A stretch of 64,000 nucleotides of DNA from a virus, in IMG/VR virus record IMGVR_UViG_3300037608_000032, positions 1 to 64,000 of that record, one strand, 5' to 3'. Both the position numbers and the translations under genes were made by a program. This document shows, piece after piece, positions 1-64,000 of the stretch. The notes under the pieces were generated by a model that made no database searches, was not told the origin of the DNA, and saw only the letters and a program-made list of their open reading frames with translations. The number at the start of each line of letters is the position of its first letter. Position 1 is the stretch's first letter.

Positions 1-440
1 AGGTAAGCCCCCCAGAGGTTAGCTCCACGGAGGTTCGCCCCCCGGAGGTAAGCCCCCCAGAAGTAAGCCCCCCGGAGGTTAGCTCCACGGAGGTTCGCCT
101 CCGTGAGGTTCGCTCCCGTGAAGATAGCCATCTGTATGTCTCCACCAGTGAGATCCGCCCCCGAGAGGTCCGCCTCCGTGAAATCTGCCCATCGAAGGCT
201 TGCCCCCCGGAGGTCCGCCCCCCGGAGATCCGCGCCGGCCCTTACGATGCCCCCCCCCTCGGGTGGGGGGGCGACAGGGCGGGGGATGTCACTGATTCCG
301 TTTATGTCCTTTCCTCCAGTATCCCCGACGGGGGAGCCCTGGTTGGCCTTGAGCGCGCCTCTCCATCGAGAGGCCCTGGCGGCCCACGACTCGACGATGG
401 AGATGGCCTGGGCGCGAGATAGGGTTTGGTTCGCGTTCAC
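1..440 (-). CDS. pentapeptide-repeat protein (runs off window start)
   Basis: Not in ORF track. GTG at 440 overlaps the TGA of the upstream gene; reads ...ADLRG ADLRG ASLRW ADFTE ADLSG ADLTG...ANLTE ANLRG ANLRG AYFWG AYLRG. Confidence 0.9.
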   Translation of the reverse strand, partial: MNANQTLSRAQAISIVESWAARASRWRGALKANQGSPVGDTGGKDINGISDIPRPVAPPPEGGGIVRAGADLRGADLRGASLRWADFTEADLSGADLTGGDIQMAIFTGANLTEANLRGANLRGAYFWGAYLRGANLRGANLWGAY

Positions 441-646
441 TTTGCCTCTCCCGAGATCCATGCCGATAGGTCCGTGTCGCGGATCCAAGCCCGGCCCTCC
501 TCAACGTTTTTCTCGCGATCCCACAGGCTCACGAGGAAGCTCCCGTCGTCCCTCTCCCACGGGCTCGTTCCGGGGAGAATGCGGGCCTCGATGTCTCCGG
601 CAACTCTCCCGCCGCTGCTGAAGTACTGTTTGATCCTGTTTTCCAT
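437..646 (-). CDS. hypothetical protein (69 aa)
   Basis: GGAG RBS before ATG; coupled to the next gene. Confidence 0.7.
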   Translation of the reverse strand: MENRIKQYFSSGGRVAGDIEARILPGTSPWERDDGSFLVSLWDREKNVEEGRAWIRDTDLSAWISGEAK

Positions 647-736
647 TGTTTCTCCTTCCCCGGCTACCGGCTGGGGCGGTGTGGAGGGGGTAGTCCCTCT
701 TGTCTCCCCTCGACTCGCGAGGGGAGAGAGGAGGGG

Positions 737-925
737 CTACTCCAGCCCCGCCTCGCGGGCCGCATCGATGAGGTGGGGTTCGATGGCGTCATAGCCGCCA
801 AGGTCGTCCCAGTCGCCGTTGCACTCCACGGCGAGGAGACCCTCGATGCCGGCCTCCATGCCACTATCACGGCAAATGGAGATGTAGACAAATACTTCTT
901 CTCGGGCTGCGAGAATTGTTTTCAT
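737..925 (-). CDS. hypothetical acidic protein (62 aa)
   Basis: AAGGAG RBS; first gene after the promoter at 978-1006. Confidence 0.7.
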   Translation of the reverse strand: MKTILAAREEVFVYISICRDSGMEAGIEGLLAVECNGDWDDLGGYDAIEPHLIDAAREAGLE

Positions 926-953
926 GGGATGCTCCTTACTGGGTGGGGACTCA

Positions 954-1006
954 ATGTAAGCAACTGCTTACCATCTAAAGATAAGCACGATCCGGTTAGA
1001 TTTCAA
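954..1006 (-). promoter_or_regulatory. early sigma70-type promoter with operator and 5' hairpin
   Basis: TTGAAA-17-TATCTT; TAAC-N9-CTTA across spacer; GTAAGC-AGTT-GCTTAC hairpin downstream. Confidence 0.7.
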
Positions 1007-1169
1007 CACCTGATTACACTTATTCCCAAGAATTCTTGTCTATCAACAAAGGTTCCTCCGCGCCTCCAGAACCTGGCAGGTTCCAGACCCACTTTCCTTA
1101 CCACTCCGTAGGGGGTAAACGTGGACGGACGGGCAGGGCTGCGAAGACGACTTGAATCTTGGTCCCGTG

Positions 1170-2252
1170 TCAATCCAGCCGAATTGGCATCACGATGAAC
1201 AGGCACTCGGTCTTGTCCTTGGGCCGAATGACGCACGGTCCGAGAGCTTCACCGAGCTCCATCGTCGCCACGCCGTCATCGAAGGCGTTCAGCGCGTCCA
1301 GCAGAAACGCGGCGTTAAGGCCCATGGTCGCGTCTTCCCCGGTCATCACCACGGGAACCGGGTGCGAGGCCTCGCCGTACTCGACAGACCTGGACGAGGC
1401 CAGAAGTTCCTCGCGGGTGAACTGAACTTTGATGGTCGACGACTTGTCTCGAGCCTCCAACGCCACGCGCTTGAGGGCTTCGACCAAGGCCACGCGGTCA
1501 ACTTCAACTCGGCGAAGGTGAGACTGTGGGAGTACCCGACGGTAGGGCGGGAACTCTCCGTCTACGAGACGGGCGTGGAGCTGGGCTCGGTCGGTCTTGA
1601 CCAGGATCATGTTGGACTTCCCGAACGAGATGGACGCGGGGACCTCGTCAGATCCTACCATCCGCTTGACCTCCTGGAGGGTCTTCCGGGAGACCAAGGT
1701 CTTCGGGGGGATCTTGAAGTCGCCCTGGAACTCGGCTTCGGAGTACGCCATCCGGGACCCGTCGGTACTGACCAGCCGGAGGTGCCCATCCTCGGCCTCA
1801 AAATGGCATCCGTTGATCCCGTATCGGTTGTCTTCGGCCGGGATGCAGAAGTAGACCTGGTCGATCAGGTGGACGAGGCCCTTGACGACCATGGTAGACC
1901 TGGCGACGAACGGAGGCAGCGCCGGGAAGTCCTTGGGATCCAGCCCGAAGGTCTTGAAGTGGGCTGGGCCACAGTCGATGACCATGCGGTAGTTGTCTTC
2001 CTGCTTGACATCAACCGTCCCTGACGGGAGCGATTTCACGACCTGGAAGAAGTGCCGGGCGTCCACCATGATCGACGAAGAATCGAGGCCCACCGTGGCC
2101 GCGCACTTCACGGCCATGGTGATTTCAGAATCGGTGGAGACCACCTCGATCTCGTGCTCGGTTACGCGAAGCAGGGTCTTGGCGTTTTTGCCAATGCCCT
2201 GAATCATGGCGAGCGCGACGACAATATCGGCCTGGGTACAAGTGAATTGCAT
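1170..2252 (-). CDS. dnaN: DNA polymerase III beta sliding clamp
   Basis: 360 aa; STDSEI, DFPALP, RYGING, VSTDGSRMA, LVDGEFPPYRRVLP, GLNAAFLLDAL and C-terminal IVMPIR typical of DnaN. Confidence 0.93.
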   Translation of the reverse strand: MQFTCTQADIVVALAMIQGIGKNAKTLLRVTEHEIEVVSTDSEITMAVKCAATVGLDSSSIMVDARHFFQVVKSLPSGTVDVKQEDNYRMVIDCGPAHFKTFGLDPKDFPALPPFVARSTMVVKGLVHLIDQVYFCIPAEDNRYGINGCHFEAEDGHLRLVSTDGSRMAYSEAEFQGDFKIPPKTLVSRKTLQEVKRMVGSDEVPASISFGKSNMILVKTDRAQLHARLVDGEFPPYRRVLPQSHLRRVEVDRVALVEALKRVALEARDKSSTIKVQFTREELLASSRSVEYGEASHPVPVVMTGEDATMGLNAAFLLDALNAFDDGVATMELGEALGPCVIRPKDKTECLFIVMPIRLD

Positions 2253-2325
2253 GATTTCTCCTCAAGAGAACCGGCTACCCTGAAGACAGGCGAAGAAGGA
2301 GAGAATGCCCGCCCCAGGGTGTCGG

Positions 2326-2643
2326 CTAGTTGGTTGCAGGTGTATAGTCTTTTCGATGAAGTCGAGCCCCGGTCTCGGGGTCAAAGACAATGATGACTCC
2401 GACGTCCAGGCAGAGCCACATCATGTAGCACCAGCTCGGAGGCGAGTGCTTCGACGAGCCAGTCTTCCACTGGCTTATGGATTGCGGGGGGACGCCGAGC
2501 ATGTCGGCGATGTCCTTGTGCGTCCGTTTGGTCTTGCCCTCTTCGGGGGGCAGGGCAAGCCAGAGCTCGACAAGCTGAGACCAGAGCGAGAAAAGGTTAG
2601 GGACAGCGCCGGGCTGGCAGGGGGCGGGCAGGATTCGAGGCAT
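2326..2643 (-). CDS. XRE/Cro-like HTH transcriptional regulator
   Basis: THKDIADMLGVPPQSISQWKTG...P...LCLDVGV; CAGGAG RBS. Confidence 0.8.
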   Translation of the reverse strand: MPRILPAPCQPGAVPNLFSLWSQLVELWLALPPEEGKTKRTHKDIADMLGVPPQSISQWKTGSSKHSPPSWCYMMWLCLDVGVIIVFDPETGARLHRKDYTPATN

Positions 2644-2677
2644 TGAGTTCTCCTGCCCCGTAGTAGCCTCTACCCGT

Positions 2678-3244
2678 CTACCCGAAAAGTGCAACCTGAC
2701 GAGGCGCGGGCTTCTTGCGCCAGTAGCCGAGATCCGTCAGCGCCTGGCGGTGCGCCTTAAGGTCTGCCACGTCGGCCTCGGTCAGGACCGCGAGCATGGC
2801 CTCACGCTGGCGCTTGTCTGCCACGGTGAACAGGCGCTCGATGGTCGCTTCAACGGACTGACGAGCCAGCGACGACCCGACGGACTCGTGAGACCCGAAC
2901 CCCTGGCAAGAGATAGTCACGAGCACCTTCTCGTCAGACGTGCCTTCGTGACCCCGTTTCTTGAACGACCGACGGTAGGTCTGCTGCACGGCCAGGGCTT
3001 GCCACCCGAGCCAGTTCGACAGAAGCTTCTCGGGGTTGCGGACTTCCGAGAACCGCTGAAACTTCGGGAACTGCTCTACGATCCGGGCGATGAAGTCCGA
3101 CCTGGCGTCCTCTCGGTCCGCCTCGTTCTCCATCTTGGCGAAGAACTTGTAAGCGAACCGGTCGATCTGCTTCTGGTGCGACAAGACGAAAGCCCATGCG
3201 TCGGCATGGTCGGGGGTGAGCTTGAGGGGGATCGATGGGGTCAT
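2678..3244 (-). CDS. ECF-type sigma-factor-like protein (region 2 present, region 4 truncated, C-terminal clamp-binding motif)
   Basis: QKQIDRFAYKFF..EADREDARSDFIARIVEQFPKF..LLSNWLGWQA..YRR matches the ECF sigma2 pattern; DKRQREAML resembles the start of region 4 with no HTH after it; ends QVALFG. Confidence 0.65.
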   Translation of the reverse strand: MTPSIPLKLTPDHADAWAFVLSHQKQIDRFAYKFFAKMENEADREDARSDFIARIVEQFPKFQRFSEVRNPEKLLSNWLGWQALAVQQTYRRSFKKRGHEGTSDEKVLVTISCQGFGSHESVGSSLARQSVEATIERLFTVADKRQREAMLAVLTEADVADLKAHRQALTDLGYWRKKPAPRQVALFG

Positions 3245-3702
3245 GCGAACCTCGGAGCAGGTTGGGCGGGGCGGGGGAAGATGTCGATGTCGGGCGGGCA
3301 CCCGTGGATGTCGGTCCAGAGTCTCGTCACGAAGCCCCGGACAACGCCGGAGACGTAGTGCCCGTCCAGCAGGAACCAGATGGCCGCCGACACGTTCCGG
3401 TCTTCGGCGTGGGCCTCGTAGAAGGCCCTGATAGTTAGGTTCAGGTGCGACCAGTTACCGGCCCATCGCCGGAGCTGGTGCGCGACGTTGACCGAGCACC
3501 CTTCGCCACCATGGAGCGCCGTGGTGAGCGCCTCGAACCGGACCTGAAGCGGCTCCCAGGGGAGCGCGCGCAGAGGGGCGAGCTCCAGGTGGAGTGCTAC
3601 CACCTCGGCGATGTCGAGGATCTCGGGCGGCGCGATTGACGCGGGGTGCGTAGGCCGTCGGCGGTTTCGGGGGTCGATCAAGGCTGGGCTCCTTCGGGGC
3701 AA
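3241..3702 (-). CDS. hypothetical protein
   Basis: Fills gap; ATGA overlap with the sigma-like gene; start uncertain. Confidence 0.6.
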   Translation of the reverse strand: MPRRSPALIDPRNRRRPTHPASIAPPEILDIAEVVALHLELAPLRALPWEPLQVRFEALTTALHGGEGCSVNVAHQLRRWAGNWSHLNLTIRAFYEAHAEDRNVSAAIWFLLDGHYVSGVVRGFVTRLWTDIHGCPPDIDIFPRPAQPAPRFA

Positions 3703-3764
3703 CTACACCCGACGAAGAGCCCCTAACCGGTAGCTGGTTAGGGGCAAGTGGAATCCGGTTACTT

Positions 3765-4895
3765 TCAGCGAGCTCGAAGGGATTCCTGCACCTTCCTGGC
3801 GATGTCCGACTGGAACCCGCCGATCTGGTTGGCGACTTCGAGCACCCGATCGTTACCGTCTGCCATGGCCCGGACTTCTCGGACCATCTGCGAGAGGGCG
3901 TTGTTGGCTTCGGCCAACTTCTGGACGTTGGCCAGCCCGGCGGCAGGGACGTTGCTCATCAGCTCGACAGCGGCGTCAAGCACCTTGAGGGCGTCCGCAA
4001 GCGCCGGGGCAACTGCCTTGCACACAAGAGCGTGAACGGCGGGGCGCTCTTCCGGCTTCTGCCAGAGGGCGTCGGTCAGCACCAGCAGGTCGTCGGTCGT
4101 CGCGAAGTCCCTGCCTGCCAGCGCGGCCATAGCCTGCACCAGCTTCGCGAGCTTGCAGAGCCGACGGTCGGAGACGTAGATCCCGAGCTCCGTCGCGATG
4201 GCGTCCTGGAGGTCCAGGAGCGCATCTTCGACGGTCTCGGGGATCGTGACCATGGAGACCGCTTCGCGAGCCGTCTCAAGGTCAGCATGGGTCAAGGTGA
4301 CCGACACGACGGGGCGGCCATGGGACCGAAGGAGCGCCTTCTTGGCGTCCCGGTCCTTGATGGGGTTAACCCACCGGCGCAACATGAACCGGTCATAGAG
4401 GGCATCCAGGGTGTTGTCGGCGGGGAGTTCGTTGCTGGCCCCGATGACGATCTCGAGGGGGCAAGTCTGGCGCGTGGTCCCGTTGTCGAAGGCCCGCTCG
4501 TTCAGGAGGGTCAACAGGGCATTCAGGATCGGCGACCCTGCCTTGAAGATCTCGTCCAAGAAGGCCACCTGAGCGGTGGGGAGGTAGCCCTCTGTCTTCC
4601 GCTCGTAGCGGTCTTCCTGGAGGCCCGTGATCGAGTAGGGCCCGAACAGCTCTTCGGGCATGGTAAATGCGGTCAGCAGGCGGTCGAAGGTCTTGGACCC
4701 GAGCGCACCTGAGACGGCGTTGGTGAGGGCACTCTTGCCCGTTCCTGGGAGCCCGAGAAGGAGGACGTGCTCGCGGGCCAGGAGAGCAACGCAGAGGACC
4801 GTGGCTTCGGCCTGGCGCTCGAAGAAGTTCTTCGAGATGTCGGCTCGAAGGTTGGCGACTTTGACGAGGGCTGCGGTCTGGGCGGGGGTGAACAT
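3765..4895 (-). CDS. MoxR/RavA-family AAA+ ATPase
   Basis: GLPGTGKS Walker A, PEELFGP, FLDEIFKA Walker B, LLNER, GASNELP, ALYDRF. Confidence 0.92.
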   Translation of the reverse strand: MFTPAQTAALVKVANLRADISKNFFERQAEATVLCVALLAREHVLLLGLPGTGKSALTNAVSGALGSKTFDRLLTAFTMPEELFGPYSITGLQEDRYERKTEGYLPTAQVAFLDEIFKAGSPILNALLTLLNERAFDNGTTRQTCPLEIVIGASNELPADNTLDALYDRFMLRRWVNPIKDRDAKKALLRSHGRPVVSVTLTHADLETAREAVSMVTIPETVEDALLDLQDAIATELGIYVSDRRLCKLAKLVQAMAALAGRDFATTDDLLVLTDALWQKPEERPAVHALVCKAVAPALADALKVLDAAVELMSNVPAAGLANVQKLAEANNALSQMVREVRAMADGNDRVLEVANQIGGFQSDIARKVQESLRAR

Positions 4896-4920
4896 CGGGG
4901 CTCCTTGCTGGGCGGGCGGG

Positions 4921-4978
4921 TCAAGAAGCAACTGCTCTTGATGTCATAAGTATAACTTGAATCACGTTAGACTGTCAA
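4921..4978 (-). promoter_or_regulatory. early sigma70-type promoter with operator and 5' hairpin
   Basis: TTGACA-18-TATACT; TAAC-gtgattcaa-GTTA; TCAAGAGC-AGTT-GCTTCTTGA hairpin. Confidence 0.85.
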
Positions 4979-5207
4979 CGGGTATCCAAGAAGATTCTCG
5001 CACCTGTAGCGATTTATTTTCATCGACCGGGAGCACCTCCGACACCGGGAAGGCCGTCCCAGCGTACCCAGGACGAAGCGCCTGCGAGTCGAGGAACACG
5101 CTGTAGACCTCGGGCTCGCGGTAGTCGGGCGGGGCCATGCGGACGTAGTTGATCGAGCCGGGCTGGCCCTTGGCTTGAACTCGGGCGCCGGGGAGAAGAT
5201 GAGACAC
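4962..5207 (-). CDS. hypothetical protein (81 aa)
   Basis: AGGAGG RBS before GTG. Confidence 0.7.
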   Translation of the reverse strand: MSHLLPGARVQAKGQPGSINYVRMAPPDYREPEVYSVFLDSQALRPGYAGTAFPVSEVLPVDENKSLQVRESSWIPVDSLT

Positions 5208-5215
5208 AGGACCTC

Positions 5216-6772
5216 CTACCGTCTGACAGGAATGACCTTGGACGCGGCCTTTTCCGCATCTTCGGCCTTGTCGATGTCTATCGATTCATCGCAGAAGCTC
5301 CGCACCGCCGGGGAGATGGACCCGCCACCTACCGTCATTCCGAAGACCCGCAGGCCGAGGGCCGCCTTGGCGGCCTTGACCATGTCGAGCACCTTCGGCG
5401 ATGCGTCAGCGCACCCGTCAGTGATGAAAAGCAAGTCCGCGCGGGGCTGGCTCTCCAGATACTCCAGGCCCCAGAACAAGGGCGCGTTGAAGTCCGTCCC
5501 GCCCCGTGCGTGCCGGGTGCAGAGTTCAAGGGCCAGGTCTATGACCTTGCCCCAAGGCTTCGCGGTCGCTCCCTTCGGCGATGTCGAGGGGAGGGTCTCA
5601 ACCTTGCCGTTGGTCCGGGCAATCCAGGCGTCAGAGATCCCGTGGTTGAACATGACCACGGCGACTTCGCGCTTCTCTTTCTGCCCGAGCTGGAGGCACG
5701 CGAGAATCGCGGCCTTTGCCCAGGTCTCGCCAGCGCCTTTCATGCTGCCCGACTCGTCAGCGAGGATGCAGATCGGGCCCTTGCCCTGCGGGGTCTTACC
5801 TTCGACCTTGTACTGGGGGAGGGACCTTTCAGCGAGGCCCTTCATGACGAGCACCTTCAGCGCCGGGTTGCCGAGCAATGCGAGCTGAGAGGGAAGCACG
5901 CGGGGAAGGTCGTTACCAAGCGTGACACCCGAGATGAGCCCGCAGGCGCGGGGGTCCTTGCGGGCCTCGGTGCGCTCGGCAAGGCGAACGAGCTTCCCGG
6001 CCTTGCGAAGGACCGCGCGAAGGTTCGGGTTGCGGAGCAAAGTCTGGGCAAGCTCCAACCGCCTGGAGTCCTTCTGCTCATGCGTCGGAGGCGCATAGGC
6101 GCTTCCAGGTGCGAGCGACTCCATGGCCTCGCGGGCTTCCGAGACCTGCTTCGATGCCCTGTCACAAGCGCCACGGAGAGCAGCTCGTAGCTGCTGACCG
6201 GCCTTGCCGAGTTGGTCAGAACGGCGCTGGCCTTGACCGTCGCCTTCTTCGTTGCCATCGCCGGGGGTGGGCTGGCCCTCACCAGCACCGGAGCCCTGGC
6301 CCGGCTGCTGGGCTTGCTGTTCGGCTTCCTGGTCCACCGACTTGAGAAGTTCGGGGAGCCTTCCGGCGATGGCGGAAAGAACCTCTTGCGCTGCCATCGC
6401 CGAGAAGTCGGGATCGCCCTTGACAGCCTCACGAAGAGACGACCACTCCGGCAGCTCGTCGGCGATGGCGTGCGCGGACGGTGCCCAGCCCTTCGCGTCA
6501 GCGACCTTCTCGGGGTCGTTGTACAACCGGGCGAAGGTCTCAGCTCCGAAGGTCTCGGAGTCGGTCTTGACCGCCTGCATGGCGGCCTCGCGCTCTTCCA
6601 CGGTCGCCAGTTTCCGCATGGTGGGGCGATGGTGCTCGCGCACCGCCTCCGCCACATGGGAGACCTGCGAGGCCATCGCCGGGAGCCGAGCGTCGAAGAG
6701 GAACCGCTCCCACCTGGACGGGGTGTAGGCCAGGTCGGTGGAAGCCTGAAAATGAAAGGCGGGGGCGCTCAC
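5216..6772 (-). CDS. VWA-domain protein (ViaA-like partner of MoxR ATPase)
   Basis: MIDAS motifs DESGSM, GGTDF, FITDG; GNDLPRVLPSQL; KGPICI. Confidence 0.9.
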   Translation of the reverse strand: MSAPAFHFQASTDLAYTPSRWERFLFDARLPAMASQVSHVAEAVREHHRPTMRKLATVEEREAAMQAVKTDSETFGAETFARLYNDPEKVADAKGWAPSAHAIADELPEWSSLREAVKGDPDFSAMAAQEVLSAIAGRLPELLKSVDQEAEQQAQQPGQGSGAGEGQPTPGDGNEEGDGQGQRRSDQLGKAGQQLRAALRGACDRASKQVSEAREAMESLAPGSAYAPPTHEQKDSRRLELAQTLLRNPNLRAVLRKAGKLVRLAERTEARKDPRACGLISGVTLGNDLPRVLPSQLALLGNPALKVLVMKGLAERSLPQYKVEGKTPQGKGPICILADESGSMKGAGETWAKAAILACLQLGQKEKREVAVVMFNHGISDAWIARTNGKVETLPSTSPKGATAKPWGKVIDLALELCTRHARGGTDFNAPLFWGLEYLESQPRADLLFITDGCADASPKVLDMVKAAKAALGLRVFGMTVGGGSISPAVRSFCDESIDIDKAEDAEKAASKVIPVRR

Positions 6773-7647
6773 TTCGACACCGCCAGGAGGCGCATGGCCT
6801 CGTCCTGGCACTCGGTGACCTTGGCTCGGAGGTCCTGCAACGAGACCTCGAGGGTCTTCTCGTAGAGGTCCGCGAGCCCGAGGAGGGTCGCGAGCTGGCC
6901 CAGGACGTTGGCCTGGGAGTCCGTGCGGATCTTTCTCGAAGTCGTCCGCCAGTCTTCGAGCTGCTTCTCGACATCGAGGAGCTGACCGAGGACGTGGTCT
7001 TGGACGCCAGCCCCGACGCCTTCGCGGCTATCCCCGTCGTTCTCCACCATGCAGAGGTGGAACTTGCACCCGCCCAACTGGCCCACGATCCTCTTGAGGC
7101 GCTTCACGATGTCCAGCGAGGCCAGCGGGGCGAAGTAGATCCCGCCCTGGCGACGGAGGGAGATAGCCGACGCGGCTTCGAGCTGAGGCACGAGCACCGA
7201 GGGACGAAGGAACCTGTGATCGAGGTACTTCAGGAAGTCGTCGGCCGACTTGATGAAGCCCTGGCCTACCTCGCTCGGGTACGCGTTGACCCACTCCCTG
7301 CTGACCGTGTCGTAGCACAGGGTCTCGGTCTGGCCCCACGCTACCTCACGAGACCCCTCCCGGCGATGCTGGAGGATACCGACGTACACCCTACCGCCGT
7401 CGATGGCCGTGACTTCGGCCTTGTAGCGGTCGTTGTTCCCGCGACCGGTAGCCCAATTCCCAGCGGCCTTGCGGATGGCCGACACGGGGTCGATGTCGGG
7501 GACCGAGATATCCGTGAGACCTTCGGACGCGAGCACGTCTCGAAGGTGCTCTGGCGTGACCTGGCTGGCATCAAGGTCCCACCAACAGAAGGTCCCCATG
7601 CGGGGGTCGATGGAGGTGACGTCGGGGGAGGTGGAAGTGAAGGGCAT
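6769..7647 (-). CDS. hypothetical protein of the type found beside phage/ICE MoxR-VWA pairs
   Basis: CAGGAG RBS; GTFCWWDL, LRRQGGIYFAP, C-terminal coiled coil; coupled to the VWA gene. Confidence 0.75.
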   Translation of the reverse strand: MPFTSTSPDVTSIDPRMGTFCWWDLDASQVTPEHLRDVLASEGLTDISVPDIDPVSAIRKAAGNWATGRGNNDRYKAEVTAIDGGRVYVGILQHRREGSREVAWGQTETLCYDTVSREWVNAYPSEVGQGFIKSADDFLKYLDHRFLRPSVLVPQLEAASAISLRRQGGIYFAPLASLDIVKRLKRIVGQLGGCKFHLCMVENDGDSREGVGAGVQDHVLGQLLDVEKQLEDWRTTSRKIRTDSQANVLGQLATLLGLADLYEKTLEVSLQDLRAKVTECQDEAMRLLAVSK

Positions 7648-7685
7648 GATGACTCCTGATAGGGGAAGGTGGTAGCAGGTGAGAG

Positions 7686-7925
7686 CTACTTGGTGACGAC
7701 CGTGCAACGGACGGTCTTGAAGGTGCCCTTGCCAGCCCCGCAGAAGACCTCGGTGCCGGGCTCGACATCGACGACGGCGTCGAGGACTTCGTCTCCCCGA
7801 ACACGGGGGATCGAGAGGAACCGAGCAGAGTCGCCAGAGCCGATGCGAGCCCACCAATTCGGCTTGCCATTGGCGTGGAATCCAGTGTTGCTCATGCGGG
7901 AGGTAGTGACGAGGTGGCTGGACAT
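7686..7925 (-). CDS. hypothetical protein (79 aa)
   Basis: AAGGAG RBS; first gene after promoter. Confidence 0.75.
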   Translation of the reverse strand: MSSHLVTTSRMSNTGFHANGKPNWWARIGSGDSARFLSIPRVRGDEVLDAVVDVEPGTEVFCGAGKGTFKTVRCTVVTK

Positions 7926-7950
7926 TTTAGGCTCCTTCGGGCTGGGGTTT

Positions 7951-8009
7951 CATGAAGAGCAACCGCTTTTCATGCTCTAACAGTAACACGATTCAGGTTA
8001 GCCTGTCAC
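7951..8009 (-). promoter_or_regulatory. early promoter with operator and 5' hairpin
   Basis: GTGACA-18-TACTGT; TAAC-ctgaatcgt-GTTA; CATGAAAAGC-GGTT-GCTCTTCATG hairpin. Confidence 0.75.
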
Positions 8010-9684
8010 TAGTTATCTGCACCTGTTCGCACTTTTCTTTCACGACCCTCTTTTTTCTCGCCTTCGGAGGTTCGGAGCACCAGACCAACCTCGCGACGCA
8101 CGCCATGCCCTGCTTGTCCACCCGTGGGCCTGGCCGGCGCACGTACCGACCGGCGCTATGGATGCTCGGGTCTGCATGGCCTCCGACTACGCCGTGGGCG
8201 TGGAGCGCGTCCAGGACCACGCGGTCAAGGGACGCGAGCATCCGCTGGACGTGAGGATCGGCGTAGAAGGCGCGTGGGTCCCACCTTCCTTGACGGAGCT
8301 TCACGACGACCTGCACGCCCGTTCCTGACGTCCTGACCATGGCCATCGTACCCGACAAGACCGGGTGGTTTACCAGGATGGCCTGGACTTCTTGGGCAGC
8401 TTCTGCAAGGTGCTTCCACTCGGGCATGGTCTCGATATCGTCGATGTCAACGCCGACCCATTCCGTGTAGACGGGCACGAAGCCGGTAGGCTGAAGGATG
8501 TTCATGCTCTCACGACCGGACGAAAACTCGCGGACTCCGGTGAACCCGTGCAGGTCCATGGAGACGTACAGGTCGGGAAGAACGGCTTTCGGACGGCAGA
8601 AAAACATCATCGTGTTCGTGGCCGCCAAGGCACCGTAGTAGACCTTCTCGTTCTTGGCGCGGCCGTCGGCATAGTGGAGAAGGTCCGTCAACGAGGTAGC
8701 AGCGGAAAAAGCCCGGTGGAACCCACGTCTTACAGACTCGTTCTCGCCACCGTAGTGCTTGCCCATCGTGAACCCGTACCCTTGGGGGCGGACTACATAG
8801 TCAGGACTGGAGATGTCCAAGGGGTCATCGTAGAAGGCCAGTCCTGACGGCTTGCCGAGTACCATCGGGGCCGGCCCGGGGTCCCCAGCTTCAAGGGAGC
8901 GGTCAACGAGAAAGAGCGCATTCGACGGGGTAGAAACAGGCACGTCCCAATAAGACCCCCTGTGGGGTAGACCGGGGGTAGCGATGCCCCCTGGGTCTCC
9001 TGACTCACAGAGTCTTAGACAGGCGGGACTGGCCTTGACTGAGACGACGGGCTGGAAGAGGACGGCAAGGTCTTCAAGGACCTTGGCCTTGCCGATGATG
9101 GTCTCACACGAGAAGCAGAAGACGTACCCGGTCTCTTGGTTGACCACGGCGTTCGGGGAGTGGCCTTCGTGGTTCGGGCATCGGATGAAGACCTTCTGGC
9201 CCTTGCGATGTCCAGGGACCTGGACTGCGGGGCCGTAGCACCGGTGGTCCTGGACTGGGGGAGCGTGCCCTTGACCTGCGAGGGCTTCGAGCACCTGCTC
9301 GGCAATGGCATGCGCTTCGGGGGTGACTCGGTAGTGGGTGCCCCTACCTTGCCCGGGGGCGAGGTCTCGAACCGGGTAGCCGAGTCGGGCAGCTTCAGGG
9401 GTGGTGACTGGCTCGGCTCCGAGTAGAGCGTAGACGTCGGGGAAGACCTGGCGGGCGATGTCGCGGGAGATGGTCCCGTGCGGGACGAAATAGCCAGCGC
9501 ATCGCTCGGAGATGTAGGAGCCATCGGACGCGAGAAAGGCGCGGACTACGTGGTCGTGCAGGATGACGATGGCAGCGCGGAGTCGGGTGGGCGTGAAGCC
9601 CAGCAGTTCTTCAACGAGGAGGTCAGCCCAGGTGGGGGCCTCGACTCGGGCGAGCGCAGCGCCGGTCAACGCCGATCCTTGCAT
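7993..9684 (-). CDS. AEP/RepB-like primase protein with CHC2 zinc finger
   Basis: CPNH...CFSC zinc finger; GVDIDD (DxD), RTSGTGVQ (motif II variant), ADPSIHSAGRYVRRPG. Confidence 0.6.
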   Translation of the reverse strand: MQGSALTGAALARVEAPTWADLLVEELLGFTPTRLRAAIVILHDHVVRAFLASDGSYISERCAGYFVPHGTISRDIARQVFPDVYALLGAEPVTTPEAARLGYPVRDLAPGQGRGTHYRVTPEAHAIAEQVLEALAGQGHAPPVQDHRCYGPAVQVPGHRKGQKVFIRCPNHEGHSPNAVVNQETGYVFCFSCETIIGKAKVLEDLAVLFQPVVSVKASPACLRLCESGDPGGIATPGLPHRGSYWDVPVSTPSNALFLVDRSLEAGDPGPAPMVLGKPSGLAFYDDPLDISSPDYVVRPQGYGFTMGKHYGGENESVRRGFHRAFSAATSLTDLLHYADGRAKNEKVYYGALAATNTMMFFCRPKAVLPDLYVSMDLHGFTGVREFSSGRESMNILQPTGFVPVYTEWVGVDIDDIETMPEWKHLAEAAQEVQAILVNHPVLSGTMAMVRTSGTGVQVVVKLRQGRWDPRAFYADPHVQRMLASLDRVVLDALHAHGVVGGHADPSIHSAGRYVRRPGPRVDKQGMACVARLVWCSEPPKARKKRVVKEKCEQVQITSDRLT

Positions 9685-9967
9685 GAAAAGGATGGACGGG
9701 TAAGCCGGGTGCGGTTAGAATCGGGGTGGTTGACCATTGCGACTGGTTGACTCGGGTGATCAGGTGGCCCGTCTTTCTACCGGTTGAGTCCCGATAGAAG
9801 TGAGTGCAGCCTGGACGGTTCTGGTGTACACCCCTCCGAGGCCCGGCGTCAAGGAGGGGCTACACCTTTTCGAGCGAGGCGAGGGAGATGACGGGGGAGC
9901 TACTACATCGGGAGCTGGCTATAGTGGCTTGCACCTGTAGAGACCTTTCCGGCGATGTAGGTACCAG

Positions 9968-10276
9968 ATGCCCAGAAAGAAGAAGACCGACCTTGAAGGA
10001 CGAGCCCGTCAGGTAGCTTCTGCCGGAGACTGGATATCCATTTCGGAAATAGAACTTTGGGAGGGAAACCCGAGGGTCAACGACGGGGATAACTCCGCGA
10101 CGGAAGACGTGGCAGCGAGCATCAAGAGGTTCGGATTCATCGCCGGGGTGACGGGCTGGCTTCGGCCGGACGGGTCGGTGCGGATGGTGGCAGGGCACAC
10201 AAGGGTCAAGGGGCGCAGATGGACTCGATGGGCGAAGGAGCACAACCAGGACCCAGGACTGGGAGCCCTTGAATGA
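9968..10276 (+). CDS. short ParB/Srx N-terminal domain protein (possibly truncated)
   Basis: WEGNPRVN, VAASIKRFGF, VAGHTR; stops soon after the catalytic motif. Confidence 0.7.
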   Translation: MPRKKKTDLEGRARQVASAGDWISISEIELWEGNPRVNDGDNSATEDVAASIKRFGFIAGVTGWLRPDGSVRMVAGHTRVKGRRWTRWAKEHNQDPGLGALE

Positions 10277-10510
10277 CAGGTGGACGCGCGGGGCCTCGGT
10301 GGCTACCATCTTCATGCCACCCGTCTGGCGATGCGTCGTCCAGGAGTCCGCGCGACTCCCAGGCCAGAGACTGACGCCACCCGAAGCCGTAGCATCGGTG
10401 GTGCTCGGGATACCGAGCGAGTCTGGCCGACAATTGCTGGGTTACGGTCCGGTCTCCTGCAAAGGGGGCCGGGCTCGTTCTTGAGGCTACTATGGGGCGG
10501 AGGTGAGCCC

Positions 10511-10717
10511 GTGACATGTCACGCACCAAGAACCGACGACCCAGATAAAGCCGTGTGCGGAGTGCGCTTTTCGCAGAACCCGGAGCGCGTCAAGGCGACG
10601 ACTCCGATCAGCCTGACCTGCGACCTGTGCTCCACCAGGGTCTACGGAGCCCAGCGCCTCGCTGGGTTGACGGAGTGGCCTCCGGGCGTGGCTGGGGTGC
10701 CGAAAGATGCCCCTTGA
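10511..10717 (+). CDS. small Cys/His zinc-binding protein
   Basis: GGAGGTG RBS then GTG; H..CG..CDLC; overlaps helicase start. Confidence 0.65.
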   Translation: MTCHAPRTDDPDKAVCGVRFSQNPERVKATTPISLTCDLCSTRVYGAQRLAGLTEWPPGVAGVPKDAP

Positions 10718-12335
10718 AGTCCTGGTAGACTCGCAGCTCCGCATCAAGGAGTCTGACCTCTCTCCGGCGATGTCGGAGCAGGTGGACCTCTCGTTCAGCT
10801 ACGTCAACCCGGAGCCACTACCGCCATCGGCAAGAGGTGAGGACGCGACGTGGACGAGGCCAAAATGGTCTGCGGTGTCGAGGCGGGACGGGTTCGTCTG
10901 CCTGCCTCGCGGGTTGACTGAGGCGCTCCGGAACATCGCCAGGGGATGCGGGGTGGACCTCGCGTTCAAGGACCGGATGACCTGGGATCGGACTCGCGCA
11001 CGGGTGCCGGTGGGAGATCTGGCCGTGGTGCCCCGTGAATACCAGCTTGAGGCGCATGCCGAGATCGCCAAGCGGGTGCAGGGGTATGTGGTCCTGCCCT
11101 GCGGCGGGGGCAAGACCACGCTCGGTTCAACAAGTGTCTTGCACCTGAATCAATCTTCTCTGGTGCTCGTTGGGAGCGTTGACCTGCTTGACCAGTGGGA
11201 CGGGGCCCTGATTCGAGGCAGCGCCGGGAAGGTGAGACCGAGGCTGATCGGGGGCGGGAGCCGGGTGGACCTGCGACCCTTGAGGCCGGGTGAGGTGGCC
11301 GTGGCTACGGTGCAGAGTCTCTACGACCGGCCCGACATCCAGCCGTTCCTGGACTCGGTGGCCATTCTGCTTGGAGACGAGATCCACCATGTCCCGTGCA
11401 GGCAGTTCCGCTACGTCGTAGACCGGTGCGCTGCCAGGTGGCGGCTCGGGCTCTCCGCAACGCCGGACCGGTCGGACGGGTGGGGCTTCCTGCTTCGGGT
11501 CTTGCTCGGTCCGATGCTTTTCAGGAGGACTTCGCGTGAGCTCGTAGACCTCGGGTTCCTCCAGTGCCCGACGATCATCCCGGTCCGATCCGAGTGGGGG
11601 CCAGGGCCTGCCGAGTATCGCTGGCGGTTGACGTGCTCGGAGTGCGGGTTCAAGGGGGAACACCCGTGGGGACCGTGGCAGCGAGGAGAAGCCCAGTGCC
11701 AAGGCAAGCGCCGGGTGACCGGTCCGCGCGGAGGGGTCAAGTTGGAAAGATGCTCGCACCTGTTGGAAATTGACTGCGAGGCCAGGCAAGGTGACCTCGA
11801 CTGGGGCAAGACCTCCACGGCGCTGTTCACTGACGGTAGTCGTCAGCACCTGTTGGCGACTTTGGCACGGGCTGCGGTGGGGACCGGGCGAAGGGTCTTG
11901 ATGCTCGTCGGGCGCAAGGCCGGGCTCGAAGACATCGCCGGAAAGACGGGACAGGGAGGCGTGCGAGTCGCGGCCGTATCTTCGAAGACATCTGCCAGAG
12001 ACGAGCGGATCGGGGCCTTTCGGGCGGGCAAACTGGACGTGCTGATCGCTACGTCGCTGGCTGACGAAGGGCTGGACGTTCCCGAGCTGGACTGCGTGGT
12101 GCTCGGTCAACCCGGAAAGGACCCAGGGAAGGCCCGCCAGCGGTCCGGTCGGACTACCAGACCCCAGGGCAAGCCCGCGGTGGTCTTCGACGTAGTGGAC
12201 CGGGGTGACACGATGTCCCGCCACTGGTCAGCGCGGAAGAAGGCCTACGTCGAAGAGTACGGGGAGCGGTGCTTGGGAGCGCCAAGGCCGGTGTCGGTTG
12301 ACGAAGCCGTGGCCATCATGCGCCGGCTCGGGTGA
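10707..12335 (+). CDS. superfamily 2 (DExH) helicase
   Basis: PREYQ, PCGGGKT, DEIHH, SAT, EGLDVP, QRSGRTTR; Cys-rich insertion. Confidence 0.92.
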   Translation: MPLEVLVDSQLRIKESDLSPAMSEQVDLSFSYVNPEPLPPSARGEDATWTRPKWSAVSRRDGFVCLPRGLTEALRNIARGCGVDLAFKDRMTWDRTRARVPVGDLAVVPREYQLEAHAEIAKRVQGYVVLPCGGGKTTLGSTSVLHLNQSSLVLVGSVDLLDQWDGALIRGSAGKVRPRLIGGGSRVDLRPLRPGEVAVATVQSLYDRPDIQPFLDSVAILLGDEIHHVPCRQFRYVVDRCAARWRLGLSATPDRSDGWGFLLRVLLGPMLFRRTSRELVDLGFLQCPTIIPVRSEWGPGPAEYRWRLTCSECGFKGEHPWGPWQRGEAQCQGKRRVTGPRGGVKLERCSHLLEIDCEARQGDLDWGKTSTALFTDGSRQHLLATLARAAVGTGRRVLMLVGRKAGLEDIAGKTGQGGVRVAAVSSKTSARDERIGAFRAGKLDVLIATSLADEGLDVPELDCVVLGQPGKDPGKARQRSGRTTRPQGKPAVVFDVVDRGDTMSRHWSARKKAYVEEYGERCLGAPRPVSVDEAVAIMRRLG

Positions 12336-12460
12336 CTTCGAAGTCCTGGCTACTACCTGATCGAACCCCAGCAAGGAGACCAGCCACGAAGCACACCGGG
12401 GGAGCGTGTCTACCTCAACTCAGCGCTCTCCCGAACTTCGTGCGGTACTCGGAGGACAGC

Positions 12461-13975
12461 ATGTTTTCAGGCCACGTCAAGACGATCATCGACCGCTACC
12501 CGATGGCAGCGGGCCTGCCAGACAACGGCAAGTTCATCGCCATCTCGAACAGCGACGTCGGCAAGCTGGCGTGCGAGCGCCGGTTTCTGCTCTCGCAGAT
12601 CGAGGCCCTCAAGGCCCCGTCCACGGGCCCGATGGACCTGGGGACCGCGTGGCATGAGGTCTCGGAAGATTGCTTCAGGTGGTGGGCACTTCAAGACACC
12701 GGCTACCCTGACGAGGGGCTGGATCGGTGCCCGTTCTGCCGTGGGTCTGGGGTGGTAGACGAGGCCACGGGGATCTGGCAGGGAAAGGAGCTTTCATGTG
12801 CGAGGTGTTTGCGCTGCAACGGCTCCGGGAAGTCGGCCTTGTCCATGGCGATGGTTCCCTACCGTGCCAAGGTCGAGACCATGGAGATCTCTTCCGGCGA
12901 TGCGGACCTTGTAGAGGAGACCTTGCGCCGGATGCTCCAGGGCTACCTCAAGCGGTGGGAGTCGGGGCCGCTGGACTCCATCAAGATCCTCGGTGTCGAG
13001 ATGTCCTTGTCGAGGGCCATCGTCAACCCGAAGACCGGGCTGGTCTTCAAGCCAGAAGTCACGCTCGAACAGAACGAGGACGGCTTCTGGGTCCTGACCG
13101 GGCCGGGATCGACTGCCAAGGCAGACCGAGGGGAAGGGTCGGTCCGTCGGGTGCGCTGGCCCTGGTATCAGGTGGGCTACTTGGACGTGCTCGGGTGCGA
13201 CCGCGTGACGAAGCTCGGGTGGGTCATTGACATCAAGGGGTCTGGCCAGCCGAGTCGGTATCCAAAGGGGATGGGCGTGGACCCGCAGCTTCCGGGGTAC
13301 TGCTGGCTTCTGGAGGGGCACCTGCAGGATCTCGGGTGCTCCGGTATCGCCGGGTTCATGTACGACGTCAGCAACACGAAGTACCAGCCGGACCCGCACG
13401 AACTCAAGTGGATCCCGCCGAAGATGGACGACCTCAAGGCGATGGTCGAAGCCAAGGGCATCAAGGTCACGGGCCGCAAGTCTGAGGACTACTGCCAGGC
13501 GCTCGGTATCGTACCGGGACACGGCGGGTTCTCGGTGGCCATGAATTCCGGCGTGCCTTCGTGGAGGTACGAATGGGCCATCAAGGCGGCTGGCGTGGAC
13601 CGGGCCCCCTACGAGGAGCACCTTCAGTACCTCGCTGAGACGGTGGACCCCGGGCTCTACTCGCGTCCGTGGATGAGGTACGGGGAGAGCCATCGCCAGA
13701 GGTACGGGCGCGAGATCTACGCCAAGGCGGTCAGGATGCACCTGCTCCGCAAGGCGGCGGCAGGGTGTGATGACGCCGAAGGGCTGGACGTGCTCTTCCC
13801 ACGGACGCCGGTTTGCACAGTGCCGGGAAGTGGGTGCGGGTATTCGGACCTCTGCGCGGCCGAAGACTGCCCTCGGACGGGCTACTACGTGACCCCGACC
13901 CAGCGGTGGGCGGAAGAATCCGACCGGCAGTCTGCCGACGGGGAGCAGCAACAACAGACTGAGCTTGGATGGTGA
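12461..13975 (+). CDS. PD-(D/E)XK exonuclease (RecB/AddB/Cas4-like)
   Basis: ISNS..CERRF, GTAWHE, GYLD..IDIKGS, PQLPGY, C-terminal Cys cluster; GGAGG RBS. Confidence 0.85.
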   Translation: MFSGHVKTIIDRYPMAAGLPDNGKFIAISNSDVGKLACERRFLLSQIEALKAPSTGPMDLGTAWHEVSEDCFRWWALQDTGYPDEGLDRCPFCRGSGVVDEATGIWQGKELSCARCLRCNGSGKSALSMAMVPYRAKVETMEISSGDADLVEETLRRMLQGYLKRWESGPLDSIKILGVEMSLSRAIVNPKTGLVFKPEVTLEQNEDGFWVLTGPGSTAKADRGEGSVRRVRWPWYQVGYLDVLGCDRVTKLGWVIDIKGSGQPSRYPKGMGVDPQLPGYCWLLEGHLQDLGCSGIAGFMYDVSNTKYQPDPHELKWIPPKMDDLKAMVEAKGIKVTGRKSEDYCQALGIVPGHGGFSVAMNSGVPSWRYEWAIKAAGVDRAPYEEHLQYLAETVDPGLYSRPWMRYGESHRQRYGREIYAKAVRMHLLRKAAAGCDDAEGLDVLFPRTPVCTVPGSGCGYSDLCAAEDCPRTGYYVTPTQRWAEESDRQSADGEQQQQTELGW

Positions 13976-15255
13976 CCATGGGCGAAGAGACTACGACTGC
14001 GACCCCGGCAACGGGGCGAAGGATCAACCGAGGAAAGGCGGCGACCCCGCCAGCGACGACCGAGACGAAGGTGGCGGAAGACCCGAAGACGGAGACGACG
14101 GCGACGACCCCGAAGCCTGACGAGGTGGTCACGAAGACCCCAGAGCCGGAGAAGTCCGAACAGGTGCAGCCCACTTCCGGCGATGCGGGACCGAAGACGG
14201 AGCCGAAGTCCGAACAGGTGCAAGCACCTTGTGGGGGCGTGGTCCCCTCGACTCCGGCTATCGAGCCTTCGACAACCGACGCGCTGGATGGCATCACGGG
14301 CTTGTCGTTCTCCCGAGCGGGAGACGTGGACACGAGCGACATGAGCTACATGATCCTGGTCTACGGTGACTCCGGAGCTGGCAAGACGCACCTTGCGTCC
14401 TCGTGCGACGACGTGATCGTGGCGTTGCTCGAACCCCAAGGTTTCGCGACGGTCCGGACAGCTAACCCCAGCGCCATCGTGGCCGGGGACGCCGACGTGT
14501 CGATCAAGGGCAAGCCCCGGTGGCTGAAGAGCATGCAGCAGGTGCGAGATTTTTTCCAAGCGGCTGCGTCGGGTCGGTTTCTCAAGGCCGGGATCAAGAC
14601 CATCGTGCTCGACTCGGCGACCGAGCTTCAGCAGATGTTCATTGACGAGATCGTGGCCGAGAAAAAGCGCAAGGTCCAGCCGACAGCGCAGCCCGTGGCA
14701 GGCCGGACGGTCGGGCAGAAGGCGGCTCCCGCTCCAGCAGCGCCGGAGCAGGTGAAGGGGCCAGCGCCGGAGATGACGAAGCAGGACTGGGGGACGCTCG
14801 CCGTGAAGTGGCGCAATTTCATGAGGATGCTCCGAGGCCTGCCCTACAACGTCGTGGTGCTGGCCTTGTCGGAGCCGACGCAGGACGAGTCCACAGGGCG
14901 GCGGCTCATGTTCCCCAAGCTCTCCGGGTCTGCCCAGGCGGCCCTGCCGGCCTACTTCAACATCTGCACCTACCTCTACAAGGCGACGGTGGACGGGGAG
15001 GTGGTGCGGCTTTGCCTCGTAGACGGAGACGACCGGTTCTACACCAAGTCCTTCGGGCCCATCAAGGGCATCGTGTCGGCCGACCTTCGCGAGTGGTTCG
15101 CGGCGCTCGCGGGCGCGGAAGCGGATCTCCATGTCGAGGGCGCAAGACCTCCCGGCGCGTCGGGCTCGGGTGGCAGGACCATCGCCAGGGGCGGGACGGC
15201 GCAAGAGTCGCCTGCACCTGCGGAGACTTCGGACGCGACGGATACCAGCTACTAA
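13969..15255 (+). CDS. Sak4-like AAA ATPase (recombination)
   Basis: LVYGDSGAGKT, TIVLDSATEL, QDWGTL; long Thr/Pro/Glu N-terminal tail; between exonuclease and SSB. Confidence 0.8.
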   Translation: MVTMGEETTTATPATGRRINRGKAATPPATTETKVAEDPKTETTATTPKPDEVVTKTPEPEKSEQVQPTSGDAGPKTEPKSEQVQAPCGGVVPSTPAIEPSTTDALDGITGLSFSRAGDVDTSDMSYMILVYGDSGAGKTHLASSCDDVIVALLEPQGFATVRTANPSAIVAGDADVSIKGKPRWLKSMQQVRDFFQAAASGRFLKAGIKTIVLDSATELQQMFIDEIVAEKKRKVQPTAQPVAGRTVGQKAAPAPAAPEQVKGPAPEMTKQDWGTLAVKWRNFMRMLRGLPYNVVVLALSEPTQDESTGRRLMFPKLSGSAQAALPAYFNICTYLYKATVDGEVVRLCLVDGDDRFYTKSFGPIKGIVSADLREWFAALAGAEADLHVEGARPPGASGSGGRTIARGGTAQESPAPAETSDATDTSY

Positions 15256-15346
15256 GACTTTCACGGGGCCTCGGTCCGGCTGGGTGACCGGGGCTTTTCA
15301 TCGTACCCAGCAGCACGAGACATGCACGAGACACAAGGAGTGTGAA

Positions 15347-15958
15347 ATGATCGATCCGAAAGCGCGTGCCAAAGAGCGCAAGGACAAGGGGTATTCTGAC
15401 GACGGGCCGTCAACGTCGTTTCTCCGGGCGACCGGCAAGTTCACCATGGCGGGATGCGGATTCGAGCGGTTCAACTCGTCCGCCAAGGGGACCCCGGGCA
15501 TCATGATCCGGCTGGTCGTGGTCGAAGGGGACCACGCGGGGGACGTGCTGGACCGGGACTTCTGGCTGACCCAGAACGCTTTGTTCCAACTCGCCGATTT
15601 CGCTCTGGCGTTCGGCTTCGAGGAGCCGTTCGACGAGAAGTCCGACGACGACATCGAGAAGATCATGACCAGCGGACTCGGAGTCGTGGTGGTGAAGGTC
15701 CAGGCCGAAGGGTACGCGAAGAACGACGGCAGCGCCGGGACCAAGTACAACGCTGCATTCTTTTCGCCGTACAAGGGAGCAGCCAAGGACTCCTGGCAGG
15801 AGCACATTCAGGCCGGGGAGAAGTCCTTCAACGGCTATCTCAAGTGGCGCACGAACAATCCGAGGGCCACACCGGGGCAGGCTCGACAGCAGCCGAGGCA
15901 GCAGCGGCCGGCTGAGGACGCGAGCGAGTACGACGACGGGAACGGGATACCCTTCTAG
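15347..15958 (+). CDS. phage single-stranded DNA-binding protein (DUF669-like)
   Basis: SSAKGTPGI, beta-rich core, acidic tail EYDDGNGIPF; AAGGAG RBS. Confidence 0.75.
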   Translation: MIDPKARAKERKDKGYSDDGPSTSFLRATGKFTMAGCGFERFNSSAKGTPGIMIRLVVVEGDHAGDVLDRDFWLTQNALFQLADFALAFGFEEPFDEKSDDDIEKIMTSGLGVVVVKVQAEGYAKNDGSAGTKYNAAFFSPYKGAAKDSWQEHIQAGEKSFNGYLKWRTNNPRATPGQARQQPRQQRPAEDASEYDDGNGIPF

Positions 15959-15960
15959 CC

Positions 15961-16578
15961 GTGACCTTTCCATGGCTGGGCATTGACCCAGGACGGGCCG
16001 GGGCCGCGTTGCTTCTTTCGGAGCACCGACGGCCCCTTGTTTTGTACGTCTGGCGAGACCGTCAGCAGTTCAGCCGAGACGTGTACGAGGTAGCCGTGGT
16101 CACGGACGAGCACCAGCGCCGGGAAGTGGTCCAAGACCTCCACGGGGTTGGACTGCTTCTGGAGTCGTCGGTAGCCAGGGTCCTGGAGACTCCTACATGG
16201 GGCATCGCCGTGGAGGCTCCATACGTCGGCCGGTCTGCGAAGACGAGCCTGATCGTGGCCTACCAGACCGGGCTGATTCTCGGGCCGTTGGAAAGTCGTT
16301 GCAGGTGTAAGCAAGTTTCTCCGGGGGCTTCGACTTGGCGGGCGCGGTTACTGGGCTTGCCCCGCCAGACGAAGCGTGAGGAAGCGAAGAAGGCCAGTCT
16401 GTTGATGATGCCCCGTCGGCTCCCTGGACTGGAGGAACTACTACAACGGATGTCAGGGCTCTTGGGCGTTGCGCGAGAGGACCTGGACCACGTTACGGAC
16501 GCAGCGGGGATCGCCGAATACGGGTACTTGTTCGGAACCCCGAAGGAGACGATGGGGCATGGCCGGAGAACTCGATAG
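15961..16578 (+). CDS. RuvC-like Holliday junction resolvase
   Basis: LGIDPG, IAVEAPY, TWR, DHVTDAAGIA. Confidence 0.8.
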   Translation: MTFPWLGIDPGRAGAALLLSEHRRPLVLYVWRDRQQFSRDVYEVAVVTDEHQRREVVQDLHGVGLLLESSVARVLETPTWGIAVEAPYVGRSAKTSLIVAYQTGLILGPLESRCRCKQVSPGASTWRARLLGLPRQTKREEAKKASLLMMPRRLPGLEELLQRMSGLLGVAREDLDHVTDAAGIAEYGYLFGTPKETMGHGRRTR

Positions 16579-16978
16579 ACTCATGAGTGACCAACAGGTG
16601 TTGGCAGTTTTCGAGGCATGGCGGCGACACCGACCGAACCCTGGCCGGGTGAAGCTGACCCCAGCGAGGGCCTCGGTCATTCGAGCGAGGCTCCGAGACC
16701 ATCATTCGGTCGAAGAGCTCTCGCTCCTGGTTGGCGAGTACGCCCACGAAGCTGACACGAAAGAGGCGACGTGGTGGCGGGGAGACAACCCGGAGGGGAC
16801 CGAGTACCTCGACATCATCAACCTGCTCCGGTCGTCGAAGACCGCCGGGCGAGTCGAGAGGGCCTGGGAGTGGAAGCACGGACAGCAAGGGACTGGTGTC
16901 GAGCCCGACGTGGACCTTGGACCGATGGCTCTCTTTCGGGGACCGCAAGCCACAGGGCGCGTCCTTCGCAGGGGGTAA
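16559..16978 (+). CDS. hypothetical protein, replication initiator C-terminal-like
   Basis: VFEAW..KLTPARASVIRARL..WWRGDN..YLDIINLLR; directly before primase-helicase. Confidence 0.6.
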   Translation: MAGELDRLMSDQQVLAVFEAWRRHRPNPGRVKLTPARASVIRARLRDHHSVEELSLLVGEYAHEADTKEATWWRGDNPEGTEYLDIINLLRSSKTAGRVERAWEWKHGQQGTGVEPDVDLGPMALFRGPQATGRVLRRG

Positions 16979-16980
16979 CC

Positions 16981-19224
16981 TTGGAATGGCTCCAATGCCT
17001 CAAGGCGTCCACCGTTCAAGATGTCGCCACGTCTCACCTCGGGCTCCGGTCCGGGAGACTTCGGACGCTCGGACCGTGCCCCGCGTGCGGAGCTGAGAAG
17101 CGCGGGGGTCAGGACTCGAGACTTCCTATCGGCATCGCCGGGGACGGTAGGGGCTGGCAGTGCCATGCGTGCGGCGTGCGCGGGGACGTTGTCGAGCTGG
17201 TCTGCCTGGCCGTGTGGAAGCGGTCCACGAAGGACATGACATCGGACGAATGGGGGCAGCTCCGGGAGTGGGCTATCCAGCGAGGCCTCGTGACCCGAGA
17301 CGAGGAACCTCGTCAGGGCAGGGGCGGGCGGAAAGCCTGGACACCTCCCCCGGCGATGTCAGCGCAGGCCCTACTGAATGGTGGCGGGCGACGGCTCCCG
17401 AGAAGCACGTCGGAAGCGAAGCACCGGACCGAAGACGAAGCCCCGCAAGAGTTGCCCGCACCTGCGGGGAGATTTTCATGGACGCCGACTCTGGTAGACG
17501 AGTGCGCGGTGGCCTTGTGGGGGGACTCGGTCCAGGCCAAGCAGGCCCGAGACTACCTCATGCTGGCCCGGTGTCTTAAGGAGACCGATATTCGAGAGTG
17601 GCGGCTTGGGGTCTACGTGGTCGATGGGGTGCCCGTGGTCAACGGCGCGGGGAGGCCCTACATCACGACGCCGCTCCCAGACCAGACGGGCAAGGCGGTC
17701 AACGTCCGGTTCCGGTCGGTTCCCATCGTGGGAACGTGTCCAGACTGTTCGTCGGTGTTCGGCTGTCGGAAGTGCAAGGAGTACCGAGTCTGCACGGGTA
17801 GGCCGTTGCCCTTGTTCGGGTCTCACCGGATGGTCGCTGACAAGGGCGTGCCGGTGCTCGTGACCGAGGGCGAGTTCGACGTGATCGCCATGTCCTCCTA
17901 CGGCTACCGGCAGAACGTCGTTAGCGGCACCGCCGGGGCCAAGACGATGAAGGAGGAGTGGTTAGACCAACTCGAACCCTACGAGACGATCTTCGGGCTC
18001 TATGACCAGGACGGGGACGGGGAAGAGGGCTGGAAGAAGCTGGTCGAAAAGATCGGGATCTACAAGTGCTCCCGCGTGGTGCTCCCGTGCAAGGACGCCA
18101 ACGAGTGCCTCTGGGAGGGGATCGCGCAAGCCGAGATTCAGCGGGCCATCGACGCCGCGAAGCCTGAGCACGGGATGAATTTCAGGCGGGTGGACTCGTT
18201 CTCGGAGGAAGTAGAGCAGCTCATCGACCATCCGGAATTACTGCGTGGAGTGCCGACGGGTTCCAAGAAACTGGACACCTTGTTAGGGGGGTGGAGGCCA
18301 GGAGTAGAGGTCATTATGGGGGAGAGTGGGCATGGCAAAACTAGCTGGGGAACCTGGGTTATTCTCCAACAGGCCAAAGCCGGGAATCCGGTCCTGATCA
18401 CGTCCTTCGAGCAACGTCCGATCGGCACGACCCAGAAGCTCCTGAGGATGCAGGTAGGTCGTGACTTCACGGCGGTCACGAAGGAAGACCGCCTGAACGC
18501 CATGCAGGCGCTCGGGGAGCTCCCCCTCTACATCCTGGACCACTACGGCAACATCCCGCCGGAGCAGATGATCGAGGCCATCCGGTACTGTCGGAGACGA
18601 CTCGGGATCCGGTTCTTCCTGATCGACCACCTTGGCTATCTCATCGACGACGGAGCCGAAGACGAGCGGCGTGCCATCGGGGCGATGATGAAGGCGCTGG
18701 CCATGGTCTCAAAGATCATGGGCGTGGTGATCTTCCTGATCGTCCACCCACGGAACGACTCGGTGAGCGACGGGAAGCGCTGGCAGCCGATGAACTACAC
18801 CCGCGCCAAGGGCTCGTCTTCGATTCGCCAGGAGTGCGACGAATTCCTGATCGTGGACAGGGACTACCCGGACCGCATCAAGGGCCAGAAGGTCAAGCGA
18901 CCGTGGCCACAGACTCGGGTGAGGACGGAGAAGATCCGGTCCGAGTTCGCCATCGGGGGCGGGGAGGTCGCGCTGGCCTTCGACCCTGGGTCCTGCTGCT
19001 ACGCCGACGACTGGGCAGACACGCCGTCGGGCAAGCTCGGGTTGCTTGTGCCCCGGGCGGCCGGGTACAAGGACTCGGACGACGACGACCGGGAGAAAAA
19101 GCCCCGCACGTCTACGGGCAGGACCATCGCCAGAGGAAAGAAGCCCGCACCTGAAGACGAGTCGCAACAGCAGGCGCTCGAAGAAGCGGGTGGGGCGGGC
19201 GCTGACGAGGACCTCGGGTTCTGA
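16981..19224 (+). CDS. primase-helicase (Zn finger + TOPRIM + SF4 helicase; T7 gp4/Twinkle-like)
   Basis: CPAC..CHAC, TEGEFD, YDQDGDG, KDANE, GESGHGKT, IDHL, IVHPR, KGSSSIRQ; start uncertain. Confidence 0.92.
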   Translation: MEWLQCLKASTVQDVATSHLGLRSGRLRTLGPCPACGAEKRGGQDSRLPIGIAGDGRGWQCHACGVRGDVVELVCLAVWKRSTKDMTSDEWGQLREWAIQRGLVTRDEEPRQGRGGRKAWTPPPAMSAQALLNGGGRRLPRSTSEAKHRTEDEAPQELPAPAGRFSWTPTLVDECAVALWGDSVQAKQARDYLMLARCLKETDIREWRLGVYVVDGVPVVNGAGRPYITTPLPDQTGKAVNVRFRSVPIVGTCPDCSSVFGCRKCKEYRVCTGRPLPLFGSHRMVADKGVPVLVTEGEFDVIAMSSYGYRQNVVSGTAGAKTMKEEWLDQLEPYETIFGLYDQDGDGEEGWKKLVEKIGIYKCSRVVLPCKDANECLWEGIAQAEIQRAIDAAKPEHGMNFRRVDSFSEEVEQLIDHPELLRGVPTGSKKLDTLLGGWRPGVEVIMGESGHGKTSWGTWVILQQAKAGNPVLITSFEQRPIGTTQKLLRMQVGRDFTAVTKEDRLNAMQALGELPLYILDHYGNIPPEQMIEAIRYCRRRLGIRFFLIDHLGYLIDDGAEDERRAIGAMMKALAMVSKIMGVVIFLIVHPRNDSVSDGKRWQPMNYTRAKGSSSIRQECDEFLIVDRDYPDRIKGQKVKRPWPQTRVRTEKIRSEFAIGGGEVALAFDPGSCCYADDWADTPSGKLGLLVPRAAGYKDSDDDDREKKPRTSTGRTIARGKKPAPEDESQQQALEEAGGAGADEDLGF

Positions 19225-19294
19225 CCCTGACGACGCCGAAGAGACAGGCTACTACCTCGCAGGCGTTACCATTTTCCATCACCAGGAGTTTCTC

Positions 19295-20242
19295 ATGCCA
19301 GTCATCGACCTCGACTTCAATGCCAGCAAGAATTCTGCCGAAGGGAAGGGGACCTTCAACCGATTCGGCGTCAAACGGGACGGCCGGGATGCGTCGGCTT
19401 TCGTCTACGACCTGTCCATCGTGTTCATGATCGCCAGTGTAGACGAGGCTCGTATCGTGGCAGGGCTTTTCCCCGGCGCTGCGGAAGACTATGTCAGGGC
19501 GACGGAACGCGACAACTGGAAGCGTCAGTCTCGCATCACGCCCGAAATCACCGGGGCCCTGGCGTCGCTGTTCAATGCTGAGACGGGCGAGTCACTCATC
19601 GAGGGCGGGGCCGAAGTCAAGGCGGTAGTGCTGCGGGCCTCCAAGCGGGCGGTGGCCATGACCGTGCAGCTTCAGATGGCAGGTCAGACGGCAGCGATGG
19701 CGTCGAAGCTGGCCTACGACCTGGCCAACGTGGTTTCCCTCAAGGTCACCGGCAGTCAGCAGGTGCTCCCGCTGTTCGGCGACAAGCCCAAGCCGGTCCT
19801 GGTTTCCATGGGCGGCATCGCCGTAGGAACGGACGCCGAAGGGGACACGGTATGGGGCCGCGTGGTTGACCAGGACCTGGAGACGGGCCGGTGCAAGCTC
19901 GACACCTTCGAGGACGAGGTCTTCGTGGAGCACGATACAGTCAGCGCCTGTTGGCCGCTGCTCCCCGGCGATGTGACCGAGAAGGCCCTCAAGAAGTTCG
20001 TCACGGCGTGCAAGAAGTCGAAGGCGGCCCCCAGCTACCGCGCCATCACGCTGGCCGTCGGAGAGTCCTACGCGGCGCACCAGCCAGCGGAAGGTGAGTT
20101 CATCCTGTCCCGGGAGATCGTCGCCAGGGCCGTGGAGTTCGCGAAGGACCCGGAAGGCGCGGGGGTGCTCCCGCCCGAGGCTGACGAGACCGACCCCGGG
20201 AACGTCGTGGATTTCGGATCGGTGAAGGTCGCTCAGGCATAG
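19295..20242 (+). CDS. hypothetical protein
   Basis: CAGGAG RBS, GGCTACTAC upstream, terminator downstream. Confidence 0.8.
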   Translation: MPVIDLDFNASKNSAEGKGTFNRFGVKRDGRDASAFVYDLSIVFMIASVDEARIVAGLFPGAAEDYVRATERDNWKRQSRITPEITGALASLFNAETGESLIEGGAEVKAVVLRASKRAVAMTVQLQMAGQTAAMASKLAYDLANVVSLKVTGSQQVLPLFGDKPKPVLVSMGGIAVGTDAEGDTVWGRVVDQDLETGRCKLDTFEDEVFVEHDTVSACWPLLPGDVTEKALKKFVTACKKSKAAPSYRAITLAVGESYAAHQPAEGEFILSREIVARAVEFAKDPEGAGVLPPEADETDPGNVVDFGSVKVAQA

Positions 20243-20269
20243 TATTGTCCGGTCCTCTGGACCACTCAC

Positions 20270-20308
20270 GAAGGGCGCGCCTAATGGTGGGTGCGCCCTT
20301 CATTTTTG
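20270..20308 (+). terminator. intrinsic terminator
   Basis: GAAGGGCGCGCC...GGTGCGCCCTTC stem then ATTTTT. Confidence 0.8.
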
Positions 20309-20375
20309 GGGCGTTTCCGGTTTTGCGGAGAAAAAGCAGGATGCGGCTACTGCTGCGAGAAAGGGAGCAACCACG

Positions 20376-22673
20376 ATGCACGAGATAGCCAAGCAGGCCA
20401 TGGACCCCGCTGGAAAGCCGTTGCGGGCGCTGGTAGAAGAGTTCTACGGACCCACCGGGCCGCTCGCTGAGATGGGGTGGGAGATTAGATCGCAACAGGT
20501 GCAGATGTCTTTGGGCATCGTGGACCTGGTTGAGGCCCGCGCGAAGTCGGGGCGAGACGAAGAAGGCAACTTCATCTCACGAATTCCTCAATGGGGGTTC
20601 GTGGAAGCTCCTTGCGGTACGGGTAAAGGCCTGGCCTACGGTGTGCCGGGCGTGCTCATGGCGCTGAGGGCCAAGGTGGTCTTCAACGCGGCCGTGGCCA
20701 GGGCGAAGAAGGCGGGGACGCGAGTCCCGACTGAGCCCCCGAAGCTCCTGGTCTCCACGGCGAACATCGCGCTGCAGGAGCAGCTCGTCAAGAAGGACTT
20801 TCCTGCGTTGGCGAGGATGCTCGGGATCGAGGACGTGTTGAAGGTCGTACTTCTCAAGTCCCGACAGAACTACCTTTGCCGATACAAGATCCGGGCGCTC
20901 GGTGGGGAGCTCATCGCCGACGAAGAGATCGCGAAGCTCCTTCGGTGGTCTCGCCTTCCCGAGTGCTCCGGGGACAAGGAAGACCTGACCTGGGACTCTG
21001 GATGGCGATGGCAGGAGATGGCCGCTGGGTCGGACGAATGCACCGGGGACGCCTGCGCTCACTTCACCGAGAAGGACGAGCCCGACGCGCCGAAGCTCTG
21101 TTTCTGGCGACGGGCGATCCGGGGCTACCTGACGGCTCATGTCGTCGTCACGAACCACCATTATCTGTGCGTGGCCGGGAAGCTCCAGACGTGCCTGCTG
21201 GCCGTGGACGAGTCGCATGACCTGGAGGACTGCCTTCGGTCTACGGCGACGGGTCAGGTCACGCCGTTCTCAGGCAAGACGCTGGCGGGCAGGGTCCGGG
21301 TAGCGGGCCTGTCCGAGGACGAAGCCAAGGCAGCGGTAGACCGGCCGGTGAAGTGGCTCATGGACCGCGCTGCGGAATGGGTGGACGCCCAGCAGATTCC
21401 GGGCCAGCCGGCCCAGGACATGCTCAAGATGGTGCCGGGCTGGCTCGGAGCTGACCAGCCGGAAGCCGAGCGGTACGCCAACGGGCTGGAAGACCTCCTC
21501 GGAGATGTCGCCAAGGCCTGCTTCGCCTTCGGGTGCTCTCAGTTCCATCCGCGCGTGATGAAGCCTCCGAAGTTCGACGATTCTGAGGTATCGGACAAGG
21601 GCGGCAAGCTCGCGAAGACATGGGAGCAGCTCCTGGCGCTCTCCGAGCGATACCGCGCCGTCATCAACGCGGAGCCCTGCACGGAATGGCCGGGGTGCGA
21701 TGATCCGTGGGCGTTCTGGTTCGAGCAAGTACGGGGCAAGACCGGAGAAATCAGAGTCAACGCCAAGATGTCACCGGCGGACGTGTCTTGGGCGACGTCG
21801 GACATGGCAGCGAAGTACCCGCTGGCCGTGTTCACGACTGCAACGATGCCGGACTACGAGCCCCAGCGGATCGCGCTTGGATTCGGGACCCGGACCGACG
21901 ACGAAGGCAAGAAGATCGGCGCACCTGTTCCGACTTTTGAGACCAGACTCCCATCCCCGTTTCCGCTCGCCGAGCAGGGCGTCTTGGTTGTGCCTCAAGG
22001 GCCGGAGCCGAATGACGTCGCATGGCCGGAGTGGGCGACCCGGCAGGTAGTCGAGACCGTCAAGCTGGCCGGCGGTGGGGTGCTCGTATTGGCGTCCTCG
22101 ATGCGTCAGATGAATGCCTATGCCACGGCGCTTCGGAACGCAGCGTCAGGCCAGCCGTGGGACGTGCGGGTTCAGGGCGAGTCAGGCCGGGCGGAATTGC
22201 GGAACTGGTTCCGAGACGACCGAGACGGGGTGCTCGTAGCCACGCGGTCCTTCTTCCAGGGCCTGGATGTCCAGGGGGACTCGTGCAGGTGCGTCGTGAT
22301 TGACCGCGTGCCGTTCGCACGTCCGGATGACCCGATGGAGGAAGCTGTGGGGAAGCTCCTGGTGAGCCGGGCGCTCGACAACGGGCTGGACTCACCGTCG
22401 GCCTACACTTTGAGGTCCATCCCGCAAGCGGCGATGGTGCTGGCACAAGGGGCGGGTAGGCTGATCCGAAGCCAGACAGACCGCGGCGTAGTGGTCCTGC
22501 TCGACAACCGGGTCTTGAAGTTCGGGATCGGCTGGCAGACCCTGAAAGCCGCGCTACCCCCTTTCCCGATGTCCCGAGACCTTCGAGACGTCGCTAACCA
22601 GCTCGCCGGCAGACCGCTGGCGGGTGTTGCCCAGGCCCCACGGGGTAGGGTGTTGAGACGAGGTGCAGCTTGA
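20376..22673 (+). CDS. DinG/YoaA-family helicase
   Basis: RSQQ Q-motif, EAPCGTGK, STANIALQEQL, Fe-S cysteines, DESH, QGAGRLIR, LDNR. Confidence 0.92.
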   Translation: MHEIAKQAMDPAGKPLRALVEEFYGPTGPLAEMGWEIRSQQVQMSLGIVDLVEARAKSGRDEEGNFISRIPQWGFVEAPCGTGKGLAYGVPGVLMALRAKVVFNAAVARAKKAGTRVPTEPPKLLVSTANIALQEQLVKKDFPALARMLGIEDVLKVVLLKSRQNYLCRYKIRALGGELIADEEIAKLLRWSRLPECSGDKEDLTWDSGWRWQEMAAGSDECTGDACAHFTEKDEPDAPKLCFWRRAIRGYLTAHVVVTNHHYLCVAGKLQTCLLAVDESHDLEDCLRSTATGQVTPFSGKTLAGRVRVAGLSEDEAKAAVDRPVKWLMDRAAEWVDAQQIPGQPAQDMLKMVPGWLGADQPEAERYANGLEDLLGDVAKACFAFGCSQFHPRVMKPPKFDDSEVSDKGGKLAKTWEQLLALSERYRAVINAEPCTEWPGCDDPWAFWFEQVRGKTGEIRVNAKMSPADVSWATSDMAAKYPLAVFTTATMPDYEPQRIALGFGTRTDDEGKKIGAPVPTFETRLPSPFPLAEQGVLVVPQGPEPNDVAWPEWATRQVVETVKLAGGGVLVLASSMRQMNAYATALRNAASGQPWDVRVQGESGRAELRNWFRDDRDGVLVATRSFFQGLDVQGDSCRCVVIDRVPFARPDDPMEEAVGKLLVSRALDNGLDSPSAYTLRSIPQAAMVLAQGAGRLIRSQTDRGVVVLLDNRVLKFGIGWQTLKAALPPFPMSRDLRDVANQLAGRPLAGVAQAPRGRVLRRGAA

Positions 22674-22966
22674 CCGACCGACCGACCATCATCACCCTTG
22701 ACCCTACGACCCTGAAGGACAGCCTCCAGACCGACCCCGCGCTGCTGGCCTTGATGGACCGAGGGTACTCCATCGCCAGTACGTTGATCGTCCAGGACGG
22801 GGAGGAAGGGAGGGGACGCCTTGGGCTGATCCTCGTGCCGCCAGCCCAGCCCCCGCCTACTCCGGCGCTGTCTTGGCCTACCTGGACGCCTTGGGCCGTC
22901 GGGCTGGCCTTGGGGCTCCTGGGGGCCTTGGTGGCTCTGCTGTCGGTGTTGGTGGCTCGTGCCTGA
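22670..22966 (+). CDS. small membrane protein
   Basis: C-terminal hydrophobic helix; coupled on both sides. Confidence 0.65.
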   Translation: MTDRPTIITLDPTTLKDSLQTDPALLALMDRGYSIASTLIVQDGEEGRGRLGLILVPPAQPPPTPALSWPTWTPWAVGLALGLLGALVALLSVLVARA

Positions 22967-23648
22967 CCCTCGGTACCTCGACAAGGCCACGGACGCCGAA
23001 TGGCCGACGCGCATGCCACCTTCCGTCTTGGGGGACTGGCAGGCCTTGACGAAGTGGCTGGCAGGGGTGTCTCCCGAGTACCGGGCCCGCGTCGTGTCCC
23101 TCTGCATCGAGCTGGATCTGGAGGCCGGGCGGGTGGCCTACCGGGACGCCATGGCGGCCGGAGAGCGGTTCAAGGCCGACCTGATCAAGCGCAACGGGCC
23201 GGCCGTGGTGGCCAGCGCCAAGGTCCTGTCGGCCTCGGTCGGTCGGGCCATGGACGCGCTGACGACGTGGCGGGCGGTGGGCTTGGCGGCGGTCCGGGCG
23301 ACGGAACAGGCCCGGCAAGACCTGGAGGTCTTCAGGTGGGTCCGGGCGTCGTTCGTGAGAGTTGCTCGCACATGGAGCGATGTATCTGCGGCGAAGGGGG
23401 AGGGGATGACGAGGGACGACACGCCTGCGGGTGTGGCCAAGGCCCGTCGGGAGTTCGAGGACGAACAGCGCCGGAAGCGCGGGGCTGGCGCGAAGGATGA
23501 CGATGTGCTCGTGAGCACAGCGCCGGTGAAGGACGCCTACATTGCCGAAGAGACGGCCAACCAGGCGAAGCGAGACCGGGCAGACGCCGAAGACCGGGCG
23601 AAGGCTACTACGAAGTCCACGCCAAAGGGCGGACTGTTCGGAGGTTGA
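22959..23648 (+). CDS. hypothetical protein
   Basis: Helical ORF in operon; ends GGLFGG. Confidence 0.7.
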   Translation: MPDPRYLDKATDAEWPTRMPPSVLGDWQALTKWLAGVSPEYRARVVSLCIELDLEAGRVAYRDAMAAGERFKADLIKRNGPAVVASAKVLSASVGRAMDALTTWRAVGLAAVRATEQARQDLEVFRWVRASFVRVARTWSDVSAAKGEGMTRDDTPAGVAKARREFEDEQRRKRGAGAKDDDVLVSTAPVKDAYIAEETANQAKRDRADAEDRAKATTKSTPKGGLFGG

Positions 23649-23650
23649 CC

Positions 23651-24103
23651 GTGCTTCACCTGACTTGCTGGGGGCCGAAGGGCCTGAGATATCTAGGACA
23701 TGGACGTGCCTTGACCATCATGGCCCTGCCCCGCCAGTGGGAGGTTGGTGACGGCTCGGTGACGGTGCTTGTCCCTTCCGGCGATGTGATCCGCATGATG
23801 CGGGCAGCGCTGGACGCGCGCAAGAACCCGCTCTTCGCTGGACGCGAGCCCTTGAACCGCTATCAGGCGGTCTACGAGGCTGGGCTTCAAGGTGTGCTGG
23901 ACGCGGGGCAGCTCGCACCCGGAAAACTGATGGCCCGGACAGGGCTGCACAGGTTCCCGGTCGCTGATGGAGACTCCCTGATGTGCGCGTGTCAACCGGG
24001 GGAAGAGTGCCACCGTCAGTGGGCCGCTCGGTTCTTGATGCGTGCCGGTTGGCGGGTTTCGTTGGACGGACAGGAGTTGACTTCATGTGCAAGCAACTTG
24101 TGA
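23651..24103 (+). CDS. DUF488-like protein
   Basis: LMCACQPGEECHR motif; GGAGG RBS. Confidence 0.6.
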   Translation: MLHLTCWGPKGLRYLGHGRALTIMALPRQWEVGDGSVTVLVPSGDVIRMMRAALDARKNPLFAGREPLNRYQAVYEAGLQGVLDAGQLAPGKLMARTGLHRFPVADGDSLMCACQPGEECHRQWAARFLMRAGWRVSLDGQELTSCASNL

Positions 24104-24164
24104 GACTTCCGGTGTTCGTGGCTTTCGGGGTGTGCCTGCTGATGGTCGCTTGGTGGAGAACGAG

Positions 24165-25643
24165 GTGAGAGACATCGTGGCGGTGGACCTGTTCGCGGGA
24201 GGCGGGGGTGCTTCGGAGGGGATGCGCAGGGCTGGGGGGAACGTCGTGATCGCGGTCGACCATGACCCGGCTTCGATCTTGATGCACACGGCGAACCATC
24301 CAGAAACGATCCACTTTGAGAAGTCGGTCTTTGAGGTTTCGCCGAATGTCGTAGGCCGGAAGGTGGACCTGCTCTGGGCATCGCCGGACTGCACGCATTT
24401 TCCCAGAGCGAAGGGCGGCAAGCCTCGAAAGAAGGAGATTCGGGATCTCGCATGGGTCGTTGTCGAGTGGGCGCAAGCCGTCCGACCGGACGTAATTTGC
24501 ATGGAAAATGTGCAGGAATTCCTGACGTGGGGCCCCCTGGACGAAGAGGGCCAGCCCATCAAAAAGCAGGCAGGCGAGACGTTTCAGGTCTTCGTGGCTC
24601 GGCTTCGGTTGCTCGGGTATCGCGTAGACTGGCGCGTCCTGTGCGCGGCTGACTACGGAGCCCCCACTTCGAGACGACGGCTCTTTCTGGTTGCTCGGGG
24701 CGATGGAGAGCCCGTGGTCTGGCCGGAGCCGACGCACGGTAAGGGACGCGAGTCCTACCGGACGGCTGCGGAGTGCATTGACTGGTCTTTGCTGTGCCCC
24801 TCGATATTCGAGCGCAAGAAGCCGCTGGCTGAGGCGACACAACGCCGCATCGCCGAAGGGGTGCGACGGTACGTCCTGGAGGCGGCTCACCCGTTCCTGG
24901 TACGGTACAATTCTGAGCATCCTGGACAACGACCGCGCGTGGAGTCGGTAGACGACGTATTCCCGACGGTGACGACCGAGAACCGGTTCGGACTGGTCAT
25001 ACCTTCCCTGAACCATCACCGGGGGAAGTCGGTGGGCAGAAAGATCGATGCACCTGCACCGACTATTACCGCGTCGTTCGGTGGGCACCTGGGGCTTGTG
25101 TCGGCGTTCCTGGCGAAGCACTACGGCGGACCGAACGGGTATCAGAATCGGGGTCTCGCAGTAGACGAGCCTCTCGGTACGGTGACGGCCGTTGACCATC
25201 ATGGCCTCGTCGCAGTCTTCCTCGACAAGCTCCACGGGTCTGCACTGGCAGGCCAACCCATCGACATTCCAGCACTGACGGTGACGACTGGCGGTGGACG
25301 TGGTGGTGGTCATGCTGCGTTGGTCGCGGTGTTCCTGACGAAGTTCTACGGGCAGGGCTCGCAGGCTCAATGCGTAGGGGCGCCGCTCGATACCATCGTC
25401 TCGAAGGACCGCTTCGGGCTCGTGTTCGTGACGCTGGACGGTGAGTCCTACGTCCTGGCTGACATCGGCATGCGGATGCTCCAGCCCCGCGAGTTGGCCC
25501 GTGCTCAAGGGTTCCAGGATTCCTACATTCTGACCGGGACGAAGGCTCAACAGGTAGCCAGGATCGGGAACTCGGTGCCGCCCGCTGTGGTGGTTGCCGT
25601 GGTTCGTGCCCAATTCGGGAGACGGACGAAGAAGGGGACGTAG
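24165..25643 (+). CDS. DNA cytosine-5 methyltransferase
   Basis: DLFAGGGG, WASPDC, ENV, DYGAPTSRRRLF, RELARAQGF, IGNSV. Confidence 0.95.
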   Translation: MRDIVAVDLFAGGGGASEGMRRAGGNVVIAVDHDPASILMHTANHPETIHFEKSVFEVSPNVVGRKVDLLWASPDCTHFPRAKGGKPRKKEIRDLAWVVVEWAQAVRPDVICMENVQEFLTWGPLDEEGQPIKKQAGETFQVFVARLRLLGYRVDWRVLCAADYGAPTSRRRLFLVARGDGEPVVWPEPTHGKGRESYRTAAECIDWSLLCPSIFERKKPLAEATQRRIAEGVRRYVLEAAHPFLVRYNSEHPGQRPRVESVDDVFPTVTTENRFGLVIPSLNHHRGKSVGRKIDAPAPTITASFGGHLGLVSAFLAKHYGGPNGYQNRGLAVDEPLGTVTAVDHHGLVAVFLDKLHGSALAGQPIDIPALTVTTGGGRGGGHAALVAVFLTKFYGQGSQAQCVGAPLDTIVSKDRFGLVFVTLDGESYVLADIGMRMLQPRELARAQGFQDSYILTGTKAQQVARIGNSVPPAVVVAVVRAQFGRRTKKGT

Positions 25644-25681
25644 GGGCTACTACGTCAGCGAACCTTCACCAAGGGAAGCTG

Positions 25682-25882
25682 ATGGGACAAGGAGCGATTG
25701 CCGCGTTGTTGTTGCTGGGCATGGAACCGACAGAAGCCGAGATGTTCCATGCCCTCGGGGACAAGCAGGAGACTTTCCTGAACGGCTGGACCATCCGAAG
25801 GTGCATGGACTGCGGGAAGCCTGTTGCAGGTGGTCCTACTCGATGCGTTCTCTGTGCTGACATTGCTGGGGGTGAGGGGTGA
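25682..25882 (+). CDS. small zinc-finger protein
   Basis: CMDC..CVLC; GGCTACTAC upstream. Confidence 0.65.
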   Translation: MGQGAIAALLLLGMEPTEAEMFHALGDKQETFLNGWTIRRCMDCGKPVAGGPTRCVLCADIAGGEG

Positions 25883-26385
25883 AAGCTCTCACGCTCTGGC
25901 CTGAGTGGCTGTTCGCTATCCTGTACCTCGGGAAGCGGATCGAGAACAGGCCTCGGTCTCCGAAGTGGTACGGGCTTCAACCGGGAGACTGGTTCGCCCT
26001 GCACGCGGGGGTCAACAGGCCGACGCTTCAGCGGATCTCCGACGTCGGGGACATGGCGCTGAGGGCCGGAGTGCGAGGGATGACCTTCAAGGCCGACGGG
26101 AGTATCAAGTACGAGGGGCAGGTGCTCTCGCGTGAGACGTGCCCCTTGGGCGTCATCCCGGCGATGGCCCGTCTCGGTTCTGCGTGCCTCGGGTTCGCTC
26201 GCCCATGGGGCGTCGAAGACCAGTGGCAGTGGTCGCTTGACGAGGTGCGGGTGCTCCCGGAGCCGGTCTCATGCAAGGGCCATCAAGGCGGGTGGTTCGT
26301 GCCTGATGAAGTAGAGGCTCGCATCCGCAAGCAACTTCCGAGCCTGCCAGGGCTCCACGGCGAGCAAGGGGGCTTCTTCGGGTAG
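25879..26385 (+). CDS. ASCH-domain protein
   Basis: KALTLWPEW..GKRIENR, ALHAG, PVSCKGHQGGW. Confidence 0.85.
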   Translation: MKALTLWPEWLFAILYLGKRIENRPRSPKWYGLQPGDWFALHAGVNRPTLQRISDVGDMALRAGVRGMTFKADGSIKYEGQVLSRETCPLGVIPAMARLGSACLGFARPWGVEDQWQWSLDEVRVLPEPVSCKGHQGGWFVPDEVEARIRKQLPSLPGLHGEQGGFFG

Positions 26386-26483
26386 GTACGCACCGCCACC
26401 CGTGAAAAGTCCTTGCAGGTGTGGTATCTTTTCGGAGCAGGGACGAAAGACGGTACGAAAGTACGAGCCCCCGAAGGATCAGG

Positions 26484-27257
26484 ATGACCGAGATCGAACC
26501 ACAATCGAAGCAACTCGCGAAAAGAGGCGGTGAAACCTCCAACGCGCATCGGGCCTTCCTTTTGTGGCTCATGCAGGACCCTGGAAAGAAAGGGGCACGG
26601 ACGAATACCGCGACCGCCAAGGCAGTAAAGAAGACCGAAGGAGCAGTTAGAAAGTGGCGTATCGCGTTCGAGTGGGACGAACGGGCGCGGGTTCTTGGGC
26701 TCGGTGCTGATGCGATGGCCGCGCGGGTCTATGCCGAGAAGTACCCTGGCAAGGGGCCGGTGGAAGTCTCGCGGATAATCCACTTGATGAGCGTGCAATT
26801 CGTGAGGGAGGACGGGACGGTGCCGGAACCTGTGCCGCAACCTCCACCCGAGCCAGCGATACCGCTTGAACGGCAACGAGACGCCAAGGCAGAAGACGCG
26901 CGGAACGTCGCGAAACGACGGATGACCCTGATTCTGGACGCCGCAGAAGGTACGCTGGCCAAGGCGCTCCAAGACGGCAAGGCCAGGGTCAACATCGCGG
27001 ACCTGGCCATCGTTCAGAAGCTTCGGCGTGACCTACAAGACGGACCGACCGCAGCCCAGATCAAGGACCCGCTGGCGACGTCGGTTCGAGTCGAGGAAGC
27101 CGTGAAGCGTGGAGCTGACTGGAACGAGGCTCTACAGGAAGACCTGGAGGAGATGGGGTTGATACTCGGGATTCTCCGGACTTCTACCGAGGTATCGAAC
27201 GTCCTACCCTTTCCTGGCGGCCGGCCGGTGCTGGAGAAGGTGGCAAGCGGGGAGTAG
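26484..27257 (+). CDS. putative terminase small subunit (HTH + coiled coil)
   Basis: AFLLWL..RTNTATAKAVKKTEGAVRKWRIAFEWDERA HTH pattern seen in TerS proteins; promoter-like GTGAAA-17-TATCTT upstream. Confidence 0.55.
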   Translation: MTEIEPQSKQLAKRGGETSNAHRAFLLWLMQDPGKKGARTNTATAKAVKKTEGAVRKWRIAFEWDERARVLGLGADAMAARVYAEKYPGKGPVEVSRIIHLMSVQFVREDGTVPEPVPQPPPEPAIPLERQRDAKAEDARNVAKRRMTLILDAAEGTLAKALQDGKARVNIADLAIVQKLRRDLQDGPTAAQIKDPLATSVRVEEAVKRGADWNEALQEDLEEMGLILGILRTSTEVSNVLPFPGGRPVLEKVASGE

Positions 27258-27296
27258 GGGCTACTACTTCGGTGAACCCAACCCCAGGAGTGGAGC

Positions 27297-27569
27297 ATGA
27301 GAACCACAGAACGGGATAGAAATCTATTCGGCGCGGCGTTCCTCGATGACGTCATTGACGTCATTGAGTACATCGCCGACAACTTCGACCCGGGCGAAGT
27401 GTTCGAGCCGGAGACCCTCAAGGAGTGGGTCCGTGATACCTTTTCTCCTGACGAGGTCTTCGGCGGGCGCAAGGTGGATGATTGGGTCCGCGACAGCCGC
27501 AACCCCGATGACGTGTTTTCTACGTCTCAGCTTGAGGAATGGGCTGAGGCCGACGGCTACACGAAGTAG
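27297..27569 (+). CDS. small acidic protein with three ~19-aa repeats
   Basis: PGEVF..LKEWV / PDEVF..VDDWV / PDDVF..LEEWA. Confidence 0.75.
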   Translation: MRTTERDRNLFGAAFLDDVIDVIEYIADNFDPGEVFEPETLKEWVRDTFSPDEVFGGRKVDDWVRDSRNPDDVFSTSQLEEWAEADGYTK

Positions 27570-27615
27570 CTTGCAGGCGTTACCACTTATTCCACCTTCG
27601 ACTCTGGAGGCCTTC

Positions 27616-28242
27616 ATGGGCCAGGCACGATGGGATCTCCTGAACGCCCTTGCTTACCAGCTTGGAGCGGTCCGCTACCTCGAAATAGGCGTCCAGTCTG
27701 GCAACTGCTTCTCACGAGTGGAGTGCCCCGAGAAGATCGGGGTTGACCCAGCGGGCGGGTGCGCGACCGTCAGGGCTACGTCAGACGCCTACTTCAAGAG
27801 CTTGCCTCCGGGGTTCACCTTCGATCTCGTCTTCGTGGACGGGCTCCATCACCGGGAGCAGGTCTGCCGAGACATCGTCAATGCCTGGGAGCACCTGACG
27901 CCGGGCGGGGCCATCCTGGTTCACGACTGCGACCCGCCGACGGAGCATTCTGGTAGGCGGGGCCTGTGCGGGGGCATCTGGTGCGGGGACGTGTGGCGCG
28001 GGTGGATGGACGCGAGACACCAACTCGGGCCCGAAGCCTGGATGGGCGTTGTCGAGACGGACCTCGGATGCGGGCTCGTCTTGCCCGGTGGTGCCGTCAG
28101 GTCGTCGCCGGTGCCGTGGTCCAAGGAAGAAACCGACCGGGCCGGGTGGGATTTCTTCGTGGCGCATCGCCGGGAGTGGCTGAACCTCGTCTCGGTGGAT
28201 GAATTCAGATGGCTCGTGTCGAGACTCGCGAGGATTCGCTGA
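27616..28242 (+). CDS. class I SAM-dependent methyltransferase (Methyltransf_24-like)
   Basis: YLEIGVQSG, FDLVFVDGLH, GGAILVHD. Confidence 0.88.
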   Translation: MGQARWDLLNALAYQLGAVRYLEIGVQSGNCFSRVECPEKIGVDPAGGCATVRATSDAYFKSLPPGFTFDLVFVDGLHHREQVCRDIVNAWEHLTPGGAILVHDCDPPTEHSGRRGLCGGIWCGDVWRGWMDARHQLGPEAWMGVVETDLGCGLVLPGGAVRSSPVPWSKEETDRAGWDFFVAHRREWLNLVSVDEFRWLVSRLARIR

Positions 28243-28769
28243 TGCATGTCGAGATCCTGGACTTTCTACGTCGTGCCCGCGACGAAGCCGAAGTACCAGC
28301 GTCCCTCGCGGGTCTGTCGGTTGTCGAGTTCGGGAGCTACATCATCAACGGCTCACCGCGAGAAGTCTTTACAGGTGCGGGGACTTATATAGGGGTGGAC
28401 TGGCGGGCCGGGCCAGGGGTGGACGTGGTCTCGCTGGCTCACGACGTCGCGGTTGACAGGGCGGACATCGTCCTGTGCTGCCAGGTCTTCGAGCATGATC
28501 CGCACTGGGAGCGGACCGTCAGGAAGGCGTGCGAGATGATACGAGCGGGAGGCTGGCTGTTCTTCACATGGGCCGGGCCTGGGTATCAGGAACACGAGTT
28601 GGCGACGGCCCCGTCTGTCGATGGGGGGAGTCGATACTACCGGAACCTGCCCACGGAGGACGTGGTGGAAGGGGTCCTCAAGGTTCTACCCGACGCCTTG
28701 GTCGTCGCGGGATACCAACGGGGCACGCTGGATGCGTGCTTGTGGGCGTGGTGGCGGCCGGAGTTCTGA
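28242..28769 (+). CDS. class I SAM-dependent methyltransferase
   Basis: VVEFGS..NGS, YIGVD..GPGVDVV, DIVLCCQVFEH. Confidence 0.85.
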   Translation: MHVEILDFLRRARDEAEVPASLAGLSVVEFGSYIINGSPREVFTGAGTYIGVDWRAGPGVDVVSLAHDVAVDRADIVLCCQVFEHDPHWERTVRKACEMIRAGGWLFFTWAGPGYQEHELATAPSVDGGSRYYRNLPTEDVVEGVLKVLPDALVVAGYQRGTLDACLWAWWRPEF

Positions 28770-28818
28770 TCTCTCCGGTGATGTCCCGTTATACTGGCGG
28801 ATGAAAGGAGGGTGTTGA

Positions 28819-29421
28819 ATGCCCCGTGCGAAGAAGAAGACCGACCCCGTCAAGGAAGCCCTTGCTCAAGCCGCGCCTGTTTGGCGGCTGGCGAAGATTG
28901 CCGAGCTACATCAGGACCCGACGAACGCCAGGAAGCACGGGGACAGGAACCGTGAAGTAGTCCGGGCTTCATTGGAGACCTTCGGGCAGGTCGAGAACCT
29001 CGTAGTCGAGCGGGGCACCGGAAAGGTGCTCGGTGGCAACTGCCGGCTTGACGAGTTGATCGCCCTCGGCCGTGACGAGGTGATGATCGCCGAAGTGGAT
29101 GTTCACGGACCGGCGGCGACGAAGCTGGCACTGGTCCTGAATCGGTCTGCGGAGCTGGCCGAGTGGGACCCCGTTGGGCTGGCCGACGTGGTGCGGGAGC
29201 TTCAAGGGAGCTTCGACGGGTTGGCGGACATCGGGTGGGATCCGAAGGAGCTTGAGAAGATCGTCGGCAGGCAGGAGGCCCCGATAGTCACTGGGAACGC
29301 TCCGGTAACGGACCTTGAGCAGCGGTTCGACATCGTCGTGGAGTGCGGCGATTACAAGGAGCAGGAGGCTCTACTGGCTCGACTACTGACGGAAGGTGTG
29401 AAATGCCGACCGATCATGTAG
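28819..29421 (+). CDS. ParB-like protein (phage DNA-modification-associated type)
   Basis: DPTNARKH, SLETFGQ, LGGNCR, LNRSAELAEWD; C-terminal IVVEC..EQEALL..L..EG.KC. Confidence 0.85.
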   Translation: MPRAKKKTDPVKEALAQAAPVWRLAKIAELHQDPTNARKHGDRNREVVRASLETFGQVENLVVERGTGKVLGGNCRLDELIALGRDEVMIAEVDVHGPAATKLALVLNRSAELAEWDPVGLADVVRELQGSFDGLADIGWDPKELEKIVGRQEAPIVTGNAPVTDLEQRFDIVVECGDYKEQEALLARLLTEGVKCRPIM

Positions 29422-30491
29422 TCCTTGAAGTGCAGGTGGAGAGAACGCCCCGCGTGCTCCGGGTTGAATCCATGTTCGACGTTCCGGCTTCGGAGAAGTC
29501 CCGACTTGAACTCGACATCGGGATGCCGATTGAAGATCGGCCGTGGTCGGTTGGGCTGATCGTCGGGCCGTCAGGTGCGGGAAAGTCCACTGTAGGTGCA
29601 AGGATCTTTCAGCGACCGGTCAGTCTGGAGTGGTCAGGCTCGAAGGCGTTGGTGGATTCCTTCGACCAGCGGTTCACGATCCAGGACATCGCTGAAGCGC
29701 TCGCGTCGGTTGGCCTGTCTTCGATCCCTTCCTGGTTGCGGCCTTTCCGGGTGCTTTCGACGGGTGAGCAGTTCCGAGCCATGATGGCGCGGACGATTCT
29801 GGAGACCGATGGCCTGGTAGTCGTGGACGAGTTCACGTCGGTTGTTGACCGGCAAGTCGCACAGGTGGCGAGTCATGCCGTGCAGAAGTACGTTCGTAAA
29901 ACCGGGCGGCAGTTCGTGGCTATCGGGTGTCACTACGACGTGATCGACTGGCTCCAACCAGACTGGATCTACGAGCCCCATGTGAATCGCTTCAACTGGA
30001 GGTCACTTCAACGACACCCAGAATTGCAGCTCGAAATCCATAAAGTTCACGGGTCCGACTACTGGCCCTTGTTTGGGCGTTATCACTATATGAGCGGCGA
30101 ATTGCACAAGGCCGCCCGGTGTTTCGTGTTGACCCTGGACGGTCAACCTGTGGCGTTCAACGCCTACATGCACCAGGCCCATGCCCAGACGAAGAACATA
30201 AAGTTCGGGCATCGGTTGGTAGTGCTGCCCGATTATCAAGGGCTTGGCATTGGACCAAGGTTTGATGAGTGGCTGGGAGAATACCTGTATGCACGCGGGT
30301 TTCGATATCACAATCACACAGCTAATCCGGCCATGATTAGATATTATTCAAAGTCCGTCCGGTGGCGGGCATTGAATCAAACACTGGGAATAACCGGGAC
30401 AAGTGCCAACAAATCGTTGAAAATAAAAGCAAAGCTAATTCGTAGGCTGTCTCTTCGTTCGTTCGCATATTCGCCGAAGGTAACACAATGA
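29403..30491 (+). CDS. ABC ATPase-GNAT acyltransferase fusion
   Basis: GPSGAGKS, LSTGE, VVDEF, CHYD; then YHYM and RLVVLPDYQGLGIG (acyl-CoA motif A). Confidence 0.92.
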   Translation: MPTDHVVLEVQVERTPRVLRVESMFDVPASEKSRLELDIGMPIEDRPWSVGLIVGPSGAGKSTVGARIFQRPVSLEWSGSKALVDSFDQRFTIQDIAEALASVGLSSIPSWLRPFRVLSTGEQFRAMMARTILETDGLVVVDEFTSVVDRQVAQVASHAVQKYVRKTGRQFVAIGCHYDVIDWLQPDWIYEPHVNRFNWRSLQRHPELQLEIHKVHGSDYWPLFGRYHYMSGELHKAARCFVLTLDGQPVAFNAYMHQAHAQTKNIKFGHRLVVLPDYQGLGIGPRFDEWLGEYLYARGFRYHNHTANPAMIRYYSKSVRWRALNQTLGITGTSANKSLKIKAKLIRRLSLRSFAYSPKVTQ

Positions 30492-30835
30492 AAACCTTTG
30501 TATCAGGCAAGGTCCACGATGTCAGAGTCACCGACAAGCATATTCGATATGTCGGGTCCATCTCGCTATCCAGAAACCTGATTGCAGCGGCGGGCATGGA
30601 GCCCTACGAGCAGGTCCATGTCATCAACCTCAACAACGGCAACCGGTGGGTGACGTATATCCTGCCCGTGGACGAAGACGGCGTGTTCACCTTGAACGGC
30701 GGCGGGGCTCGCCTCGGTGAAATCGGGGATGTCTGCGTGCTGATTACCTATGCCGCGTCCGAGCACTTCGACGGAGCGAAGGTGGTGTTCTGCACGGCGA
30801 AGAACGAGATCGACCATGAAACCACCTATCCTTGA
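30488..30835 (+). CDS. panD: aspartate 1-decarboxylase (pyruvoyl-dependent)
   Basis: GKVH, YVG/SI self-cleavage site, NNGNRWVTY, LNGGGAR, GD. Confidence 0.92.
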   Translation: MKTFVSGKVHDVRVTDKHIRYVGSISLSRNLIAAAGMEPYEQVHVINLNNGNRWVTYILPVDEDGVFTLNGGGARLGEIGDVCVLITYAASEHFDGAKVVFCTAKNEIDHETTYP

Positions 30836-31511
30836 GATTGGCCGCTATCTGGTACCCGCCTATGCCGGGATGGTGCTCGCGGAGCAGGGTTTCCAGGTAG
30901 AAAAGTGGTTGTACCTGCAAGACCCTATTCAGGGGCTTCTTCACGGAGACGAGCTTTGGCGGTGGGTCAACGCGGGGAAGGTGCTCGTCAACCACGTAGC
31001 GGACGAAGTGCTAAACCTGTCGGTAGGAGCCTTCTCCGGCGTTGTCGAGAATCTCTCGGAGTCGTGGTGGTTGGCGCATGGCGTGGACCCTGATGAACAG
31101 GCGCGACGGCTTGACGTGCCCTGGGTCTCGTTTCGGCCACAAGTAGGTGAGCGGTCCTTCGACGTTATCGCTCAGGCGCAGGCGTGGGCCGGTGTAGCTC
31201 CCTGGGTGCCTTTCTACATTGGAGACACCTTGGGGGGCCTGTGGGTCGCCTACAAGCTCGTGTCCATGCTGGCGCTCGGGAAGACAGGCCGCGTGGTCAT
31301 CCGTCATGCCGATTGCTTGGCGAAGATGGTGGAAGGGGAGTTGACCCTTCCGAGGCCGTCGGGTCCAGTGCCATGGGATATCGAGGTCTATCGACTCGGG
31401 GAGCAAGGGGCCGAAGTCGAGTATCGGGGTAACATCGTAAAGGAGCCTCTACGGGATGACGCTTGGCGTCGGGAGCACCTGACAACAGTCAGCGGGCGGA
31501 TTGTCGTCTGA
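30816..31511 (+). CDS. minimal family III (CaiB/BaiF) CoA-transferase
   Basis: ILEIGRYLVPAYAGMVLAEQG..V.K, DP, NAGK, VVEN, FDVIAQA, catalytic IGD..GGL; only about 230 aa. Confidence 0.85.
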   Translation: MKPPILEIGRYLVPAYAGMVLAEQGFQVEKWLYLQDPIQGLLHGDELWRWVNAGKVLVNHVADEVLNLSVGAFSGVVENLSESWWLAHGVDPDEQARRLDVPWVSFRPQVGERSFDVIAQAQAWAGVAPWVPFYIGDTLGGLWVAYKLVSMLALGKTGRVVIRHADCLAKMVEGELTLPRPSGPVPWDIEVYRLGEQGAEVEYRGNIVKEPLRDDAWRREHLTTVSGRIVV

Positions 31512-32748
31512 CGCTTTCGTTCTGGGCGATCATGGTGCCCAGGGGGCCGGTCTCTTCCTCGATACGTGCTCGGAGTTCTGGTGAGATCCGCCAGAGCGAC
31601 AACTTGCCCGCACATGCAACGGGCTTCTTGAGTGCCACGGCGTAGGTAACGGGAAGACATACGGGACCTTCTGCCCACTCGCGATCCGTCGTAACTTGTT
31701 CAACGGGGACGCCTTCGCCGAGAATAACAACACCGATGATAGCGGACGTGGGTAGTAAGCCTATGCCGTCGGTGAGCTTCGGGTCGGCGTCTACGTCGAA
31801 AGACGCGGACGCATGGATGAAGACCCAGCGCGAGCCCTTGATGCCGAGTCCTGTGGATCGATTCTCCCAGGTCTTGCGACCCGAGACGAGCAACGAAGCC
31901 CAGGGCTGCTTGACAGACAGGGCACGAAGGTCTCCAGCCCATCCGTCGTCCGCCTCGGTGGGCATGTCCAACCCAACGACGGCCTTGATGGACTCCTTCC
32001 ACTTCACGAGGGGGTCGTCACGGAGGCGCAAGTACAGCGCCTTCACCCGGTCGTCAGACTGCGAGGCTTCCAGGCGACGGAGGCCCTCAAGGTGGGTGGC
32101 GTCGGCGAAGCCGTTGTGCTTCAGCCGTGCTGCACCCTGGTTCAGTTTCCCGATCCAGATCGAATCGGTCACGAAGGGGGACAAGATGCTTACAAGTGCG
32201 AGCACCTTTTCCTCTTGGACTTCGAGCAACGGCTCGCAGGACACCGATGTCCTGAATCCCTGGGAGTAGGCGTATTCGAGGGCCATCAAGCGCTCCTCGA
32301 AGCTGGGAGCGCCGGGCTCCCACCACTTGAGGATGACCGACGAAGACGACCCGATCGTGAAGCGGAACATGATTTTGGACTTGTACTGGGCAAGCTCGGT
32401 GCAGACCCGAGCTATCACGTCAAGGTGGGGCTTGGAGACTACCAGGACTTCGTTCCCGGCCTCAAGGAGGTTCTTCAACCCCTGGATAGTCCAGTTGGCC
32501 AGCGCCGGGGAGATATCGTGGGTGGTGGGATACATGACCGTGCCCTGGTAGCGGCGCTTTGTTTTTGCCATTCCCGGGGTGCTTGGATGTTCGTTGGACC
32601 ACTGACCGGGCTCACATCGCCGGAAGCGGTAGGCCATGGCTGATCCATAGCAATAGCAACAAGAATTTGAGCAGCCCCGCACGGTATTTACCGAGTTTGA
32701 GGCCCATTCTCTGGTTCCGGAAACAGCGATAGGTCTGGTTTCTTCCAT
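31489..32748 (-). CDS. radical SAM (SPL/DUF5131-like)-ASCH fusion
   Basis: GCSNSCCYCY, WEPGAPSFEERL, SCEPLL; C-terminal RALSVKQPWA..GRKTWENR..IHAS. Confidence 0.85.
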   Translation of the reverse strand: MEETRPIAVSGTREWASNSVNTVRGCSNSCCYCYGSAMAYRFRRCEPGQWSNEHPSTPGMAKTKRRYQGTVMYPTTHDISPALANWTIQGLKNLLEAGNEVLVVSKPHLDVIARVCTELAQYKSKIMFRFTIGSSSSVILKWWEPGAPSFEERLMALEYAYSQGFRTSVSCEPLLEVQEEKVLALVSILSPFVTDSIWIGKLNQGAARLKHNGFADATHLEGLRRLEASQSDDRVKALYLRLRDDPLVKWKESIKAVVGLDMPTEADDGWAGDLRALSVKQPWASLLVSGRKTWENRSTGLGIKGSRWVFIHASASFDVDADPKLTDGIGLLPTSAIIGVVILGEGVPVEQVTTDREWAEGPVCLPVTYAVALKKPVACAGKLSLWRISPELRARIEEETGPLGTMIAQNESVRRQSAR

Positions 32749-33290
32749 CCGCTTTTTCTTCCTTGTCCTACGTTATGACCGTTTATGTATTTTCGTGGTC
32801 TTTGATGCTCATCGTATTTTAGAAATGTAGATCCGCATCCACAGGCGCACGGAACGATCTCGTTGATCTTGGACTTCTTTCCTTTTCTCCAATGGCCGCC
32901 GTCGATGTACTTTCGTAGTCTTCCGGACTCATCGAACTTAAAAAAAGTAGCTCCGCAGCCACAAGCACATGAGACGAGTTCGTTAGGTTCGTCTGGAAGT
33001 TGACGCACCTTGCCGCTGTGTCGATGGTGAACCTTGTGCGCCCATATGCTGCTGACAATCTCGATGTTCTCTGGCCGGTTATCCGTTCGGTCTTCGTTCT
33101 TGTGATGCACAAGTTCGGTGGGGAGAATCTTTCTACCAAGGATCTGCTCTGCAACGATTCTGTGCTCGTAGGCGTACCCGTTGATGTGGGCGAGGTGATG
33201 GCCGTCTTCGACTTTGACCAGCACGTATCCGTTGCTTCCGACAAGACGTCCGCCTTTCCAGTTCGGGTTCTTCTCTCTTTTGAGGCCCAT
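32688..33290 (-). CDS. HNH endonuclease
   Basis: NPNWKGG, YEHRIVAE..VHHKNEDRTDNRPENI; two CACGCG repeats; AT-rich. Confidence 0.88.
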   Translation of the reverse strand: MGLKREKNPNWKGGRLVGSNGYVLVKVEDGHHLAHINGYAYEHRIVAEQILGRKILPTELVHHKNEDRTDNRPENIEIVSSIWAHKVHHRHSGKVRQLPDEPNELVSCACGCGATFFKFDESGRLRKYIDGGHWRKGKKSKINEIVPCACGCGSTFLKYDEHQRPRKYINGHNVGQGRKSGWKKPDLSLFPEPENGPQTR

Positions 33291-33366
33291 GGTTGACTCC
33301 TTGGTTGATGTGCATCTATGTGATAGCAGCATCTACCTATGGAATCAACAATAAAGTTGATGCGTG

Positions 33367-33564
33367 TTACTCGTTCCTCTTGAGTCTGACCTCAGCCAGA
33401 ATCTCGTCCGCCTCGACACGGGCCAGGCGCTTGGCCTCGCGCACCGTGTTGGCGACGTGGAAGATGGAGAGGGGCCAGAAGACCTGGCCGTCTTTAGACA
33501 TGGTGCCGGCCATCGCCATGGGGCGGCCGGTGGTGGTGCGTTCGACTTTGTAGACGTACTTCAT
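33367..33564 (-). CDS. hypothetical protein (65 aa)
   Basis: AAGGAG RBS. Confidence 0.7.
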   Translation of the reverse strand: MKYVYKVERTTTGRPMAMAGTMSKDGQVFWPLSIFHVANTVREAKRLARVEADEILAEVRLKRNE

Positions 33565-33643
33565 GGGGAAGCTCCTTGGAGGTTCGTTCCTACCGCGTTA
33601 CTCACCCGACATCGCCGGGTGAGCAGCTCGCTGGGGACGACTA

Positions 33644-34123
33644 CTAGTCTTTGTCTTCCTTGATGGCTTCGACTTCGTCGGCGTACTTGCCCTCGATGTA
33701 CTCGACCGACCTCAGGCCCTGCTCGCCGGTGTCGCGGCGCTGGGCCCAGGTATCAATGATGCGCTCGCAACCGCAGTGCAGGCACACTTCGTGGATGTGG
33801 ACCCCCCCCCCGGAGCCAAAGACCCCGGGGTTCTCTTCGCACCCGCCGACGATGTCGACGGGGGACTGCCAGTCGTGGTCTTCGTCGTCGGTGCAGTCGG
33901 GCTCTTCGGGGTCGGTCGTGACGACTACCGTGTCGACGACAACGTCTTCGTAGCCGTCTTCCGCTTCGATGATCTGGACGTCGGTCCAGGTGGTCTCGGT
34001 GCTGGTCTCCCATTTGGATGCGTCACCCTCTTCGAGGGCGGCCTCCCTGGCGGCTTCGATGGTGGGGTAATCATCGCCAACTACCTCGCCGTCGATTCGA
34101 AGGGAGTAAGTGCACTGTGTCAT
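33644..34123 (-). CDS. acidic hypothetical protein
   Basis: AAGGA RBS; very acidic; C..HDW..CLHC; first gene after promoter. Confidence 0.8.
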   Translation of the reverse strand: MTQCTYSLRIDGEVVGDDYPTIEAAREAALEEGDASKWETSTETTWTDVQIIEAEDGYEDVVVDTVVVTTDPEEPDCTDDEDHDWQSPVDIVGGCEENPGVFGSGGGVHIHEVCLHCGCERIIDTWAQRRDTGEQGLRSVEYIEGKYADEVEAIKEDKD

Positions 34124-34152
34124 GTTGTCTTCCTTGCTGGGGTGGGGTGGAG

Positions 34153-34212
34153 GCATGAACAACAACCGCTGTTCATGCACTAACTATAACTCGATTCACG
34201 TTAGACTGTCAA
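34153..34212 (-). promoter_or_regulatory. early sigma70-type promoter with operator and 5' hairpin
   Basis: TTGACA-18-TATAGT; TAAC-gtgaatcga-GTTA; GCATGAACAGC-GGTT-GTTGTTCATGC hairpin. Confidence 0.85.
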
Positions 34213-35185
34213 CGGAATAACTCTTAGATACTTCTTTTTCCTTCGGGGATCGGACGGGCTTCTGGCTCGCCATCGCAGAGCACAGCGCCGTGGCCAGGGC
34301 GTGGGCGTTGAAGGCCCGGCGGGACTCGATACCAAGGAGCAGCTCGGCGGTGCGGACGTCACCAGACGCCATGGCGCGAACCAGGGACACGGACCAAGAC
34401 CCTTCCGGCGATGTCGGGTCAACCGGTGTGGGCTCGTTCACCGGGGGCTCGGGAGCGTTCACGGGGGCCGGGTTCTCGTTCACCGGGATCGGCTCGTTCA
34501 GTGAACCAGCGAGGGCCTCGTTCACGAGGTCTTCGGCCTGGACGCTCGCCAGGATGTCGAGGGCCTCCTCAAGCTCCGGGGGCATCGCCGGGGAGATGGT
34601 CTCCACGATGAGCGGGCGCACGATTTCGGGTGATGTCCTCACCAGTTCTTCGGTGTCCTCCCACCCAGCCGTCCAGTCTCGAGCTTGGTCCACGTCGTAC
34701 TCGCGGGGGACGTCTCGGGCAGGGACGCCTTGGGCGAAAGCTCCACGGCCTGTCATGTAGGCGGACGACCGAGCGCCGGTCTCGCGGGGGAGCTTTTCGG
34801 GCTCTCCGTGGGCCCTGCACGTCGGGACCTTGACGACCTTGGGCTCCGGGCCCTGGTCCTTGACCGTTTCGACCACGAAGCCGTCCTCTCGGTATTCGGC
34901 CGTCGTGACCTGGACGGGGCGGGGCTTCCTGGCGGGCCTGGGCGTGTCTGGTACTCCGAGCATCGCCGGGAGTCGGTGGGGCTTCCAGGTCTCGATGACC
35001 TCCTCGGGGACTTCGAGGACTGCGATACGAAGCCGGAGCTGGTCCACGCGAGCCTGTCGGGGGACCTTGGCGGATTCTTCCAGGGCCAGGGCTTGTTTGA
35101 GGGTGGGGACGTCAGAGACGCCCTTGATCAGCTCACGGGAGCCGATGGACAAGGGGAGGCGGAAGATTTCGCGCGCGGTGGGCAT
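34196..35185 (-). CDS. hypothetical protein with Rmf-like segment
   Basis: CAGGAG RBS; AYMTGRGAFAQG..P....ARDWTAGW. Confidence 0.75.
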   Translation of the reverse strand: MPTAREIFRLPLSIGSRELIKGVSDVPTLKQALALEESAKVPRQARVDQLRLRIAVLEVPEEVIETWKPHRLPAMLGVPDTPRPARKPRPVQVTTAEYREDGFVVETVKDQGPEPKVVKVPTCRAHGEPEKLPRETGARSSAYMTGRGAFAQGVPARDVPREYDVDQARDWTAGWEDTEELVRTSPEIVRPLIVETISPAMPPELEEALDILASVQAEDLVNEALAGSLNEPIPVNENPAPVNAPEPPVNEPTPVDPTSPEGSWSVSLVRAMASGDVRTAELLLGIESRRAFNAHALATALCSAMASQKPVRSPKEKEVSKSYSVDSLT

Positions 35186-35187
35186 GG

Positions 35188-35970
35188 TTACTCCTGATAC
35201 TCGGGTCGTCTCCAGAGACGGGAGACGTACTCGATGTCAGAGGACCTCGCTCCGGCAATAGTCGTTTCTCCGCAGCCCGTGGGATGTCCGAGGGCATCGT
35301 GAGCGCGGCTGTAGGTAGCCTCGTCTACCCACATCGAGTCGAGTCTGAGGACGGTCCTCTCGCGGAGGGTCAGTTTTCGCCAGCCCAGATCGCGGGCAAG
35401 GCGGTAGAGCGCGCGGGAGGCGGCCCGGTTGGCCTCGGAAAGCGTGGGGCAATTCTCGGGGAGCCACGTCCCGGAGTCGGCGAGAGCAGTGACCTCATCC
35501 ATCGGAAGCATGGCGTAGTACCTCCGCCAGTGCCACATTACGATCCGAGGGAGACAGTACCTGTCCAGATCGCTCCGGAGCCGAGCGTACTCGCCCTTCC
35601 ATCCACGCATCCCTGGACGGGAGATGGAGATGGAGATCGATGCGTCGGTCTCAGTGACCGCCACCTCGGCGTGAGCGAGATAGCGGGTCTCGCTCTGCTG
35701 CATGGCCCGGACCGTGATGCGGTCCCGCTCCGTGCCGTCGAAATGGCCGGCCTTTCGGACCACGCTGATCACAAGGTCGTGATCAGCCGGGAGATCTGAG
35801 CCCCGATCATCGATAAGCACGTCCACAAGCTTACCGGGTACGCCCCGGAGGACGTAGCGTCGGCAGCGGCAGCTCTTCGAGAGCCAGACGCGGTCCTCGG
35901 TCGGCTCCAAGGGGAGCACGGGGAGTGCGCCCACTGTGGACGTGAGGATGTTCTTTGGGCGGATAGTCAT
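35188..35970 (-). CDS. hypothetical protein
   Basis: AAGGAG RBS; 260 aa. Confidence 0.75.
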   Translation of the reverse strand: MTIRPKNILTSTVGALPVLPLEPTEDRVWLSKSCRCRRYVLRGVPGKLVDVLIDDRGSDLPADHDLVISVVRKAGHFDGTERDRITVRAMQQSETRYLAHAEVAVTETDASISISISRPGMRGWKGEYARLRSDLDRYCLPRIVMWHWRRYYAMLPMDEVTALADSGTWLPENCPTLSEANRAASRALYRLARDLGWRKLTLRERTVLRLDSMWVDEATYSRAHDALGHPTGCGETTIAGARSSDIEYVSRLWRRPEYQE

Positions 35971-35995
35971 TGAAACTCCTTCTGGGTTCGGGCAT

Positions 35996-36043
35996 CAACA
36001 GGCAACTGCCTGTCATCAACATAGTAACATGAACCGGGTTAGT
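35996..36043 (-). promoter_or_regulatory. early promoter with operator and 5' hairpin
   Basis: -10 TACTAT; TAAC-ccggttcat-GTTA; ACAGGC-AGTT-GCCTGT hairpin; weak -35. Confidence 0.7.
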
Positions 36044-36120
36044 CGCGTGCAGGAACCAGCACCTATTTCAACATCGCCGGAGTGGTCAGGGCTACTACGA
36101 GGCACACCCTTGGAGGCACG

Positions 36121-36459
36121 ATGTCAGAGAATCCCGAAAAGCAGCTACTCTTCAACGCCCTGTCCTGGCGGGCCATGGTCAAGCCGGGGCTACAGCTACC
36201 CGGACGGCCCTTGGTCCTGCGAGACGTCCAGTACGGCGGGGGAGACGACCGCACGGACCGGCGGATGGTGCTCGACACCGCTCAGCTCCGCATGCTCCTC
36301 GACATGGCCGAGAATTCAACCACGGGGCGCGTGGTGCTCCACAGGGTAGGGATCCGCGTGATGCTCCTTCGAGACCAGTCTGGGCACCAGTACGAGTGGT
36401 GCTCGTTGGTGGCCAGCAAACTCGAAGCCGAAGCCTCCGGGTTTTTGGTGGACCGATGA
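36121..36459 (+). CDS. hypothetical protein
   Basis: GGAGG RBS, GGCTACTAC upstream. Confidence 0.75.
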   Translation: MSENPEKQLLFNALSWRAMVKPGLQLPGRPLVLRDVQYGGGDDRTDRRMVLDTAQLRMLLDMAENSTTGRVVLHRVGIRVMLLRDQSGHQYEWCSLVASKLEAEASGFLVDR

Positions 36460-36920
36460 CTCCGGAACAGGTGCAGCAACTTCTCGTAGTCGGTGGGTGC
36501 CTTCAGTTCACAGCGTCGGACCATCGGGCCGGGCCGTTGACGTGGGCGGGCATCCGCATGAGGGACGGCTTGGCGGTCTGCGCCGAGCCCCTCCCTGAAG
36601 ACCTGACCGAGGATGAAGACGTGCTCGGGTGGCTCAAGCAGGAAGAGCGGTCCTGGTTCTTCGCACAAGACGCTTCCCCGGCCTGGTGCTTCGTGGACTG
36701 GCACGCTGGCCATGGGGAGCCGGTGCCTCTGGAGGACACAGAGTCGCTGGCTCTGCTTGAGGGAGACGAAGACCTGATGTTGCTTGCGGCTGCTGTCTGC
36801 CAGCTCGCGGAGCTTGTCTACCCGGACGGGTGGGCAGGGTACGAGTCTTCCGGGGCGTTGACCTTGGACGTGATCGCCGTCTACCCGATGGCTACCACGG
36901 GTCAGGACATGGAGGCGTGA
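36456..36920 (+). CDS. hypothetical protein
   Basis: ATGA coupling. Confidence 0.7.
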   Translation: MTPEQVQQLLVVGGCLQFTASDHRAGPLTWAGIRMRDGLAVCAEPLPEDLTEDEDVLGWLKQEERSWFFAQDASPAWCFVDWHAGHGEPVPLEDTESLALLEGDEDLMLLAAAVCQLAELVYPDGWAGYESSGALTLDVIAVYPMATTGQDMEA

Positions 36921-36922
36921 CG

Positions 36923-37447
36923 ATGGGGCAGGTTCAGCTCTTTGCCGACGATGCACTCGCTCAAGACGGGGCGACGTTCACCGACGACCGGCGCTACAGA
37001 TATCGACTCTGGCGGAAGTGGGGCATGGGCCAGACCGTAGCCTTCCTCGGTCTCAACCCGAGCACGGCAGACGAGTCCAAGGACGACCCTACCATCCGGC
37101 GATGCAGGAACTTCGCTCACGCTTGGGGCTTCGACGGGATGTGGATGCTGAATTTGTACGGATGGCGCTCCACGGACCCACGGGCCCTCTGGGACGGTAC
37201 GGTCTTGGACCTCATCGGGCCAGGCCATGACGAGTCCCTCGTAGACGTGAGCCGACAGGTGGCCTTCGTGGTCTGCGCTTGGGGAGCGTTCCCGAAAGCC
37301 CAGGCCCGTGGACAGCACGTCCTTGGACTGCTTCACAGCGCCGGGGTGGAGACGCGGGCGCTTGGTTTGACGGCCAGCGGGTTCCCGGCGCATCCGCTCT
37401 ACTTGCTGGCGACTTCGAAGCCTTCACCGTGGCCGGTGCTTCCATGA
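36923..37447 (+). CDS. DUF1643 protein
   Basis: YRYRLWRKW, LNPSTAD..DDPTIRRC, NLY..RSTDP, CAWG, PAHPLY. Confidence 0.9.
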   Translation: MGQVQLFADDALAQDGATFTDDRRYRYRLWRKWGMGQTVAFLGLNPSTADESKDDPTIRRCRNFAHAWGFDGMWMLNLYGWRSTDPRALWDGTVLDLIGPGHDESLVDVSRQVAFVVCAWGAFPKAQARGQHVLGLLHSAGVETRALGLTASGFPAHPLYLLATSKPSPWPVLP

Positions 37448-37761
37448 CCTTCTGGGGCACCCGTGAACCCGGGTCCATCGCCGTCAGACCTCGCCGAGAA
37501 GACGAGGACTTCGACAGCACTTCGGTACTACTCTGCGAGTTCATCGCCTCGGATTGGTTCGAGGCACCGAACGACCCGCGCTTGCCAGCGACCGGGCGGC
37601 TACGGGTGGAAGAGAGGGGATACATGACGTGCCCGAAGTGCGGTACGACGGTCCCGTATCTTCAAGCCCAAGGGGTCGGTGTAATAGATTGTCGCAGGTG
37701 CAAGAAGTTTATGTTCTATCTGGCCGAAGGGTCGGGGTTGGAAGAGGTGAGCCATGGGTAA
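37444..37761 (+). CDS. hypothetical zinc-ribbon protein
   Basis: CPKC..CRRC; ATGA coupling. Confidence 0.65.
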   Translation: MTFWGTREPGSIAVRPRREDEDFDSTSVLLCEFIASDWFEAPNDPRLPATGRLRVEERGYMTCPKCGTTVPYLQAQGVGVIDCRRCKKFMFYLAEGSGLEEVSHG

Positions 37762-38068
37762 GAAGCGATGCGCATGCCGAGTTGAACTGGCCCGACTTCA
37801 AGCTATTCTCGATGCCGAGACCGGCACGGAGGGAATGGACGGGTGGCTCTTCTCCCAGACATCGCAGTCATGGTGCGCCGACGGTGGACGCGGGCCAGGG
37901 TATGTCGAGCGCATCGAAGCCGGGAAGTGGAGATGGACGGTCTGGCGGGACAGGGAGCGCGACGGGGCACCTGACGACGCATGGACCTTCGTACCGACGG
38001 CGCTTGAGGGCATGGAGGCGGCCATGGCGACGGGTAGGGCGGCAGCCGAACGGGTAGCTAATGCCTGA
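37754..38068 (+). CDS. hypothetical protein
   Basis: GAGGTG RBS; coupled. Confidence 0.65.
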   Translation: MGKKRCACRVELARLQAILDAETGTEGMDGWLFSQTSQSWCADGGRGPGYVERIEAGKWRWTVWRDRERDGAPDDAWTFVPTALEGMEAAMATGRAAAERVANA

Positions 38069-38342
38069 CCCCGAAGTCCTGCGAGCCGCGCTGTCCGTCG
38101 CCGTGCCCCTCCAGATCTCGGAGCTGGAGCGCTGCGGCGGCCCGGGTCCTTCGGAGCTCGCCGAGGCCCGCGAGGTGGGCCAGCTTCTGGCCGAGAAGGG
38201 CGACGTGCTGATGTTCAAGAGCCCGAAAGGCGAAACCGCCAAGGTCTTCGGGCGAGTCGCAAGGGCCATCGCGGTGCTCGCCTTCTGCCCGGGCGGAGTC
38301 CAGGTCTTCGGAGACCGCTACGAAGGGCATGCCGATGCCTGA
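38061..38342 (+). CDS. conserved-type phage hypothetical protein
   Basis: AVPLQI..AEKGDVLMF..LAFCPGGVQVFG. Confidence 0.7.
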   Translation: MPDPEVLRAALSVAVPLQISELERCGGPGPSELAEAREVGQLLAEKGDVLMFKSPKGETAKVFGRVARAIAVLAFCPGGVQVFGDRYEGHADA

Positions 38343-38583
38343 ACTGGCCCGTGAGATGACCCGCGCCGAATTCATGACCCAGGAGCGCAAGGCCTTCATG
38401 CGCTTCATGCGGGACGCGCCAGAGACGACGCTCGGATGGTCCGTGACCTACCGCTGCGACTGCGGCCACGTTGACCGGACGCCGTCCGACGCATGGAGTC
38501 ATGCCCAGGCCTGCGACGGGACCGGGACGAAGCCAGCGGGTCAACAGGTGCTCTTCGGAGACCCTTCCCCGGCGAATCAATGA
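38329..38583 (+). CDS. hypothetical protein
   Basis: CDCG..H..C; coupled to mom. Confidence 0.6.
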   Translation: MPMPELAREMTRAEFMTQERKAFMRFMRDAPETTLGWSVTYRCDCGHVDRTPSDAWSHAQACDGTGTKPAGQQVLFGDPSPANQ

Positions 38584-39467
38584 ATCAGCGTTGGCGAGAA
38601 CGACGCGAGAGCTACAGGCCAGCACAAGAGCCTATCGACCCGAGCAAGTACGGTGTCGAGTTGATCCGAGAACAAGACGCGAAGGCCTACGTTATTCGGC
38701 ATCATTACTCGGGGACCTACCCGGCGGCGCGTCTTCGGGTCGGTCTGTTTAGGTCTTTACCGTTCAACGCTCCCGCTTTGGTAGGCGTTGCCGTCTTCTC
38801 GGTCCCGATGGTAGGGGCCGTCATCTCGAAGTGGCTCGGAGTGGAGCCCGCCAAGGGAGTAGAGCTCGGGAGATTCGTGCTGAATGACGACGTGGAGGGG
38901 AACGGAGAAACGTGGTTTTTGGCTCGTGCTTTTCGTTTGCTGGCCCGTGAACTCCAGGAGGTTGAAGGTGTGGTCAGCATGTCAGACCCTGTTCAGCGAA
39001 GGTCGGCCTTTGGCGACGTGGTGACTCCTGGACATGTTGGGACGATCTACCAAGCGCTGAATGGAAGATTCGTCGGGAGGTCGAAACCGAAGAAGATGGT
39101 TCTTGACCAGGAGGGAAGAGCCCTGTCGGAACGTGCCTTGTCCAAGATACGAAATGACGAATGCGGGGCTCGATACGCCTACGATCAGCTTCTGGACTCT
39201 GGAGCTCCAAGACGGGAATTCGGGGAGACCGGGGAGCACTACATAGCCAGAGCGCTACGAGACGGTCCATTCGTCAGGGTCGCTCATCCCGGGAACATAG
39301 TCTATGTCTGGGCGACTGAACGGGCGAGCAAGATGACCGTTCAAGGCCTTCGGGACCCCATGAAGTACCTCAAGGCTCGAGATGCTGTAGTGTGCATGGA
39401 GCGAGAGGTCATCGCCAGGGTAGATTCACGCACCTGCAAGCAACTTGGACTCTTTCCGGCGATGTAG
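38580..39467 (+). CDS. mom: Mom-family (GNAT-fold) adenine-modification protein
   Basis: HHYS, LVGVAVF, ELGRFVL, NGETWFLARAF, VSMSDP, GHVGTIYQALN. Confidence 0.85.
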   Translation: MNQRWRERRESYRPAQEPIDPSKYGVELIREQDAKAYVIRHHYSGTYPAARLRVGLFRSLPFNAPALVGVAVFSVPMVGAVISKWLGVEPAKGVELGRFVLNDDVEGNGETWFLARAFRLLARELQEVEGVVSMSDPVQRRSAFGDVVTPGHVGTIYQALNGRFVGRSKPKKMVLDQEGRALSERALSKIRNDECGARYAYDQLLDSGAPRREFGETGEHYIARALRDGPFVRVAHPGNIVYVWATERASKMTVQGLRDPMKYLKARDAVVCMEREVIARVDSRTCKQLGLFPAM

Positions 39468-39481
39468 GGTATGCTCCCAGC

Positions 39482-41200
39482 ATGGATTCTGATCAAGCCC
39501 AGACCCGACTTCAAGAGCTCCACGCTGGCTCGTGTGGCTCTCTGCACCGGCGCTTCCCCTTGCTCGGGATGGCGCGAGCCCTGCACCACAACAAGCGCGG
39601 CCAGCCGATCACGTTCGCCGACAAGCCGTACCTGATTCCCCTCTACGCATGGATGGACGCGCTCCAAGAGGCCAGCTTTTGCAAGGCGACGTTGACGGGG
39701 ATCTCGGAGCTGTTCATTCAGAAGATCCTCCACGACGCAGGCTGGAAGAATCGGATCTGTGCCTACATCATGCCGCAGTATCAGACCTCCGAGCGGTTCG
39801 TCGGGGAGCGCATCGACCCCCTGCTGACCGACGTGCCGGCCTACGCCGGGCGGGTTCCGGGCGGGGAGTACGGGGCCAACGCGAAGACCCAGGGCTCACT
39901 GAAGCGCAAGCGGTTCGGGCCCCTTGGCGGCCTGCTGTTCCTCGGGAGCAACACGCCATCGGACTTCCTGGAGTTCAGCGCCGACACGGTGATTGTAGAC
40001 GAGTACGACGCCTGCGAGTTTGAGAACGTGGCGAAGGTCTGGGACCGGGTTCGGGAAAGTAGTTACCCGCAGGTGTTCAAGGTTTCCAATCCGTCCAGGC
40101 CGAAGGATGGCGTCAACAAGATATGGAAGGACGGCTCCCGCGCCAGGTGGTTTCATCGGTGCCCTGGGTGCGGAGAGCGCCAGCCGCTGGACTGGGAGGA
40201 GCACTTCGTCCGCAAGGCCGACGACGGGCGGTGGGTGCCGAGAGACGACGCTCGAGCCGGGGACCTGATGACCGGGGACCTCCGGCCAGTGTGCCGGCGG
40301 TGTCACCAGCCCTGGGAGCGCATCGCCGAGGGGTCTTGCTGGGTCGGGGAGTTCCCGCAAAAGCCAGCGGCCTTCCACATCTCGCGGTTGGACGTTCTGG
40401 CAACGACTCGCGAGCCCCAGCCCGTGCGCCGGTTCTACTCGGAGTGGTGCGCTGCTCAGGGCAACTCCGCGAAGCTCCGGGCGTTCTCCACGGGCGTGCT
40501 CGGGTGGCTCCGGGAAGAGTCGGGCTCGCGGATCTCCGTGGAGCTCCTCGAACGAGCCGAAGCCGGTCAAGAGCCCCTCGACTACACCGGCGGCGAAGCC
40601 TACAAGAAGTTGACCGTCGTGATGGGCGTTGATATCGGGACCTTGTTGCACGTCTCAATATCGGTCTTGGAGCGGGTCGAAGACCGGTACGTACGGAGGA
40701 GAGGACGACTGCTCTGCACGGTCAACACGAAGGACGAGATTTACAGGTTGCAGCGGGTCTTCAACGTCGGGACGATGTGCCTGGACGTCGGGCCCGAGAC
40801 TCGGCTCGTCAAGGAGATTCGGGACCACTTCCAGGAGTCGGGGGAGTGCGAGGTCTGGCTGTGCCGGTTCTCCCCGACGCCGAGGGTAGGGGAGGAAGCG
40901 TTTGGCCTTCGTGTCATGGAGCATGGATGGCAAGAACGAGTCGTCACGGCGGACCGGACCCAGCTACTCGATACGACCCTTGAGGAGTTGGCTTCAGGTG
41001 CAAGGACTTTACCGAGCGACTCGGGAACGGTGCTCGGGTTCCATGACCAGATGCGTGCGCCGGTCCGGGTGCTGGACGAAAAGGGGCAACGGTACATCTG
41101 GACCGAGGGGTCGGACCCGGACCACTTCCGGTTCGCAGATGCTTACGAGCGAGTTGCCCAGGAGATGCAGGACCGCGGAGGTGGGTTCTTCTCGGTGTGA
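39482..41200 (+). CDS. terL: terminase large subunit (lambda gpA-like)
   Basis: KATLTGISE, VIVDEYD, VSNP, CPGC..CRRC, MGVDIG, DHFRFA; near portal. Confidence 0.92.
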   Translation: MDSDQAQTRLQELHAGSCGSLHRRFPLLGMARALHHNKRGQPITFADKPYLIPLYAWMDALQEASFCKATLTGISELFIQKILHDAGWKNRICAYIMPQYQTSERFVGERIDPLLTDVPAYAGRVPGGEYGANAKTQGSLKRKRFGPLGGLLFLGSNTPSDFLEFSADTVIVDEYDACEFENVAKVWDRVRESSYPQVFKVSNPSRPKDGVNKIWKDGSRARWFHRCPGCGERQPLDWEEHFVRKADDGRWVPRDDARAGDLMTGDLRPVCRRCHQPWERIAEGSCWVGEFPQKPAAFHISRLDVLATTREPQPVRRFYSEWCAAQGNSAKLRAFSTGVLGWLREESGSRISVELLERAEAGQEPLDYTGGEAYKKLTVVMGVDIGTLLHVSISVLERVEDRYVRRRGRLLCTVNTKDEIYRLQRVFNVGTMCLDVGPETRLVKEIRDHFQESGECEVWLCRFSPTPRVGEEAFGLRVMEHGWQERVVTADRTQLLDTTLEELASGARTLPSDSGTVLGFHDQMRAPVRVLDEKGQRYIWTEGSDPDHFRFADAYERVAQEMQDRGGGFFSV

Positions 41201-41335
41201 CGGCTACTATAGGTGGAAGTTTCTGCGTTTCTCGCGGCGGGACAACCGCCAGTAACGACAAGACTCGCAGTTCAGCAATGCGCACAGGCTATCGGAACAG
41301 ACCGCCCTTGGCGCGAATGGTCTGCCGAAGAAGCA

Positions 41336-41617
41336 TTACCTTGGGGAAACGTCAGAGTGAGGATTCGATAAGCAGACATTTTTACATGCCTCCGGGATGA
41401 CTTCTGACAGTAGTTGCTCGCAGGTGAGAGCTTCTATTTCGACGAGGCATTTAGACATGACGAACGGGTCGGACATCGAGCACCAGGGGGCGACCGACAG
41501 AGAGACATCCAGCCCGCACGTTTCCGCGTGGTCAGAGTAGATGCCGTCCAGGTCCGGGAACAGCCCTCCGCACTCGCCGTCGAAGGAGAGCAGGAGCAGG
41601 GCCAGGAGACGGGTCAC
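41336..41617 (-). CDS. small Cys-rich putative exported protein
   Basis: GTG overlaps upstream TGA; MTRLLALLLLSF leader; 7 Cys. Confidence 0.5.
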   Translation of the reverse strand: MTRLLALLLLSFDGECGGLFPDLDGIYSDHAETCGLDVSLSVAPWCSMSDPFVMSKCLVEIEALTCEQLLSEVIPEACKNVCLSNPHSDVSPR

Positions 41618-42072
41618 TGTGAATAGCCGGAATACACCGGTGCGGTCTTGGCCGTGGGTGCAACGGCTGCCGTTGGAGCGACGGCGGCAACCGAAGCCAT
41701 TGGGGCGGACCCCAGCCGAGAGACGTAGTAGGTGGCTGCTCCAAGCAGGAAGATCATGAGCGGTTTTTGGGCCCACGAAACGAACGCCGTGAACATGCCC
41801 CAGCCGCGCTTGGACCGATCTTTTTCGTCGGCGTCCTTCTTGGCCACCATGTCGGAGTGGGTTTTCGCCGTAGCGCAAACCATGTCTACCCGTTTGAGAG
41901 CTTCGTCAACGCGTCCGGTCCCGAGGAGGATCGCGCTTTGCATGACATCGACAGCCCCACGGATCTCGGCTCTCAGGCTTGCTGATTCGGTGGCGTTGGT
42001 TCGGAGGAGTTCAAACATGGTCCGCAGGATCTCCTGCGTGGTTTCGTGGGCTGCCTGCTTCGGTTCGGCCAT
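41614..42072 (-). CDS. coiled-coil plus transmembrane protein
   Basis: AGGAGG RBS; hydrophobic PLMIFLLGAATYYV; oriented opposite to neighbours. Confidence 0.7.
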   Translation of the reverse strand: MAEPKQAAHETTQEILRTMFELLRTNATESASLRAEIRGAVDVMQSAILLGTGRVDEALKRVDMVCATAKTHSDMVAKKDADEKDRSKRGWGMFTAFVSWAQKPLMIFLLGAATYYVSRLGSAPMASVAAVAPTAAVAPTAKTAPVYSGYSQ

Positions 42073-42163
42073 AGAGCCTCCTGCTTCCAGGGTGACACGT
42101 CCGAGGCGCTATGACAAGAGGCTTGCAGGCGTGGTAGACTCCCCGAGTCTTCAAGGAGTTTCC

Positions 42164-44707
42164 ATGTCTCACCCGATCATCCTCTCCACGAACCTAGTCC
42201 TTCGGACCGACCGCCAGTCTTTCTCCGGCGGTGGCGGGGCCATGATGGTCTCTCCGGGTGGGTCAGCGAGCACCCGAGACCGGACCGGCAAGGCGGCCTT
42301 CGCTGCCATGATGACGATGACCGGGCTTCCGGTCGGGTACGCTGAAAGTACACGAATCCTCACGAATTCTGAACTCTGGCAGGCTTATCGGCTCTGCCCT
42401 GACGTGCGGTCGTCTATTGAAACTACCGTTAGGAAGATTTCGACTCGAAACTGGGCAGTCAAGCCTCGGCTGGACCCATCTGATCCGCAGTACGAGATGG
42501 CTCTTGGGGTGGCCGCACAGGCCGAGACTTTCCTGGGGTCCCCGAATAAAGACGGGGAAACGTGGCAAGTGGTGTGGTCGAAAGCGATACGGGACCTCCT
42601 GGTCTACGATGCCTTCGCTATCGAGCACGTCTTCGACAAGCGCGGGCGACTGGAAGAGTTGGTGGTGCTCCACGGCGGAAACGTCAACCCCCAGGAAGAC
42701 CCGTACCAGCGGCTGATGGGGTACTGTCAACTGACCCCGAACGGAGCGCCGATATATCTTGAACCGGAGCAGGTACTTTACGCCAACTTGTTCCCGAACA
42801 CGACGGCACCAGGAGGGACTCCGCTGATCGAGACGTTGATTACGGAGATTACCTCCTTGATGCGCCAGTCCAACCACGTCATGCGGGACTTTGATTCGGA
42901 CGAGGTTCCTCCTGGCGTGCTCGTGCTGATCGGCATCGCGGGGGAAGCCGCCAAACGAGCGGCGGCGGACTTCCAGCAGAAGAAAGGTCGGGATGACAAG
43001 CTCCGCATCATTACCGTCCAGGACCCCACGTCACAGGGCGCGAGGTGGGTGCAGATGACCCCATCGAACAAAGACATGGACATGACGGAAGTCGTCAAAG
43101 AGGTCCGGCGGACGGTCTGGCGGTTGTTCGGCGTGAAGCCGGTCAGCATGGGCGACACCGAGGCAACCCCACGGGCTACCGCAGAGGTGCAGGCTGTGTC
43201 AGAGGAGGGGTCGCTCATCGAGCCGATCCTCGAACTTCTCGAAGGGCTTATCAACACCCGGACGATGCCCTTGGTCGTCGGGGAGCCCGAACTCGCGAAG
43301 CTCGTCTATTTCTCCTACGACTGGGAACAGAAGTACCTGCCTGAGCAGGAACTCAAGCAGGCCCAGGCGGACGCCTCGGACTTCGACCGGGGGACGATGA
43401 CCGTGAACGAGGTCCGCGAGCGGCGCGGCCGGGCCCCTGTCGAGAACGGAGACGTGCCCCTGGTCAAGACCGGTGCCGGGTACGTGCCCTTGTCGTCGGT
43501 GGTCATGGGCCAGGCAACGCCGGAAGGAGTGTCGGAGCCCGACGCGGGCCAAGACGCGGGGACAGCGCCGGGTGAGACCGAGGGAGACGGGGAGCCCGAA
43601 AATGGAGCCCCTGGGACCATCGGGAACGCCAGGCCCAAGGTCGGCCAGCGGTATCGACCTACCCCGGCGATGCACCGATACAAGCCCCCGCGTGACGTGC
43701 CATTTGTGCTGCTCCGGTCAGCGTGCGGGTGTTCCGAGTGCGAGCCTCGGGTGGTCTATGCCCACAGGTCTACGCTGCCCTCGGAGTGGCAGCCCGACGG
43801 GAAGTTCAAGGGATACCGGACGCTTGATCTTTCGCGACTCGGAGACCAACTCCTGAAGTACTCGTCAGAGGTCACCCCGCTGTATCGACGGGCCCGCATG
43901 GACACCGTGGCAGCGGTCCGGTCCTACCTCGGCGATGGCAAGATCGACAACCAGGAGATCATCCCGCTTACGGGCAGGATTCGGGACATCCTGGAGACCC
44001 TGCACGTCAACTGGCGCATGGTTACCGAGGACATCTACCGAGTGGCGTCGAAGGTCGGGCGGGATGCAGCCGTGCAGTTCCAGGGTGCGGCCGTGGCACA
44101 GGACTGGGAAGTTCGTGGGGCTCGGTACTGCGACAAGGCGATGGGGTATCTCGTAGCCCAGGGCGGCTTGGTCAAGGACCTGTCGGACTCCCTGATCCAG
44201 CTACTCGTGTCAGCGGTCAGGTGCCGACCTGGTTCCGACGTGACCAGGATTCGAGAGCGGCTCACCCGAGCGTGGACTGATGGCCGGGCGGTAGAAGACG
44301 ACGTGGTGGCGTTGATCGACGGGTCCATTGACACGGGCGCGTTGCTCGGGTCGGTACGTCATGTTTTCGACTCCAACCAGTTCCGGATCGCCAACTGGCA
44401 GGGGAAGTTGGTAGAGTTGTCGAACGAGACCCTGCTGTCAGGCCTGGCCGAACAGCCCTCGGTCACGGACGCCAACGGGAACACGACCCCGCCGGAAGAA
44501 TGGTGGTACGACTGGTGCTCGGTTGGAGACAACGCCCGATGCCCTACATGCGTAACCGAGGGGACCATGAGCTTTCGGCCGGTGTCACAAATGAAAATTC
44601 AACCTGGCGGGGAGACCGAGTGCCGCGGAAAGTGTCGGTGCGTCTTGACCTTCTGGCTTGCGTCGGAGGTCAAGAACGGGACCGCCGTCAGTCTCTCGAA
44701 TCTCTAA
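42164..44707 (+). CDS. portal protein fused to MuF-like head morphogenesis domain
   Basis: Portal motifs GGTPLI, PPGVL, LFGVKP, TVNEVRERRG; C-terminal W..VGD..CPTC..CRGKCRC; AAGGAG RBS. Confidence 0.88.
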   Translation: MSHPIILSTNLVLRTDRQSFSGGGGAMMVSPGGSASTRDRTGKAAFAAMMTMTGLPVGYAESTRILTNSELWQAYRLCPDVRSSIETTVRKISTRNWAVKPRLDPSDPQYEMALGVAAQAETFLGSPNKDGETWQVVWSKAIRDLLVYDAFAIEHVFDKRGRLEELVVLHGGNVNPQEDPYQRLMGYCQLTPNGAPIYLEPEQVLYANLFPNTTAPGGTPLIETLITEITSLMRQSNHVMRDFDSDEVPPGVLVLIGIAGEAAKRAAADFQQKKGRDDKLRIITVQDPTSQGARWVQMTPSNKDMDMTEVVKEVRRTVWRLFGVKPVSMGDTEATPRATAEVQAVSEEGSLIEPILELLEGLINTRTMPLVVGEPELAKLVYFSYDWEQKYLPEQELKQAQADASDFDRGTMTVNEVRERRGRAPVENGDVPLVKTGAGYVPLSSVVMGQATPEGVSEPDAGQDAGTAPGETEGDGEPENGAPGTIGNARPKVGQRYRPTPAMHRYKPPRDVPFVLLRSACGCSECEPRVVYAHRSTLPSEWQPDGKFKGYRTLDLSRLGDQLLKYSSEVTPLYRRARMDTVAAVRSYLGDGKIDNQEIIPLTGRIRDILETLHVNWRMVTEDIYRVASKVGRDAAVQFQGAAVAQDWEVRGARYCDKAMGYLVAQGGLVKDLSDSLIQLLVSAVRCRPGSDVTRIRERLTRAWTDGRAVEDDVVALIDGSIDTGALLGSVRHVFDSNQFRIANWQGKLVELSNETLLSGLAEQPSVTDANGNTTPPEEWWYDWCSVGDNARCPTCVTEGTMSFRPVSQMKIQPGGETECRGKCRCVLTFWLASEVKNGTAVSLSNL

Positions 44708-44765
44708 CCCGACCGGAGTTAGAGCCGGGCGGGTATTGACGTCTGGAAAGGGCAATAGGTAATAT
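44702..44765 (+). promoter_or_regulatory. late promoter with upstream TAAC-N9-GTTA site
   Basis: CTAACCCGACCGGAGTTAG then TTGACG-18-TAATAT. Confidence 0.75.
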
Positions 44766-44797
44766 CAGGTGCGACAACCTTTCCAGGAGTCCACCTG

Positions 44798-46246
44798 ATG
44801 AACCCCCTCGCCGAAGCCCTCAAAGCAGCGTTCTCCCGAGCCACGAAGACCGACGAAGGGTTCGTGCTCCGGTCGACGCGCGGAGACTTGCCCTTTCGGA
44901 TTGACCTGAGGTCCATCGGGACCGTGGAGCATAGATCAAAACAGGTGCAAGGAGATATCGTGGTCAGGGCCGAAGGGATGCCCGGACCCGAGATCGAGAC
45001 CTCGGAGACCTGTGACGATGTGCTCGTGACCGGCACCGCGTCCTCCACGTCGGTGGACTGGTACGGGACCGAGATGTCCGAGAAGTGCCTCCAAGGCATG
45101 GCTGATCAGTTCTCCCGAGGTGTCGGCGTCTTTCCATCGCACGGTGGCGGGCTGTTCGGGCCCGGCCTGGAGTGGGATGACGAGATGGGCAAGACCACCG
45201 GCGGGGAGGTCTCGCGGGCGCAGGTCGTGGAGCCCTTCGACGCCACGGAGCCCGGGTGGGCGCTCAAGGTCCTGATGGCCCTGGACGGCGGCATGGAGAA
45301 GGTCTGCGAGCTCGCGCGACGACTCGCCAAGGGTCAGCCGATCGGCCTGTCCATCGGTGGATGGTTCCGAGAAGTCCGGTATATTGAAGACGAGCGCGGG
45401 CGGGAGTACGACCGGATCATCGTCGAAGAGGTCGAACTGGACCACCTTGCCATAGTGCGTGCGCCTGCGTGCCCCGACTGCCAGGACTTGGAGCTGCTCT
45501 CGAAGGCTGGAGCCGAGTGGAAGCGGGGAGAGCCCACCCCGGCGATGCCAGAAGAGACCCCCGAAGAGACCCCGAAGGACGAAGCCGAGCCCGCAAGCGA
45601 GCCGAGCGCCGAAGTCGAACCCCGTGGCGGTGACGTAGAAGCCGAGATGGCAGCCCCCGAAACCTCTAACCCGACCGGAGTTAGCACCTCGCAGGGGCTT
45701 GACTCTATTTCGATCAACAGTGAGAATCGGGACGTGGCTGATGAAGCCGTCCCCACACAGGAGAATGAATCCATGACCCCCGAAGAGCGAGCCCTGTTCG
45801 ATTCCCTCAAGGCCGAAGTCAACGCCATCAAGGCGGCCCGTTCCACCCCCGAACCCGCCGTGGAGACTGCCGAAGCCCGCGCGATCCGCCTCGAAGGCGA
45901 GCTCGCCCGGTCCCGTCAGGTCATCGCCAACCTGACCAGCCAGCCTCAAAGGGTAGGTCGTGGTCTCGGCATGGTGAGCGCCAGCGGCCAGGTCTCCGAG
46001 GTCGATGCCATGATCAACCGGGCCAAGGGCACCGGCAAGCACGAAGCCCTCGTCGGCGTCGTAGAACGGTCGAAAAAGATCCTCTCCGTCGGATTCCGTG
46101 CCCGTGGCGAGGAAGTCCGCACGAAGCTCGCGGAAGCCCGCGACGAAGCCCCCGACTTCCTCCGAGACGTCTGCGAGGCAGCTCATGCGGACGGCACGCT
46201 GTCCGAGTGGTACTCCACGGCCCGCAACGAGACCCTCGTCGGGTAG
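44798..46246 (+). CDS. HK97-type prohead protease with C-terminal scaffold
   Basis: GTASSTSVD, SH, GLSIGG, ELDHLAIVRAPA; acidic linker then coiled coil. Confidence 0.88.
   Translation: MNPLAEALKAAFSRATKTDEGFVLRSTRGDLPFRIDLRSIGTVEHRSKQVQGDIVVRAEGMPGPEIETSETCDDVLVTGTASSTSVDWYGTEMSEKCLQGMADQFSRGVGVFPSHGGGLFGPGLEWDDEMGKTTGGEVSRAQVVEPFDATEPGWALKVLMALDGGMEKVCELARRLAKGQPIGLSIGGWFREVRYIEDERGREYDRIIVEEVELDHLAIVRAPACPDCQDLELLSKAGAEWKRGEPTPAMPEETPEETPKDEAEPASEPSAEVEPRGGDVEAEMAAPETSNPTGVSTSQGLDSISINSENRDVADEAVPTQENESMTPEERALFDSLKAEVNAIKAARSTPEPAVETAEARAIRLEGELARSRQVIANLTSQPQRVGRGLGMVSASGQVSEVDAMINRAKGTGKHEALVGVVERSKKILSVGFRARGEEVRTKLAEARDEAPDFLRDVCEAAHADGTLSEWYSTARNETLVG
45664..45727 (+). promoter_or_regulatory. 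internal promoter for scaffold/capsid
   Basis: Same 21-nt site as 44702-44722, then TTGACT-17-GAGAAT; CAGGAG RBS and in-frame ATG at 45773. Confidence 0.7.
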
Positions 46247-46300
46247 TCCCCGGTATACTTCCGAACCCATTTCAAAAGACTTTCGAACCAGGAGAATCCC

Positions 46301-47275
46301 ATGTCCTTCGCAGATTTCGACGCCGGGCGACGTGAAGCCTTCCAGCGCAGTCTCGATATCGGCACCGCCGGTACCGTCCTGCTCCAGACCTCCATCTCCA
46401 AGGCTGTGCAGCTCGTCACGAACCGACAGCTCGGCATCCAGTCCACCATCCCCCGCAAGCCGGGCTCCGGTGACGGCTTCTACAGCAACCGTCGGTCGGC
46501 GGCTGCCACGGGTGGTTCCTGGGTGGACGATGACGAGGAGATCGTGGAGCAGGAGGGTGGATACACCCAGGTCAAGTTCGGCTTCAAGACTCTCCAGGGC
46601 CGAATCAAGGTCACCCGCAAGCTGATCGCTCAGGGCCGCAGCTACGGCGACGTGCTCGCCACGGAGCTGGTCGGCAAGGCGGAAGACTTCGCCCAGGACC
46701 TGGAGACCGCCAGCGCCATCGGCGACACAGCCACCAACTCGAAGTCGATCAACGGGCTCATCACCCTGGTCGGCGCTGTCAGCACCCAGACCGTGGCCAA
46801 TACCTCGGCGGCCGGGGGGGACGCGCTCTACCTGGATAAGCTCGACTCGGCCATCCAGAAGGTCAAGGGTTCGAGCATGAAGGCCAACCTCCGGATCTAC
46901 GGCTCGCAGCTCGGACACCGACTCCTGAACAACGCCCTCCAGGCGCAGCAGCGGTTCCAGAACATGGTGGAGATCGACGCCGGCTTCGTGGTCGAGTCCT
47001 ACCAGGGCATCCCGATCGTCGAAAGCAACGGCATCCCCGACGTGATGACCTTCAACACGACCACGGGCCGTCCGCTCGCCTACAGCACCGGGGCCACCAC
47101 GGCGCTGATCGTCGTGAACACCCAGTACGTCTTCTACTCCGAGCTCACCGCGACCACGGTCATGCCGCTCGCCAAGAAGTCCTCGCAGTACGACGAAGTG
47201 GACATGTTCAACGACATCGTCCTGGTGCTCGACAACCCCGTCGGCGCGGCCATCCTCTGCGGCCTGAGCGGGTAA
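46301..47275 (+). CDS. major capsid protein
   Basis: 324 aa after protease/scaffold; strong codon bias; GD..NSKSINGL; followed by terminator. Confidence 0.88.
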   Translation: MSFADFDAGRREAFQRSLDIGTAGTVLLQTSISKAVQLVTNRQLGIQSTIPRKPGSGDGFYSNRRSAAATGGSWVDDDEEIVEQEGGYTQVKFGFKTLQGRIKVTRKLIAQGRSYGDVLATELVGKAEDFAQDLETASAIGDTATNSKSINGLITLVGAVSTQTVANTSAAGGDALYLDKLDSAIQKVKGSSMKANLRIYGSQLGHRLLNNALQAQQRFQNMVEIDAGFVVESYQGIPIVESNGIPDVMTFNTTTGRPLAYSTGATTALIVVNTQYVFYSELTATTVMPLAKKSSQYDEVDMFNDIVLVLDNPVGAAILCGLSG

Positions 47276-47309
47276 CCAGTCTACCTCAGCCCTTCACGGG
47301 GCCTGTTTG

Positions 47310-47344
47310 AGGGCACCTCGGAAACGGGGTGCCCTTTTTCTTTT
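47310..47344 (+). terminator. intrinsic terminator
   Basis: GGGCACCTCG-GAAA-CGGGGTGCCC then T tract. Confidence 0.9.
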
Positions 47345-47391
47345 GCCAAAACTGCGCTACACTGGCGAGGAACCCTACAAGGAGGCTGACC

Positions 47392-47823
47392 TTGCCACAC
47401 GCATCACGGCAGATACCCGACCCTGGCACCTACTCGCATGTTCTCTTCAGAGCCGACTGGAACCCTGACCCCGAGTACATGGAGAGCATGTACGGCGAGA
47501 TCGCCAAGAGCCGGTGCATCCAGTGGCCGGAGAGCATCCCGTTCCCGGCGGCTATTCGCGGGTCGACAAACCGCTGGCTACCGACAGCACAAGATCGCTG
47601 CACCTGCATGATGTTCATCCGCAGCGCTCACCTACGATCGAGGATGACCAAGCTCGGCTGGGTCGAAGTCACCGACCTGTGGCGGGCCCCCACCGAGAAG
47701 AAGGTGGTGCTGACTCCCGTGGTAGAGTCCAAGCCCCTCGGTCCGGCGCTGTCGGTGCCGGTCCCCCCGGCGAAGCGAGACCTGACCGGGGTCAACGCCA
47801 AGCGGCAAGCGGCGAAGAGGTAG
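47392..47823 (+). CDS. hypothetical protein
   Basis: AGGAGG RBS before TTG. Confidence 0.65.
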   Translation: MPHASRQIPDPGTYSHVLFRADWNPDPEYMESMYGEIAKSRCIQWPESIPFPAAIRGSTNRWLPTAQDRCTCMMFIRSAHLRSRMTKLGWVEVTDLWRAPTEKKVVLTPVVESKPLGPALSVPVPPAKRDLTGVNAKRQAAKR

Positions 47824-47826
47824 TCC

Positions 47827-48384
47827 ATGGCCATCACGTCAGCAGCCAGAATCAAGGCCTTCATGGGGATCCCCGCTGGCCTGACCTACCATGACACGGT
47901 GCTCGGGTACGCGGCTACCGCAGCGGACGCGGTGGTCCTGCGAGCCCTTGACCAAGCGTCCTTGGCCGTGCTGACCATCCAGGAATACCCGGAGGTCTTC
48001 AACGCCGGGCAGGTGAGCGTGCTACTCAAGCACGCGCCCGTGGCCGGGATTGTCGCCATCACGAACGACGGAGCAGCCATCGGAGCGACTCAATACCGGC
48101 TTGACTCCGACGTCGGGCAGGTCACCCTGATGGACGGGAACGGGTACTGGTCACAGGAGCGCGAAGGTGCCGAGGTGATGTACGGGTACGGGTACGACTC
48201 CACGACGATTCCTGACGACATCGTAGCGGCGGCCGACTTCCTCGGAGCCTTCTTTTTCAACCGGACGAAGCACCTTGGCTTCGACTCGCAGGGCGCGTCC
48301 GGGTACTCGGTGAGCCTGTCGAAGGCCCCGATCCCTCCAGAAGTCCAGGCGATTCTCTCACGATACCAGGACGTCCACAGATAG
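47827..48384 (+). CDS. head-tail connector (adaptor) protein
   Basis: IKAFMGI, PV..I..I, YGYGY..IPDDIVAA, IPPEVQAILSRY. Confidence 0.82.
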   Translation: MAITSAARIKAFMGIPAGLTYHDTVLGYAATAADAVVLRALDQASLAVLTIQEYPEVFNAGQVSVLLKHAPVAGIVAITNDGAAIGATQYRLDSDVGQVTLMDGNGYWSQEREGAEVMYGYGYDSTTIPDDIVAAADFLGAFFFNRTKHLGFDSQGASGYSVSLSKAPIPPEVQAILSRYQDVHR

Positions 48385-48397
48385 GAGCTTGCAGGTG

Positions 48398-48763
48398 ATG
48401 GCAACTTTCAAGAGACCGACAAGACCAGCGGACAGGAATCTCGGGTACGTGGCGGGTGAACAGCTTCGACCTCGCCGAGAAGGCGGGTTCACGTTCGTCC
48501 AGGCCAGCGGGCCCCAAGCGAAGCGGCTCCTGACGAAGGACGGGTGGGGGCCTGTCGAGGAACCTTCCCCGGCGATACCCGAGTTCTTCACGGGCGGACC
48601 GGTTGAAGCCCCGGTAGTTGACTGCACCTGTTCGACACTTCCACGGGACATCGCCGAGAAGGTCACCGAACCAGCGCCTGTAACAACCGGACTCACCGTG
48701 GATCTGGCGGGCAAGGTGTTGATGCAGCCCAAGTCGGGGAAGACGCAGCGGATCAGAAGATAA
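48398..48763 (+). CDS. hypothetical protein
   Basis: ORF following connector. Confidence 0.6.
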   Translation: MATFKRPTRPADRNLGYVAGEQLRPRREGGFTFVQASGPQAKRLLTKDGWGPVEEPSPAIPEFFTGGPVEAPVVDCTCSTLPRDIAEKVTEPAPVTTGLTVDLAGKVLMQPKSGKTQRIRR

Positions 48764-49103
48764 GTTCTTCTTCCTCGGTGCCTTCCTGCCCATCGGCGTC
48801 ATCGTCGGGGAAGACGTAGTCTATGCTGGGGTTCCAGCCACACGAACAGGTGAATCCTCCGGCCATTGGGTTCCCGCACTTGCACCGCCAGACATGCCAG
48901 CTTTCGATAGCCGTTTCGCCGTGCTGCAGGGCTTCTTCTATTTCGTCACGTCCCGGTGGAAACTGCATACAAAAGTTACAGAACCACACGGACCGGGTCC
49001 GAAAGTCTTTGCTCGGGTCACCTGTCGTGTCAATGACTTTGACTCTCTTTCCTCCTCCAGCAGAAGGAAAATTGAGCAAGTCTCCCTTTTTGTAGTCTGG
49101 CAT
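48753..49103 (-). CDS. small Cys-rich hypothetical protein (inverted)
   Basis: GGAG RBS; CNFC, CKC, CSC; acidic tail; GCTACTAC upstream on minus strand. Confidence 0.65.
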   Translation of the reverse strand: MPDYKKGDLLNFPSAGGGKRVKVIDTTGDPSKDFRTRSVWFCNFCMQFPPGRDEIEEALQHGETAIESWHVWRCKCGNPMAGGFTCSCGWNPSIDYVFPDDDADGQEGTEEEELIF

Positions 49104-49184
49104 CGTTGCTCCGTTCGTTAACGTAGTAGCTACTACGGAATGACGGCCGGGACGGACCCGGCCAACAACCCGAAGGAGTCCAAC

Positions 49185-50537
49185 GTGAAAAGAGTGCTCG
49201 TTACCGGAGGTGCGGGGTTCATCGGTTCCCACGTCGTCTCTCTCCTCCTTGACCATGGCTGCGATGTCATGTCCTACGATTGCCTGCTGCCCCAGGTCCA
49301 TTCCGGCTTCTTCAAATGGCCGGAGTACCAGAAGCCCCAGGAACACCTGACCCTCCACTACGAGGACGTTCGGAACGTCCCGGAGCTGACGAAGGCCCTG
49401 GCCGCGTTCCGACCCGACACCGTGATCCACCTCGCTGCCATGGTCGGAGTCGCCCAGTCCAACCACATGATCGCCCAGTACGTCAGCGACAACGTGACCG
49501 GAACAGCCTGCCTACTGGACCGGATCGCGGACTACAACCAGACCGTGCGCGAGAACAAGGCCCGTCTCCAGGCCATCCGCGAGTGCCCCGTGGGTCCCGA
49601 GCCCGGCCAGACCCAGGCCGAAGCGGACGCCAAGTACCAGGCCCGCATGGCAAGCATCATCGCCGACCTGGAGGCCAAGCCCCAAGACGAGATCGAGCAG
49701 GTCCTTGTGGCCGGGTCGATGTCCTCCTACGGAGAAGGGGCTTACGGGCTGGATGACGAGGACCTCATGCGAGATCTCGATGGCGTCATGGAGTTCGACG
49801 GCGACGCCTACGTAAAGCCTCCGTCAGACTTCGTGCCGGGGAGCCTGACGAACCCTGACGGCTCCGTGGCCTGGGACGCTCCGGGCATGCACCCGATACC
49901 GACCGGGGAGCACGTCCATCTTCAGCCCGAGTCAGTCTACTCCTGGTCGAAAGCCCAGCAGGAAGAGCTTGCTCTCCTGGTCGGGCGCGTGCGCGGCATC
50001 GCCGTGAAGGTGGCGAGGTTCTTCAACACCTACGGCCCCAACCAGGCCCTATCGAACCCATACACTGGGATCGGGGCCATCTTCTCGGCTCGGGTGCTCG
50101 CGGGCCTGAACCCCGTAGTCTTCGAGGACGGGCGTCAGCTCCGGGACTTCACGCACGTCTCGGACGTGGCCGAAGCCGTCCTGACCATCCTCGACAAGGG
50201 CGAGCCCGGCGAGGTCTACAACGTCGGCACGGGCGTACCGTCGTCCGTCCTGGACGTGGCCAAGGCCCTCTGCTCCGATACGCTGTGCCAGCCCGACATC
50301 ACGGGCGTTCGTCGGGTGGGCGATATCCGGCACTGCTACGCGGACGCTTCGAAGCTCCGGGCCCTCGGGTGGGAGCCGAAGGTGAACCTTGAGGACGGCA
50401 TGCGGATGCTTCGGGAATGGGTATCGACCCAGCGACCCGAGCTGACGGCGGAACTCCTCGACAAGGCCAACATGGAGCTGGACCGGTACGGGCTCCTGGT
50501 CATGTCCGAGCCGGCCGAAGATCAGGGCCAACAATGA
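49185..50537 (+). CDS. NAD-dependent nucleotide-sugar epimerase/dehydratase
   Basis: TGGAGFIG, HLAA, SMSSYGEG, YSWSK, NTYGPNQALSNPYTG, FEDG..RDF. Confidence 0.93.
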   Translation: MKRVLVTGGAGFIGSHVVSLLLDHGCDVMSYDCLLPQVHSGFFKWPEYQKPQEHLTLHYEDVRNVPELTKALAAFRPDTVIHLAAMVGVAQSNHMIAQYVSDNVTGTACLLDRIADYNQTVRENKARLQAIRECPVGPEPGQTQAEADAKYQARMASIIADLEAKPQDEIEQVLVAGSMSSYGEGAYGLDDEDLMRDLDGVMEFDGDAYVKPPSDFVPGSLTNPDGSVAWDAPGMHPIPTGEHVHLQPESVYSWSKAQQEELALLVGRVRGIAVKVARFFNTYGPNQALSNPYTGIGAIFSARVLAGLNPVVFEDGRQLRDFTHVSDVAEAVLTILDKGEPGEVYNVGTGVPSSVLDVAKALCSDTLCQPDITGVRRVGDIRHCYADASKLRALGWEPKVNLEDGMRMLREWVSTQRPELTAELLDKANMELDRYGLLVMSEPAEDQGQQ

Positions 50538-51100
50538 TTCCAGCCCCGGTCTTCCCCAAGTTCATCGCCTGCCTCGGTGGGTCCAACACGCTGGGCGTCC
50601 GCACGACGCGCGGGTATCCCGAGCACCTCCCAGCGATGTTTTCGCCTACCCCGTTCGTTTTCAACCGAGGCCTGGCCGGGGCGAAGACGCTGGACGTGCT
50701 CAGGCACCTGCCCGAAGACATGGCCTTGATGGACCGGGTAGACACCGTGGTCTTCGGACTGCCGACCCACGATGCCCAGGGGACCGGGGTTCCCCCGTCA
50801 GAGCTTCGGGCGCTGGTAGAGGTCTTGCTTCACCAGCTTCTCCTGACCGAGGCCCGGATCGTGCTCTGCACGCCAACCCCGGTCGTAACCGCAAGCCCGG
50901 TTCGAGGGTTCGGGAGACCCTCCCGGCGATGGGTGGAAAAGGCTGTGCAGGTGATCGAGACTATTGGAGCCGAGCACGAGATCCCCGTGGTACGCTGGCA
51001 CACGATGCCCCTGGGCTTGATGGCGGATGCCGTCCATCCGGGGCCGGGCGGGTGTCGCTGGCAAGCTGAACAGGTTGCCGCTGCGTTGAAGAACCCGTAG
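50534..51100 (+). CDS. SGNH/GDSL-family esterase or acyltransferase
   Basis: LGGSNTLG, NRGLAG, DAVHP. Confidence 0.82.
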   Translation: MIPAPVFPKFIACLGGSNTLGVRTTRGYPEHLPAMFSPTPFVFNRGLAGAKTLDVLRHLPEDMALMDRVDTVVFGLPTHDAQGTGVPPSELRALVEVLLHQLLLTEARIVLCTPTPVVTASPVRGFGRPSRRWVEKAVQVIETIGAEHEIPVVRWHTMPLGLMADAVHPGPGGCRWQAEQVAAALKNP

Positions 51101-51118
51101 TCTCACGCTGGATTGACG

Positions 51119-51155
51119 AGGGCCGTACTTGGCAACAGGTGCGGCCCTTTTTCTT
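51119..51155 (+). terminator. intrinsic terminator
   Basis: AGGGCCGTAC..GTGCGGCCCT then T tract. Confidence 0.85.
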
Positions 51156-51188
51156 GAGTCGGGGTAGACTGCCCCCAAGAGGTGCCTC

Positions 51189-51797
51189 ATGTTCGCTCTC
51201 ACCAACATCCTGGTCAACTGGCGTAGGTCCACCGCCCTGGTGCTCGACTCCCGCACGCCAACGGGGACCATGGCCGCGTCACGGGCCCCTGTTCGTACTA
51301 GTTGCATTCAGGTGCAGCTAACTGGTACGCCTACCGGGACCGTAACCGTGGCGGGGTTGGTCGGGGGCGTGGCCGACACCGAGGTCTTGACGTGGGCTGG
51401 AGTCGCGGGGGCACGGGTCACGGTGAAGGAGTTCTCCACGGTGGCGTTCACCTCGTCACTCACCGGCGCTGTCAAGGTCGAAGCGTCGGCCGTCGGCATG
51501 GACGGGACCCCGCAGGCCGGGACCTACGCCGTCAGGTCAAGTTGGCCCGTGCAACTCGCAGCGCCGGGGTCTGGCCAGCGATGGCCTGGGCAGGTGCCTG
51601 GACATGAGCTGACTTCGGACCGGGTATGTCGGGTGCCCTACGAGGAGACGTGGGCTCCGCGTGAGGGAGACGTTGTGGACGTCGTGCAACCCGCCACAGG
51701 AGAGACCTTCCAGGTCTTCGGGCGGCCTACTGTGCAGGTCGTTGGGATGGTCCAAGACCACTGGCAGGTCAAGCTGACCCAGCAACAGGGGGCCTAA
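51189..51797 (+). CDS. virion protein, head-closure-like C-terminus
   Basis: Beta-rich; PREGDVV..FQV..HWQVKL; position among neck genes. Confidence 0.6.
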   Translation: MFALTNILVNWRRSTALVLDSRTPTGTMAASRAPVRTSCIQVQLTGTPTGTVTVAGLVGGVADTEVLTWAGVAGARVTVKEFSTVAFTSSLTGAVKVEASAVGMDGTPQAGTYAVRSSWPVQLAAPGSGQRWPGQVPGHELTSDRVCRVPYEETWAPREGDVVDVVQPATGETFQVFGRPTVQVVGMVQDHWQVKLTQQQGA

Positions 51798-51855
51798 CCG
51801 CATCGGAGTTAGGACCTTACAGGCGCTTGACGTTTCAGCATGAGGCAGGGAAGAT
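51794..51855 (+). promoter_or_regulatory. late promoter with upstream TAAC-N9-GTTA site
   Basis: CTAACCGCATCGGAGTTAG then TTGACG-17-GAAGAT. Confidence 0.7.
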
Positions 51856-51884
51856 CGGGTAGTACTTTCAACCCCGAGGTTCTC

Positions 51885-53537
51885 ATGACCATGGCCGTTC
51901 CGTCCTTCCAGGACATCAAGGACGCAATCCTTTCGGGTTCCATCCGGAAGATCCGTGATTTCATCTGGCAGCCCCTCCAGGATGCCTCTACTGACCTGAC
52001 CGCGCTCGCTGGTGCGATGATCCGCAAGGGCACCGTCACCACAAACGCCGACTTCCCCACTCTGGCCCTCGTACAGATCGGGTGGACGTACCGTGTCACC
52101 GCGATCGTCACCGACAACAATGCAGCCAAGACCAACACGGGCTTGGTGTTCGCCGCTGACGAACTGATCGTCTGGAACGGAACGACCTGGATCCGGATGA
52201 CCCAGGCGATGGCTGACCATCTGGTCAACGTCAGCAACCCCCACGTCGTCACGAAGGCGCAGATCGGGCTGACCGTTCCCCTCGACTACAAGGGCACCGT
52301 CACCGCCAACACGGACTTCCCCTTGCTCGCGGACGTCAAGGCCGGGTGGACCTACCGCACCACGGCGGCCGTGACCGACAACGACGCCACGAAGACGAAC
52401 TCCGGGGTGGCCTTCGCGGCCAACGAACTGATCGTCTGGACGGCTGGCCCGAACTGGGAGCGCCTGAACCAGACCCCGGTGCTACACGGGTCCTCGCACA
52501 TCGGCGGTGCGTCGGACGCCATCCCCGTGGCGGTCTCCGGCGGCGCTGCGGGCCTGATGGCCGGGGCGGACAAGGCCTCGCTCGACTCCCTGGTGACCGA
52601 AGGCGCGGGCTTCTGGAGCGACACTGCGGACGGAGCCATCGGCGTCGGGCGCTTCGTCGAGATCGACGGTGCGGGCGACCTCGTAGCCGGCTCGGTCGGC
52701 TCGGATTCCGTCGTCGGCGCAGGGCTCAACGCCGCGCCCGTGGTCGGGACCGACCCGATCGTCGTTGGCATCGGCAAGCGCTCCCTGGTTGCTGCTGACG
52801 CCATCCTGGCTGGGCAGGAACTCAAGTGCGGTGAAGCGGGCATGGCCATCAGTGCGGTCACCACGAACAACGGACTCGCCAGTGCGGCCATGGGCGGCGG
52901 CGCGGGCATCGAGTACACGAACCAGCCGGCGAACGACCAGATCACGATCGAATCTTCCGACGCGCTCGATATCGGAGTCCCGATCACGATCATCGGCACC
53001 ACGAACGGCGGGGTTGTCGTTGTCGAGGAGATCCTCGCCACCGACGGCGCGGACGGAACCACCCCGGTAGACTCCGTGAAGGTGGACTGGGGCCTGATCC
53101 TCGCGGTCAAGAAGCCTGCGACCCTCGGCACGATCACGCTCAAGGAGAAGTCGGGCGGCCTGACGATCCGAGTCGTCCCGCTGGCGTCCACCACGGACGC
53201 GGTCATCGCCGTAGCCGCCGGGAATCAGCAGGCCTACAACGCGAAGCCGGAATTCGCGGCCGAAGCTGCCACCACGAAGGTGATCGGGTTCAAGCGGATC
53301 GCCACCACGGGCACGACCGAGACCTACGAGGGTGTCACCCTCAACGGCACGGCGAAACAGAAGCCGGCTACCGCGTCTCGCCGGGTGACCGAACTTTACG
53401 TCGGCGACCTCGAAGCGGCCCGCACGCTGGCGGTGACCACCACGGCCACGGCGGATGCCCAGGAGATCCGCACCGGCCGGGCCTACTCCGCTGCGGCGGC
53501 TCGCGGGGATACCATCTCGGCGATCGTCCGCCCGTAG
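51885..53537 (+). CDS. structural fibre/capsid decoration protein
   Basis: Two ~58-aa repeats joined by NPHVVTKAQIGL; Ala/Thr/Gly-rich; cement-like end GRAYSAAAARGDTISAIV; own promoter and terminator. Confidence 0.7.
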   Translation: MTMAVPSFQDIKDAILSGSIRKIRDFIWQPLQDASTDLTALAGAMIRKGTVTTNADFPTLALVQIGWTYRVTAIVTDNNAAKTNTGLVFAADELIVWNGTTWIRMTQAMADHLVNVSNPHVVTKAQIGLTVPLDYKGTVTANTDFPLLADVKAGWTYRTTAAVTDNDATKTNSGVAFAANELIVWTAGPNWERLNQTPVLHGSSHIGGASDAIPVAVSGGAAGLMAGADKASLDSLVTEGAGFWSDTADGAIGVGRFVEIDGAGDLVAGSVGSDSVVGAGLNAAPVVGTDPIVVGIGKRSLVAADAILAGQELKCGEAGMAISAVTTNNGLASAAMGGGAGIEYTNQPANDQITIESSDALDIGVPITIIGTTNGGVVVVEEILATDGADGTTPVDSVKVDWGLILAVKKPATLGTITLKEKSGGLTIRVVPLASTTDAVIAVAAGNQQAYNAKPEFAAEAATTKVIGFKRIATTGTTETYEGVTLNGTAKQKPATASRRVTELYVGDLEAARTLAVTTTATADAQEIRTGRAYSAAAARGDTISAIVRP

Positions 53538-53553
53538 TCTCTGACCTGTTCCC

Positions 53554-53591
53554 AGCCCCGGTCGGGTACGCCCTGGCCGGGGCTTTTCTTT
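53554..53591 (+). terminator. intrinsic terminator
   Basis: AGCCCCGGTCGGG..CCTGGCCGGGGCT then T tract. Confidence 0.85.
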
Positions 53592-53636
53592 GCGAGCTAC
53601 TACTTCGAGGAATCTTCAACCTCGTAGGAGTAGTCC

Positions 53637-56615
53637 ATGCCCCTTCCCGTAGATCAGGCTCACGATGTCCTGGTCATCATCCCCACCGTCGCCGTGCCCC
53701 GCGTGCTTGTGCCGGCATTCCAGAAGCTCTGCACGACCCTGGACGGGCTACGGGTCCACGTCGTCCTGGCGGCCAACCCAAAGGACTCGGAAGCCGCTGG
53801 GGTAGCCCTTGATGAGTGCATCCGGATCTGGCGGTCCTACGACCCCGCTGAGTGCCACCTCACGACCTACAACCACGGCGCGCTCGCAGGCTTTGGGGGA
53901 GCTATCAACCTCGGCCTGCGGGCAGTCCTTGGGGACCTGTCCAACGCCTGCACCGTGACCAAGACCTCCGGGGAATGCGGCGTGTTCTGGGGTGTGCCCC
54001 GCCTGACGGTCGTCTACAACGACGACCTTGTCGCAACGCCGGGATGGATCCAGGGCCTGCTACGAGCCCTCGACTCCGAGACGGTGTGCGAGTGGTCGGA
54101 GCTTCCGACCCAGGACCCCGGGACCAAGGGCTACACCCGCCCGATCCGTCGGATGGCCGACTACGGCAAAGTGGGGCTCGTAGGGCCCGCCTCGAACAAC
54201 GCGGCGGGAATCCAGGGCCAATGCCAGGCCACGCTGAAGCAGATTCAGGACAAGGGCTACGACCACTTCGCCGGGGAATGGGCGGAACAGAACGAGGGCA
54301 ACGTCTTGACCGCTACCTTCCTGTCGGGCTTCTGCCTCGGTATCACGCGGGAGTGCATGGAGGCCCTGACCGTCTACTCCGGCGATGGCGAGTTCTCCTG
54401 GCTCTTCGACGAACGGTTCAAGGTCGCTGGCTACGAGGACAACGACCTGTGCATGCGTGCGGACCTTGCAGGGTTCCGTGCGGTAGTCGCTGGGGATGTC
54501 TTCGTGCCTCACATCGGACACCAGACTTTCGACGCCAGCTTCCCGGAGATGCGGCGTGGATTGGCAAATCGCCTCACCTACTACGACAAGTGGCGCGAGT
54601 GGGTCCAGGACCATGGACGGCGCACCGTGGCGGCCTACCGAGTGCGGTTCGACGTACCAGGGGACCTGGGGCTCTTTCGGGAGTCCCTCCGGCGATGTGC
54701 CTCCCTGGTTGATGGCGTGGCGGTGCTGCTGACCGGCAACCCGGCGGCGGTGCTCGACTCGGCAGAGTTCAAGTCGGCGGGCATGACCGCAGATAGTGAC
54801 TTGCACCTGTGCCAACTTTGTGCAGCCAAGCCGGGGAACGCTCACGCCTATGTCTACGCCTGGGTTTCGCAGGTGCTCTACAAGACGGCGGGCTCGCGGT
54901 TCAGCCAGCCGAAGGTCGTCGAAGACGTCTTCGTAAAGGCCTCGGACTGGACGGCCCCGATGAACGAGCGAGACGAGCGCAACGTCCTCCTGGCGATGGC
55001 CGAGTCTATCAAGGCGGACTGGGTGCTCTCCATCGATCACGATGAGGTCCTCGAACCCCGCCTCACCCGTGCTCATGTCGAGCGCATGATGCTTCACCCT
55101 GACCCCTTGGTCCAGTGCTGGGACCTGGCCTTCGTCAACCACTGGGAGAATCCCCGCATGTACCGCGTGGACCGGCCTTGGGGAGACGGCGGAACGTGGA
55201 CGGGCGGGATGCGAGGATACCGGTTCTATCGGGTCAACCACGCGGCCCCTCGTCGGATTCTCGCAGGGGGTCATGCCGGCTTGCACTGCGGCAACACCCC
55301 CGGAGTGGACCTGATGGCCAAGCGGGTTTCTGGGGTGCGTTTCAGGCACTTCGGCTACATGAATTCCCGAGATCGATTCCGGAAAGAACGACGGTACAAC
55401 GTCCAGGACCCGACCCCTGACCCGCTCTTGGTCGGTGGCACGTCCTACGCCCACATCACGCGGGACGAAGCCATGGTGCTCTCCGCGTTCGTGCCCGAAA
55501 ACGGGATCGGGCTCCACATGCTCATGCACGAGGGGGAGTCTGCGGACGACCTCGGACGGCTGTTGGATGGTCTCTACGCGGTAATGGACCGGGTGGTGCT
55601 CGTGTGGACGGGGAAGTGGCTGAACGGAGACAAGGAGTGGCTCGTTCACCCCGGCGATGTCAACATCGGGGACCCGGCGATTCTCGAAGACGCGGGATAC
55701 TGGCCGATGTCGGGCCCCTCGGAAGCCGTCGCCAAGATGGCCGCGCACTTCGGGTGCGAGTGGCTTCATCATCCGTTGGCAGACGACCTCGGAGCGGCTC
55801 GCAACGCGGGGCTGGACGCTCTCCAGGGCACGCCTGGCATGGGTTGGGCCGTGTTCTTCGACCCTGACGAGCACGTTCCCCCACAGGCTCCCGTGGTCCT
55901 GCGACGGATGGCGGAAGCCGGGGACTGCTGGGGATGGATGTTCCGGTTCCGGAACACCTACCAGGACGGCACGGCCAATCAGTCAGAATCGGTTCGGATG
56001 TCCAGGCTGGATCCTGACCAGCGCATGCGCGTTCACGGGCGCGTGCATGAGGGCTTCTCGCGTGCGGTGCGCCAGCTCGTAGACGACGGGTTCGGCTCAG
56101 TGCTTCGGGTCTGCCCGTTCATCGTCGCCAACACCGGGCTCTCAAAGGACCCGGAAGAGATCCAGGCGAAGTTCGACCGTTACCGGCGACTCACCGAGCT
56201 TCAGCTTCAAGAAGACCCGAAGGACCCTGGCGCATGGGTCACGCTCGGGTTGTACTGGGCAAACGAGGGATGTCATGACACGGCTGCGGAATGCTTCTCG
56301 CGCGGGGTGCTGTGCGCCGACAAGGAATACCTGCCCTTCCAGGAGCTTGGGCTTCACCTGCTCCGCCAGGCCCGAGACATGTTCGCGGAAGCCGTGGAGC
56401 GGATGTCGGGGCATCAGATGCAGGCCCCCTGGCAGGCAGTGGTGGACTTCGCAGACAAGGCGGCCCCACCCATGAAAATCATGGGCACCGTCGGGGAATT
56501 CTGGCACCGGGCATGGTCGGACGGAGAGGCCATGAAGACCTTGCCTGGATCCGAGCGACGTACCAGGATGGTCGATGGCGTGGAGTATCCAGACCTGACC
56601 GACCCCCGCGATTAG
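53637..56615 (+). CDS. multi-domain glycosyltransferase (three GT2-like domains + TPR)
   Basis: VYNDD..GFCL..FDERF..YEDNDLC; WVLSIDHDE..HFGY; ARNAGL..FFDPDE..GRVHE; TPR-like DPKDPGAWVTLG..AAECF. Confidence 0.88.
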   Translation: MPLPVDQAHDVLVIIPTVAVPRVLVPAFQKLCTTLDGLRVHVVLAANPKDSEAAGVALDECIRIWRSYDPAECHLTTYNHGALAGFGGAINLGLRAVLGDLSNACTVTKTSGECGVFWGVPRLTVVYNDDLVATPGWIQGLLRALDSETVCEWSELPTQDPGTKGYTRPIRRMADYGKVGLVGPASNNAAGIQGQCQATLKQIQDKGYDHFAGEWAEQNEGNVLTATFLSGFCLGITRECMEALTVYSGDGEFSWLFDERFKVAGYEDNDLCMRADLAGFRAVVAGDVFVPHIGHQTFDASFPEMRRGLANRLTYYDKWREWVQDHGRRTVAAYRVRFDVPGDLGLFRESLRRCASLVDGVAVLLTGNPAAVLDSAEFKSAGMTADSDLHLCQLCAAKPGNAHAYVYAWVSQVLYKTAGSRFSQPKVVEDVFVKASDWTAPMNERDERNVLLAMAESIKADWVLSIDHDEVLEPRLTRAHVERMMLHPDPLVQCWDLAFVNHWENPRMYRVDRPWGDGGTWTGGMRGYRFYRVNHAAPRRILAGGHAGLHCGNTPGVDLMAKRVSGVRFRHFGYMNSRDRFRKERRYNVQDPTPDPLLVGGTSYAHITRDEAMVLSAFVPENGIGLHMLMHEGESADDLGRLLDGLYAVMDRVVLVWTGKWLNGDKEWLVHPGDVNIGDPAILEDAGYWPMSGPSEAVAKMAAHFGCEWLHHPLADDLGAARNAGLDALQGTPGMGWAVFFDPDEHVPPQAPVVLRRMAEAGDCWGWMFRFRNTYQDGTANQSESVRMSRLDPDQRMRVHGRVHEGFSRAVRQLVDDGFGSVLRVCPFIVANTGLSKDPEEIQAKFDRYRRLTELQLQEDPKDPGAWVTLGLYWANEGCHDTAAECFSRGVLCADKEYLPFQELGLHLLRQARDMFAEAVERMSGHQMQAPWQAVVDFADKAAPPMKIMGTVGEFWHRAWSDGEAMKTLPGSERRTRMVDGVEYPDLTDPRD

Positions 56616-56695
56616 TCCGTTACACCTGCACCGACTTATCGGGGCTGCGTCCTCGGACGTGGCCCTTCCCCTTTCCTGCGTGGTAGATTCTGGCC

Positions 56696-57295
56696 ATGAG
56701 ATTCGACACGGCCAGCCTCCAGTTCACCTTGATCGCCTTGGACCACTCCACGATGGCGATTCAACAGGCTGGTGAAGATGCCGTCCAGGCGGCCGGTGAA
56801 GTGCTCTTGCGCGAGTGCAAGAAGGCCGTGGGGCTTCGTGACCACTCGTTGACAGACCTGGCCAAGATGGACCACCCCTATGCCCGTCGGCACGGGTCTA
56901 TCCGAGTCCACACCGAGGCCCCCTGGCAGGTTCACCGCAAGCCCAGCCCGTTCAACGCCAAGCACCGAAACCAGACGGACACGCTCTACCGAGCGACCCA
57001 GGGGGCCTACTACCTGGCGAACGGACGGCCGATGTACGAGGTCAGGTTCAACCTCAACGACGCCCCGCACGCGCGCTTCGTGGTGGGCGGGACTCGCGTG
57101 ATGCTTCCGAGAGACCCGCTCTGGATAACGGCCAACGACCCCAAGGTCCGCAAAGCCCTGATGGTCGGGATCATAAGGCGGCTCGGCAAGGAGCTCCGGA
57201 CGAAGCTCGGGGTGAGGTTCGGCACGATGCCTGCCACGTCCACCCGCACAACCAGGGGCTTCGGTGGCCACGTCGGGTCAACGGGTGTAAGGTAG
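56696..57295 (+). CDS. neck/tail completion protein (HK97 gp10-like)
   Basis: APHARFVVGGTRVMLPRDPL; position before tail terminator. Confidence 0.7.
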   Translation: MRFDTASLQFTLIALDHSTMAIQQAGEDAVQAAGEVLLRECKKAVGLRDHSLTDLAKMDHPYARRHGSIRVHTEAPWQVHRKPSPFNAKHRNQTDTLYRATQGAYYLANGRPMYEVRFNLNDAPHARFVVGGTRVMLPRDPLWITANDPKVRKALMVGIIRRLGKELRTKLGVRFGTMPATSTRTTRGFGGHVGSTGVR

Positions 57296-57315
57296 CGACA
57301 TCGCCGGAGTAGTCC

Positions 57316-57750
57316 ATGATCAACATCGCCCACGCCAAGCAGCTCGTCCGCCAGCTCCTGCTGAACACCCCGGCGGTGCAGGCGCTGGTAGGTGGGCACG
57401 TCTACGGAGCACACCCCCAGGACTCGGACGCCCCGGCCATCCCGATGCCGTGCGTCATCACCGACGTGCAGGGCGGGTCGTCGAACTACTGCGGTGGGAT
57501 CCAGACCCTCTCCATGGATGTCTACGCCTACTCGCGGACGTCTCCAGATGAAGCCGACGCGGTGTATCAGCTCGTCTACGCCACGATGCACGCGGCCCGA
57601 CTCGTCAACGCTACCACTCTGGCAGGCGGTGCCAAGGCGAACTCGCAAGCCGGCGGGGCTCGGGAAGTCTCAAGGCCCGTCAACGGGTGGAACGAGGCCG
57701 TGTCGGCCTGGTACTCGCTCGGGAAGTGGGTAGTGGTCACGGCCGGGTGA
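57316..57750 (+). CDS. tail terminator (DUF3168-like)
   Basis: LL..PAVQALVGGHVY..P, MPCV, MDVYA. Confidence 0.75.
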   Translation: MINIAHAKQLVRQLLLNTPAVQALVGGHVYGAHPQDSDAPAIPMPCVITDVQGGSSNYCGGIQTLSMDVYAYSRTSPDEADAVYQLVYATMHAARLVNATTLAGGAKANSQAGGAREVSRPVNGWNEAVSAWYSLGKWVVVTAG

Positions 57751-57769
57751 CCCGGCAAGGACGGACAGG

Positions 57770-57973
57770 ATGAAAACGATCCCAGGAATCAGGATGCGCG
57801 GCGGGTGCGACGGAGACAAGACGGTGCGCGTGGTCTGCGGGGAGTGCCACGAAATCGGGTACGTGCTCCCGGCGGGCGAGCGCCTGTCGAAAGCCCAGAA
57901 CGCCATCGAGCGGACCGTGGCTTGCTCGGCTTGCGGCAAGGACCTCAAGGTGTGCGTGGTGGCGAATGGGTAA
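57770..57973 (+). CDS. small zinc-ribbon protein
   Basis: CGEC..CSAC. Confidence 0.6.
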   Translation: MKTIPGIRMRGGCDGDKTVRVVCGECHEIGYVLPAGERLSKAQNAIERTVACSACGKDLKVCVVANG

Positions 57974-58508
57974 CGGGGCGCGGGTTCAGGTCCCTCCGGC
58001 GATGCGGGATGTCATCGAGGCAATCCTGGCCGACCGGGACTCTGCCTTGTCCGCCCGACTGGCGGCGATGGAAGACGATTTGTCGAGGGCGTCGAAGATC
58101 ATCACGGGCTTGATGCGCGAGAAGCACCTGTCCCTCGGACAGGACGACGAAGTCCCCCAAGAACCCGTGGACAAGGTCTGGTGCTGCCAGAAGTGCGGCT
58201 CGCAGCAAGGGTACTACGACGAAGCCAACGACGTGTTGAGGGTCCGCTACAAGGAGCACGTCGTCCACGTCCACACCGGGATCGGTGGGTGGATCCGGCT
58301 GGTCTGCCGGAAGTGCGGGGAGTTGAACGTCTTGGAGTATGCGCCCTCGGTGACCGAGGTAGACGGCGGGCTCCCGGAGGTCTCTGTGTCAGGCGACCGG
58401 CTGGTGCTTGACGAGCCCCTCCTGGCAGAGCTGCAAGACATCGTGCGCCGCGGAAACGGTACGGCGACGGTCAAGTTGACCCAGGCTCCCGAGCCCTCCC
58501 CGCAATAG
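57966..58508 (+). CDS. zinc-ribbon protein
   Basis: CQKCG..IRLVCRKCGELN. Confidence 0.7.
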   Translation: MGNGARVQVPPAMRDVIEAILADRDSALSARLAAMEDDLSRASKIITGLMREKHLSLGQDDEVPQEPVDKVWCCQKCGSQQGYYDEANDVLRVRYKEHVVHVHTGIGGWIRLVCRKCGELNVLEYAPSVTEVDGGLPEVSVSGDRLVLDEPLLAELQDIVRRGNGTATVKLTQAPEPSPQ

Positions 58509-58592
58509 GTGCTTGCACCTGTAGCCGGGTAGTGATACCGTCGGAGGTAGACGCCCGAGAGGCGCATTCCACCCCCACACGCAGGAATCACT

Positions 58593-59147
58593 ATGCCTCT
58601 CAATGTTCCGAATTTCACGACCTCCAAGTTCTCCTTCGGCCCTGGCGTGCTGTACCTCGGTGCGGCCGGCACGACTCCCACCGTTGACGTCGGTGGCATC
58701 ACCGAAGACGGCATCAAGGTCGCCATGATGTCCAAGAAAAAGGACATTCACCAGGGCAATCCGAAGCTCGTCTGCTACACCTTCAACCAGGAACAGGGGA
58801 TGGAGATCGAGCTCTCGGGTATCGAGTGGAACTTCGACTCCCTGGCCTACGCTCTCGGAGCCGGCAACACGACCGTGTCGGGCACCGAAGAGACCTTCGC
58901 CTTCGGCGGCGACCCCCTGTGCCAGACCGTGGCAATCAGGATCGTTCACCAGATGGCCACGTCGGGCCACACGATGCTCGCCTACGTCTGGCAGGCCGTC
59001 AGCAACGGCGACCTGGAGCTGACCTTCGGCCATGACGAGCACAAGTTCCCGATGAAGTGGAAGGCGCAGCGCTGTACCACAAACTGGGCCGGTGCCACGC
59101 TCCCCTACGATGAGCAGCTCGGACTGCTGGTCGAGCAGATCGCGTAG
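58593..59147 (+). CDS. major tail tube protein
   Basis: FGPGVLY..DVGGITEDG, LELTF; biased codons; followed by terminator. Confidence 0.85.
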   Translation: MPLNVPNFTTSKFSFGPGVLYLGAAGTTPTVDVGGITEDGIKVAMMSKKKDIHQGNPKLVCYTFNQEQGMEIELSGIEWNFDSLAYALGAGNTTVSGTEETFAFGGDPLCQTVAIRIVHQMATSGHTMLAYVWQAVSNGDLELTFGHDEHKFPMKWKAQRCTTNWAGATLPYDEQLGLLVEQIA

Positions 59148-59164
59148 CTCGTCCTTTCCCGACC

Positions 59165-59204
59165 AAGGGCCTTGGGGTATCATGCCTACAGGCCCTTTTC
59201 TTTT
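59165..59204 (+). terminator. intrinsic terminator
   Basis: AGGGCCT..AGGCCCT then TTTCTTTT. Confidence 0.75.
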
Positions 59205-59211
59205 CTGGAGA

Positions 59212-60006
59212 ATGAACATGGACTGGACTGAAAAGTGGGTAGACGCCCTGACGAAAGACGGCGTGAACGTACGAGACCTTCGCGGGGTGCTGCCCCACAA
59301 GACCGATACAGAGTTCATGCGGCGGGACCCGGTGAAACTCCACGGGATGACTCTTCATCACGCGGCGATCCGGGGAAACACCGAGAAAGACCTCGTCAGT
59401 ATCGCCCGATACCATGTCGGGCCCAACCACATCGCCGGGGGAGGCTGTCCGGGGCTCTGCTACACCGGGGCGGTGCTCGGAGATGGGACCTTCTGCCTGG
59501 CCTGGAACTTGAACGTGACGACGTGGTCTCAGGGAGACGGGAATTCCAAGCACCTTGGGATCCTGGTGCTCGGAGACTTCTACTCCCCGTCGAACCCTAC
59601 CGGCTTCGACCCTACCCCTCCCCAGTGGGATAGTTGCTTGCAGGTGTGGCGTACTTCTGCGCAGGTCTTCGGGTGGTCGAAGAACCAGCTCTTCGGGCAC
59701 TTCGACTTCGGGAAGCCGGCGTGCCCAGGTGACACGCTTCGGAACCTTGTCATGGACATCCGGGAAGGAATCGAGCCTGAAAAGATGGTTCTCCTACCCG
59801 ACCTCGGGATGGACCTCCCGTCAACGGCACGGCACCAGAAGGCCCTGGAGATGCTCGGCTTCTCACCCGGCGCTGTAGACGGTATCTGGGGACCGATGTC
59901 CAAGGCGGCGCTGGCGCGGTTCCAGGCGTCCGCCGGGCTTCCCGTGGACGGCGTGTGGGGAGCGAACACCCAGCGGGCCATCGACGCGGCTCTGAAGAAT
60001 CTGTGA
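59212..60006 (+). CDS. endolysin: amidase-2 + peptidoglycan-binding domain
   Basis: TLHHA, IARYH, FGHFDF..ACPG; DGIWGP..FQ..GLPVDGVWG. Confidence 0.9.
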   Translation: MNMDWTEKWVDALTKDGVNVRDLRGVLPHKTDTEFMRRDPVKLHGMTLHHAAIRGNTEKDLVSIARYHVGPNHIAGGGCPGLCYTGAVLGDGTFCLAWNLNVTTWSQGDGNSKHLGILVLGDFYSPSNPTGFDPTPPQWDSCLQVWRTSAQVFGWSKNQLFGHFDFGKPACPGDTLRNLVMDIREGIEPEKMVLLPDLGMDLPSTARHQKALEMLGFSPGAVDGIWGPMSKAALARFQASAGLPVDGVWGANTQRAIDAALKNL

Positions 60007-60128
60007 CCACGGGCCCCGTCACCGTCGAAGCTGACCAGCCTCCGCTACCCCGGCGGCGGGTGCTCGTGGTCTTGCGGGTGGGCAGGGCCGTAGAGACGGG
60101 CTACTACCGAGGCAGGAGGCTAACCACC

Positions 60129-60674
60129 ATGGCCGAAAAGACCGAAGTCAAGACCCCTTCCCCGATGCTCCCCGCAACGTCCGCCGACTGGCAGGACTTG
60201 TTGGAGCGCATGTTTCCGTCCGGCGTTCACACCCTGCACGACCTCAGTGGGAACGCCTACGAGGTGCGGACGGTGCTCTCTGCGAGACGAGAGACCGAGC
60301 TTCTGCGGGTGCTCTCCAAGGTGGCAGAGCTGCCCGTGGGCGACTGGACTCAAGGCATGAAGACCGCGGGAGCTACACCCCAGGAGACCATTACGGGGCT
60401 GGTAGCGGTGCTCGCGCGGGTGACTTCTGATTCGCGGGCCCTCGACTTGCTCGACGAAGCCTTCTGCCTTGTGTTCCGGCCGGTGGTTGACCGGGCCCTT
60501 GCCGCGTGCTCGGACCTGACCGAGGGCCTCGACAAGCCCTCTGCTGTGGACGTCTTCGACACCGTGGAGATGGTACAGGCCCTCCTCCCTTTCGGCGCGA
60601 GGGCGGCCGTGAAGGTGATGCGGCTGGTCCAGACGGCGCGAGCCAAGACCGCGAGTTCTCCCCTCGTGAACTGA
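60129..60674 (+). CDS. tail assembly chaperone (gpG-like)
   Basis: AGGAGG RBS; position before tape measure; slippery site at 60587. Confidence 0.75.
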   Translation: MAEKTEVKTPSPMLPATSADWQDLLERMFPSGVHTLHDLSGNAYEVRTVLSARRETELLRVLSKVAELPVGDWTQGMKTAGATPQETITGLVAVLARVTSDSRALDLLDEAFCLVFRPVVDRALAACSDLTEGLDKPSAVDVFDTVEMVQALLPFGARAAVKVMRLVQTARAKTASSPLVN

Positions 60675-61012
60675 AGCAGGCGCTCGGAATCGTCTTCACT
60701 TCCGGGCATGACTTGGAGGTTCTTGACCGATGGTCATGGGAGCAGGTGCAACTCGTTGCCGAGTGCATCGCCCTGCACAAGGTCCAGCAGCTTGAGATGA
60801 TTCTCGGGCCCATCGCTACCGGGCTTGGAGCCGAGTATAAGTCCTCGCAGGTGCGAGAGACTACCCGACGCCAACCCGGCGATGCGAAGCGACGGACGAC
60901 GCTGAATCGAGAAGACCCGGCGGCCATCAAGCGGGCTCAACAGCGGGACGCCGCGATCATAATGGCGGCGAAGTCCAACGCCAACGGCTTCAGGTTCAAA
61001 GTCGAAGGGTAG
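60587..61012 (+). CDS. tail assembly chaperone -1 frameshift extension (gpT-like)
   Basis: C CCT TTC heptamer at 60587-60593; the -1 frame is open to 61012 with LDRWSWEQV. Confidence 0.7.
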   Translation, partial: PFRREGGREGDAAGPDGASQDREFSPRELKQALGIVFTSGHDLEVLDRWSWEQVQLVAECIALHKVQQLEMILGPIATGLGAEYKSSQVRETTRRQPGDAKRRTTLNREDPAAIKRAQQRDAAIIMAAKSNANGFRFKVEG

Positions 61013-61086
61013 GTCGAGCCAGCTAGATCCGATCAGGTGCGACCGACAAGATCGGATAGACTGGGGGCATCCTCAAGGAGCCCCTC

Positions 61087-64000
61087 ATGGCCGACTCTAC
61101 GACTATCGGAAAACTCGTCATCCAGATGTTACTGGACTCCACCCCGTTCTCGCAAGGCGTGGAACAGGTCAAGTCCGGGACGAACGCGCTTGGGAGCCAG
61201 CTAAAAAGCTGGGCAGACGGGCTTAATACCGTAGTCGTCGGGGCCATGAAGGCGGCCGGGCTGGCCATGGCTGGACTGGCGGCAGCTTCAACGGCAGTCG
61301 GTGCCCAGTTCCAGCAGAAGATGCAGTATGTCGGCGTCGTCGCCGGGGCCACCGAAGAACAGATGAAGCACCTCACCGCGACGGCTCGGGAGCTGGGTTC
61401 AACGACCACCTATTCCGCGTCCCAGGCGGCCGACGCCATGGCCCTGCTGGCTGGGTCGGGCCTCGACACGGCGGCGACCATCAAGGCGGCTGGAGACGCG
61501 CTCCGGCTCGCTGGCGTGGACGGTGCTTCGATGGACGTGGCGGCGGCGGCGCTGACCGCGACCATGGCGCAGTTCTCCTTGACGGCTGACGAGTCCGGGC
61601 GCATCGCGGACGTGTTCGCCAAGGCGACGGCCCTCAGTCAGTTCAAGGTCGATTCGTTGTCGGACGCCATGAAGTACGGCGGCACCGTCGGCGCGGGCTT
61701 CGGGTGGTCACTCGAACAGACCGTGGCGGCGCTGGCCATGTTCCGGGATGCAGGCCTGGACGGGGCGCGGGCTGGTACGGCGCTCAGGTCTTCGATGTCT
61801 CAGGCCACGATGGTCAACGAGAAGAACATCGAGACCATGGCCAAGTACGGCTTGACCATGGAGGCCGTGAACCCGGAGACCAATACTTTCGCACAGATTC
61901 TGGAGGCCGTGGGCAAGGCGGGGATGACCACGACGGACGCCATGGTCGTCTTCGGGGTCGAAGCTGGAGCGACCATCAAGACGCTGGCCGAACAAGCTGC
62001 GCAAGGGTCCACGAAGTACGCGGAAATGCTGAACAACCTGGAGAATTCCACAGGCACAGCCGAGGCCATGTACTCGAAGATGAACGAGACGGTTTCCGGG
62101 TCGTTCATCATGCTCAAGTCAGCGGCCGAAGAAGTCCTCCTGGTACTCTTCGACACCTACAAGGGGCCGCTTGCGGAGCTCCTCGGCGCTGTCATGAACG
62201 TCGTCAACGCCACTGGCGAGGCGCTCGGAATGGTGGCCGGGTCCATCACGTCGGACATGGGAGACGCTCTCGGGTCGGTGACGGACTTCCTGAACACCAA
62301 CGCTGACTTCATCGGGGAGTCCATCGCCGGGTGGTTGAAGGCGGTCGCTGACTTCGCCGGGGAAGTGAAGGCGCTGATACCGATCTTCCAGGCGATCCTG
62401 CCCTTACTCGATGACATCGCCTTGACCATGGGCCTGATCTGGGTGGCGACGAAGGTAATGGCCTTCGTGAAAGCCGTCTCGGAAGCGCAGGTGGTCGTGG
62501 CCCTGCTCAAGTGGGACGTGAGGGCCCTGGCTGCGGAGCTGACCGCTGCCACGGGCGGGCTGTACGCATTGATCGCCGCTATCGGGGTGCTGGTAGTCGG
62601 AATGGTAGCGTTGATCACCCGGTACAACGAAGCCGAGAGGTCAGCGCGGGCCCTCAAGGACGCCCAAGACGCCCTGGCTGGAAGCACCGCAGCGGTGAAT
62701 CAGGAGCGGGCGGCCTACCTGGAGTCGTTGCTTTCGACCCAGCGTGAGGAGGCCAAGGCGGCGCTGGTTGCCGAGCTCGCGGCCGGAGACGTGTCGAGGG
62801 CCCGACAGACGGAGCTTGAGATTCTCTCCAAGCTCACCGGGGCCACGGCTCAACAGATGGAGGCAGAAGGAAAGCTGGTGCTCGTCAGGGGCCAGCTTCG
62901 CACGGCGGCGTCCATCGGGACGGACCTGAACCCGGACGACGTGAACGCCTTCAATTCCCGCGTGAAGGAGATGGAGTCTACCGCCAGAGCATCGGCGGCA
63001 GAACTCCAGAAGTTGAAGGACTCCATGGCGGGCATGGAGGAGACCGCGAAGATCTCGACTTCAGGGGCCACAGGGGACGCCCTGCGAAAGATGGTGACCG
63101 ACTCGAAGGCCAGGATAGCGCAGCTTGAAGACGAGGTGCCGAGACAGCGTGAAGCCATCTCGAAGCTCAGCGGGGACTTGACCAAGGCCGAGAACGATGT
63201 CCTGGCCGGAATCGCCAAGAACCACGACCGGATCCGAGAGACCCGCGGCAAGACCGCCACCGACGGGGCGAAGAAAGAGAAGGAGTACGTTGACCGGGTA
63301 GCAGAGATGCACAGGGGGTTGCTTGCCGAACTTGCGGGCTTCTCGCAGACCGATCTCCAACGGGTAGACGTGAACATCGCCGAGAGGAAAGCGAAAGTCG
63401 AAGCCTCCTACGCTGACCAGATCAAGGCGGCGGGGGGGAACACGAAGGAGGTAGCTCGACTTCAAGCCCAGCTTCAAGCGGACCTGACCTTGCTCACCGG
63501 GATCGGGGAGCAGGAACGGAAGAAGCTCATCATCGACGCTGCCAAGGAAGCGGCTGACAAGCGGATGACAGAACAGAAGCGGGTGCTCGGGCTCATCGCG
63601 GCGCTGGAAGTAGAGGGGCTTTCGACCTCGGAGAAACTGGAACGAGAGAAGGCGGACACGCTCGCGGGCATCGACGATTCGCTCTACGTCTACAAGACCC
63701 GACTTTCGCAGCTCTACGACGACAAGATCCAGGCGGCCCGGGACGAGGAAGCTGCACAGGCAGCAAGCAACGCCGAAGCGGAGATCTCCTGGCTCTCGCG
63801 CGTGACCGATGCCTGGTACGACGTAGCGGGGGCCATCGGGTCCGTGTGGTCCACGGCGCGAGGGTTCACAGATTTCTTGTCGTCGGCCTTGGAGAAACTG
63901 ACCGGCTTCGCATTCTCGTTGTCGGATGCCCTGTCGAGCATCAGTCAATCGCTGACCGAGTCCGTCGGGACCGTCAATGCGGCGTGGGAGACAGTAGTCT
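61087..64000 (+). CDS. tape measure protein, TP901-type (runs off window end)
   Basis: Not in ORF track. AAGGAG RBS; MADSTTIGKLVIQM..FQQKMQYVGVVAGATEEQMKHLTATARELGSTTTYSASQAADAMALLAGSG; long helical repeats. Confidence 0.93.
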   Translation, partial: MADSTTIGKLVIQMLLDSTPFSQGVEQVKSGTNALGSQLKSWADGLNTVVVGAMKAAGLAMAGLAAASTAVGAQFQQKMQYVGVVAGATEEQMKHLTATARELGSTTTYSASQAADAMALLAGSGLDTAATIKAAGDALRLAGVDGASMDVAAAALTATMAQFSLTADESGRIADVFAKATALSQFKVDSLSDAMKYGGTVGAGFGWSLEQTVAALAMFRDAGLDGARAGTALRSSMSQATMVNEKNIETMAKYGLTMEAVNPETNTFAQILEAVGKAGMTTTDAMVVFGVEAGATIKTLAEQAAQGSTKYAEMLNNLENSTGTAEAMYSKMNETVSGSFIMLKSAAEEVLLVLFDTYKGPLAELLGAVMNVVNATGEALGMVAGSITSDMGDALGSVTDFLNTNADFIGESIAGWLKAVADFAGEVKALIPIFQAILPLLDDIALTMGLIWVATKVMAFVKAVSEAQVVVALLKWDVRALAAELTAATGGLYALIAAIGVLVVGMVALITRYNEAERSARALKDAQDALAGSTAAVNQERAAYLESLLSTQREEAKAALVAELAAGDVSRARQTELEILSKLTGATAQQMEAEGKLVLVRGQLRTAASIGTDLNPDDVNAFNSRVKEMESTARASAAELQKLKDSMAGMEETAKISTSGATGDALRKMVTDSKARIAQLEDEVPRQREAISKLSGDLTKAENDVLAGIAKNHDRIRETRGKTATDGAKKEKEYVDRVAEMHRGLLAELAGFSQTDLQRVDVNIAERKAKVEASYADQIKAAGGNTKEVARLQAQLQADLTLLTGIGEQERKKLIIDAAKEAADKRMTEQKRVLGLIAALEVEGLSTSEKLEREKADTLAGIDDSLYVYKTRLSQLYDDKIQAARDEEAAQAASNAEAEISWLSRVTDAWYDVAGAIGSVWSTARGFTDFLSSALEKLTGFAFSLSDALSSISQSLTESVGTVNAAWETVV

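What the first reader, a model, noticed from the sequence alone, without database searches (positions are those of the whole stretch)
3464..60884. Dispersed asymmetric motif YCCGGCGATG, about 35 copies
Seen (manual count, may be incomplete). CCGGCGATG on +: 6363, 7360, 9949, 10764, 12894, 14177, 17350, 19965, 23778, 34405, 37096, 39456, 43664, 45539, 50923, 54379, 54689, 55651, 57996, 60876. On -: 3464, 6256, 6674, 10138, 11933, 17133, 24379, 28165, 32615, 33610, 34583, 34961, 36072, 57299, 59430. A simple base-composition estimate gives only 1-2 copies. Every copy I found is preceded by a pyrimidine. It occurs in all three coding frames (PAM, S/PGD, RRC/W) and between genes. CTTTCCGGCGATGTAGG is shared upstream of the first ParB-like gene and terL, with a variant before the second ParB-like gene. 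Inference: a DNA-level signal such as a stoperator-like repressor site, ParB loading site, Chi-like site or self mark.
Basis: partly seen in the sequence, partly recalled or inferred. Interest (0 to 1): 0.7.

Follow-up and report, generated by a model that had tools for sequence, protein, structure and literature searches.

The report
Dispersed 15-bp recognition motif in phage
An uncultured groundwater phage and its closest relatives carry dozens of copies of one short asymmetric DNA word scattered through their genes on both strands, which looks like a landing site for a phage protein whose job is still unknown.

Summary

The full site is about 15 bp and asymmetric: a G-poor pyrimidine tract, then CCGGC-S-M-TG (67 copies, 0.89 per kb). 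It is enriched in all six strand and frame classes, so it acts at the DNA level.

Relatives in one TerL clade keep it at mostly different positions. One uses CCGGCCATG instead, and another uses both forms. More distant relatives lack it.

It fits none of the known kinds as a member:
- Stoperators: 62 of 67 sites lie inside genes, and orientation is only 63% sense.
- Phage nick motifs: sites lie on both strands.
- parS: the site is not a palindrome, and ParB-like genes do not track the motif.
- Chi: the site is too long, and it is not abundant in 301 sampled bacterial genomes.

My best guess, at low confidence, is that a phage-encoded protein reads the site and makes a strand end there, either a nick or a primer start.

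This scan noted the same motif earlier in an overlapping window of this genome (e1-6137465), not on other DNA.

The parts
3464..3472 (-). CCGGCGATG, sense in gene
6256..6264 (-). CCGGCGATG, sense in gene
6363..6371 (+). CCGGCGATG, antisense in gene
6674..6682 (-). CCGGCGATG, sense in gene
7360..7368 (+). CCGGCGATG, antisense in gene
9949..9957 (+). CCGGCGATG, intergenic, 10 nt before ATG of ParB-like gene 9968-10276; inside 17-mer 9945-9961
10138..10146 (-). CCGGCGATG, antisense in gene
10764..10772 (+). CCGGCGATG, sense in gene
11933..11941 (-). CCGGCGATG, antisense in gene
12894..12902 (+). CCGGCGATG, sense in gene
14177..14185 (+). CCGGCGATG, sense in gene
17133..17141 (-). CCGGCGATG, antisense in gene
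17350..17358 (+). CCGGCGATG, sense in gene
19965..19973 (+). CCGGCGATG, sense in gene
23778..23786 (+). CCGGCGATG, sense in gene
24379..24387 (-). CCGGCGATG, antisense in gene
26158..26166 (+).
28165..28173 (-). CCGGCGATG, antisense in gene
32615..32623 (-). CCGGCGATG, intergenic, 43 nt upstream of leftward gene 31489-32571
33610..33618 (-). CCGGCGATG, intergenic, 45 nt upstream of leftward gene 33367-33564
34405..34413 (+). CCGGCGATG, antisense in gene
34583..34591 (-). CCGGCGATG, sense in gene
34961..34969 (-). CCGGCGATG, sense in gene
36072..36080 (-). CCGGCGATG, intergenic at the divergent junction, 10 nt from promoter-like GCTACTAC of gene 36121-36459
37096..37104 (+). CCGGCGATG, sense in gene
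39456..39464 (+). CCGGCGATG overlapping the stop of the Mom-like gene, upstream of terL; inside 17-mer 39452-39468
43664..43672 (+). CCGGCGATG, sense in gene
45539..45547 (+). CCGGCGATG, sense in gene
50923..50931 (+). CCGGCGATG, sense in gene
54379..54387 (+). CCGGCGATG, sense in gene
54689..54697 (+). CCGGCGATG, sense in gene
55651..55659 (+). CCGGCGATG, sense in gene
57299..57307 (-). CCGGCGATG, intergenic, antisense to flanking genes
57996..58004 (+). CCGGCGATG, sense in gene
59430..59438 (-). CCGGCGATG, antisense in gene
60876..60884 (+). CCGGCGATG, sense in gene
62322..62330 (-).
1917..1925 (-). CCGGCGCTG variant, sense
2604..2612 (-). CCGGCGCTG variant, sense
5858..5866 (-). CCGGCGCTG variant, sense
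9657..9665 (-). CCGGCGCTG variant, sense
11219..11227 (-). CCGGCGCTG variant, antisense
14738..14746 (-). CCGGCGCTG variant, antisense
14762..14770 (-). CCGGCGCTG variant, antisense
15730..15738 (-). CCGGCGCTG variant, antisense
16114..16122 (-). CCGGCGCTG variant, antisense
19473..19481 (+). CCGGCGCTG variant, sense
22862..22870 (+). CCGGCGCTG variant, sense
23466..23474 (-). CCGGCGCTG variant, antisense
23518..23526 (-). CCGGCGCTG variant, antisense
32500..32508 (-). CCGGCGCTG variant, sense
37336..37344 (-). CCGGCGCTG variant, antisense
43563..43571 (-). CCGGCGCTG variant, antisense
47743..47751 (+). CCGGCGCTG variant, sense
51463..51471 (+). CCGGCGCTG variant, sense
51559..51567 (-). CCGGCGCTG variant, antisense
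59867..59875 (+). CCGGCGCTG variant, sense
16558..16566 (-). CCGGCCATG variant (the main form in relative G001), antisense
22021..22029 (-). CCGGCCATG variant, antisense
30327..30335 (+). CCGGCCATG variant, sense
28775..28783 (+). near variant CCGGTGATG with pyrimidine tract, 35 nt before ATG of ParB-like gene 28819-29421

Best explanation
SHOWN. The motif is a selected DNA-level recognition site. It spans about 15 bp and is asymmetric: C-C-H-Y-Y, then CCGGC-(G/C)-(A/C)-TG, then not-A. It is kept at about one site per 1.1-1.9 kb across the phage genome. It lies on both strands, in every reading frame, and mostly inside genes. Selection acts on density and roughly even coverage, not on fixed positions. 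The word drifts within the phage clade: G at position 6 in this phage, C in relative G001, and both in G003.

INFERRED. My favoured mechanism is that a DNA strand end is made at each site. This would be either a site-specific nick, as in the localized single-strand interruptions of T5-, phiKMV- and tf-like phages, or the start of an RNA primer by the phage's primase-helicase, which carries two zinc ribbons. In the primer reading, the conserved 3' end M-T-G has the form of a primase initiation triplet and the conserved stretch is about one primer long. Either way, each kilobase or two of DNA would gain an entry point for replication, recombination or clamp loading.

No call shows a nick, a primer or a binding protein. 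The choice of mechanism is an inference from site anatomy and distribution alone.
For: - Real and selected: 39 copies against 9.85 +/- 2.02 after synonymous shuffling (z 14.4). The C variant has 24 copies against 2.72 (z 13.7). CCGGCG alone is not enriched (161 against 143). All.
- DNA level: all six strand/frame classes are enriched 3-14 fold. In contrast, 31 of 41 copies of GGTGCTCG sit in one frame.
- Site anatomy: on 138 sites from six contigs, information is confined to -5..+10, G occurs at position -1 in 1 of 138, and there is no second half-site within 30 nt.
- Clade-wide with a specificity switch: G001 has CCGGCCATG 16 times (Markov-3 expectation 1.0) with the same pyrimidine tract. 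G003 has 13 CCGGCGATG, 8 CCGGCCATG and 8 CCGGCCCTG. The dense carriers form a TerL clade with 99/97 support. Complete relatives G006-G009 (and the 71%-complete G010) do not exceed the reversed control.
- Density, not position: sites kept between genomes are 2 of 5 (G001/G003) and 1 of 5-6 (G000/G003), not above the 9-mer baseline.
- Even coverage: G001 spacing CV 0.53, P 0.0009. G000 main variant largest gap P 0.04.
- Likeness to nick motifs: a 9-nt core with two-fold degenerate positions, relatives whose main variant differs by one base, and about 88% of sites in coding sequence, equal to coding density (passages of PMC3517423 and PMC11780129). Here 62 of 67 sites lie in genes against a coding fraction of 0.93.
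- Primer reading: DnaG-type primases start at the middle base of a triplet such as d(CTG), and their zinc-binding domain sets specificity (passages of PMC2978363). The phage primase-helicase has two Cys4 clusters ahead of its Toprim domain.
Against: - No physical evidence exists. Only assembled contigs were available for the three runs that hold this DNA, so read ends could not be examined.
- Against nicking: every described phage nick motif sits on one strand only. Here the split is 32 + to 35 -. The density is about three times higher than in tf. The known nick sites are bunched rather than even.
- Against priming: known primase sites are 3-5 nt long, not 15. An orthologous primase-helicase (37-42% identity) is present in the motif-less relatives G006-G009. 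Site strand does not follow the persistently positive GC skew (with the strand lists).
- No nickase-like family was seen among the 60 of 82 called genes scanned with Pfam.
- Two points speak for a tie to transcription instead. There is a modest sense bias (39:23 in genes against a 47:53 null; 14:1 in the first 150 nt of genes). There is also a 2.7-fold excess near promoter-like GCTACTAY words (9 against 3.4).
Confidence: 0.33

Rival explanations
1. The motif is a binding site of a non-catalytic phage regulator or architectural protein. This would resemble a stoperator: a monomeric two-domain protein reads the 9-bp core and the pyrimidine tract and damps or organises transcription genome-wide. 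Orientation would matter near gene starts.
For: [quoted passage not shown]
- There is a sense bias, 39:23 in genes and 14:1 in the first 150 nt of genes. By my reading of the list, 13 of 16 intergenic sites are in sense orientation.
- Nine sites lie within 60 bp of promoter-like GCTACTAY words against 3.4 expected.
- All three phages keep a site just upstream of the promoter of the gene homologous to 36121-36459.
Against: - 62 of 67 sites lie inside genes, whereas stoperators sit in promoters and short intergenic spaces.
- 37% of genic sites are antisense and are themselves enriched 5-fold, whereas stoperators lose function when reversed.
- No integrase or repressor family was found in the 60 of 82 genes scanned. 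The only HTH hit is weak (gene 2326-2643, HTH_3, E 0.0012), and that gene also has homologues in motif-less relatives.
- The sense bias near starts could simply reflect selection against the Shine-Dalgarno-like purine tract that an antisense site would place in the mRNA. This is my inference.
Confidence: 0.25
2. The motif is the target of a sequence-specific DNA modification. The invariant CA on the complementary strand (5'-CA-K-S-GCCGG) or the CCGG cytosines would be modified by one of the phage's enzymes: the Mom-like protein, the C5 methylase or the other methyltransferases.
For: The phage encodes:
- a Mom-family protein (38580-39467, E 9e-21);
- a C5 cytosine methylase (24153-25643, E 2e-37);
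- two further methyltransferase-like proteins, plus a GNAT/ABC, PanD and ParB-like cluster.
One site overlaps the stop codon of the Mom-like gene.
Against: - Being a modification target does not explain a 15-fold enrichment or even spacing.
- The C5 methylase has no homologue in the motif-rich G001 fragment.
- Mom-like genes are present in motif-less G002 and L126, and absent between the conserved gene and terL in motif-rich G003.
- The site does not fit the phage Mu Mom consensus as I recall it. That consensus is recalled, not taken from a call.
Confidence: 0.1
3. The motif is a site for a host factor. It could be a Chi-like signal that tames a host RecBCD/AddAB-type nuclease, or a site for another host DNA protein that the phage has accumulated.
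For: The sites are dispersed, density-selected and free in position, and they lie on both strands as a linear genome open at both ends would need. The phage avoids many 6-bp palindromes strongly (CAGCTG 0 against 18.8 expected, GGCGCC 2 against 37), so host nucleases do shape its sequence.
Against: - About 15 bp carry information, whereas known Chi sites are 5-8 nt (recalled).
- Sister phages differ at one base, and one of them uses both forms.
- In 301 sampled Pseudomonadota genomes, the highest count of YYCCGGCGATGY that I saw in the table was 70 in 6.3 Mb (0.011 per kb), against 0.33 per kb in the phage.
- Two MAGs that hold distant relatives have 65 and 17 copies of YCCGGCGATG in 3.8 and 3.6 Mb, with reversed controls of 39 and 12.
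- The host phylum is unknown, so other phyla were not sampled.
Confidence: 0.08
4. The motif is a ParB-type loading site, that is, parS half-sites for the phage's ParB-like proteins.
For: Two ParB-like genes are present (28819-29421, phrog_620 E 1.8e-25; 9968-10276, E 1.2e-6). Each has the motif or a one-base variant 10-35 nt before its start codon.
Against: - The site is not a palindrome and has no partner half-site.
- Neither protein reaches Pfam ParB_N.
- phrog_620 was not found in the motif-rich fragments G001 and G003, but is present in the motif-less complete genomes G006 and G007.
Confidence: 0.04
5. The enrichment is a compositional or coding by-product, arising from codon-pair bias, palindrome avoidance or a repeated peptide.
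For: This genome does have many 8-mers that exceed a synonymous-shuffle null, and it shows strong palindrome avoidance.
Against: Those other 8-mers are frame-locked, and this one is not. CCGGCG itself is not enriched. The flanks carry a strand-specific pyrimidine tract. Relatives with about 67% DNA identity keep the word at other positions.
Confidence: 0.02

Closest known systems
Nick-associated motifs of phages with localized single-strand interruptions (tf TACT/RTGMC; Rembedalsseter group WACTRTGAC; phiKMV group CGACxxxxxCCTA/CTCCGG; T5)
   Same: Both are short asymmetric words of about 9 nt with one or two two-fold degenerate positions. Both are enriched more than ten-fold over chance. Both are conserved across a phage clade that shares little DNA identity, and related phages differ by one base in the main variant. 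Both lie in coding sequence in proportion to coding density and more often on the coding strand (passages of PMC3517423 and PMC11780129; here).
   Different: Known nick motifs lie on one DNA strand only and number 4-14 per 40-46 kb, bunched towards one part of the genome. Here there are 32 + and 35 - sites, 0.89 per kb, and spacing more even than random. No nick has been shown here.
Stoperators of cluster A mycobacteriophages (L5, TipsytheTRex)
   Same: Both are dozens of copies of an asymmetric 13-15 bp site spread over the whole genome, of a kind read by a monomer. In both, the specificity differs between related phages (passages of PMC9283540; PMC6550527 seen as a search listing only).
   Different: Stoperators sit in promoters and short intergenic gaps, and their orientation follows transcription strictly. 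Here 93% of sites are inside genes and 37% of genic sites are antisense. No repressor or integrase was found.
Primase initiation sites (DnaG d(CTG)/d(CTA); T7 gp4 5'-(G/T)2GTC-3')
   Same: The site ends in M-T-G, with the form of a triplet whose 3' base would be cryptic. A spacing of 1-2 kb is on the scale of Okazaki fragments; that figure is recalled. The phage has its own zinc-ribbon primase-helicase. For T7, flanking sequence beyond the pentanucleotide also matters (PMC12839067, abstract start in a search listing only).
   Different: Known sites are 3-5 nt long and, as far as I know, are not over-represented as long words. The primase-helicase is shared with motif-less relatives.
Nick or primer-junction 'enhancer' of phage T4 late transcription
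   Same: This phage has its own sliding clamp (1170-2252, phrog_947 E 2e-57) and promoters that consist of a -10-like word only. In T4 a nick anywhere within kilobases, if it lies in the non-transcribed strand, loads the clamp that activates late promoters (passages of PMC2988020). The sense-strand bias here points the same way.
   Different: In T4 the loading sites are not encoded in the sequence. Nothing here shows nicks or clamp loading.
Chi sites
   Same: Both are dispersed, density-selected oligomers that act wherever they lie.
   Different: Chi sites are shorter, belong to the host and are polar. This word was not abundant in the bacterial genomes sampled.

Membership tests
Stoperator system (cluster A mycobacteriophages) | More than twenty copies of an asymmetric 13-mer-like site across the genome | tested here: met
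   There are 39 CCGGCGATG and 67 CCGGCSMTG sites in 75 kb. The site is asymmetric and about 15 bp long.
Stoperator system (cluster A mycobacteriophages) | Sites lie in promoters and short intergenic spaces | tested here: not met
   62 of 67 sites lie wholly inside called genes, against a coding fraction of 0.93.
Stoperator system (cluster A mycobacteriophages) | Orientation strictly follows the direction of transcription | tested here: not met
   Genic sites are 39 sense to 23 antisense, and the antisense classes are themselves enriched. Only the first 150 nt of genes show a strong bias, 14:1.
Stoperator system (cluster A mycobacteriophages) | Cognate immunity repressor (HTH plus stoperator domain) in a temperate phage | tested here: inconclusive
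   No repressor or integrase family was found in the 60 of 82 called genes scanned with Pfam. There is one weak HTH_3 hit. The other 22 genes were not scanned with Pfam.
Phage localized-nick (sci) motifs | Short asymmetric consensus, enriched, conserved across related phages with shifts of the main variant | tested here: met
Phage localized-nick (sci) motifs | All sites on one DNA strand | tested here: not met
   32 sites on + and 35 on - in the contig. G003 has 15 + of 30.
Phage localized-nick (sci) motifs | A ligatable nick at the site in virion DNA | not testable with these tools
   The three runs that hold the DNA are kept as contigs only, so there are no read ends.
Chi | 5-8 nt word, abundant and strand-skewed in the host chromosome | tested here: inconclusive
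   The site carries about 15 bp of information. It is not abundant in 301 Pseudomonadota genomes or in 2 MAGs. The host is unknown and other phyla were not sampled.
parS / ParB | Palindromic site made of two half-sites | tested here: not met
   The site is asymmetric, with no information outside -5..+10.
parS / ParB | Cognate ParB co-occurs with the sites | tested here: not met
   phrog_620 matched in G000 (2 matches), G006 and G007 (both motif-less). It did not match in the motif-rich fragments G001 and G003. Because these two are fragments, absence is not proven.
Primase initiation site | Triplet with a cryptic 3' base, initiation at the middle base | tested here: inconclusive
   The invariant 3' end M-T-G is compatible with d(CTG)-type sites, but no enzyme test was possible.
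Primase initiation site | Sites lie on the lagging-strand template | not testable with these tools
   The replication mode and origin are unknown. There is no strand preference overall despite positive GC skew throughout.
Interspersed repeat element (REP/MITE-like) | Copies share extended flanking sequence or inverted repeats | tested here: not met
   There is no conservation beyond 15 bp in 138 sites.

The most novel reading that the evidence does not exclude
The sites are sequence-encoded entry points for the phage's own sliding clamp. A phage nickase or primase makes a 3'-OH end at each 15-bp site, and the clamp (gene 1170-2252) is loaded there. The clamp then slides to the -10-only GCTACTAY promoters, where it activates a sigma factor that lacks its -35-reading part.

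This would hard-wire the 'mobile enhancer' of T4 late transcription into the genome sequence. It would explain the even spacing, the presence of sites inside genes on both strands, and the excess on the non-transcribed (sense) strand.
Probability: 0.08. Interest if true: 0.9.

Novelty: new variant of a known kind. Interest (0 to 1): 0.6.

Why it matters
Genome-wide asymmetric words are rare handles on how phages manage their DNA. Stoperators revealed a new mode of repression, and the function of nick motifs is still unknown after fifty years.

This site has a sharper definition than most. It is a 15-bp logo, carried by one clade, with a one-base switch of specificity between sister phages. It also breaks the rules of both known kinds, because it lies on both strands and mostly inside genes. 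That makes it a clean test case:
- a single native-DNA sequencing run of the phage fraction would show whether the sites are nicked or modified;
- the G/C switch offers a built-in specificity control for finding the protein that reads the site.

If the sites turn out to be strand-end or clamp-loading sites, they would link replication and late transcription in a lineage outside the T4 family.

Tried and rejected
1. The 17-mer CTTTCCGGCGATGTAGG was scanned in IMG/VR and hit 24 stretches. Alignment of the flanks showed that most belong to a few unrelated conserved genes of other phages, and none resembles the window. I dropped them as relatives.

2. A single-protein TerL scan of IMG/VR found no relative, and megablast of 15 kb against cultured phages found no match. 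The best cultured TerL hits are at about 21% identity. Relatives came only from an alignment-based scan.

3. I looked for analogous motifs in the complete distant relatives G006-G009. Their top words are intergenic promoter-like elements (G006, G009), a repeat inside coding sequence with conserved flanks (G008), or a frame-locked codon effect (G007). None is of the same kind.

4. Host search. The Atlas neighbours of the epimerase gave mixed phyla. The motif is not abundant in 301 Pseudomonadota genomes or in 2 MAGs. Other phyla were not sampled, and the host remains unknown.

5. Sequencing runs. Three groundwater runs hold the DNA, but only as contigs. There were no differences and no read ends. 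One of two contig breaks in run X3 (3455-3484) overlaps the site at 3464-3472. That is a single case, probably a neighbouring variant, and I do not use it as evidence.

6. Search for the protein that reads the site. The genes shared by G000 and G001 but absent from G006-G009 are a DinG-like helicase (20376-22673), 22670-22966, 22959-23648, 31489-32571 (ASCH), 34196-35185, 73901-74347 and the Mom-like gene.
- 34196-35185 has only one relative in the protein collection and no PDB match.
- 22959-23648 folds as long helices (pLDDT 82.5, pTM 0.46) with no fold match at E <= 0.001.
- PDB sequence searches of three more proteins gave nothing usable.
No candidate emerged.

7. Positional conservation of sites between genomes is not above the baseline for 9-mers, so I make no claim of conserved positions.

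8. Literature. A full-text search for the three words found only primers and constructs among the 15 of 734 papers listed. I found no description of this motif. This claim rests on that one search. Supplements of the papers read were closed and may hold site tables for nick motifs and stoperators.

Full report
THE OBSERVATION

The window is the first 64,000 bases of a 75,042-base IMG/VR virus contig with 63% G+C. CCGGCGATG occurs 37 times in the window, 21 on + and 16 on -. The mean over 100 dinucleotide-preserving shuffles was 1.48, and none came near 37. The whole contig holds 39 copies, each preceded by C or T, while the reversed control word occurs 0 times.

In 500 synonymous shuffles within my 82 called genes the count was 9.85 +/- 2.02 (largest 18) against 39 observed. 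With codons permuted within genes it was 7.33 +/- 1.45. The five intergenic copies were left in place in these nulls. The gene calls are my own crude caller, based on codon log-odds plus RBS and start-codon bonuses. They are not a curated annotation.

WHAT THE SITE IS

One-mismatch counts show a second common form, CCGGCGCTG, with 24 copies against 2.72 +/- 1.55 in the synonymous null. TCGGCGATG has a weaker excess, 15 against 4.3. CCGGCG alone is not enriched, 161 against 143.

A logo built on 138 sites from six contigs of the clade shows information only from -5 to +10:
- a G-poor pyrimidine tract, with G at position -1 in 1 of 138 sites;
- CCGGC;
- G or C;
- A or C, about 2:1;
- TG;
- then not A.
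There is no second half-site within 30 nt, so the site is asymmetric and about 15 bp long.

In the contig CCGGCSMTG occurs 67 times (32 +, 35 -; 0.89 per kb) against 5 for the reversed control. Of these, 62 lie inside called genes, where 93% of the sequence is coding. All six strand/frame classes exceed both nulls by 3-14 fold. This genome has other 8-mers above the synonymous null, but the ones I examined are tied to a frame. For example, 31 of 41 copies of GGTGCTCG sit in one frame. The motif is therefore a DNA-level signal, not a coding or compositional by-product.

THE GENOME AROUND IT

Pfam and PHROG scans covered 60 of 82 called genes with Pfam and 20 with PHROGs. They show the following.
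- A leftward block holds a sliding clamp (1170-2252), a MoxR ATPase and a VWA protein.
- A replication and recombination block holds helicases, a PD-(D/E)XK nuclease, an AAA_24 protein, a Toprim-DnaB primase-helicase and a DinG-like helicase.
- A DNA-modification set holds a C5 methylase, two other methyltransferase-like proteins, a ParB-like protein, ABC/GNAT and PanD.
- These are followed by DUF1643, a Mom-family protein, terL, portal and capsid genes, and sugar-modifying enzymes.

The primase-helicase has two Cys4 clusters ahead of its Toprim domain. No integrase, repressor or nickase-like family was seen.

The two contig ends share a repeat, and both encode pentapeptide repeats. Two independent Logan assemblies give a 74,873-base contig. 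The genome is therefore probably complete at about 74.9 kb, despite CheckV's estimate of 68%.

RELATIVES

No cultured phage is close: the best TerL hits are at about 21% identity. A TerL alignment retrieved 80 viral, 80 metagenome and 2 MAG loci. Motif density separates them.
- The window phage has 0.89 sites per kb.
- G001 (L033) has 0.67 per kb.
- The strain group G003/G005/L125 has 0.63-0.75 per kb.
- L130 and L131 are intermediate at about 0.3 per kb.
- The high-GC and other lineages are at 0-0.2 per kb, with similar reversed controls.

The dense carriers form one TerL clade with 99/97 support. One low-density, 73% G+C member, L124, is nested in that clade with weak support. Four complete genomes at 44% TerL identity, plus the 71%-complete G010, do not exceed the control. 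The top words of the four I fetched, G006-G009, are of other kinds.

The most telling result is a switch in the word itself.
- G001 uses CCGGCCATG, 16 copies against a Markov expectation of 1.0, plus 6 CCGGCCCTG, with the same pyrimidine tract.
- G003 uses both G and C at position 6: 13, 1, 8 and 8 copies of the four forms.
- The window phage uses G in 63 of 67 sites.

Sites are not held in place. Between G001 and G003 (76% DNA identity) 2 of 5 aligned sites persist. Between the window phage and G003 (67%) 1 of 5-6 persists, and that one reads CCGGCGATG in one genome and CCGGCCCTG in the other. Neither value exceeds the baseline for identical 9-mers. Selection thus keeps density, not position.

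DISTRIBUTION

Spacing is more even than random in G001 (CV 0.53, P 0.0009; largest gap P 0.0015). It is marginally even for the main variant in the window phage (CV 0.78, P 0.07; largest gap P 0.04). It is not significantly even in G003. Positions within genes are uniform.

Orientation shows a modest sense bias. In genes of the window phage the split is 39:23, against a codon-permutation null of 47:53. The bias is strong only near gene starts. Over the three phages the first 150 nt of genes hold 14 sense sites and 1 antisense site. Sites near starts are 31:10 and the rest are 44:36 (Fisher P 0.03). By my reading of the list, 13 of 16 intergenic sites are sense.

An antisense site would place a Shine-Dalgarno-like purine run in the mRNA. 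Selection against that near start codons could explain the bias without any role in transcription. This is my inference.

Nine sites lie within 60 bp of the promoter-like word GCTACTAY, against 3.4 expected. This word was a lead from earlier notes, and it is the top 9-mer in G001. The other 112 of 121 sites do not lie near it.

HOW IT MOST LIKELY WORKS

What is shown is a clade-specific, density-selected, largely orientation-tolerant 15-bp site whose sequence drifts by single bases between sister phages. That pattern is what co-evolution with a phage-encoded, monomeric reader would give. It argues against a host factor. The word is also rare in 301 sampled Pseudomonadota genomes, at most 0.011 per kb by my reading of the table against 0.33 per kb here, and rare in two MAGs.

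Among known systems the anatomy is closest to the nick-associated motifs of tf-like phages. Those have a 9-nt core, degenerate R/M/W positions, a one-base difference in the main variant between relatives, and about 88% of sites in coding sequence, equal to coding density. The defining one-strand rule is broken here.

The site also reads well as a primer template. It ends in M-T-G, the form of a DnaG-type initiation triplet. The conserved stretch is about 13 nt upstream of the cryptic base. The pyrimidine tract would template a purine-rich primer. The spacing is of Okazaki size, a figure I recall rather than took from a call. Against this, no known primase needs 15 nt, and motif-less relatives share the primase.

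I therefore favour, at about one chance in three, that a strand end (a nick or a primer) is made at these sites. A non-catalytic binder of the stoperator type is the main rival, at about one in four. A modification target, a host factor, ParB loading and a compositional artefact follow. ParB loading is weakened, and the Mom and C5-methylase links are weakened.

An earlier follow-up in this scan (e1-6137451) proposed a sigma factor with a clamp-docking tail next to the phage clamp. I confirmed only the clamp gene.

In T4, a nick in the non-transcribed strand, at any distance up to kilobases, loads the clamp that activates late promoters (passages of PMC2988020). A preprint and a paper reporting that phage Mu also uses the clamp were seen as search listings only. 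If the sites here create strand ends, they could be sequence-encoded clamp-loading points. I give this the status of the most novel reading, not of a finding.

LIMITS

- No physical data on the DNA were available.
- The host is unknown.
- Most relatives are fragments, so absences are weak evidence.
- Gene calls are my own.
- Several statistics rest on small numbers.
- Literature statements come from passages found by term search (PMC3517423, PMC11780129, PMC9283540, PMC2988020, PMC2978363) or from search listings (PMC12839067, PMC6550527, PMC12867686 and its preprint). No paper was read whole, and no supplements were seen.

Noticed in passing
window 1-440 and contig 74478-75041 (L221:10478-11041): Both contig ends encode pentapeptide-repeat protein on the - strand, and bases 1-99 recur exactly near the other end within a tandem repeat. 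Two Logan assemblies give a 74,873-base contig. The genome is probably complete and closed at about 74.9 kb, with one pentapeptide-repeat gene across the junction, although CheckV rates it 68% complete.
   Followed up: partly
whole contig: Several 6-bp palindromes are very strongly avoided. Observed against Markov-expected counts are CAGCTG 0 against 18.8, GTGCAC 1 against 22.1, CACGTG 1 against 21.8, GGCGCC 2 against 37.2 and CGTACG 2 against 18.2. CTAG is 13 against 121. CCGG is not avoided (718 against 742). This suggests pressure from several host type II restriction systems.
   Followed up: no
window 8018, 9930, 14160, 14214, 20495, 36467, 44941, 48623, 54802, 58514 and others: TGCACCTGY occurs 19 times in the contig on both strands, with 16 copies inside genes. 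It has conserved flanks: upstream roughly A-T-A-G-K-T-G-M-T, downstream often TCGGACTT. In one search, three copies (9930, 14160 and 48623) have a CGGCGATG word within about 25 nt. A further GCACCTGC lies 14 nt before the site at 39456. This looks like a second dispersed element of unknown role.
   Followed up: partly
window 39482: terL probably starts at the in-frame ATG at 39482 rather than at 39569. That would give 572 aa, in line with the 564-585 aa of its homologues. The 17-mer that carries the motif then ends 13 nt before the start codon, much as at the ParB-like gene 9968.
   Followed up: partly
window 20376-23648: A block made of a DinG-like helicase, a 98-aa protein and a 229-aa all-helical protein is shared with motif-rich G001 but is absent from four complete motif-less relatives. 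The same holds for 31489-32571 (ASCH domain), 34196-35185 (near-orphan, itself carrying three sites) and 73901-74347.
   Followed up: partly
window 2326-2643: A small protein lies between the sigma-like gene and the clamp gene. It has weak HTH hits, including Sigma70_r4 at E 0.036, and homologues in G003 and G006-G009. It could be a detached region-4-like module for the region-4-less sigma noted earlier in the scan.
   Followed up: no
window 22862, 54379, 57299: Three sites are preceded by CTACT, which gives CTACTCCGG (CCTACTCCGG at 22862). This equals the 3' half of the phiKMV-group nick consensus quoted in PMC3517423 (CCTA/CTCCGG). Three of 67 is few, and the tract is degenerate, so this is a weak lead only.
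   Followed up: no
relatives G006 and G009 (loci L204-L208, L217-L220): Distant complete relatives carry their own high-copy intergenic words: GTCCACCTCGC in G006 (28 copies of the 9-mer, 23 intergenic, 26 on one strand) and a long element containing GAAACTATG in G009 (21 copies). These are probably promoter or leader elements of the same family-wide transcription system as GCTACTAY.
   Followed up: partly
window 16981-19224: The primase-helicase has two separate Cys4 zinc-ribbon motifs (C33/36/61/64 and C253/256/262/265) ahead of the Toprim domain, and a long acidic and basic tail. A further protein, 7993-9684, has a weak DnaG-type zinc-ribbon hit.
   Followed up: no

Follow-up and report, generated by a model that had tools for sequence, protein, structure and literature searches.

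A phage ParB/ABC-GNAT locus with genes for aspartate decarboxylase and a minimal family III CoA-transferase: a candidate acyl-modification module that would make its own donor

Introduction

Modules in which a ParB-like protein accompanies a fusion of an ABC-type ATPase with a GNAT acyltransferase (ABC-GNAT, phrog_11143) are already known in outline from phages, and our literature search found no experimental test of them. The locus described here shares both core genes and their order with this module, and ASCH neighbours recur in both. However, most members of the phrog_11143 module are without donor genes, whereas here genes for aspartate 1-decarboxylase (PanD) and a minimal family III CoA-transferase (mini-CoAT) are added downstream, together with a four-residue signature in the GNAT domain.

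Acylation of exocyclic base amines is described for the GNATs Mom and TmcA (PMC13219725). Mom of phage Mu, a protein of GNAT fold, is reported to place a glycyl group on an exocyclic base amine of double-stranded DNA and so to protect it from restriction (PMC13219725). Unlike the present fusion, Mom, a DNA adenine N6 modifier, uses a Gly-tRNA donor, has no ATPase and belongs to a different family; the ABC-GNAT, unlike Mom, keeps the acyl-CoA motif QxxGxG. In TmcA/NAT10 an NTPase is combined with a GNAT and acyl-CoA serves to acylate an aromatic exocyclic nucleobase amine (PMC13219725; PMC8989533). These RNA cytidine N4-acetyltransferases resemble the window protein in coupling an NTPase to a GNAT. 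Their ATPase is helicase-like rather than of the ABC type, and they act on RNA with acetyl-CoA as donor.

A phage ParB is described as activating the thymine dioxygenase 5mYOX on double-stranded DNA, and the same source presents a small phage ParB homologue, with no obvious DNA-binding domain in its account, as needed by a base modifier on double-stranded DNA (PMC13229309). DpdB, a ParB-like ATPase, is reported to act with DpdA in preQ0 insertion during DNA 7-deazaguanine modification (PMC12839542). The partner enzymes in those systems are a dioxygenase or a transglycosylase, whereas in the present locus the partner is an acyltransferase, its link to ParB coming from gene context. The amine-bearing thymidine hypermodifications of phages M6, ViI, PhiW-14 and PaMx11 are described as built by phage operons that draw on free amino acids and encode decarboxylases and an acetyltransferase active on DNA (PMC8989533). 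Their path starts from 5-hydroxymethyl-dU and employs a kinase, aGPT-Pplase transferases and PLP decarboxylases working on DNA, whereas the path proposed here would use a pyruvoyl decarboxylase on free aspartate, with the group borne on CoA.

Results

The window, that is, the whole stretch of phage DNA analysed (64,000 nucleotides; positions 1 to 64,000 of IMG/VR record IMGVR_UViG_3300037608_000032), contains the four overlapping genes of the original prediction (28819-31511; Table 1). The overlaps amount to 19 nt (ParB/ABC-GNAT), 4 nt (ABC-GNAT/PanD, ATGA) and 20 nt (PanD/mini-CoAT), and Shine-Dalgarno-like purine-rich stretches precede the starts of the first three genes. For the ABC-GNAT (open reading frame 29343-30491) and the mini-CoAT (30750-31511), the ATG codons at 29403 and 30816, respectively, were chosen because they agree with the N-termini of homologues.

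Table 1. Genes of the cassette and its convergent neighbour
Feature	Coordinates	Strand	Length	Remarks
ParB/Srx-like partner protein	28819..29421	+	200 aa	
ABC-type ATPase/GNAT fusion, soluble	29403..30491	+	362 aa	presumed writer enzyme; ATPase about 29403-29990, GNAT about 29988-30491
PanD, pyruvoyl-type aspartate 1-decarboxylase	30488..30835	+	115 aa	
Minimal family III CoA-transferase (mini-CoAT)	30816..31511	+	231 aa	
Radical SAM + ASCH fusion	31489..32748	-		convergent with mini-CoAT, 23-nt overlap at CoAT end

Part of the cassette had been described as AT-richer than its flanks, and indeed the GNAT half (30001-30491) has 50.1% GC (GC3 53%), compared with 63.2% over the whole window; the 350-bp segment of lowest GC in all 64 kb begins at 30201 (46.6%), and the PanD gene has 56.3%. 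The reported lack of panB and panC extends to the entire 75-kb record, in which neither gave a Pfam match while positive controls did. Leftward genes lie in the ~8 kb that separate the cassette from the terminase.

Identical gene order was found in the cultured phage Jace (gp85-88), and the cassette is present at 37 IMG/VR loci, so the arrangement is more than chance. Where there was room to see the neighbours, the ABC-GNAT gene lay directly 5' of (PanD-)CoAT at 36/36 viral loci and PanD directly 5' of the mini-CoAT at 30 of these, the other six having CoAT without PanD. The ParB and ABC-GNAT module itself occurs in at least 568 IMG/VR stretches, and PanD and CoAT accompany only 3 of the 77 close ABC-GNAT relatives with room. 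Most close relatives of the ABC-GNAT are thus without PanD and CoAT, indicating that both genes are an optional donor add-on outside the core.

ParB is a near-obligate partner: of 64 related loci at which the neighbours could be seen, 63 have its gene 5' of the ABC-GNAT. The window protein comprises an N-terminal ParB domain and a conserved C-terminal domain of ~45 aa, lacks the GERR-type arginine box and gave no Pfam match. It matches phrog_620 (1.8e-25), phrog_498 (ParB-methyltransferase, 9.7e-23) and the N-terminus of PADLOC MTase_II (2.6e-15), and by these profiles it resembles ParB domains fused to DNA methyltransferases. A profile of its family also matches Noc, Spo0J and ParB structures (2e-14 to 2.5e-9).

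The surroundings of the ABC-GNAT differ between phages. In two Mu-like phages, phiE255 and Komp_PAO1_1, it is encoded just 3' of the tail-fibre genes and away from the packaging genes shown, in the position that we take mom to occupy in Mu, after the tail-fibre genes. In other phages it often stands directly before terS and TerL, and Formyl_trans_N genes also recur beside it. ASCH-type genes follow CoAT at 13 of 28 distinct loci and are also found among the related loci.

The ABC-GNAT matches phrog_11143 (6.3e-104), with Pfam ABC_tran, Acetyltransf_1 and Acetyltransf_7 all over their cut-offs; it also matches SufC (1.6e-6), and its ABC domain weakly matches the PADLOC defence component mad3 (8e-9). 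The alignment shows no variation at the Walker A, signature, Walker B and H-loop positions. The acyl-CoA motif QGLGIG, already recognised in the original prediction, forms residues 279-284, and this motif and many other GNAT residues are invariant in 16 sequences. The model of the GNAT domain (pLDDT 83.7) matches GNAT folds, the best including RimI, SSAT, GCN5 and phosphinothricin acetyltransferase. Among the fold matches listed there were generic GNATs only and nothing specific to TmcA or Mom; TmcA/NAT10 was likewise absent among the matches listed in sequence and fold searches. The ABC-GNAT did not match the Mom-like family phrog_1384, to which a separate gene of the window (38493-39467) belongs.

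Four GNAT positions vary with the presence of CoAT. The signature G269-[D/E]288-N304-Y315 (G269, D288, N304 and Y315 in the window) occurs in 25/28 CoAT-linked ABC-GNATs vs 0/74 CoAT-less ones, and in none of the nine CoAT-less members of the same ABC-GNAT clade. Among independent pairs, about 5/6 have N304 going with CoAT and no pair shows the opposite (p 0.06, which misses 0.05). The three CoAT-linked exceptions are L030 and a Gemmataceae pair (L060 and L065); among loci with CoAT and no PanD, L021, L022, L034 and L035 carry the signature and L030 does not. In the model these positions fall on beta4, alpha3, beta5 and alpha4, elements that frame the acyl-CoA cleft of GNATs. This co-variation supports the earlier suggestion that the CoA-transferase would feed the GNAT. 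Where the surroundings of the nine CoAT-less clade members were checked, packaging genes mostly come directly 3', and no gene for another donor was recognised; since such close relatives exist, the GNAT is presumably able to use host acyl-CoA.

PanD scores 98.4 bits against Pfam PF02261 (cut-off 25; 3.2e-28) and matches PanD structures in the PDB (3plx, 1.1e-15; M. tuberculosis 2c45, 4e-14); with NCBIfam TIGR00223 it reaches 79.3 bits, below the equivalog cut-off of 106. Residues K8, H10, Y21, G23-S24, R53, T56, Y57 and N70 are invariant in 17/17 sequences including E. coli PanD, so that the Gly-Ser cleavage site, Lys, Arg and Thr-Tyr named in the original prediction are all kept. These intact residues lend support to the predicted conversion of aspartate to beta-alanine.

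The mini-CoAT consists of a large Rossmann-like domain with Asp137 and a short C-terminal beta-meander; according to structure comparison, the small domain and the C-terminal return of family III enzymes are absent. The window protein itself gave no Pfam match and no PDB sequence match. It has 71 homologues of 195-269 aa, 52 of them with a precomputed PF02515 tag, and the family profile matches formyl-CoA transferase (7.7e-5). The AF2 model (pLDDT 84.6) has only family III enzymes as its top matches (Foldseek 1.4e-7; structure comparison with VIA: Z 16.3, rmsd 2.4 over 173 residues). The large-domain fold is common to CaiB, Frc/YfdW, SUGCT and Rv3272 (Z about 16 over 173 residues), which differ in having 350-430 residues instead of 231, while the substrates implied by context for the mini-CoAT are omega-amino acids. 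CaiB handles carboxylates that bear an amine, namely carnitine and gamma-butyrobetaine.

The description of a truncated family III enzyme keeping its catalytic Asp stands as to length, fold and retention of the residue, which is, however, D137 and not D116. D137, in a GDT motif, aligns with CaiB D169 (hhalign, weak, E 0.066), and for this reason D116 of the SFD motif was rejected. The GDT motif is invariant in 25/25 sequences, over which D137 and 30 further positions do not vary, indicating a conserved active site. In solved family III enzymes the small domain helps to build the active site and the interlocked dimer, and its absence makes the catalytic competence of the mini-CoAT putative. Alpha-methylacyl-CoA racemases share the fold and the Asp by structure comparison.

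Relatives of the mini-CoAT are also found in actinobacterial chromosomes (44-50% identity). At 8/9 such loci the gene lies between a glutamate-decarboxylase-like gene (best NCBIfam match in 4/4 tested; GadA 5e-77) and an aminobutyraldehyde-dehydrogenase-like gene (best match in 8/8 tested), with no ParB or ABC-GNAT within 7 kb. Judged by their family names, both flanking enzymes would yield GABA, which is one homologue up from beta-alanine; the mini-CoAT family therefore probably activates omega-amino acids. If so, a second, non-homologous decarboxylase supplies an omega-amino acid to this family. As in the phage cassette, the mini-CoAT gene is directly 3' of an amino-acid decarboxylase gene, but here it encodes a PLP-dependent, GAD-like enzyme, which makes GABA the probable acid, and the ParB/ABC-GNAT pair is missing. 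The uncharacterised triad has the look of cellular metabolism and not of a phage system. With these flanks and the PanD adjacency at 30/36 viral loci, the predicted step from beta-alanine to beta-alanyl-CoA is better supported than by adjacency in the window alone, and beta-alanyl-CoA is the most likely product of PanD and the mini-CoAT as judged from sequence and context.

Discussion

We tentatively interpret the locus as a phage module for acyl modification that supplies its own donor and has a DNA base as acceptor, a reading to which we give slightly less than an even chance. PanD would decarboxylate L-aspartate to beta-alanine, and the mini-CoAT would then convert this to beta-alanyl-CoA via an Asp137 anhydride or thioester intermediate, with acetyl- or succinyl-CoA of the host giving up its CoA. 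With this donor the GNAT domain would acylate an exocyclic amine, with cytosine N4 as a first guess, on a base of the double-stranded DNA of the phage itself. The ParB-like partner, together with closure of the ABC domain driven by ATP, would make the base accessible in the duplex. The resulting group (+71.04 Da) would bear a protonated amine, and might rearrange on the base, as with the glycyl intermediate of Mu Mom. We infer the chemical steps and the CoA donor; the DNA base as acceptor we infer from the ParB partner, the packaging- or Mom-like position and the ASCH neighbours. If correct, phage DNA may bear a new amino-acyl mark. In line with the earlier statement that no such base is characterised, our literature search, which was incomplete in coverage, brought up no N-acyl base reported from phage DNA. 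Acyl groups on N6-adenine are calculated to be unstable (PMC13219725), so a simple N-acyl mark may not persist.

The same beta-alanyl-CoA path could instead serve an acceptor other than a DNA base, such as RNA (tRNA, TmcA-like), a small amine or a protein, for instance one bound to DNA or engaged in packaging, or a defence factor of the host. Most GNATs act on proteins or small molecules, and the fold matches here include acetyltransferases of this kind (RimI, SSAT, GCN5, phosphinothricin acetyltransferase). ASCH is also linked to RNA, as YqfB acts on N4-acetylcytidine (PMC6972931), and N-acyl purines are calculated to be unstable on DNA (PMC13219725). We nevertheless consider a non-DNA acceptor, protein included, unlikely, given the near-obligate ParB of a type fused to DNA methyltransferases and the siting of the ABC-GNAT after tail-fibre genes in Mu-like phages and beside terS/TerL elsewhere. 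Moreover, a phage-encoded PanD suggests that beta-alanine is consumed in bulk, as would be expected of a stoichiometric mark on DNA more than of a catalytic mark on protein. Somewhat more doubtful is that the GNAT uses ordinary acetyl-CoA, with PanD boosting pantothenate and CoA and the CoAT regenerating acetyl-CoA from other acyl-CoAs. The textbook role of PanD is indeed in pantothenate synthesis, the two genes are rare among close ABC-GNAT loci (3/77), and the nine CoAT-less clade members lead mostly into packaging genes with no recognised donor gene. A mere supply role would not, however, predict the co-variation of four GNAT positions with CoAT (25/28 vs 0/74); panB and panC are absent from the record, PanD and CoAT overlap and are adjacent in 30/36 loci, and the chromosomal mini-CoATs are flanked by GABA-enzyme-like genes and not by those of acetate or CoA metabolism.

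We see a small chance that the mini-CoAT is something other than a beta-alanine CoA-transferase, acting on another acid, as a racemase-like enzyme or as a CoA-binding regulatory subunit, or that the link between GNAT and PanD is regulatory. The small domain is absent, the fold and the Asp are also those of racemases, Pfam gives no match to the window protein and CoAT stands without PanD at six loci. In E. coli, PanM/PanZ binds acetyl-CoA to mature PanD. Control of PanD maturation by this GNAT is described in PMC3398536. Yet D137 and 30 other positions are invariant in 25 sequences, the GABA-enzyme-like flanks point to omega-amino acids, and four PanD-less loci keep the GNAT signature (L030 does not), which fits host-supplied beta-alanine; as ABC-GNAT and CoAT occur without PanD, PanD maturation cannot be the sole role of the GNAT. 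Least probable, with a very slight chance, is a DNA-handling, packaging-initiation or anti-defence device in which the GNAT is regulatory or inactive. This would suit the frequent position before terS/TerL, the DNA-handling relatives of both ParB (Noc, Spo0J) and ABC ATPases, and the weak mad3 match (8e-9), but not the invariance of the acyl-CoA motif and many GNAT residues in 16 sequences, the recurrence of acyl-metabolism genes alongside (CoAT and PanD, or Formyl_trans_N) or the Mu-like phages with the ABC-GNAT away from the packaging genes shown.

The convergently encoded Radical SAM-ASCH protein might serve as a reader, an eraser or a tailoring partner, its membership in the system being uncertain. 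It matches phrog_3193 and phrog_13321, with Pfam ASCH (0.0014) and Radical_SAM (0.0025) both under cut-off; the ASCH half alone reaches 21.5 bits against a cut-off of 21.2, and the ASCH protein YqfB is described as an N4-acylcytosine amidohydrolase (PMC6972931).

Organization of the four-gene cassette

Four overlapping genes occupy positions 28819–31511 of the window (64 kb out of a 75-kb IMG/VR virus record), as described in the original prediction. They run in one direction, with overlaps of 19, 4 and 20 nt, and in order they encode a ParB-like protein, an ABC ATPase fused to a GNAT domain (ABC-GNAT), an aspartate decarboxylase-like protein (PanD) and a family III CoA-transferase reduced to its large domain (mini-CoAT). 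The GC content drops to 50.1% in the GNAT half, against 63.2% for the whole window and 56% for PanD, in keeping with the earlier remark that part of the cassette is AT-richer than its flanks, and the lowest-GC 350-bp window of the 64 kb falls within this half. A scan of 23500–33500 gave 0 promoter-like sites (expected 2.4) and 8 terminator-like sites (expected 7.0) and was not informative. Among sequencing runs, the stretch was found only in Logan contigs of groundwater metagenomes, three of which may be its source, and no RNA dataset is among those listed. A second AT-rich insert, an HNH endonuclease gene with 49.9% GC and a GC3 of 54%, lies near the AT-rich GNAT half, and of all 700-bp stretches in the 64 kb the one poorest in GC begins at 32651.

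Features of the window and of the loci compared with it (L-numbers denote compared loci; empty cells, not given)
Feature	Record or locus	Position	Strand	Remarks
ParB/Srx-type gene (gene 1)	window			200 aa; 19-nt overlap with the start of the ABC-GNAT gene
Soluble ABC ATPase fused to GNAT (gene 2)	window	ATG at 29403		362 aa
Putative PanD (gene 3)	window			115 aa; PF02261
mini-CoAT (gene 4)	window	ATG at 30816		231 aa
C5-cytosine methylase	window	24087–25643
Free-standing ASCH-like protein	window	25879–26385	+	phrog_3193, same ASCH-like PHROG as the fusion; 3 kb upstream of the cassette
Two SAM methyltransferases	window	27616–28769
Radical SAM-ASCH fusion	window	31489–32748	−	converges on the CoA-transferase gene, 23-nt overlap; ASCH in the C-terminal half
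HNH endonuclease	window	32688–33332	−
Mom-like gene	window	38493–39467	+	phrog_1384, 5.4e-22
Large terminase	window	39392–41200		start overlapped by the Mom-like gene
Portal	window	41732–44707		next after the terminase
Decarboxylase-CoAT-dehydrogenase triad	L048, L051–L054, L056, L061, L063	5589–9145 (L052, example)
Gemmataceae/Gemmata MAG contigs with mini-CoAT	L055, L057, L060, L064–L066, L068
ABC-GNAT and Formyl_trans_N	phage phiE255 (L041)	3795–5688
ABC-GNAT and Formyl_trans_N	phage Komp_PAO1_1 (L046)	3310–5185
ABC-GNAT and Formyl_trans_N	phage NHagos (L042)	1–2473
ABC and GNAT matching in two pieces	Streptococcus phage 315.4 (L040)	4001–5070		separately annotated
Two ABC-GNAT paralogues	L007	878–1978; 3035–4138		flank PanD and CoAT

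PanD and the truncated CoA-transferase

Gene 3 codes for a putative aspartate 1-decarboxylase, which would convert L-aspartate to beta-alanine. Its product scores 98.4 bits against Pfam PF02261 (cut-off 25; E 3e-28) and 79.3 bits against the NCBIfam equivalog TIGR00223, below the cut-off of 106, and because it passes the first of these thresholds and not the second it is regarded as a divergent member. K8, H10, Y21, G23-S24, R53, T56, Y57 and N70 are invariant in 17/17 sequences, E. coli PanD included, so that the Gly-Ser site, Lys, Arg and Thr-Tyr pointed out earlier are indeed retained, and an alignment to PDB 2c45 agrees on the Gly-Ser pair and the active-site residues. We take G23-S24 to be the site of the self-cleavage giving the pyruvoyl group, and the other invariant residues to form the active site.

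The four genes might be viewed as a pantothenate/CoA auxiliary metabolic block, an explanation we consider unlikely. No match to the panB or panC families was found across the whole 75-kb record in a search whose positive controls worked, extending the original prediction that neither gene is in the window. We favour instead a role for PanD and the mini-CoAT in supplying an acyl donor to the GNAT.

The window mini-CoAT matched no Pfam family even at E 10, and phmmer against PDB sequences gave just a chance match to renalase (E 1.8). Its family comprises 71 proteins with lengths of 195–269 aa, of which 52 by our count carry a precomputed PF02515 tag, and the family profile matches formyl-CoA transferase at 7.7e-5. 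Foldseek searches with an AF2 model (pLDDT 84.6) returned family III enzymes throughout as the top matches (best 1.4e-7), these being only family III CoA-transferases and racemases. In VIA, model residues 1–174 superpose on chain residues 11–216 (Z 16.3, rmsd 2.4 over 173 residues), the range covered in the family III enzymes being about 6–216. The model thus has the large Rossmann-like CoA-binding domain, and as nothing beyond this range is covered, the protein is reduced to that domain and a short beta-meander. The small domain and C-terminal return of the interlocked dimer (about 400 aa) are not present in the 231-aa protein, the solved family III enzymes that it matched having 350–430 aa. 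A search for longer or fused forms found none, which is weak evidence.

The catalytic Asp was rightly said to be kept. D137, in a GDT motif and invariant in 25/25 mini-CoAT sequences, aligns with CaiB D169 in a weak profile-sequence hhalign comparison (E 0.066), and the range arithmetic of the structural superposition agrees; D169 is the catalytic Asp of CaiB and Frc, and the title of PDB entry 1xvu names it as the mutated position. D116 of the SFD motif, at which the PDB profile alignment of the family stopped, was rejected as the catalytic Asp, as it aligns with an Asn.

A second context for the CoA-transferase on bacterial chromosomes

When a single genome was scanned for each species, 21 mini-CoAT loci came up; seven have an ABC-GNAT nearby and three are cut at PanD. 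At nine actinobacterial chromosomal loci ParB, ABC-GNAT and PanD are all absent within 7 kb, and in eight of the nine the mini-CoAT is flanked by genes for a PLP decarboxylase, on one side, and an aldehyde dehydrogenase, on the other. The best NCBIfam match of the decarboxylases was glutamate decarboxylase in all four tested (279–363 bits, cut-off 380), with a match to GadA at 5e-77, and that of the dehydrogenases was aminobutyraldehyde dehydrogenase in all eight tested, one of them above cut-off; the scores of these enzymes lie mostly under the curated cut-offs. Both families would presumably yield 4-aminobutyrate (GABA), and we infer from these similarities that the flanking genes may produce it. 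The flanks therefore provide a second, independent context, in which the decarboxylase directly upstream is non-homologous to PanD and an omega-amino acid is once more the substrate implied. Of the new findings, this chromosomal arrangement, a putative GABA-CoA pathway, most strongly favours the step from beta-alanine to beta-alanyl-CoA.

In Lentzea the triad adjoins IDO-like and cytochrome b5-like genes; an aromatic-amine pathway for the PLP decarboxylase, an idea suggested by these neighbours, was set aside, as the glutamate decarboxylase and aminobutyraldehyde dehydrogenase families score best. The mini-CoAT also occurs on six contigs of a planctomycete (Gemmataceae) MAG and on one more of a Gemmata MAG, two of the matches being partial.

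The ParB-like protein and the ABC-ATPase/GNAT fusion

The ParB-like protein matched phrog_620 at 1.8e-25, and it also matched fusions of ParB with a methyltransferase over their ParB portion (phrog_498, 1e-22; PADLOC MTase_II, 2.6e-15). Its Pfam search gave no match. A profile of 14 relatives matches structures of Noc, Spo0J and ParB, with E values from 2e-14 to 2.5e-9, and gene 1 has the N-terminal ParB domain of the ParB/Srx superfamily. The GERRxR arginine box, which we take to belong to CTP-binding chromosomal ParB and Noc, is not kept in the window protein, the corresponding stretch reading G-G-N-C-R there, mostly A-G-N-H-T in the relatives and aGERRwRA in Noc.

The ABC-GNAT matches phrog_11143, a phage module family of ParB and ABC-GNAT, at 6.3e-104 over positions 4–348 of 357, and the ParB gene lies directly upstream, as in that module. 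The ABC domain scores 28.4 against Pfam ABC_tran (cut-off 25) and matches SufC at 1.6e-6; GPSGAGKS, LSTGE, VVVDEF and CHYD represent the Walker A, signature, Walker B and H-loop motifs, which contain invariant positions in a 16-sequence alignment of homologues. There is no permease gene in the cassette. The GNAT domain scores 27.8 against Acetyltransf_1 (cut-off 20.7) and 28.5 against Acetyltransf_7 (cut-off 27). The acyl-CoA motif Q/RxxGxG/A is represented by Q279-G-L-G282-I-G284, the QGLGIG noted originally, with Q279, G280 and G282 invariant in 16/16 sequences.

A model of the GNAT domain (pLDDT 83.7) matched GNAT structures, the fold search returning generic GNATs only. Searching PDB sequences with the GNAT profile gave nothing at 0.01, with weak motif-A matches at E 0.19–1.1, and the ABC-GNAT did not match the Mom-like family phrog_1384. 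The resemblance to TmcA/NAT10 is one of architecture only: these proteins were not among the best 60 of 98 PDB sequence matches nor among the fold matches listed, and a distant kinship is still conceivable. Complex prediction for the full ABC-GNAT with the mini-CoAT returned ‘no answer’ with a score of 0.00, which says nothing on binding.

Occurrence of the cassette and of its core among phages

IMG/VR contains 37 mini-CoAT loci, which together with the window represent 28 distinct versions. An ABC-GNAT lies directly upstream of the CoAT, or of PanD-CoAT, in 36/36 viral loci with room (among L001–L038); PanD is present in 30 of these and the ABC-GNAT abuts the CoAT in the other six. The ParB cluster is represented in 35/39 sources. 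An ASCH-type gene follows the CoAT in 13/28 distinct loci, mostly convergently, Pfam ASCH being confirmed in four of six neighbour genes tested and in the window's fusion. The sole deposited phage with a mini-CoAT is the Gordonia/Rhodococcus phage Jace (host Rhodococcus erythropolis RIA 643), whose gp85–88 are annotated, in the same order, as ParB, ‘ATP binding protein’, aspartate decarboxylase and hypothetical protein; gp89 of Jace is an ASCH protein.

ABC-GNATs without a CoAT are far commoner: phages of many hosts account for 83 deposited records, and in IMG/VR at least 568 stretches were counted, of which the best 80 were listed. Among the 79 closest, newly fetched loci, ParB is upstream in 63/64 with room and ASCH nearby in 18/77, with PanD and CoAT together in just 3/77 and a formyltransferase in 0/77. 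More distant ABC-GNATs, on a well-supported branch of their own, are paired with a Formyl_trans_N gene. This pair comes just behind the tail-fibre genes in two Mu-like phages, phiE255 and Komp_PAO1_1, as mom does in Mu, and in the Gordonia phage NHagos the order is ParB, ABC-GNAT, formyltransferase and, directly after it, the terminase. Streptococcus phage 315.4 has ParB, ABC, GNAT, ASCH and then terminase.

A tiny ORF precedes the ABC-GNAT/Formyl_trans_N pair in phiE255 and Komp_PAO1_1 and recalls com-mom of Mu. ABC and GNAT occur as two annotated genes in other streptococcal, lactococcal and Oenococcus phages, as well as in 315.4.

Literature searches for the PanD/CoA-transferase cassette found nothing relevant, and this extension is apparently not in print. 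The core of ParB and ABC-GNAT is of a known, predicted kind; Iyer and colleagues reportedly predicted DNA acylation for systems of GNAT and ABC ATPase in 2013.

GNAT residues that accompany the CoA-transferase

For the ABC-GNAT tree, removal of HSPs that were shorter than 290 aa or contained a stop or X, and merging of sequences of at least 97% identity, reduced 129 rows to 106. In the tree of these 106 non-redundant proteins, a single clade with 37 members (SH-aLRT 93) takes in 26/28 CoAT-linked ABC-GNATs along with nine CoAT-less ones, and the CoAT label requires 8–10 changes, against about 25 when shuffled. Four residues, G269-[D/E]288-N304-Y315, are found in 25/28 CoAT-linked and 0/74 unlinked proteins (two ‘unk’ and two ‘CoATnear’ rows left out), including 0/9 of the unlinked clade members. 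Among the CoAT-linked proteins, L030 and the Gemmataceae pair L060/L065 lack this signature. Across pairs that are phylogenetically independent, N304 accompanies the CoAT in about 5/6 and never runs against it (p 0.06, 0.05 being unreachable with six pairs).

On the DSSP string of the GNAT model the four positions lie on beta4, alpha3, beta5 and alpha4, elements that frame the acyl-CoA cleft of GNATs, and the gained acidic residue and Asn would suit a donor with a free amine. The signature is also present in four of five PanD-less loci (L021, L022, L034 and L035, not L030), which fits host-supplied beta-alanine. Most CoAT-less members of the clade are directly followed by terS-like, TerL or portal genes, and therefore presumably use host acyl-CoA as donor. 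The donor half of the interpretation has three independent lines of support, namely the order of the genes, the co-variation of the pocket and the chromosomal context of GABA-enzyme-like genes.

The ABC-GNATs of L060 and L065 belong to another clade, with the signature replaced by ESDR, a pattern that suggests independent capture of a PanD-CoAT pair or many related prophages. In one phage type (L007–L012, L016) two ABC-GNAT paralogues flank PanD and CoAT, the upstream copy having GENY, the CoAT-type signature, and the downstream copy LANH; such phages may possess two writers with different donors.

A possible amino-acylation of phage DNA

Taken together, we tentatively propose that these phages amino-acylate the bases of their own DNA in an acyl-CoA-dependent manner, a reading that, with all its steps, we hold to be possible and still doubtful. 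The writer would be the ParB-assisted ABC-ATPase/GNAT, and the mark a cationic beta-alanyl group. PanD would provide its donor locally, together with a new family of omega-amino-acid CoA-transferases that are minimal and consist of a single domain. Exchange of the donor cassette would let one writer scaffold place different marks in different phages, with either no donor genes (acetyl?), a formyltransferase, or PanD and the CoA-transferase, and ASCH proteins might serve as readers or erasers.

If true, this would constitute a new class of phage hypermodification, a positively charged N-amino-acyl base derived from a CoA thioester, and would give a first function to ParB and ABC-GNAT, among the most widespread phage gene pairs without one. 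It would likewise establish a minimal type of family III CoA-transferase, new in its form, that activates omega-amino acids and could be of use for making beta-alanyl-CoA or 4-aminobutyryl-CoA. New marks of such a kind bear on restriction evasion, sequencing artefacts and DNA-labelling tools. The cultured phage Jace carries the whole cassette, making the proposal directly testable, and the four-residue GNAT signature offers concrete sites at which to probe donor specificity by mutagenesis.

As the putative acceptor, a base in phage DNA is plausible. The case for DNA is drawn from the near-obligate ParB partner, which is of the methyltransferase-fused type, from the position of the module beside packaging genes or after tail-fibre genes, from the ASCH neighbours, and from published ParB-like precedents. 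Among the latter, one report describes a thymine dioxygenase that needs a phage ParB on dsDNA (PMC13229309), and DpdB is a ParB-like precedent in DNA modification (PMC12839542); the ASCH protein YqfB is reported to be an N4-acylcytosine amidohydrolase (PMC6972931). Two points speak against a stable N-acyl mark: calculations in a Mom study found acyl groups on N6-adenine unstable, with rearrangement shown (PMC13219725), and the fold search returned generic GNATs only. By analogy with Mom, the beta-alanyl group could rearrange similarly, and the mark might end as the N-(2-carbamoylethyl) isomer, of the same mass. Literature searches found no experimental report of acylation of a phage DNA base by the phrog_11143 module and nothing relevant on N-acyl bases in phage DNA.

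The window has modification genes of its own, namely a Mom-like gene, a C5-cytosine methylase and two SAM methyltransferases, and the phage may therefore carry several DNA-modification layers, to which the cassette, if DNA-marking, would add a further one. The Mom-like enzyme may already occupy adenine N6. The best NCBIfam matches of the radical SAM-ASCH fusion are ‘radical SAM mobile pair protein B’ and the Rv2578c family, both far under cut-off.
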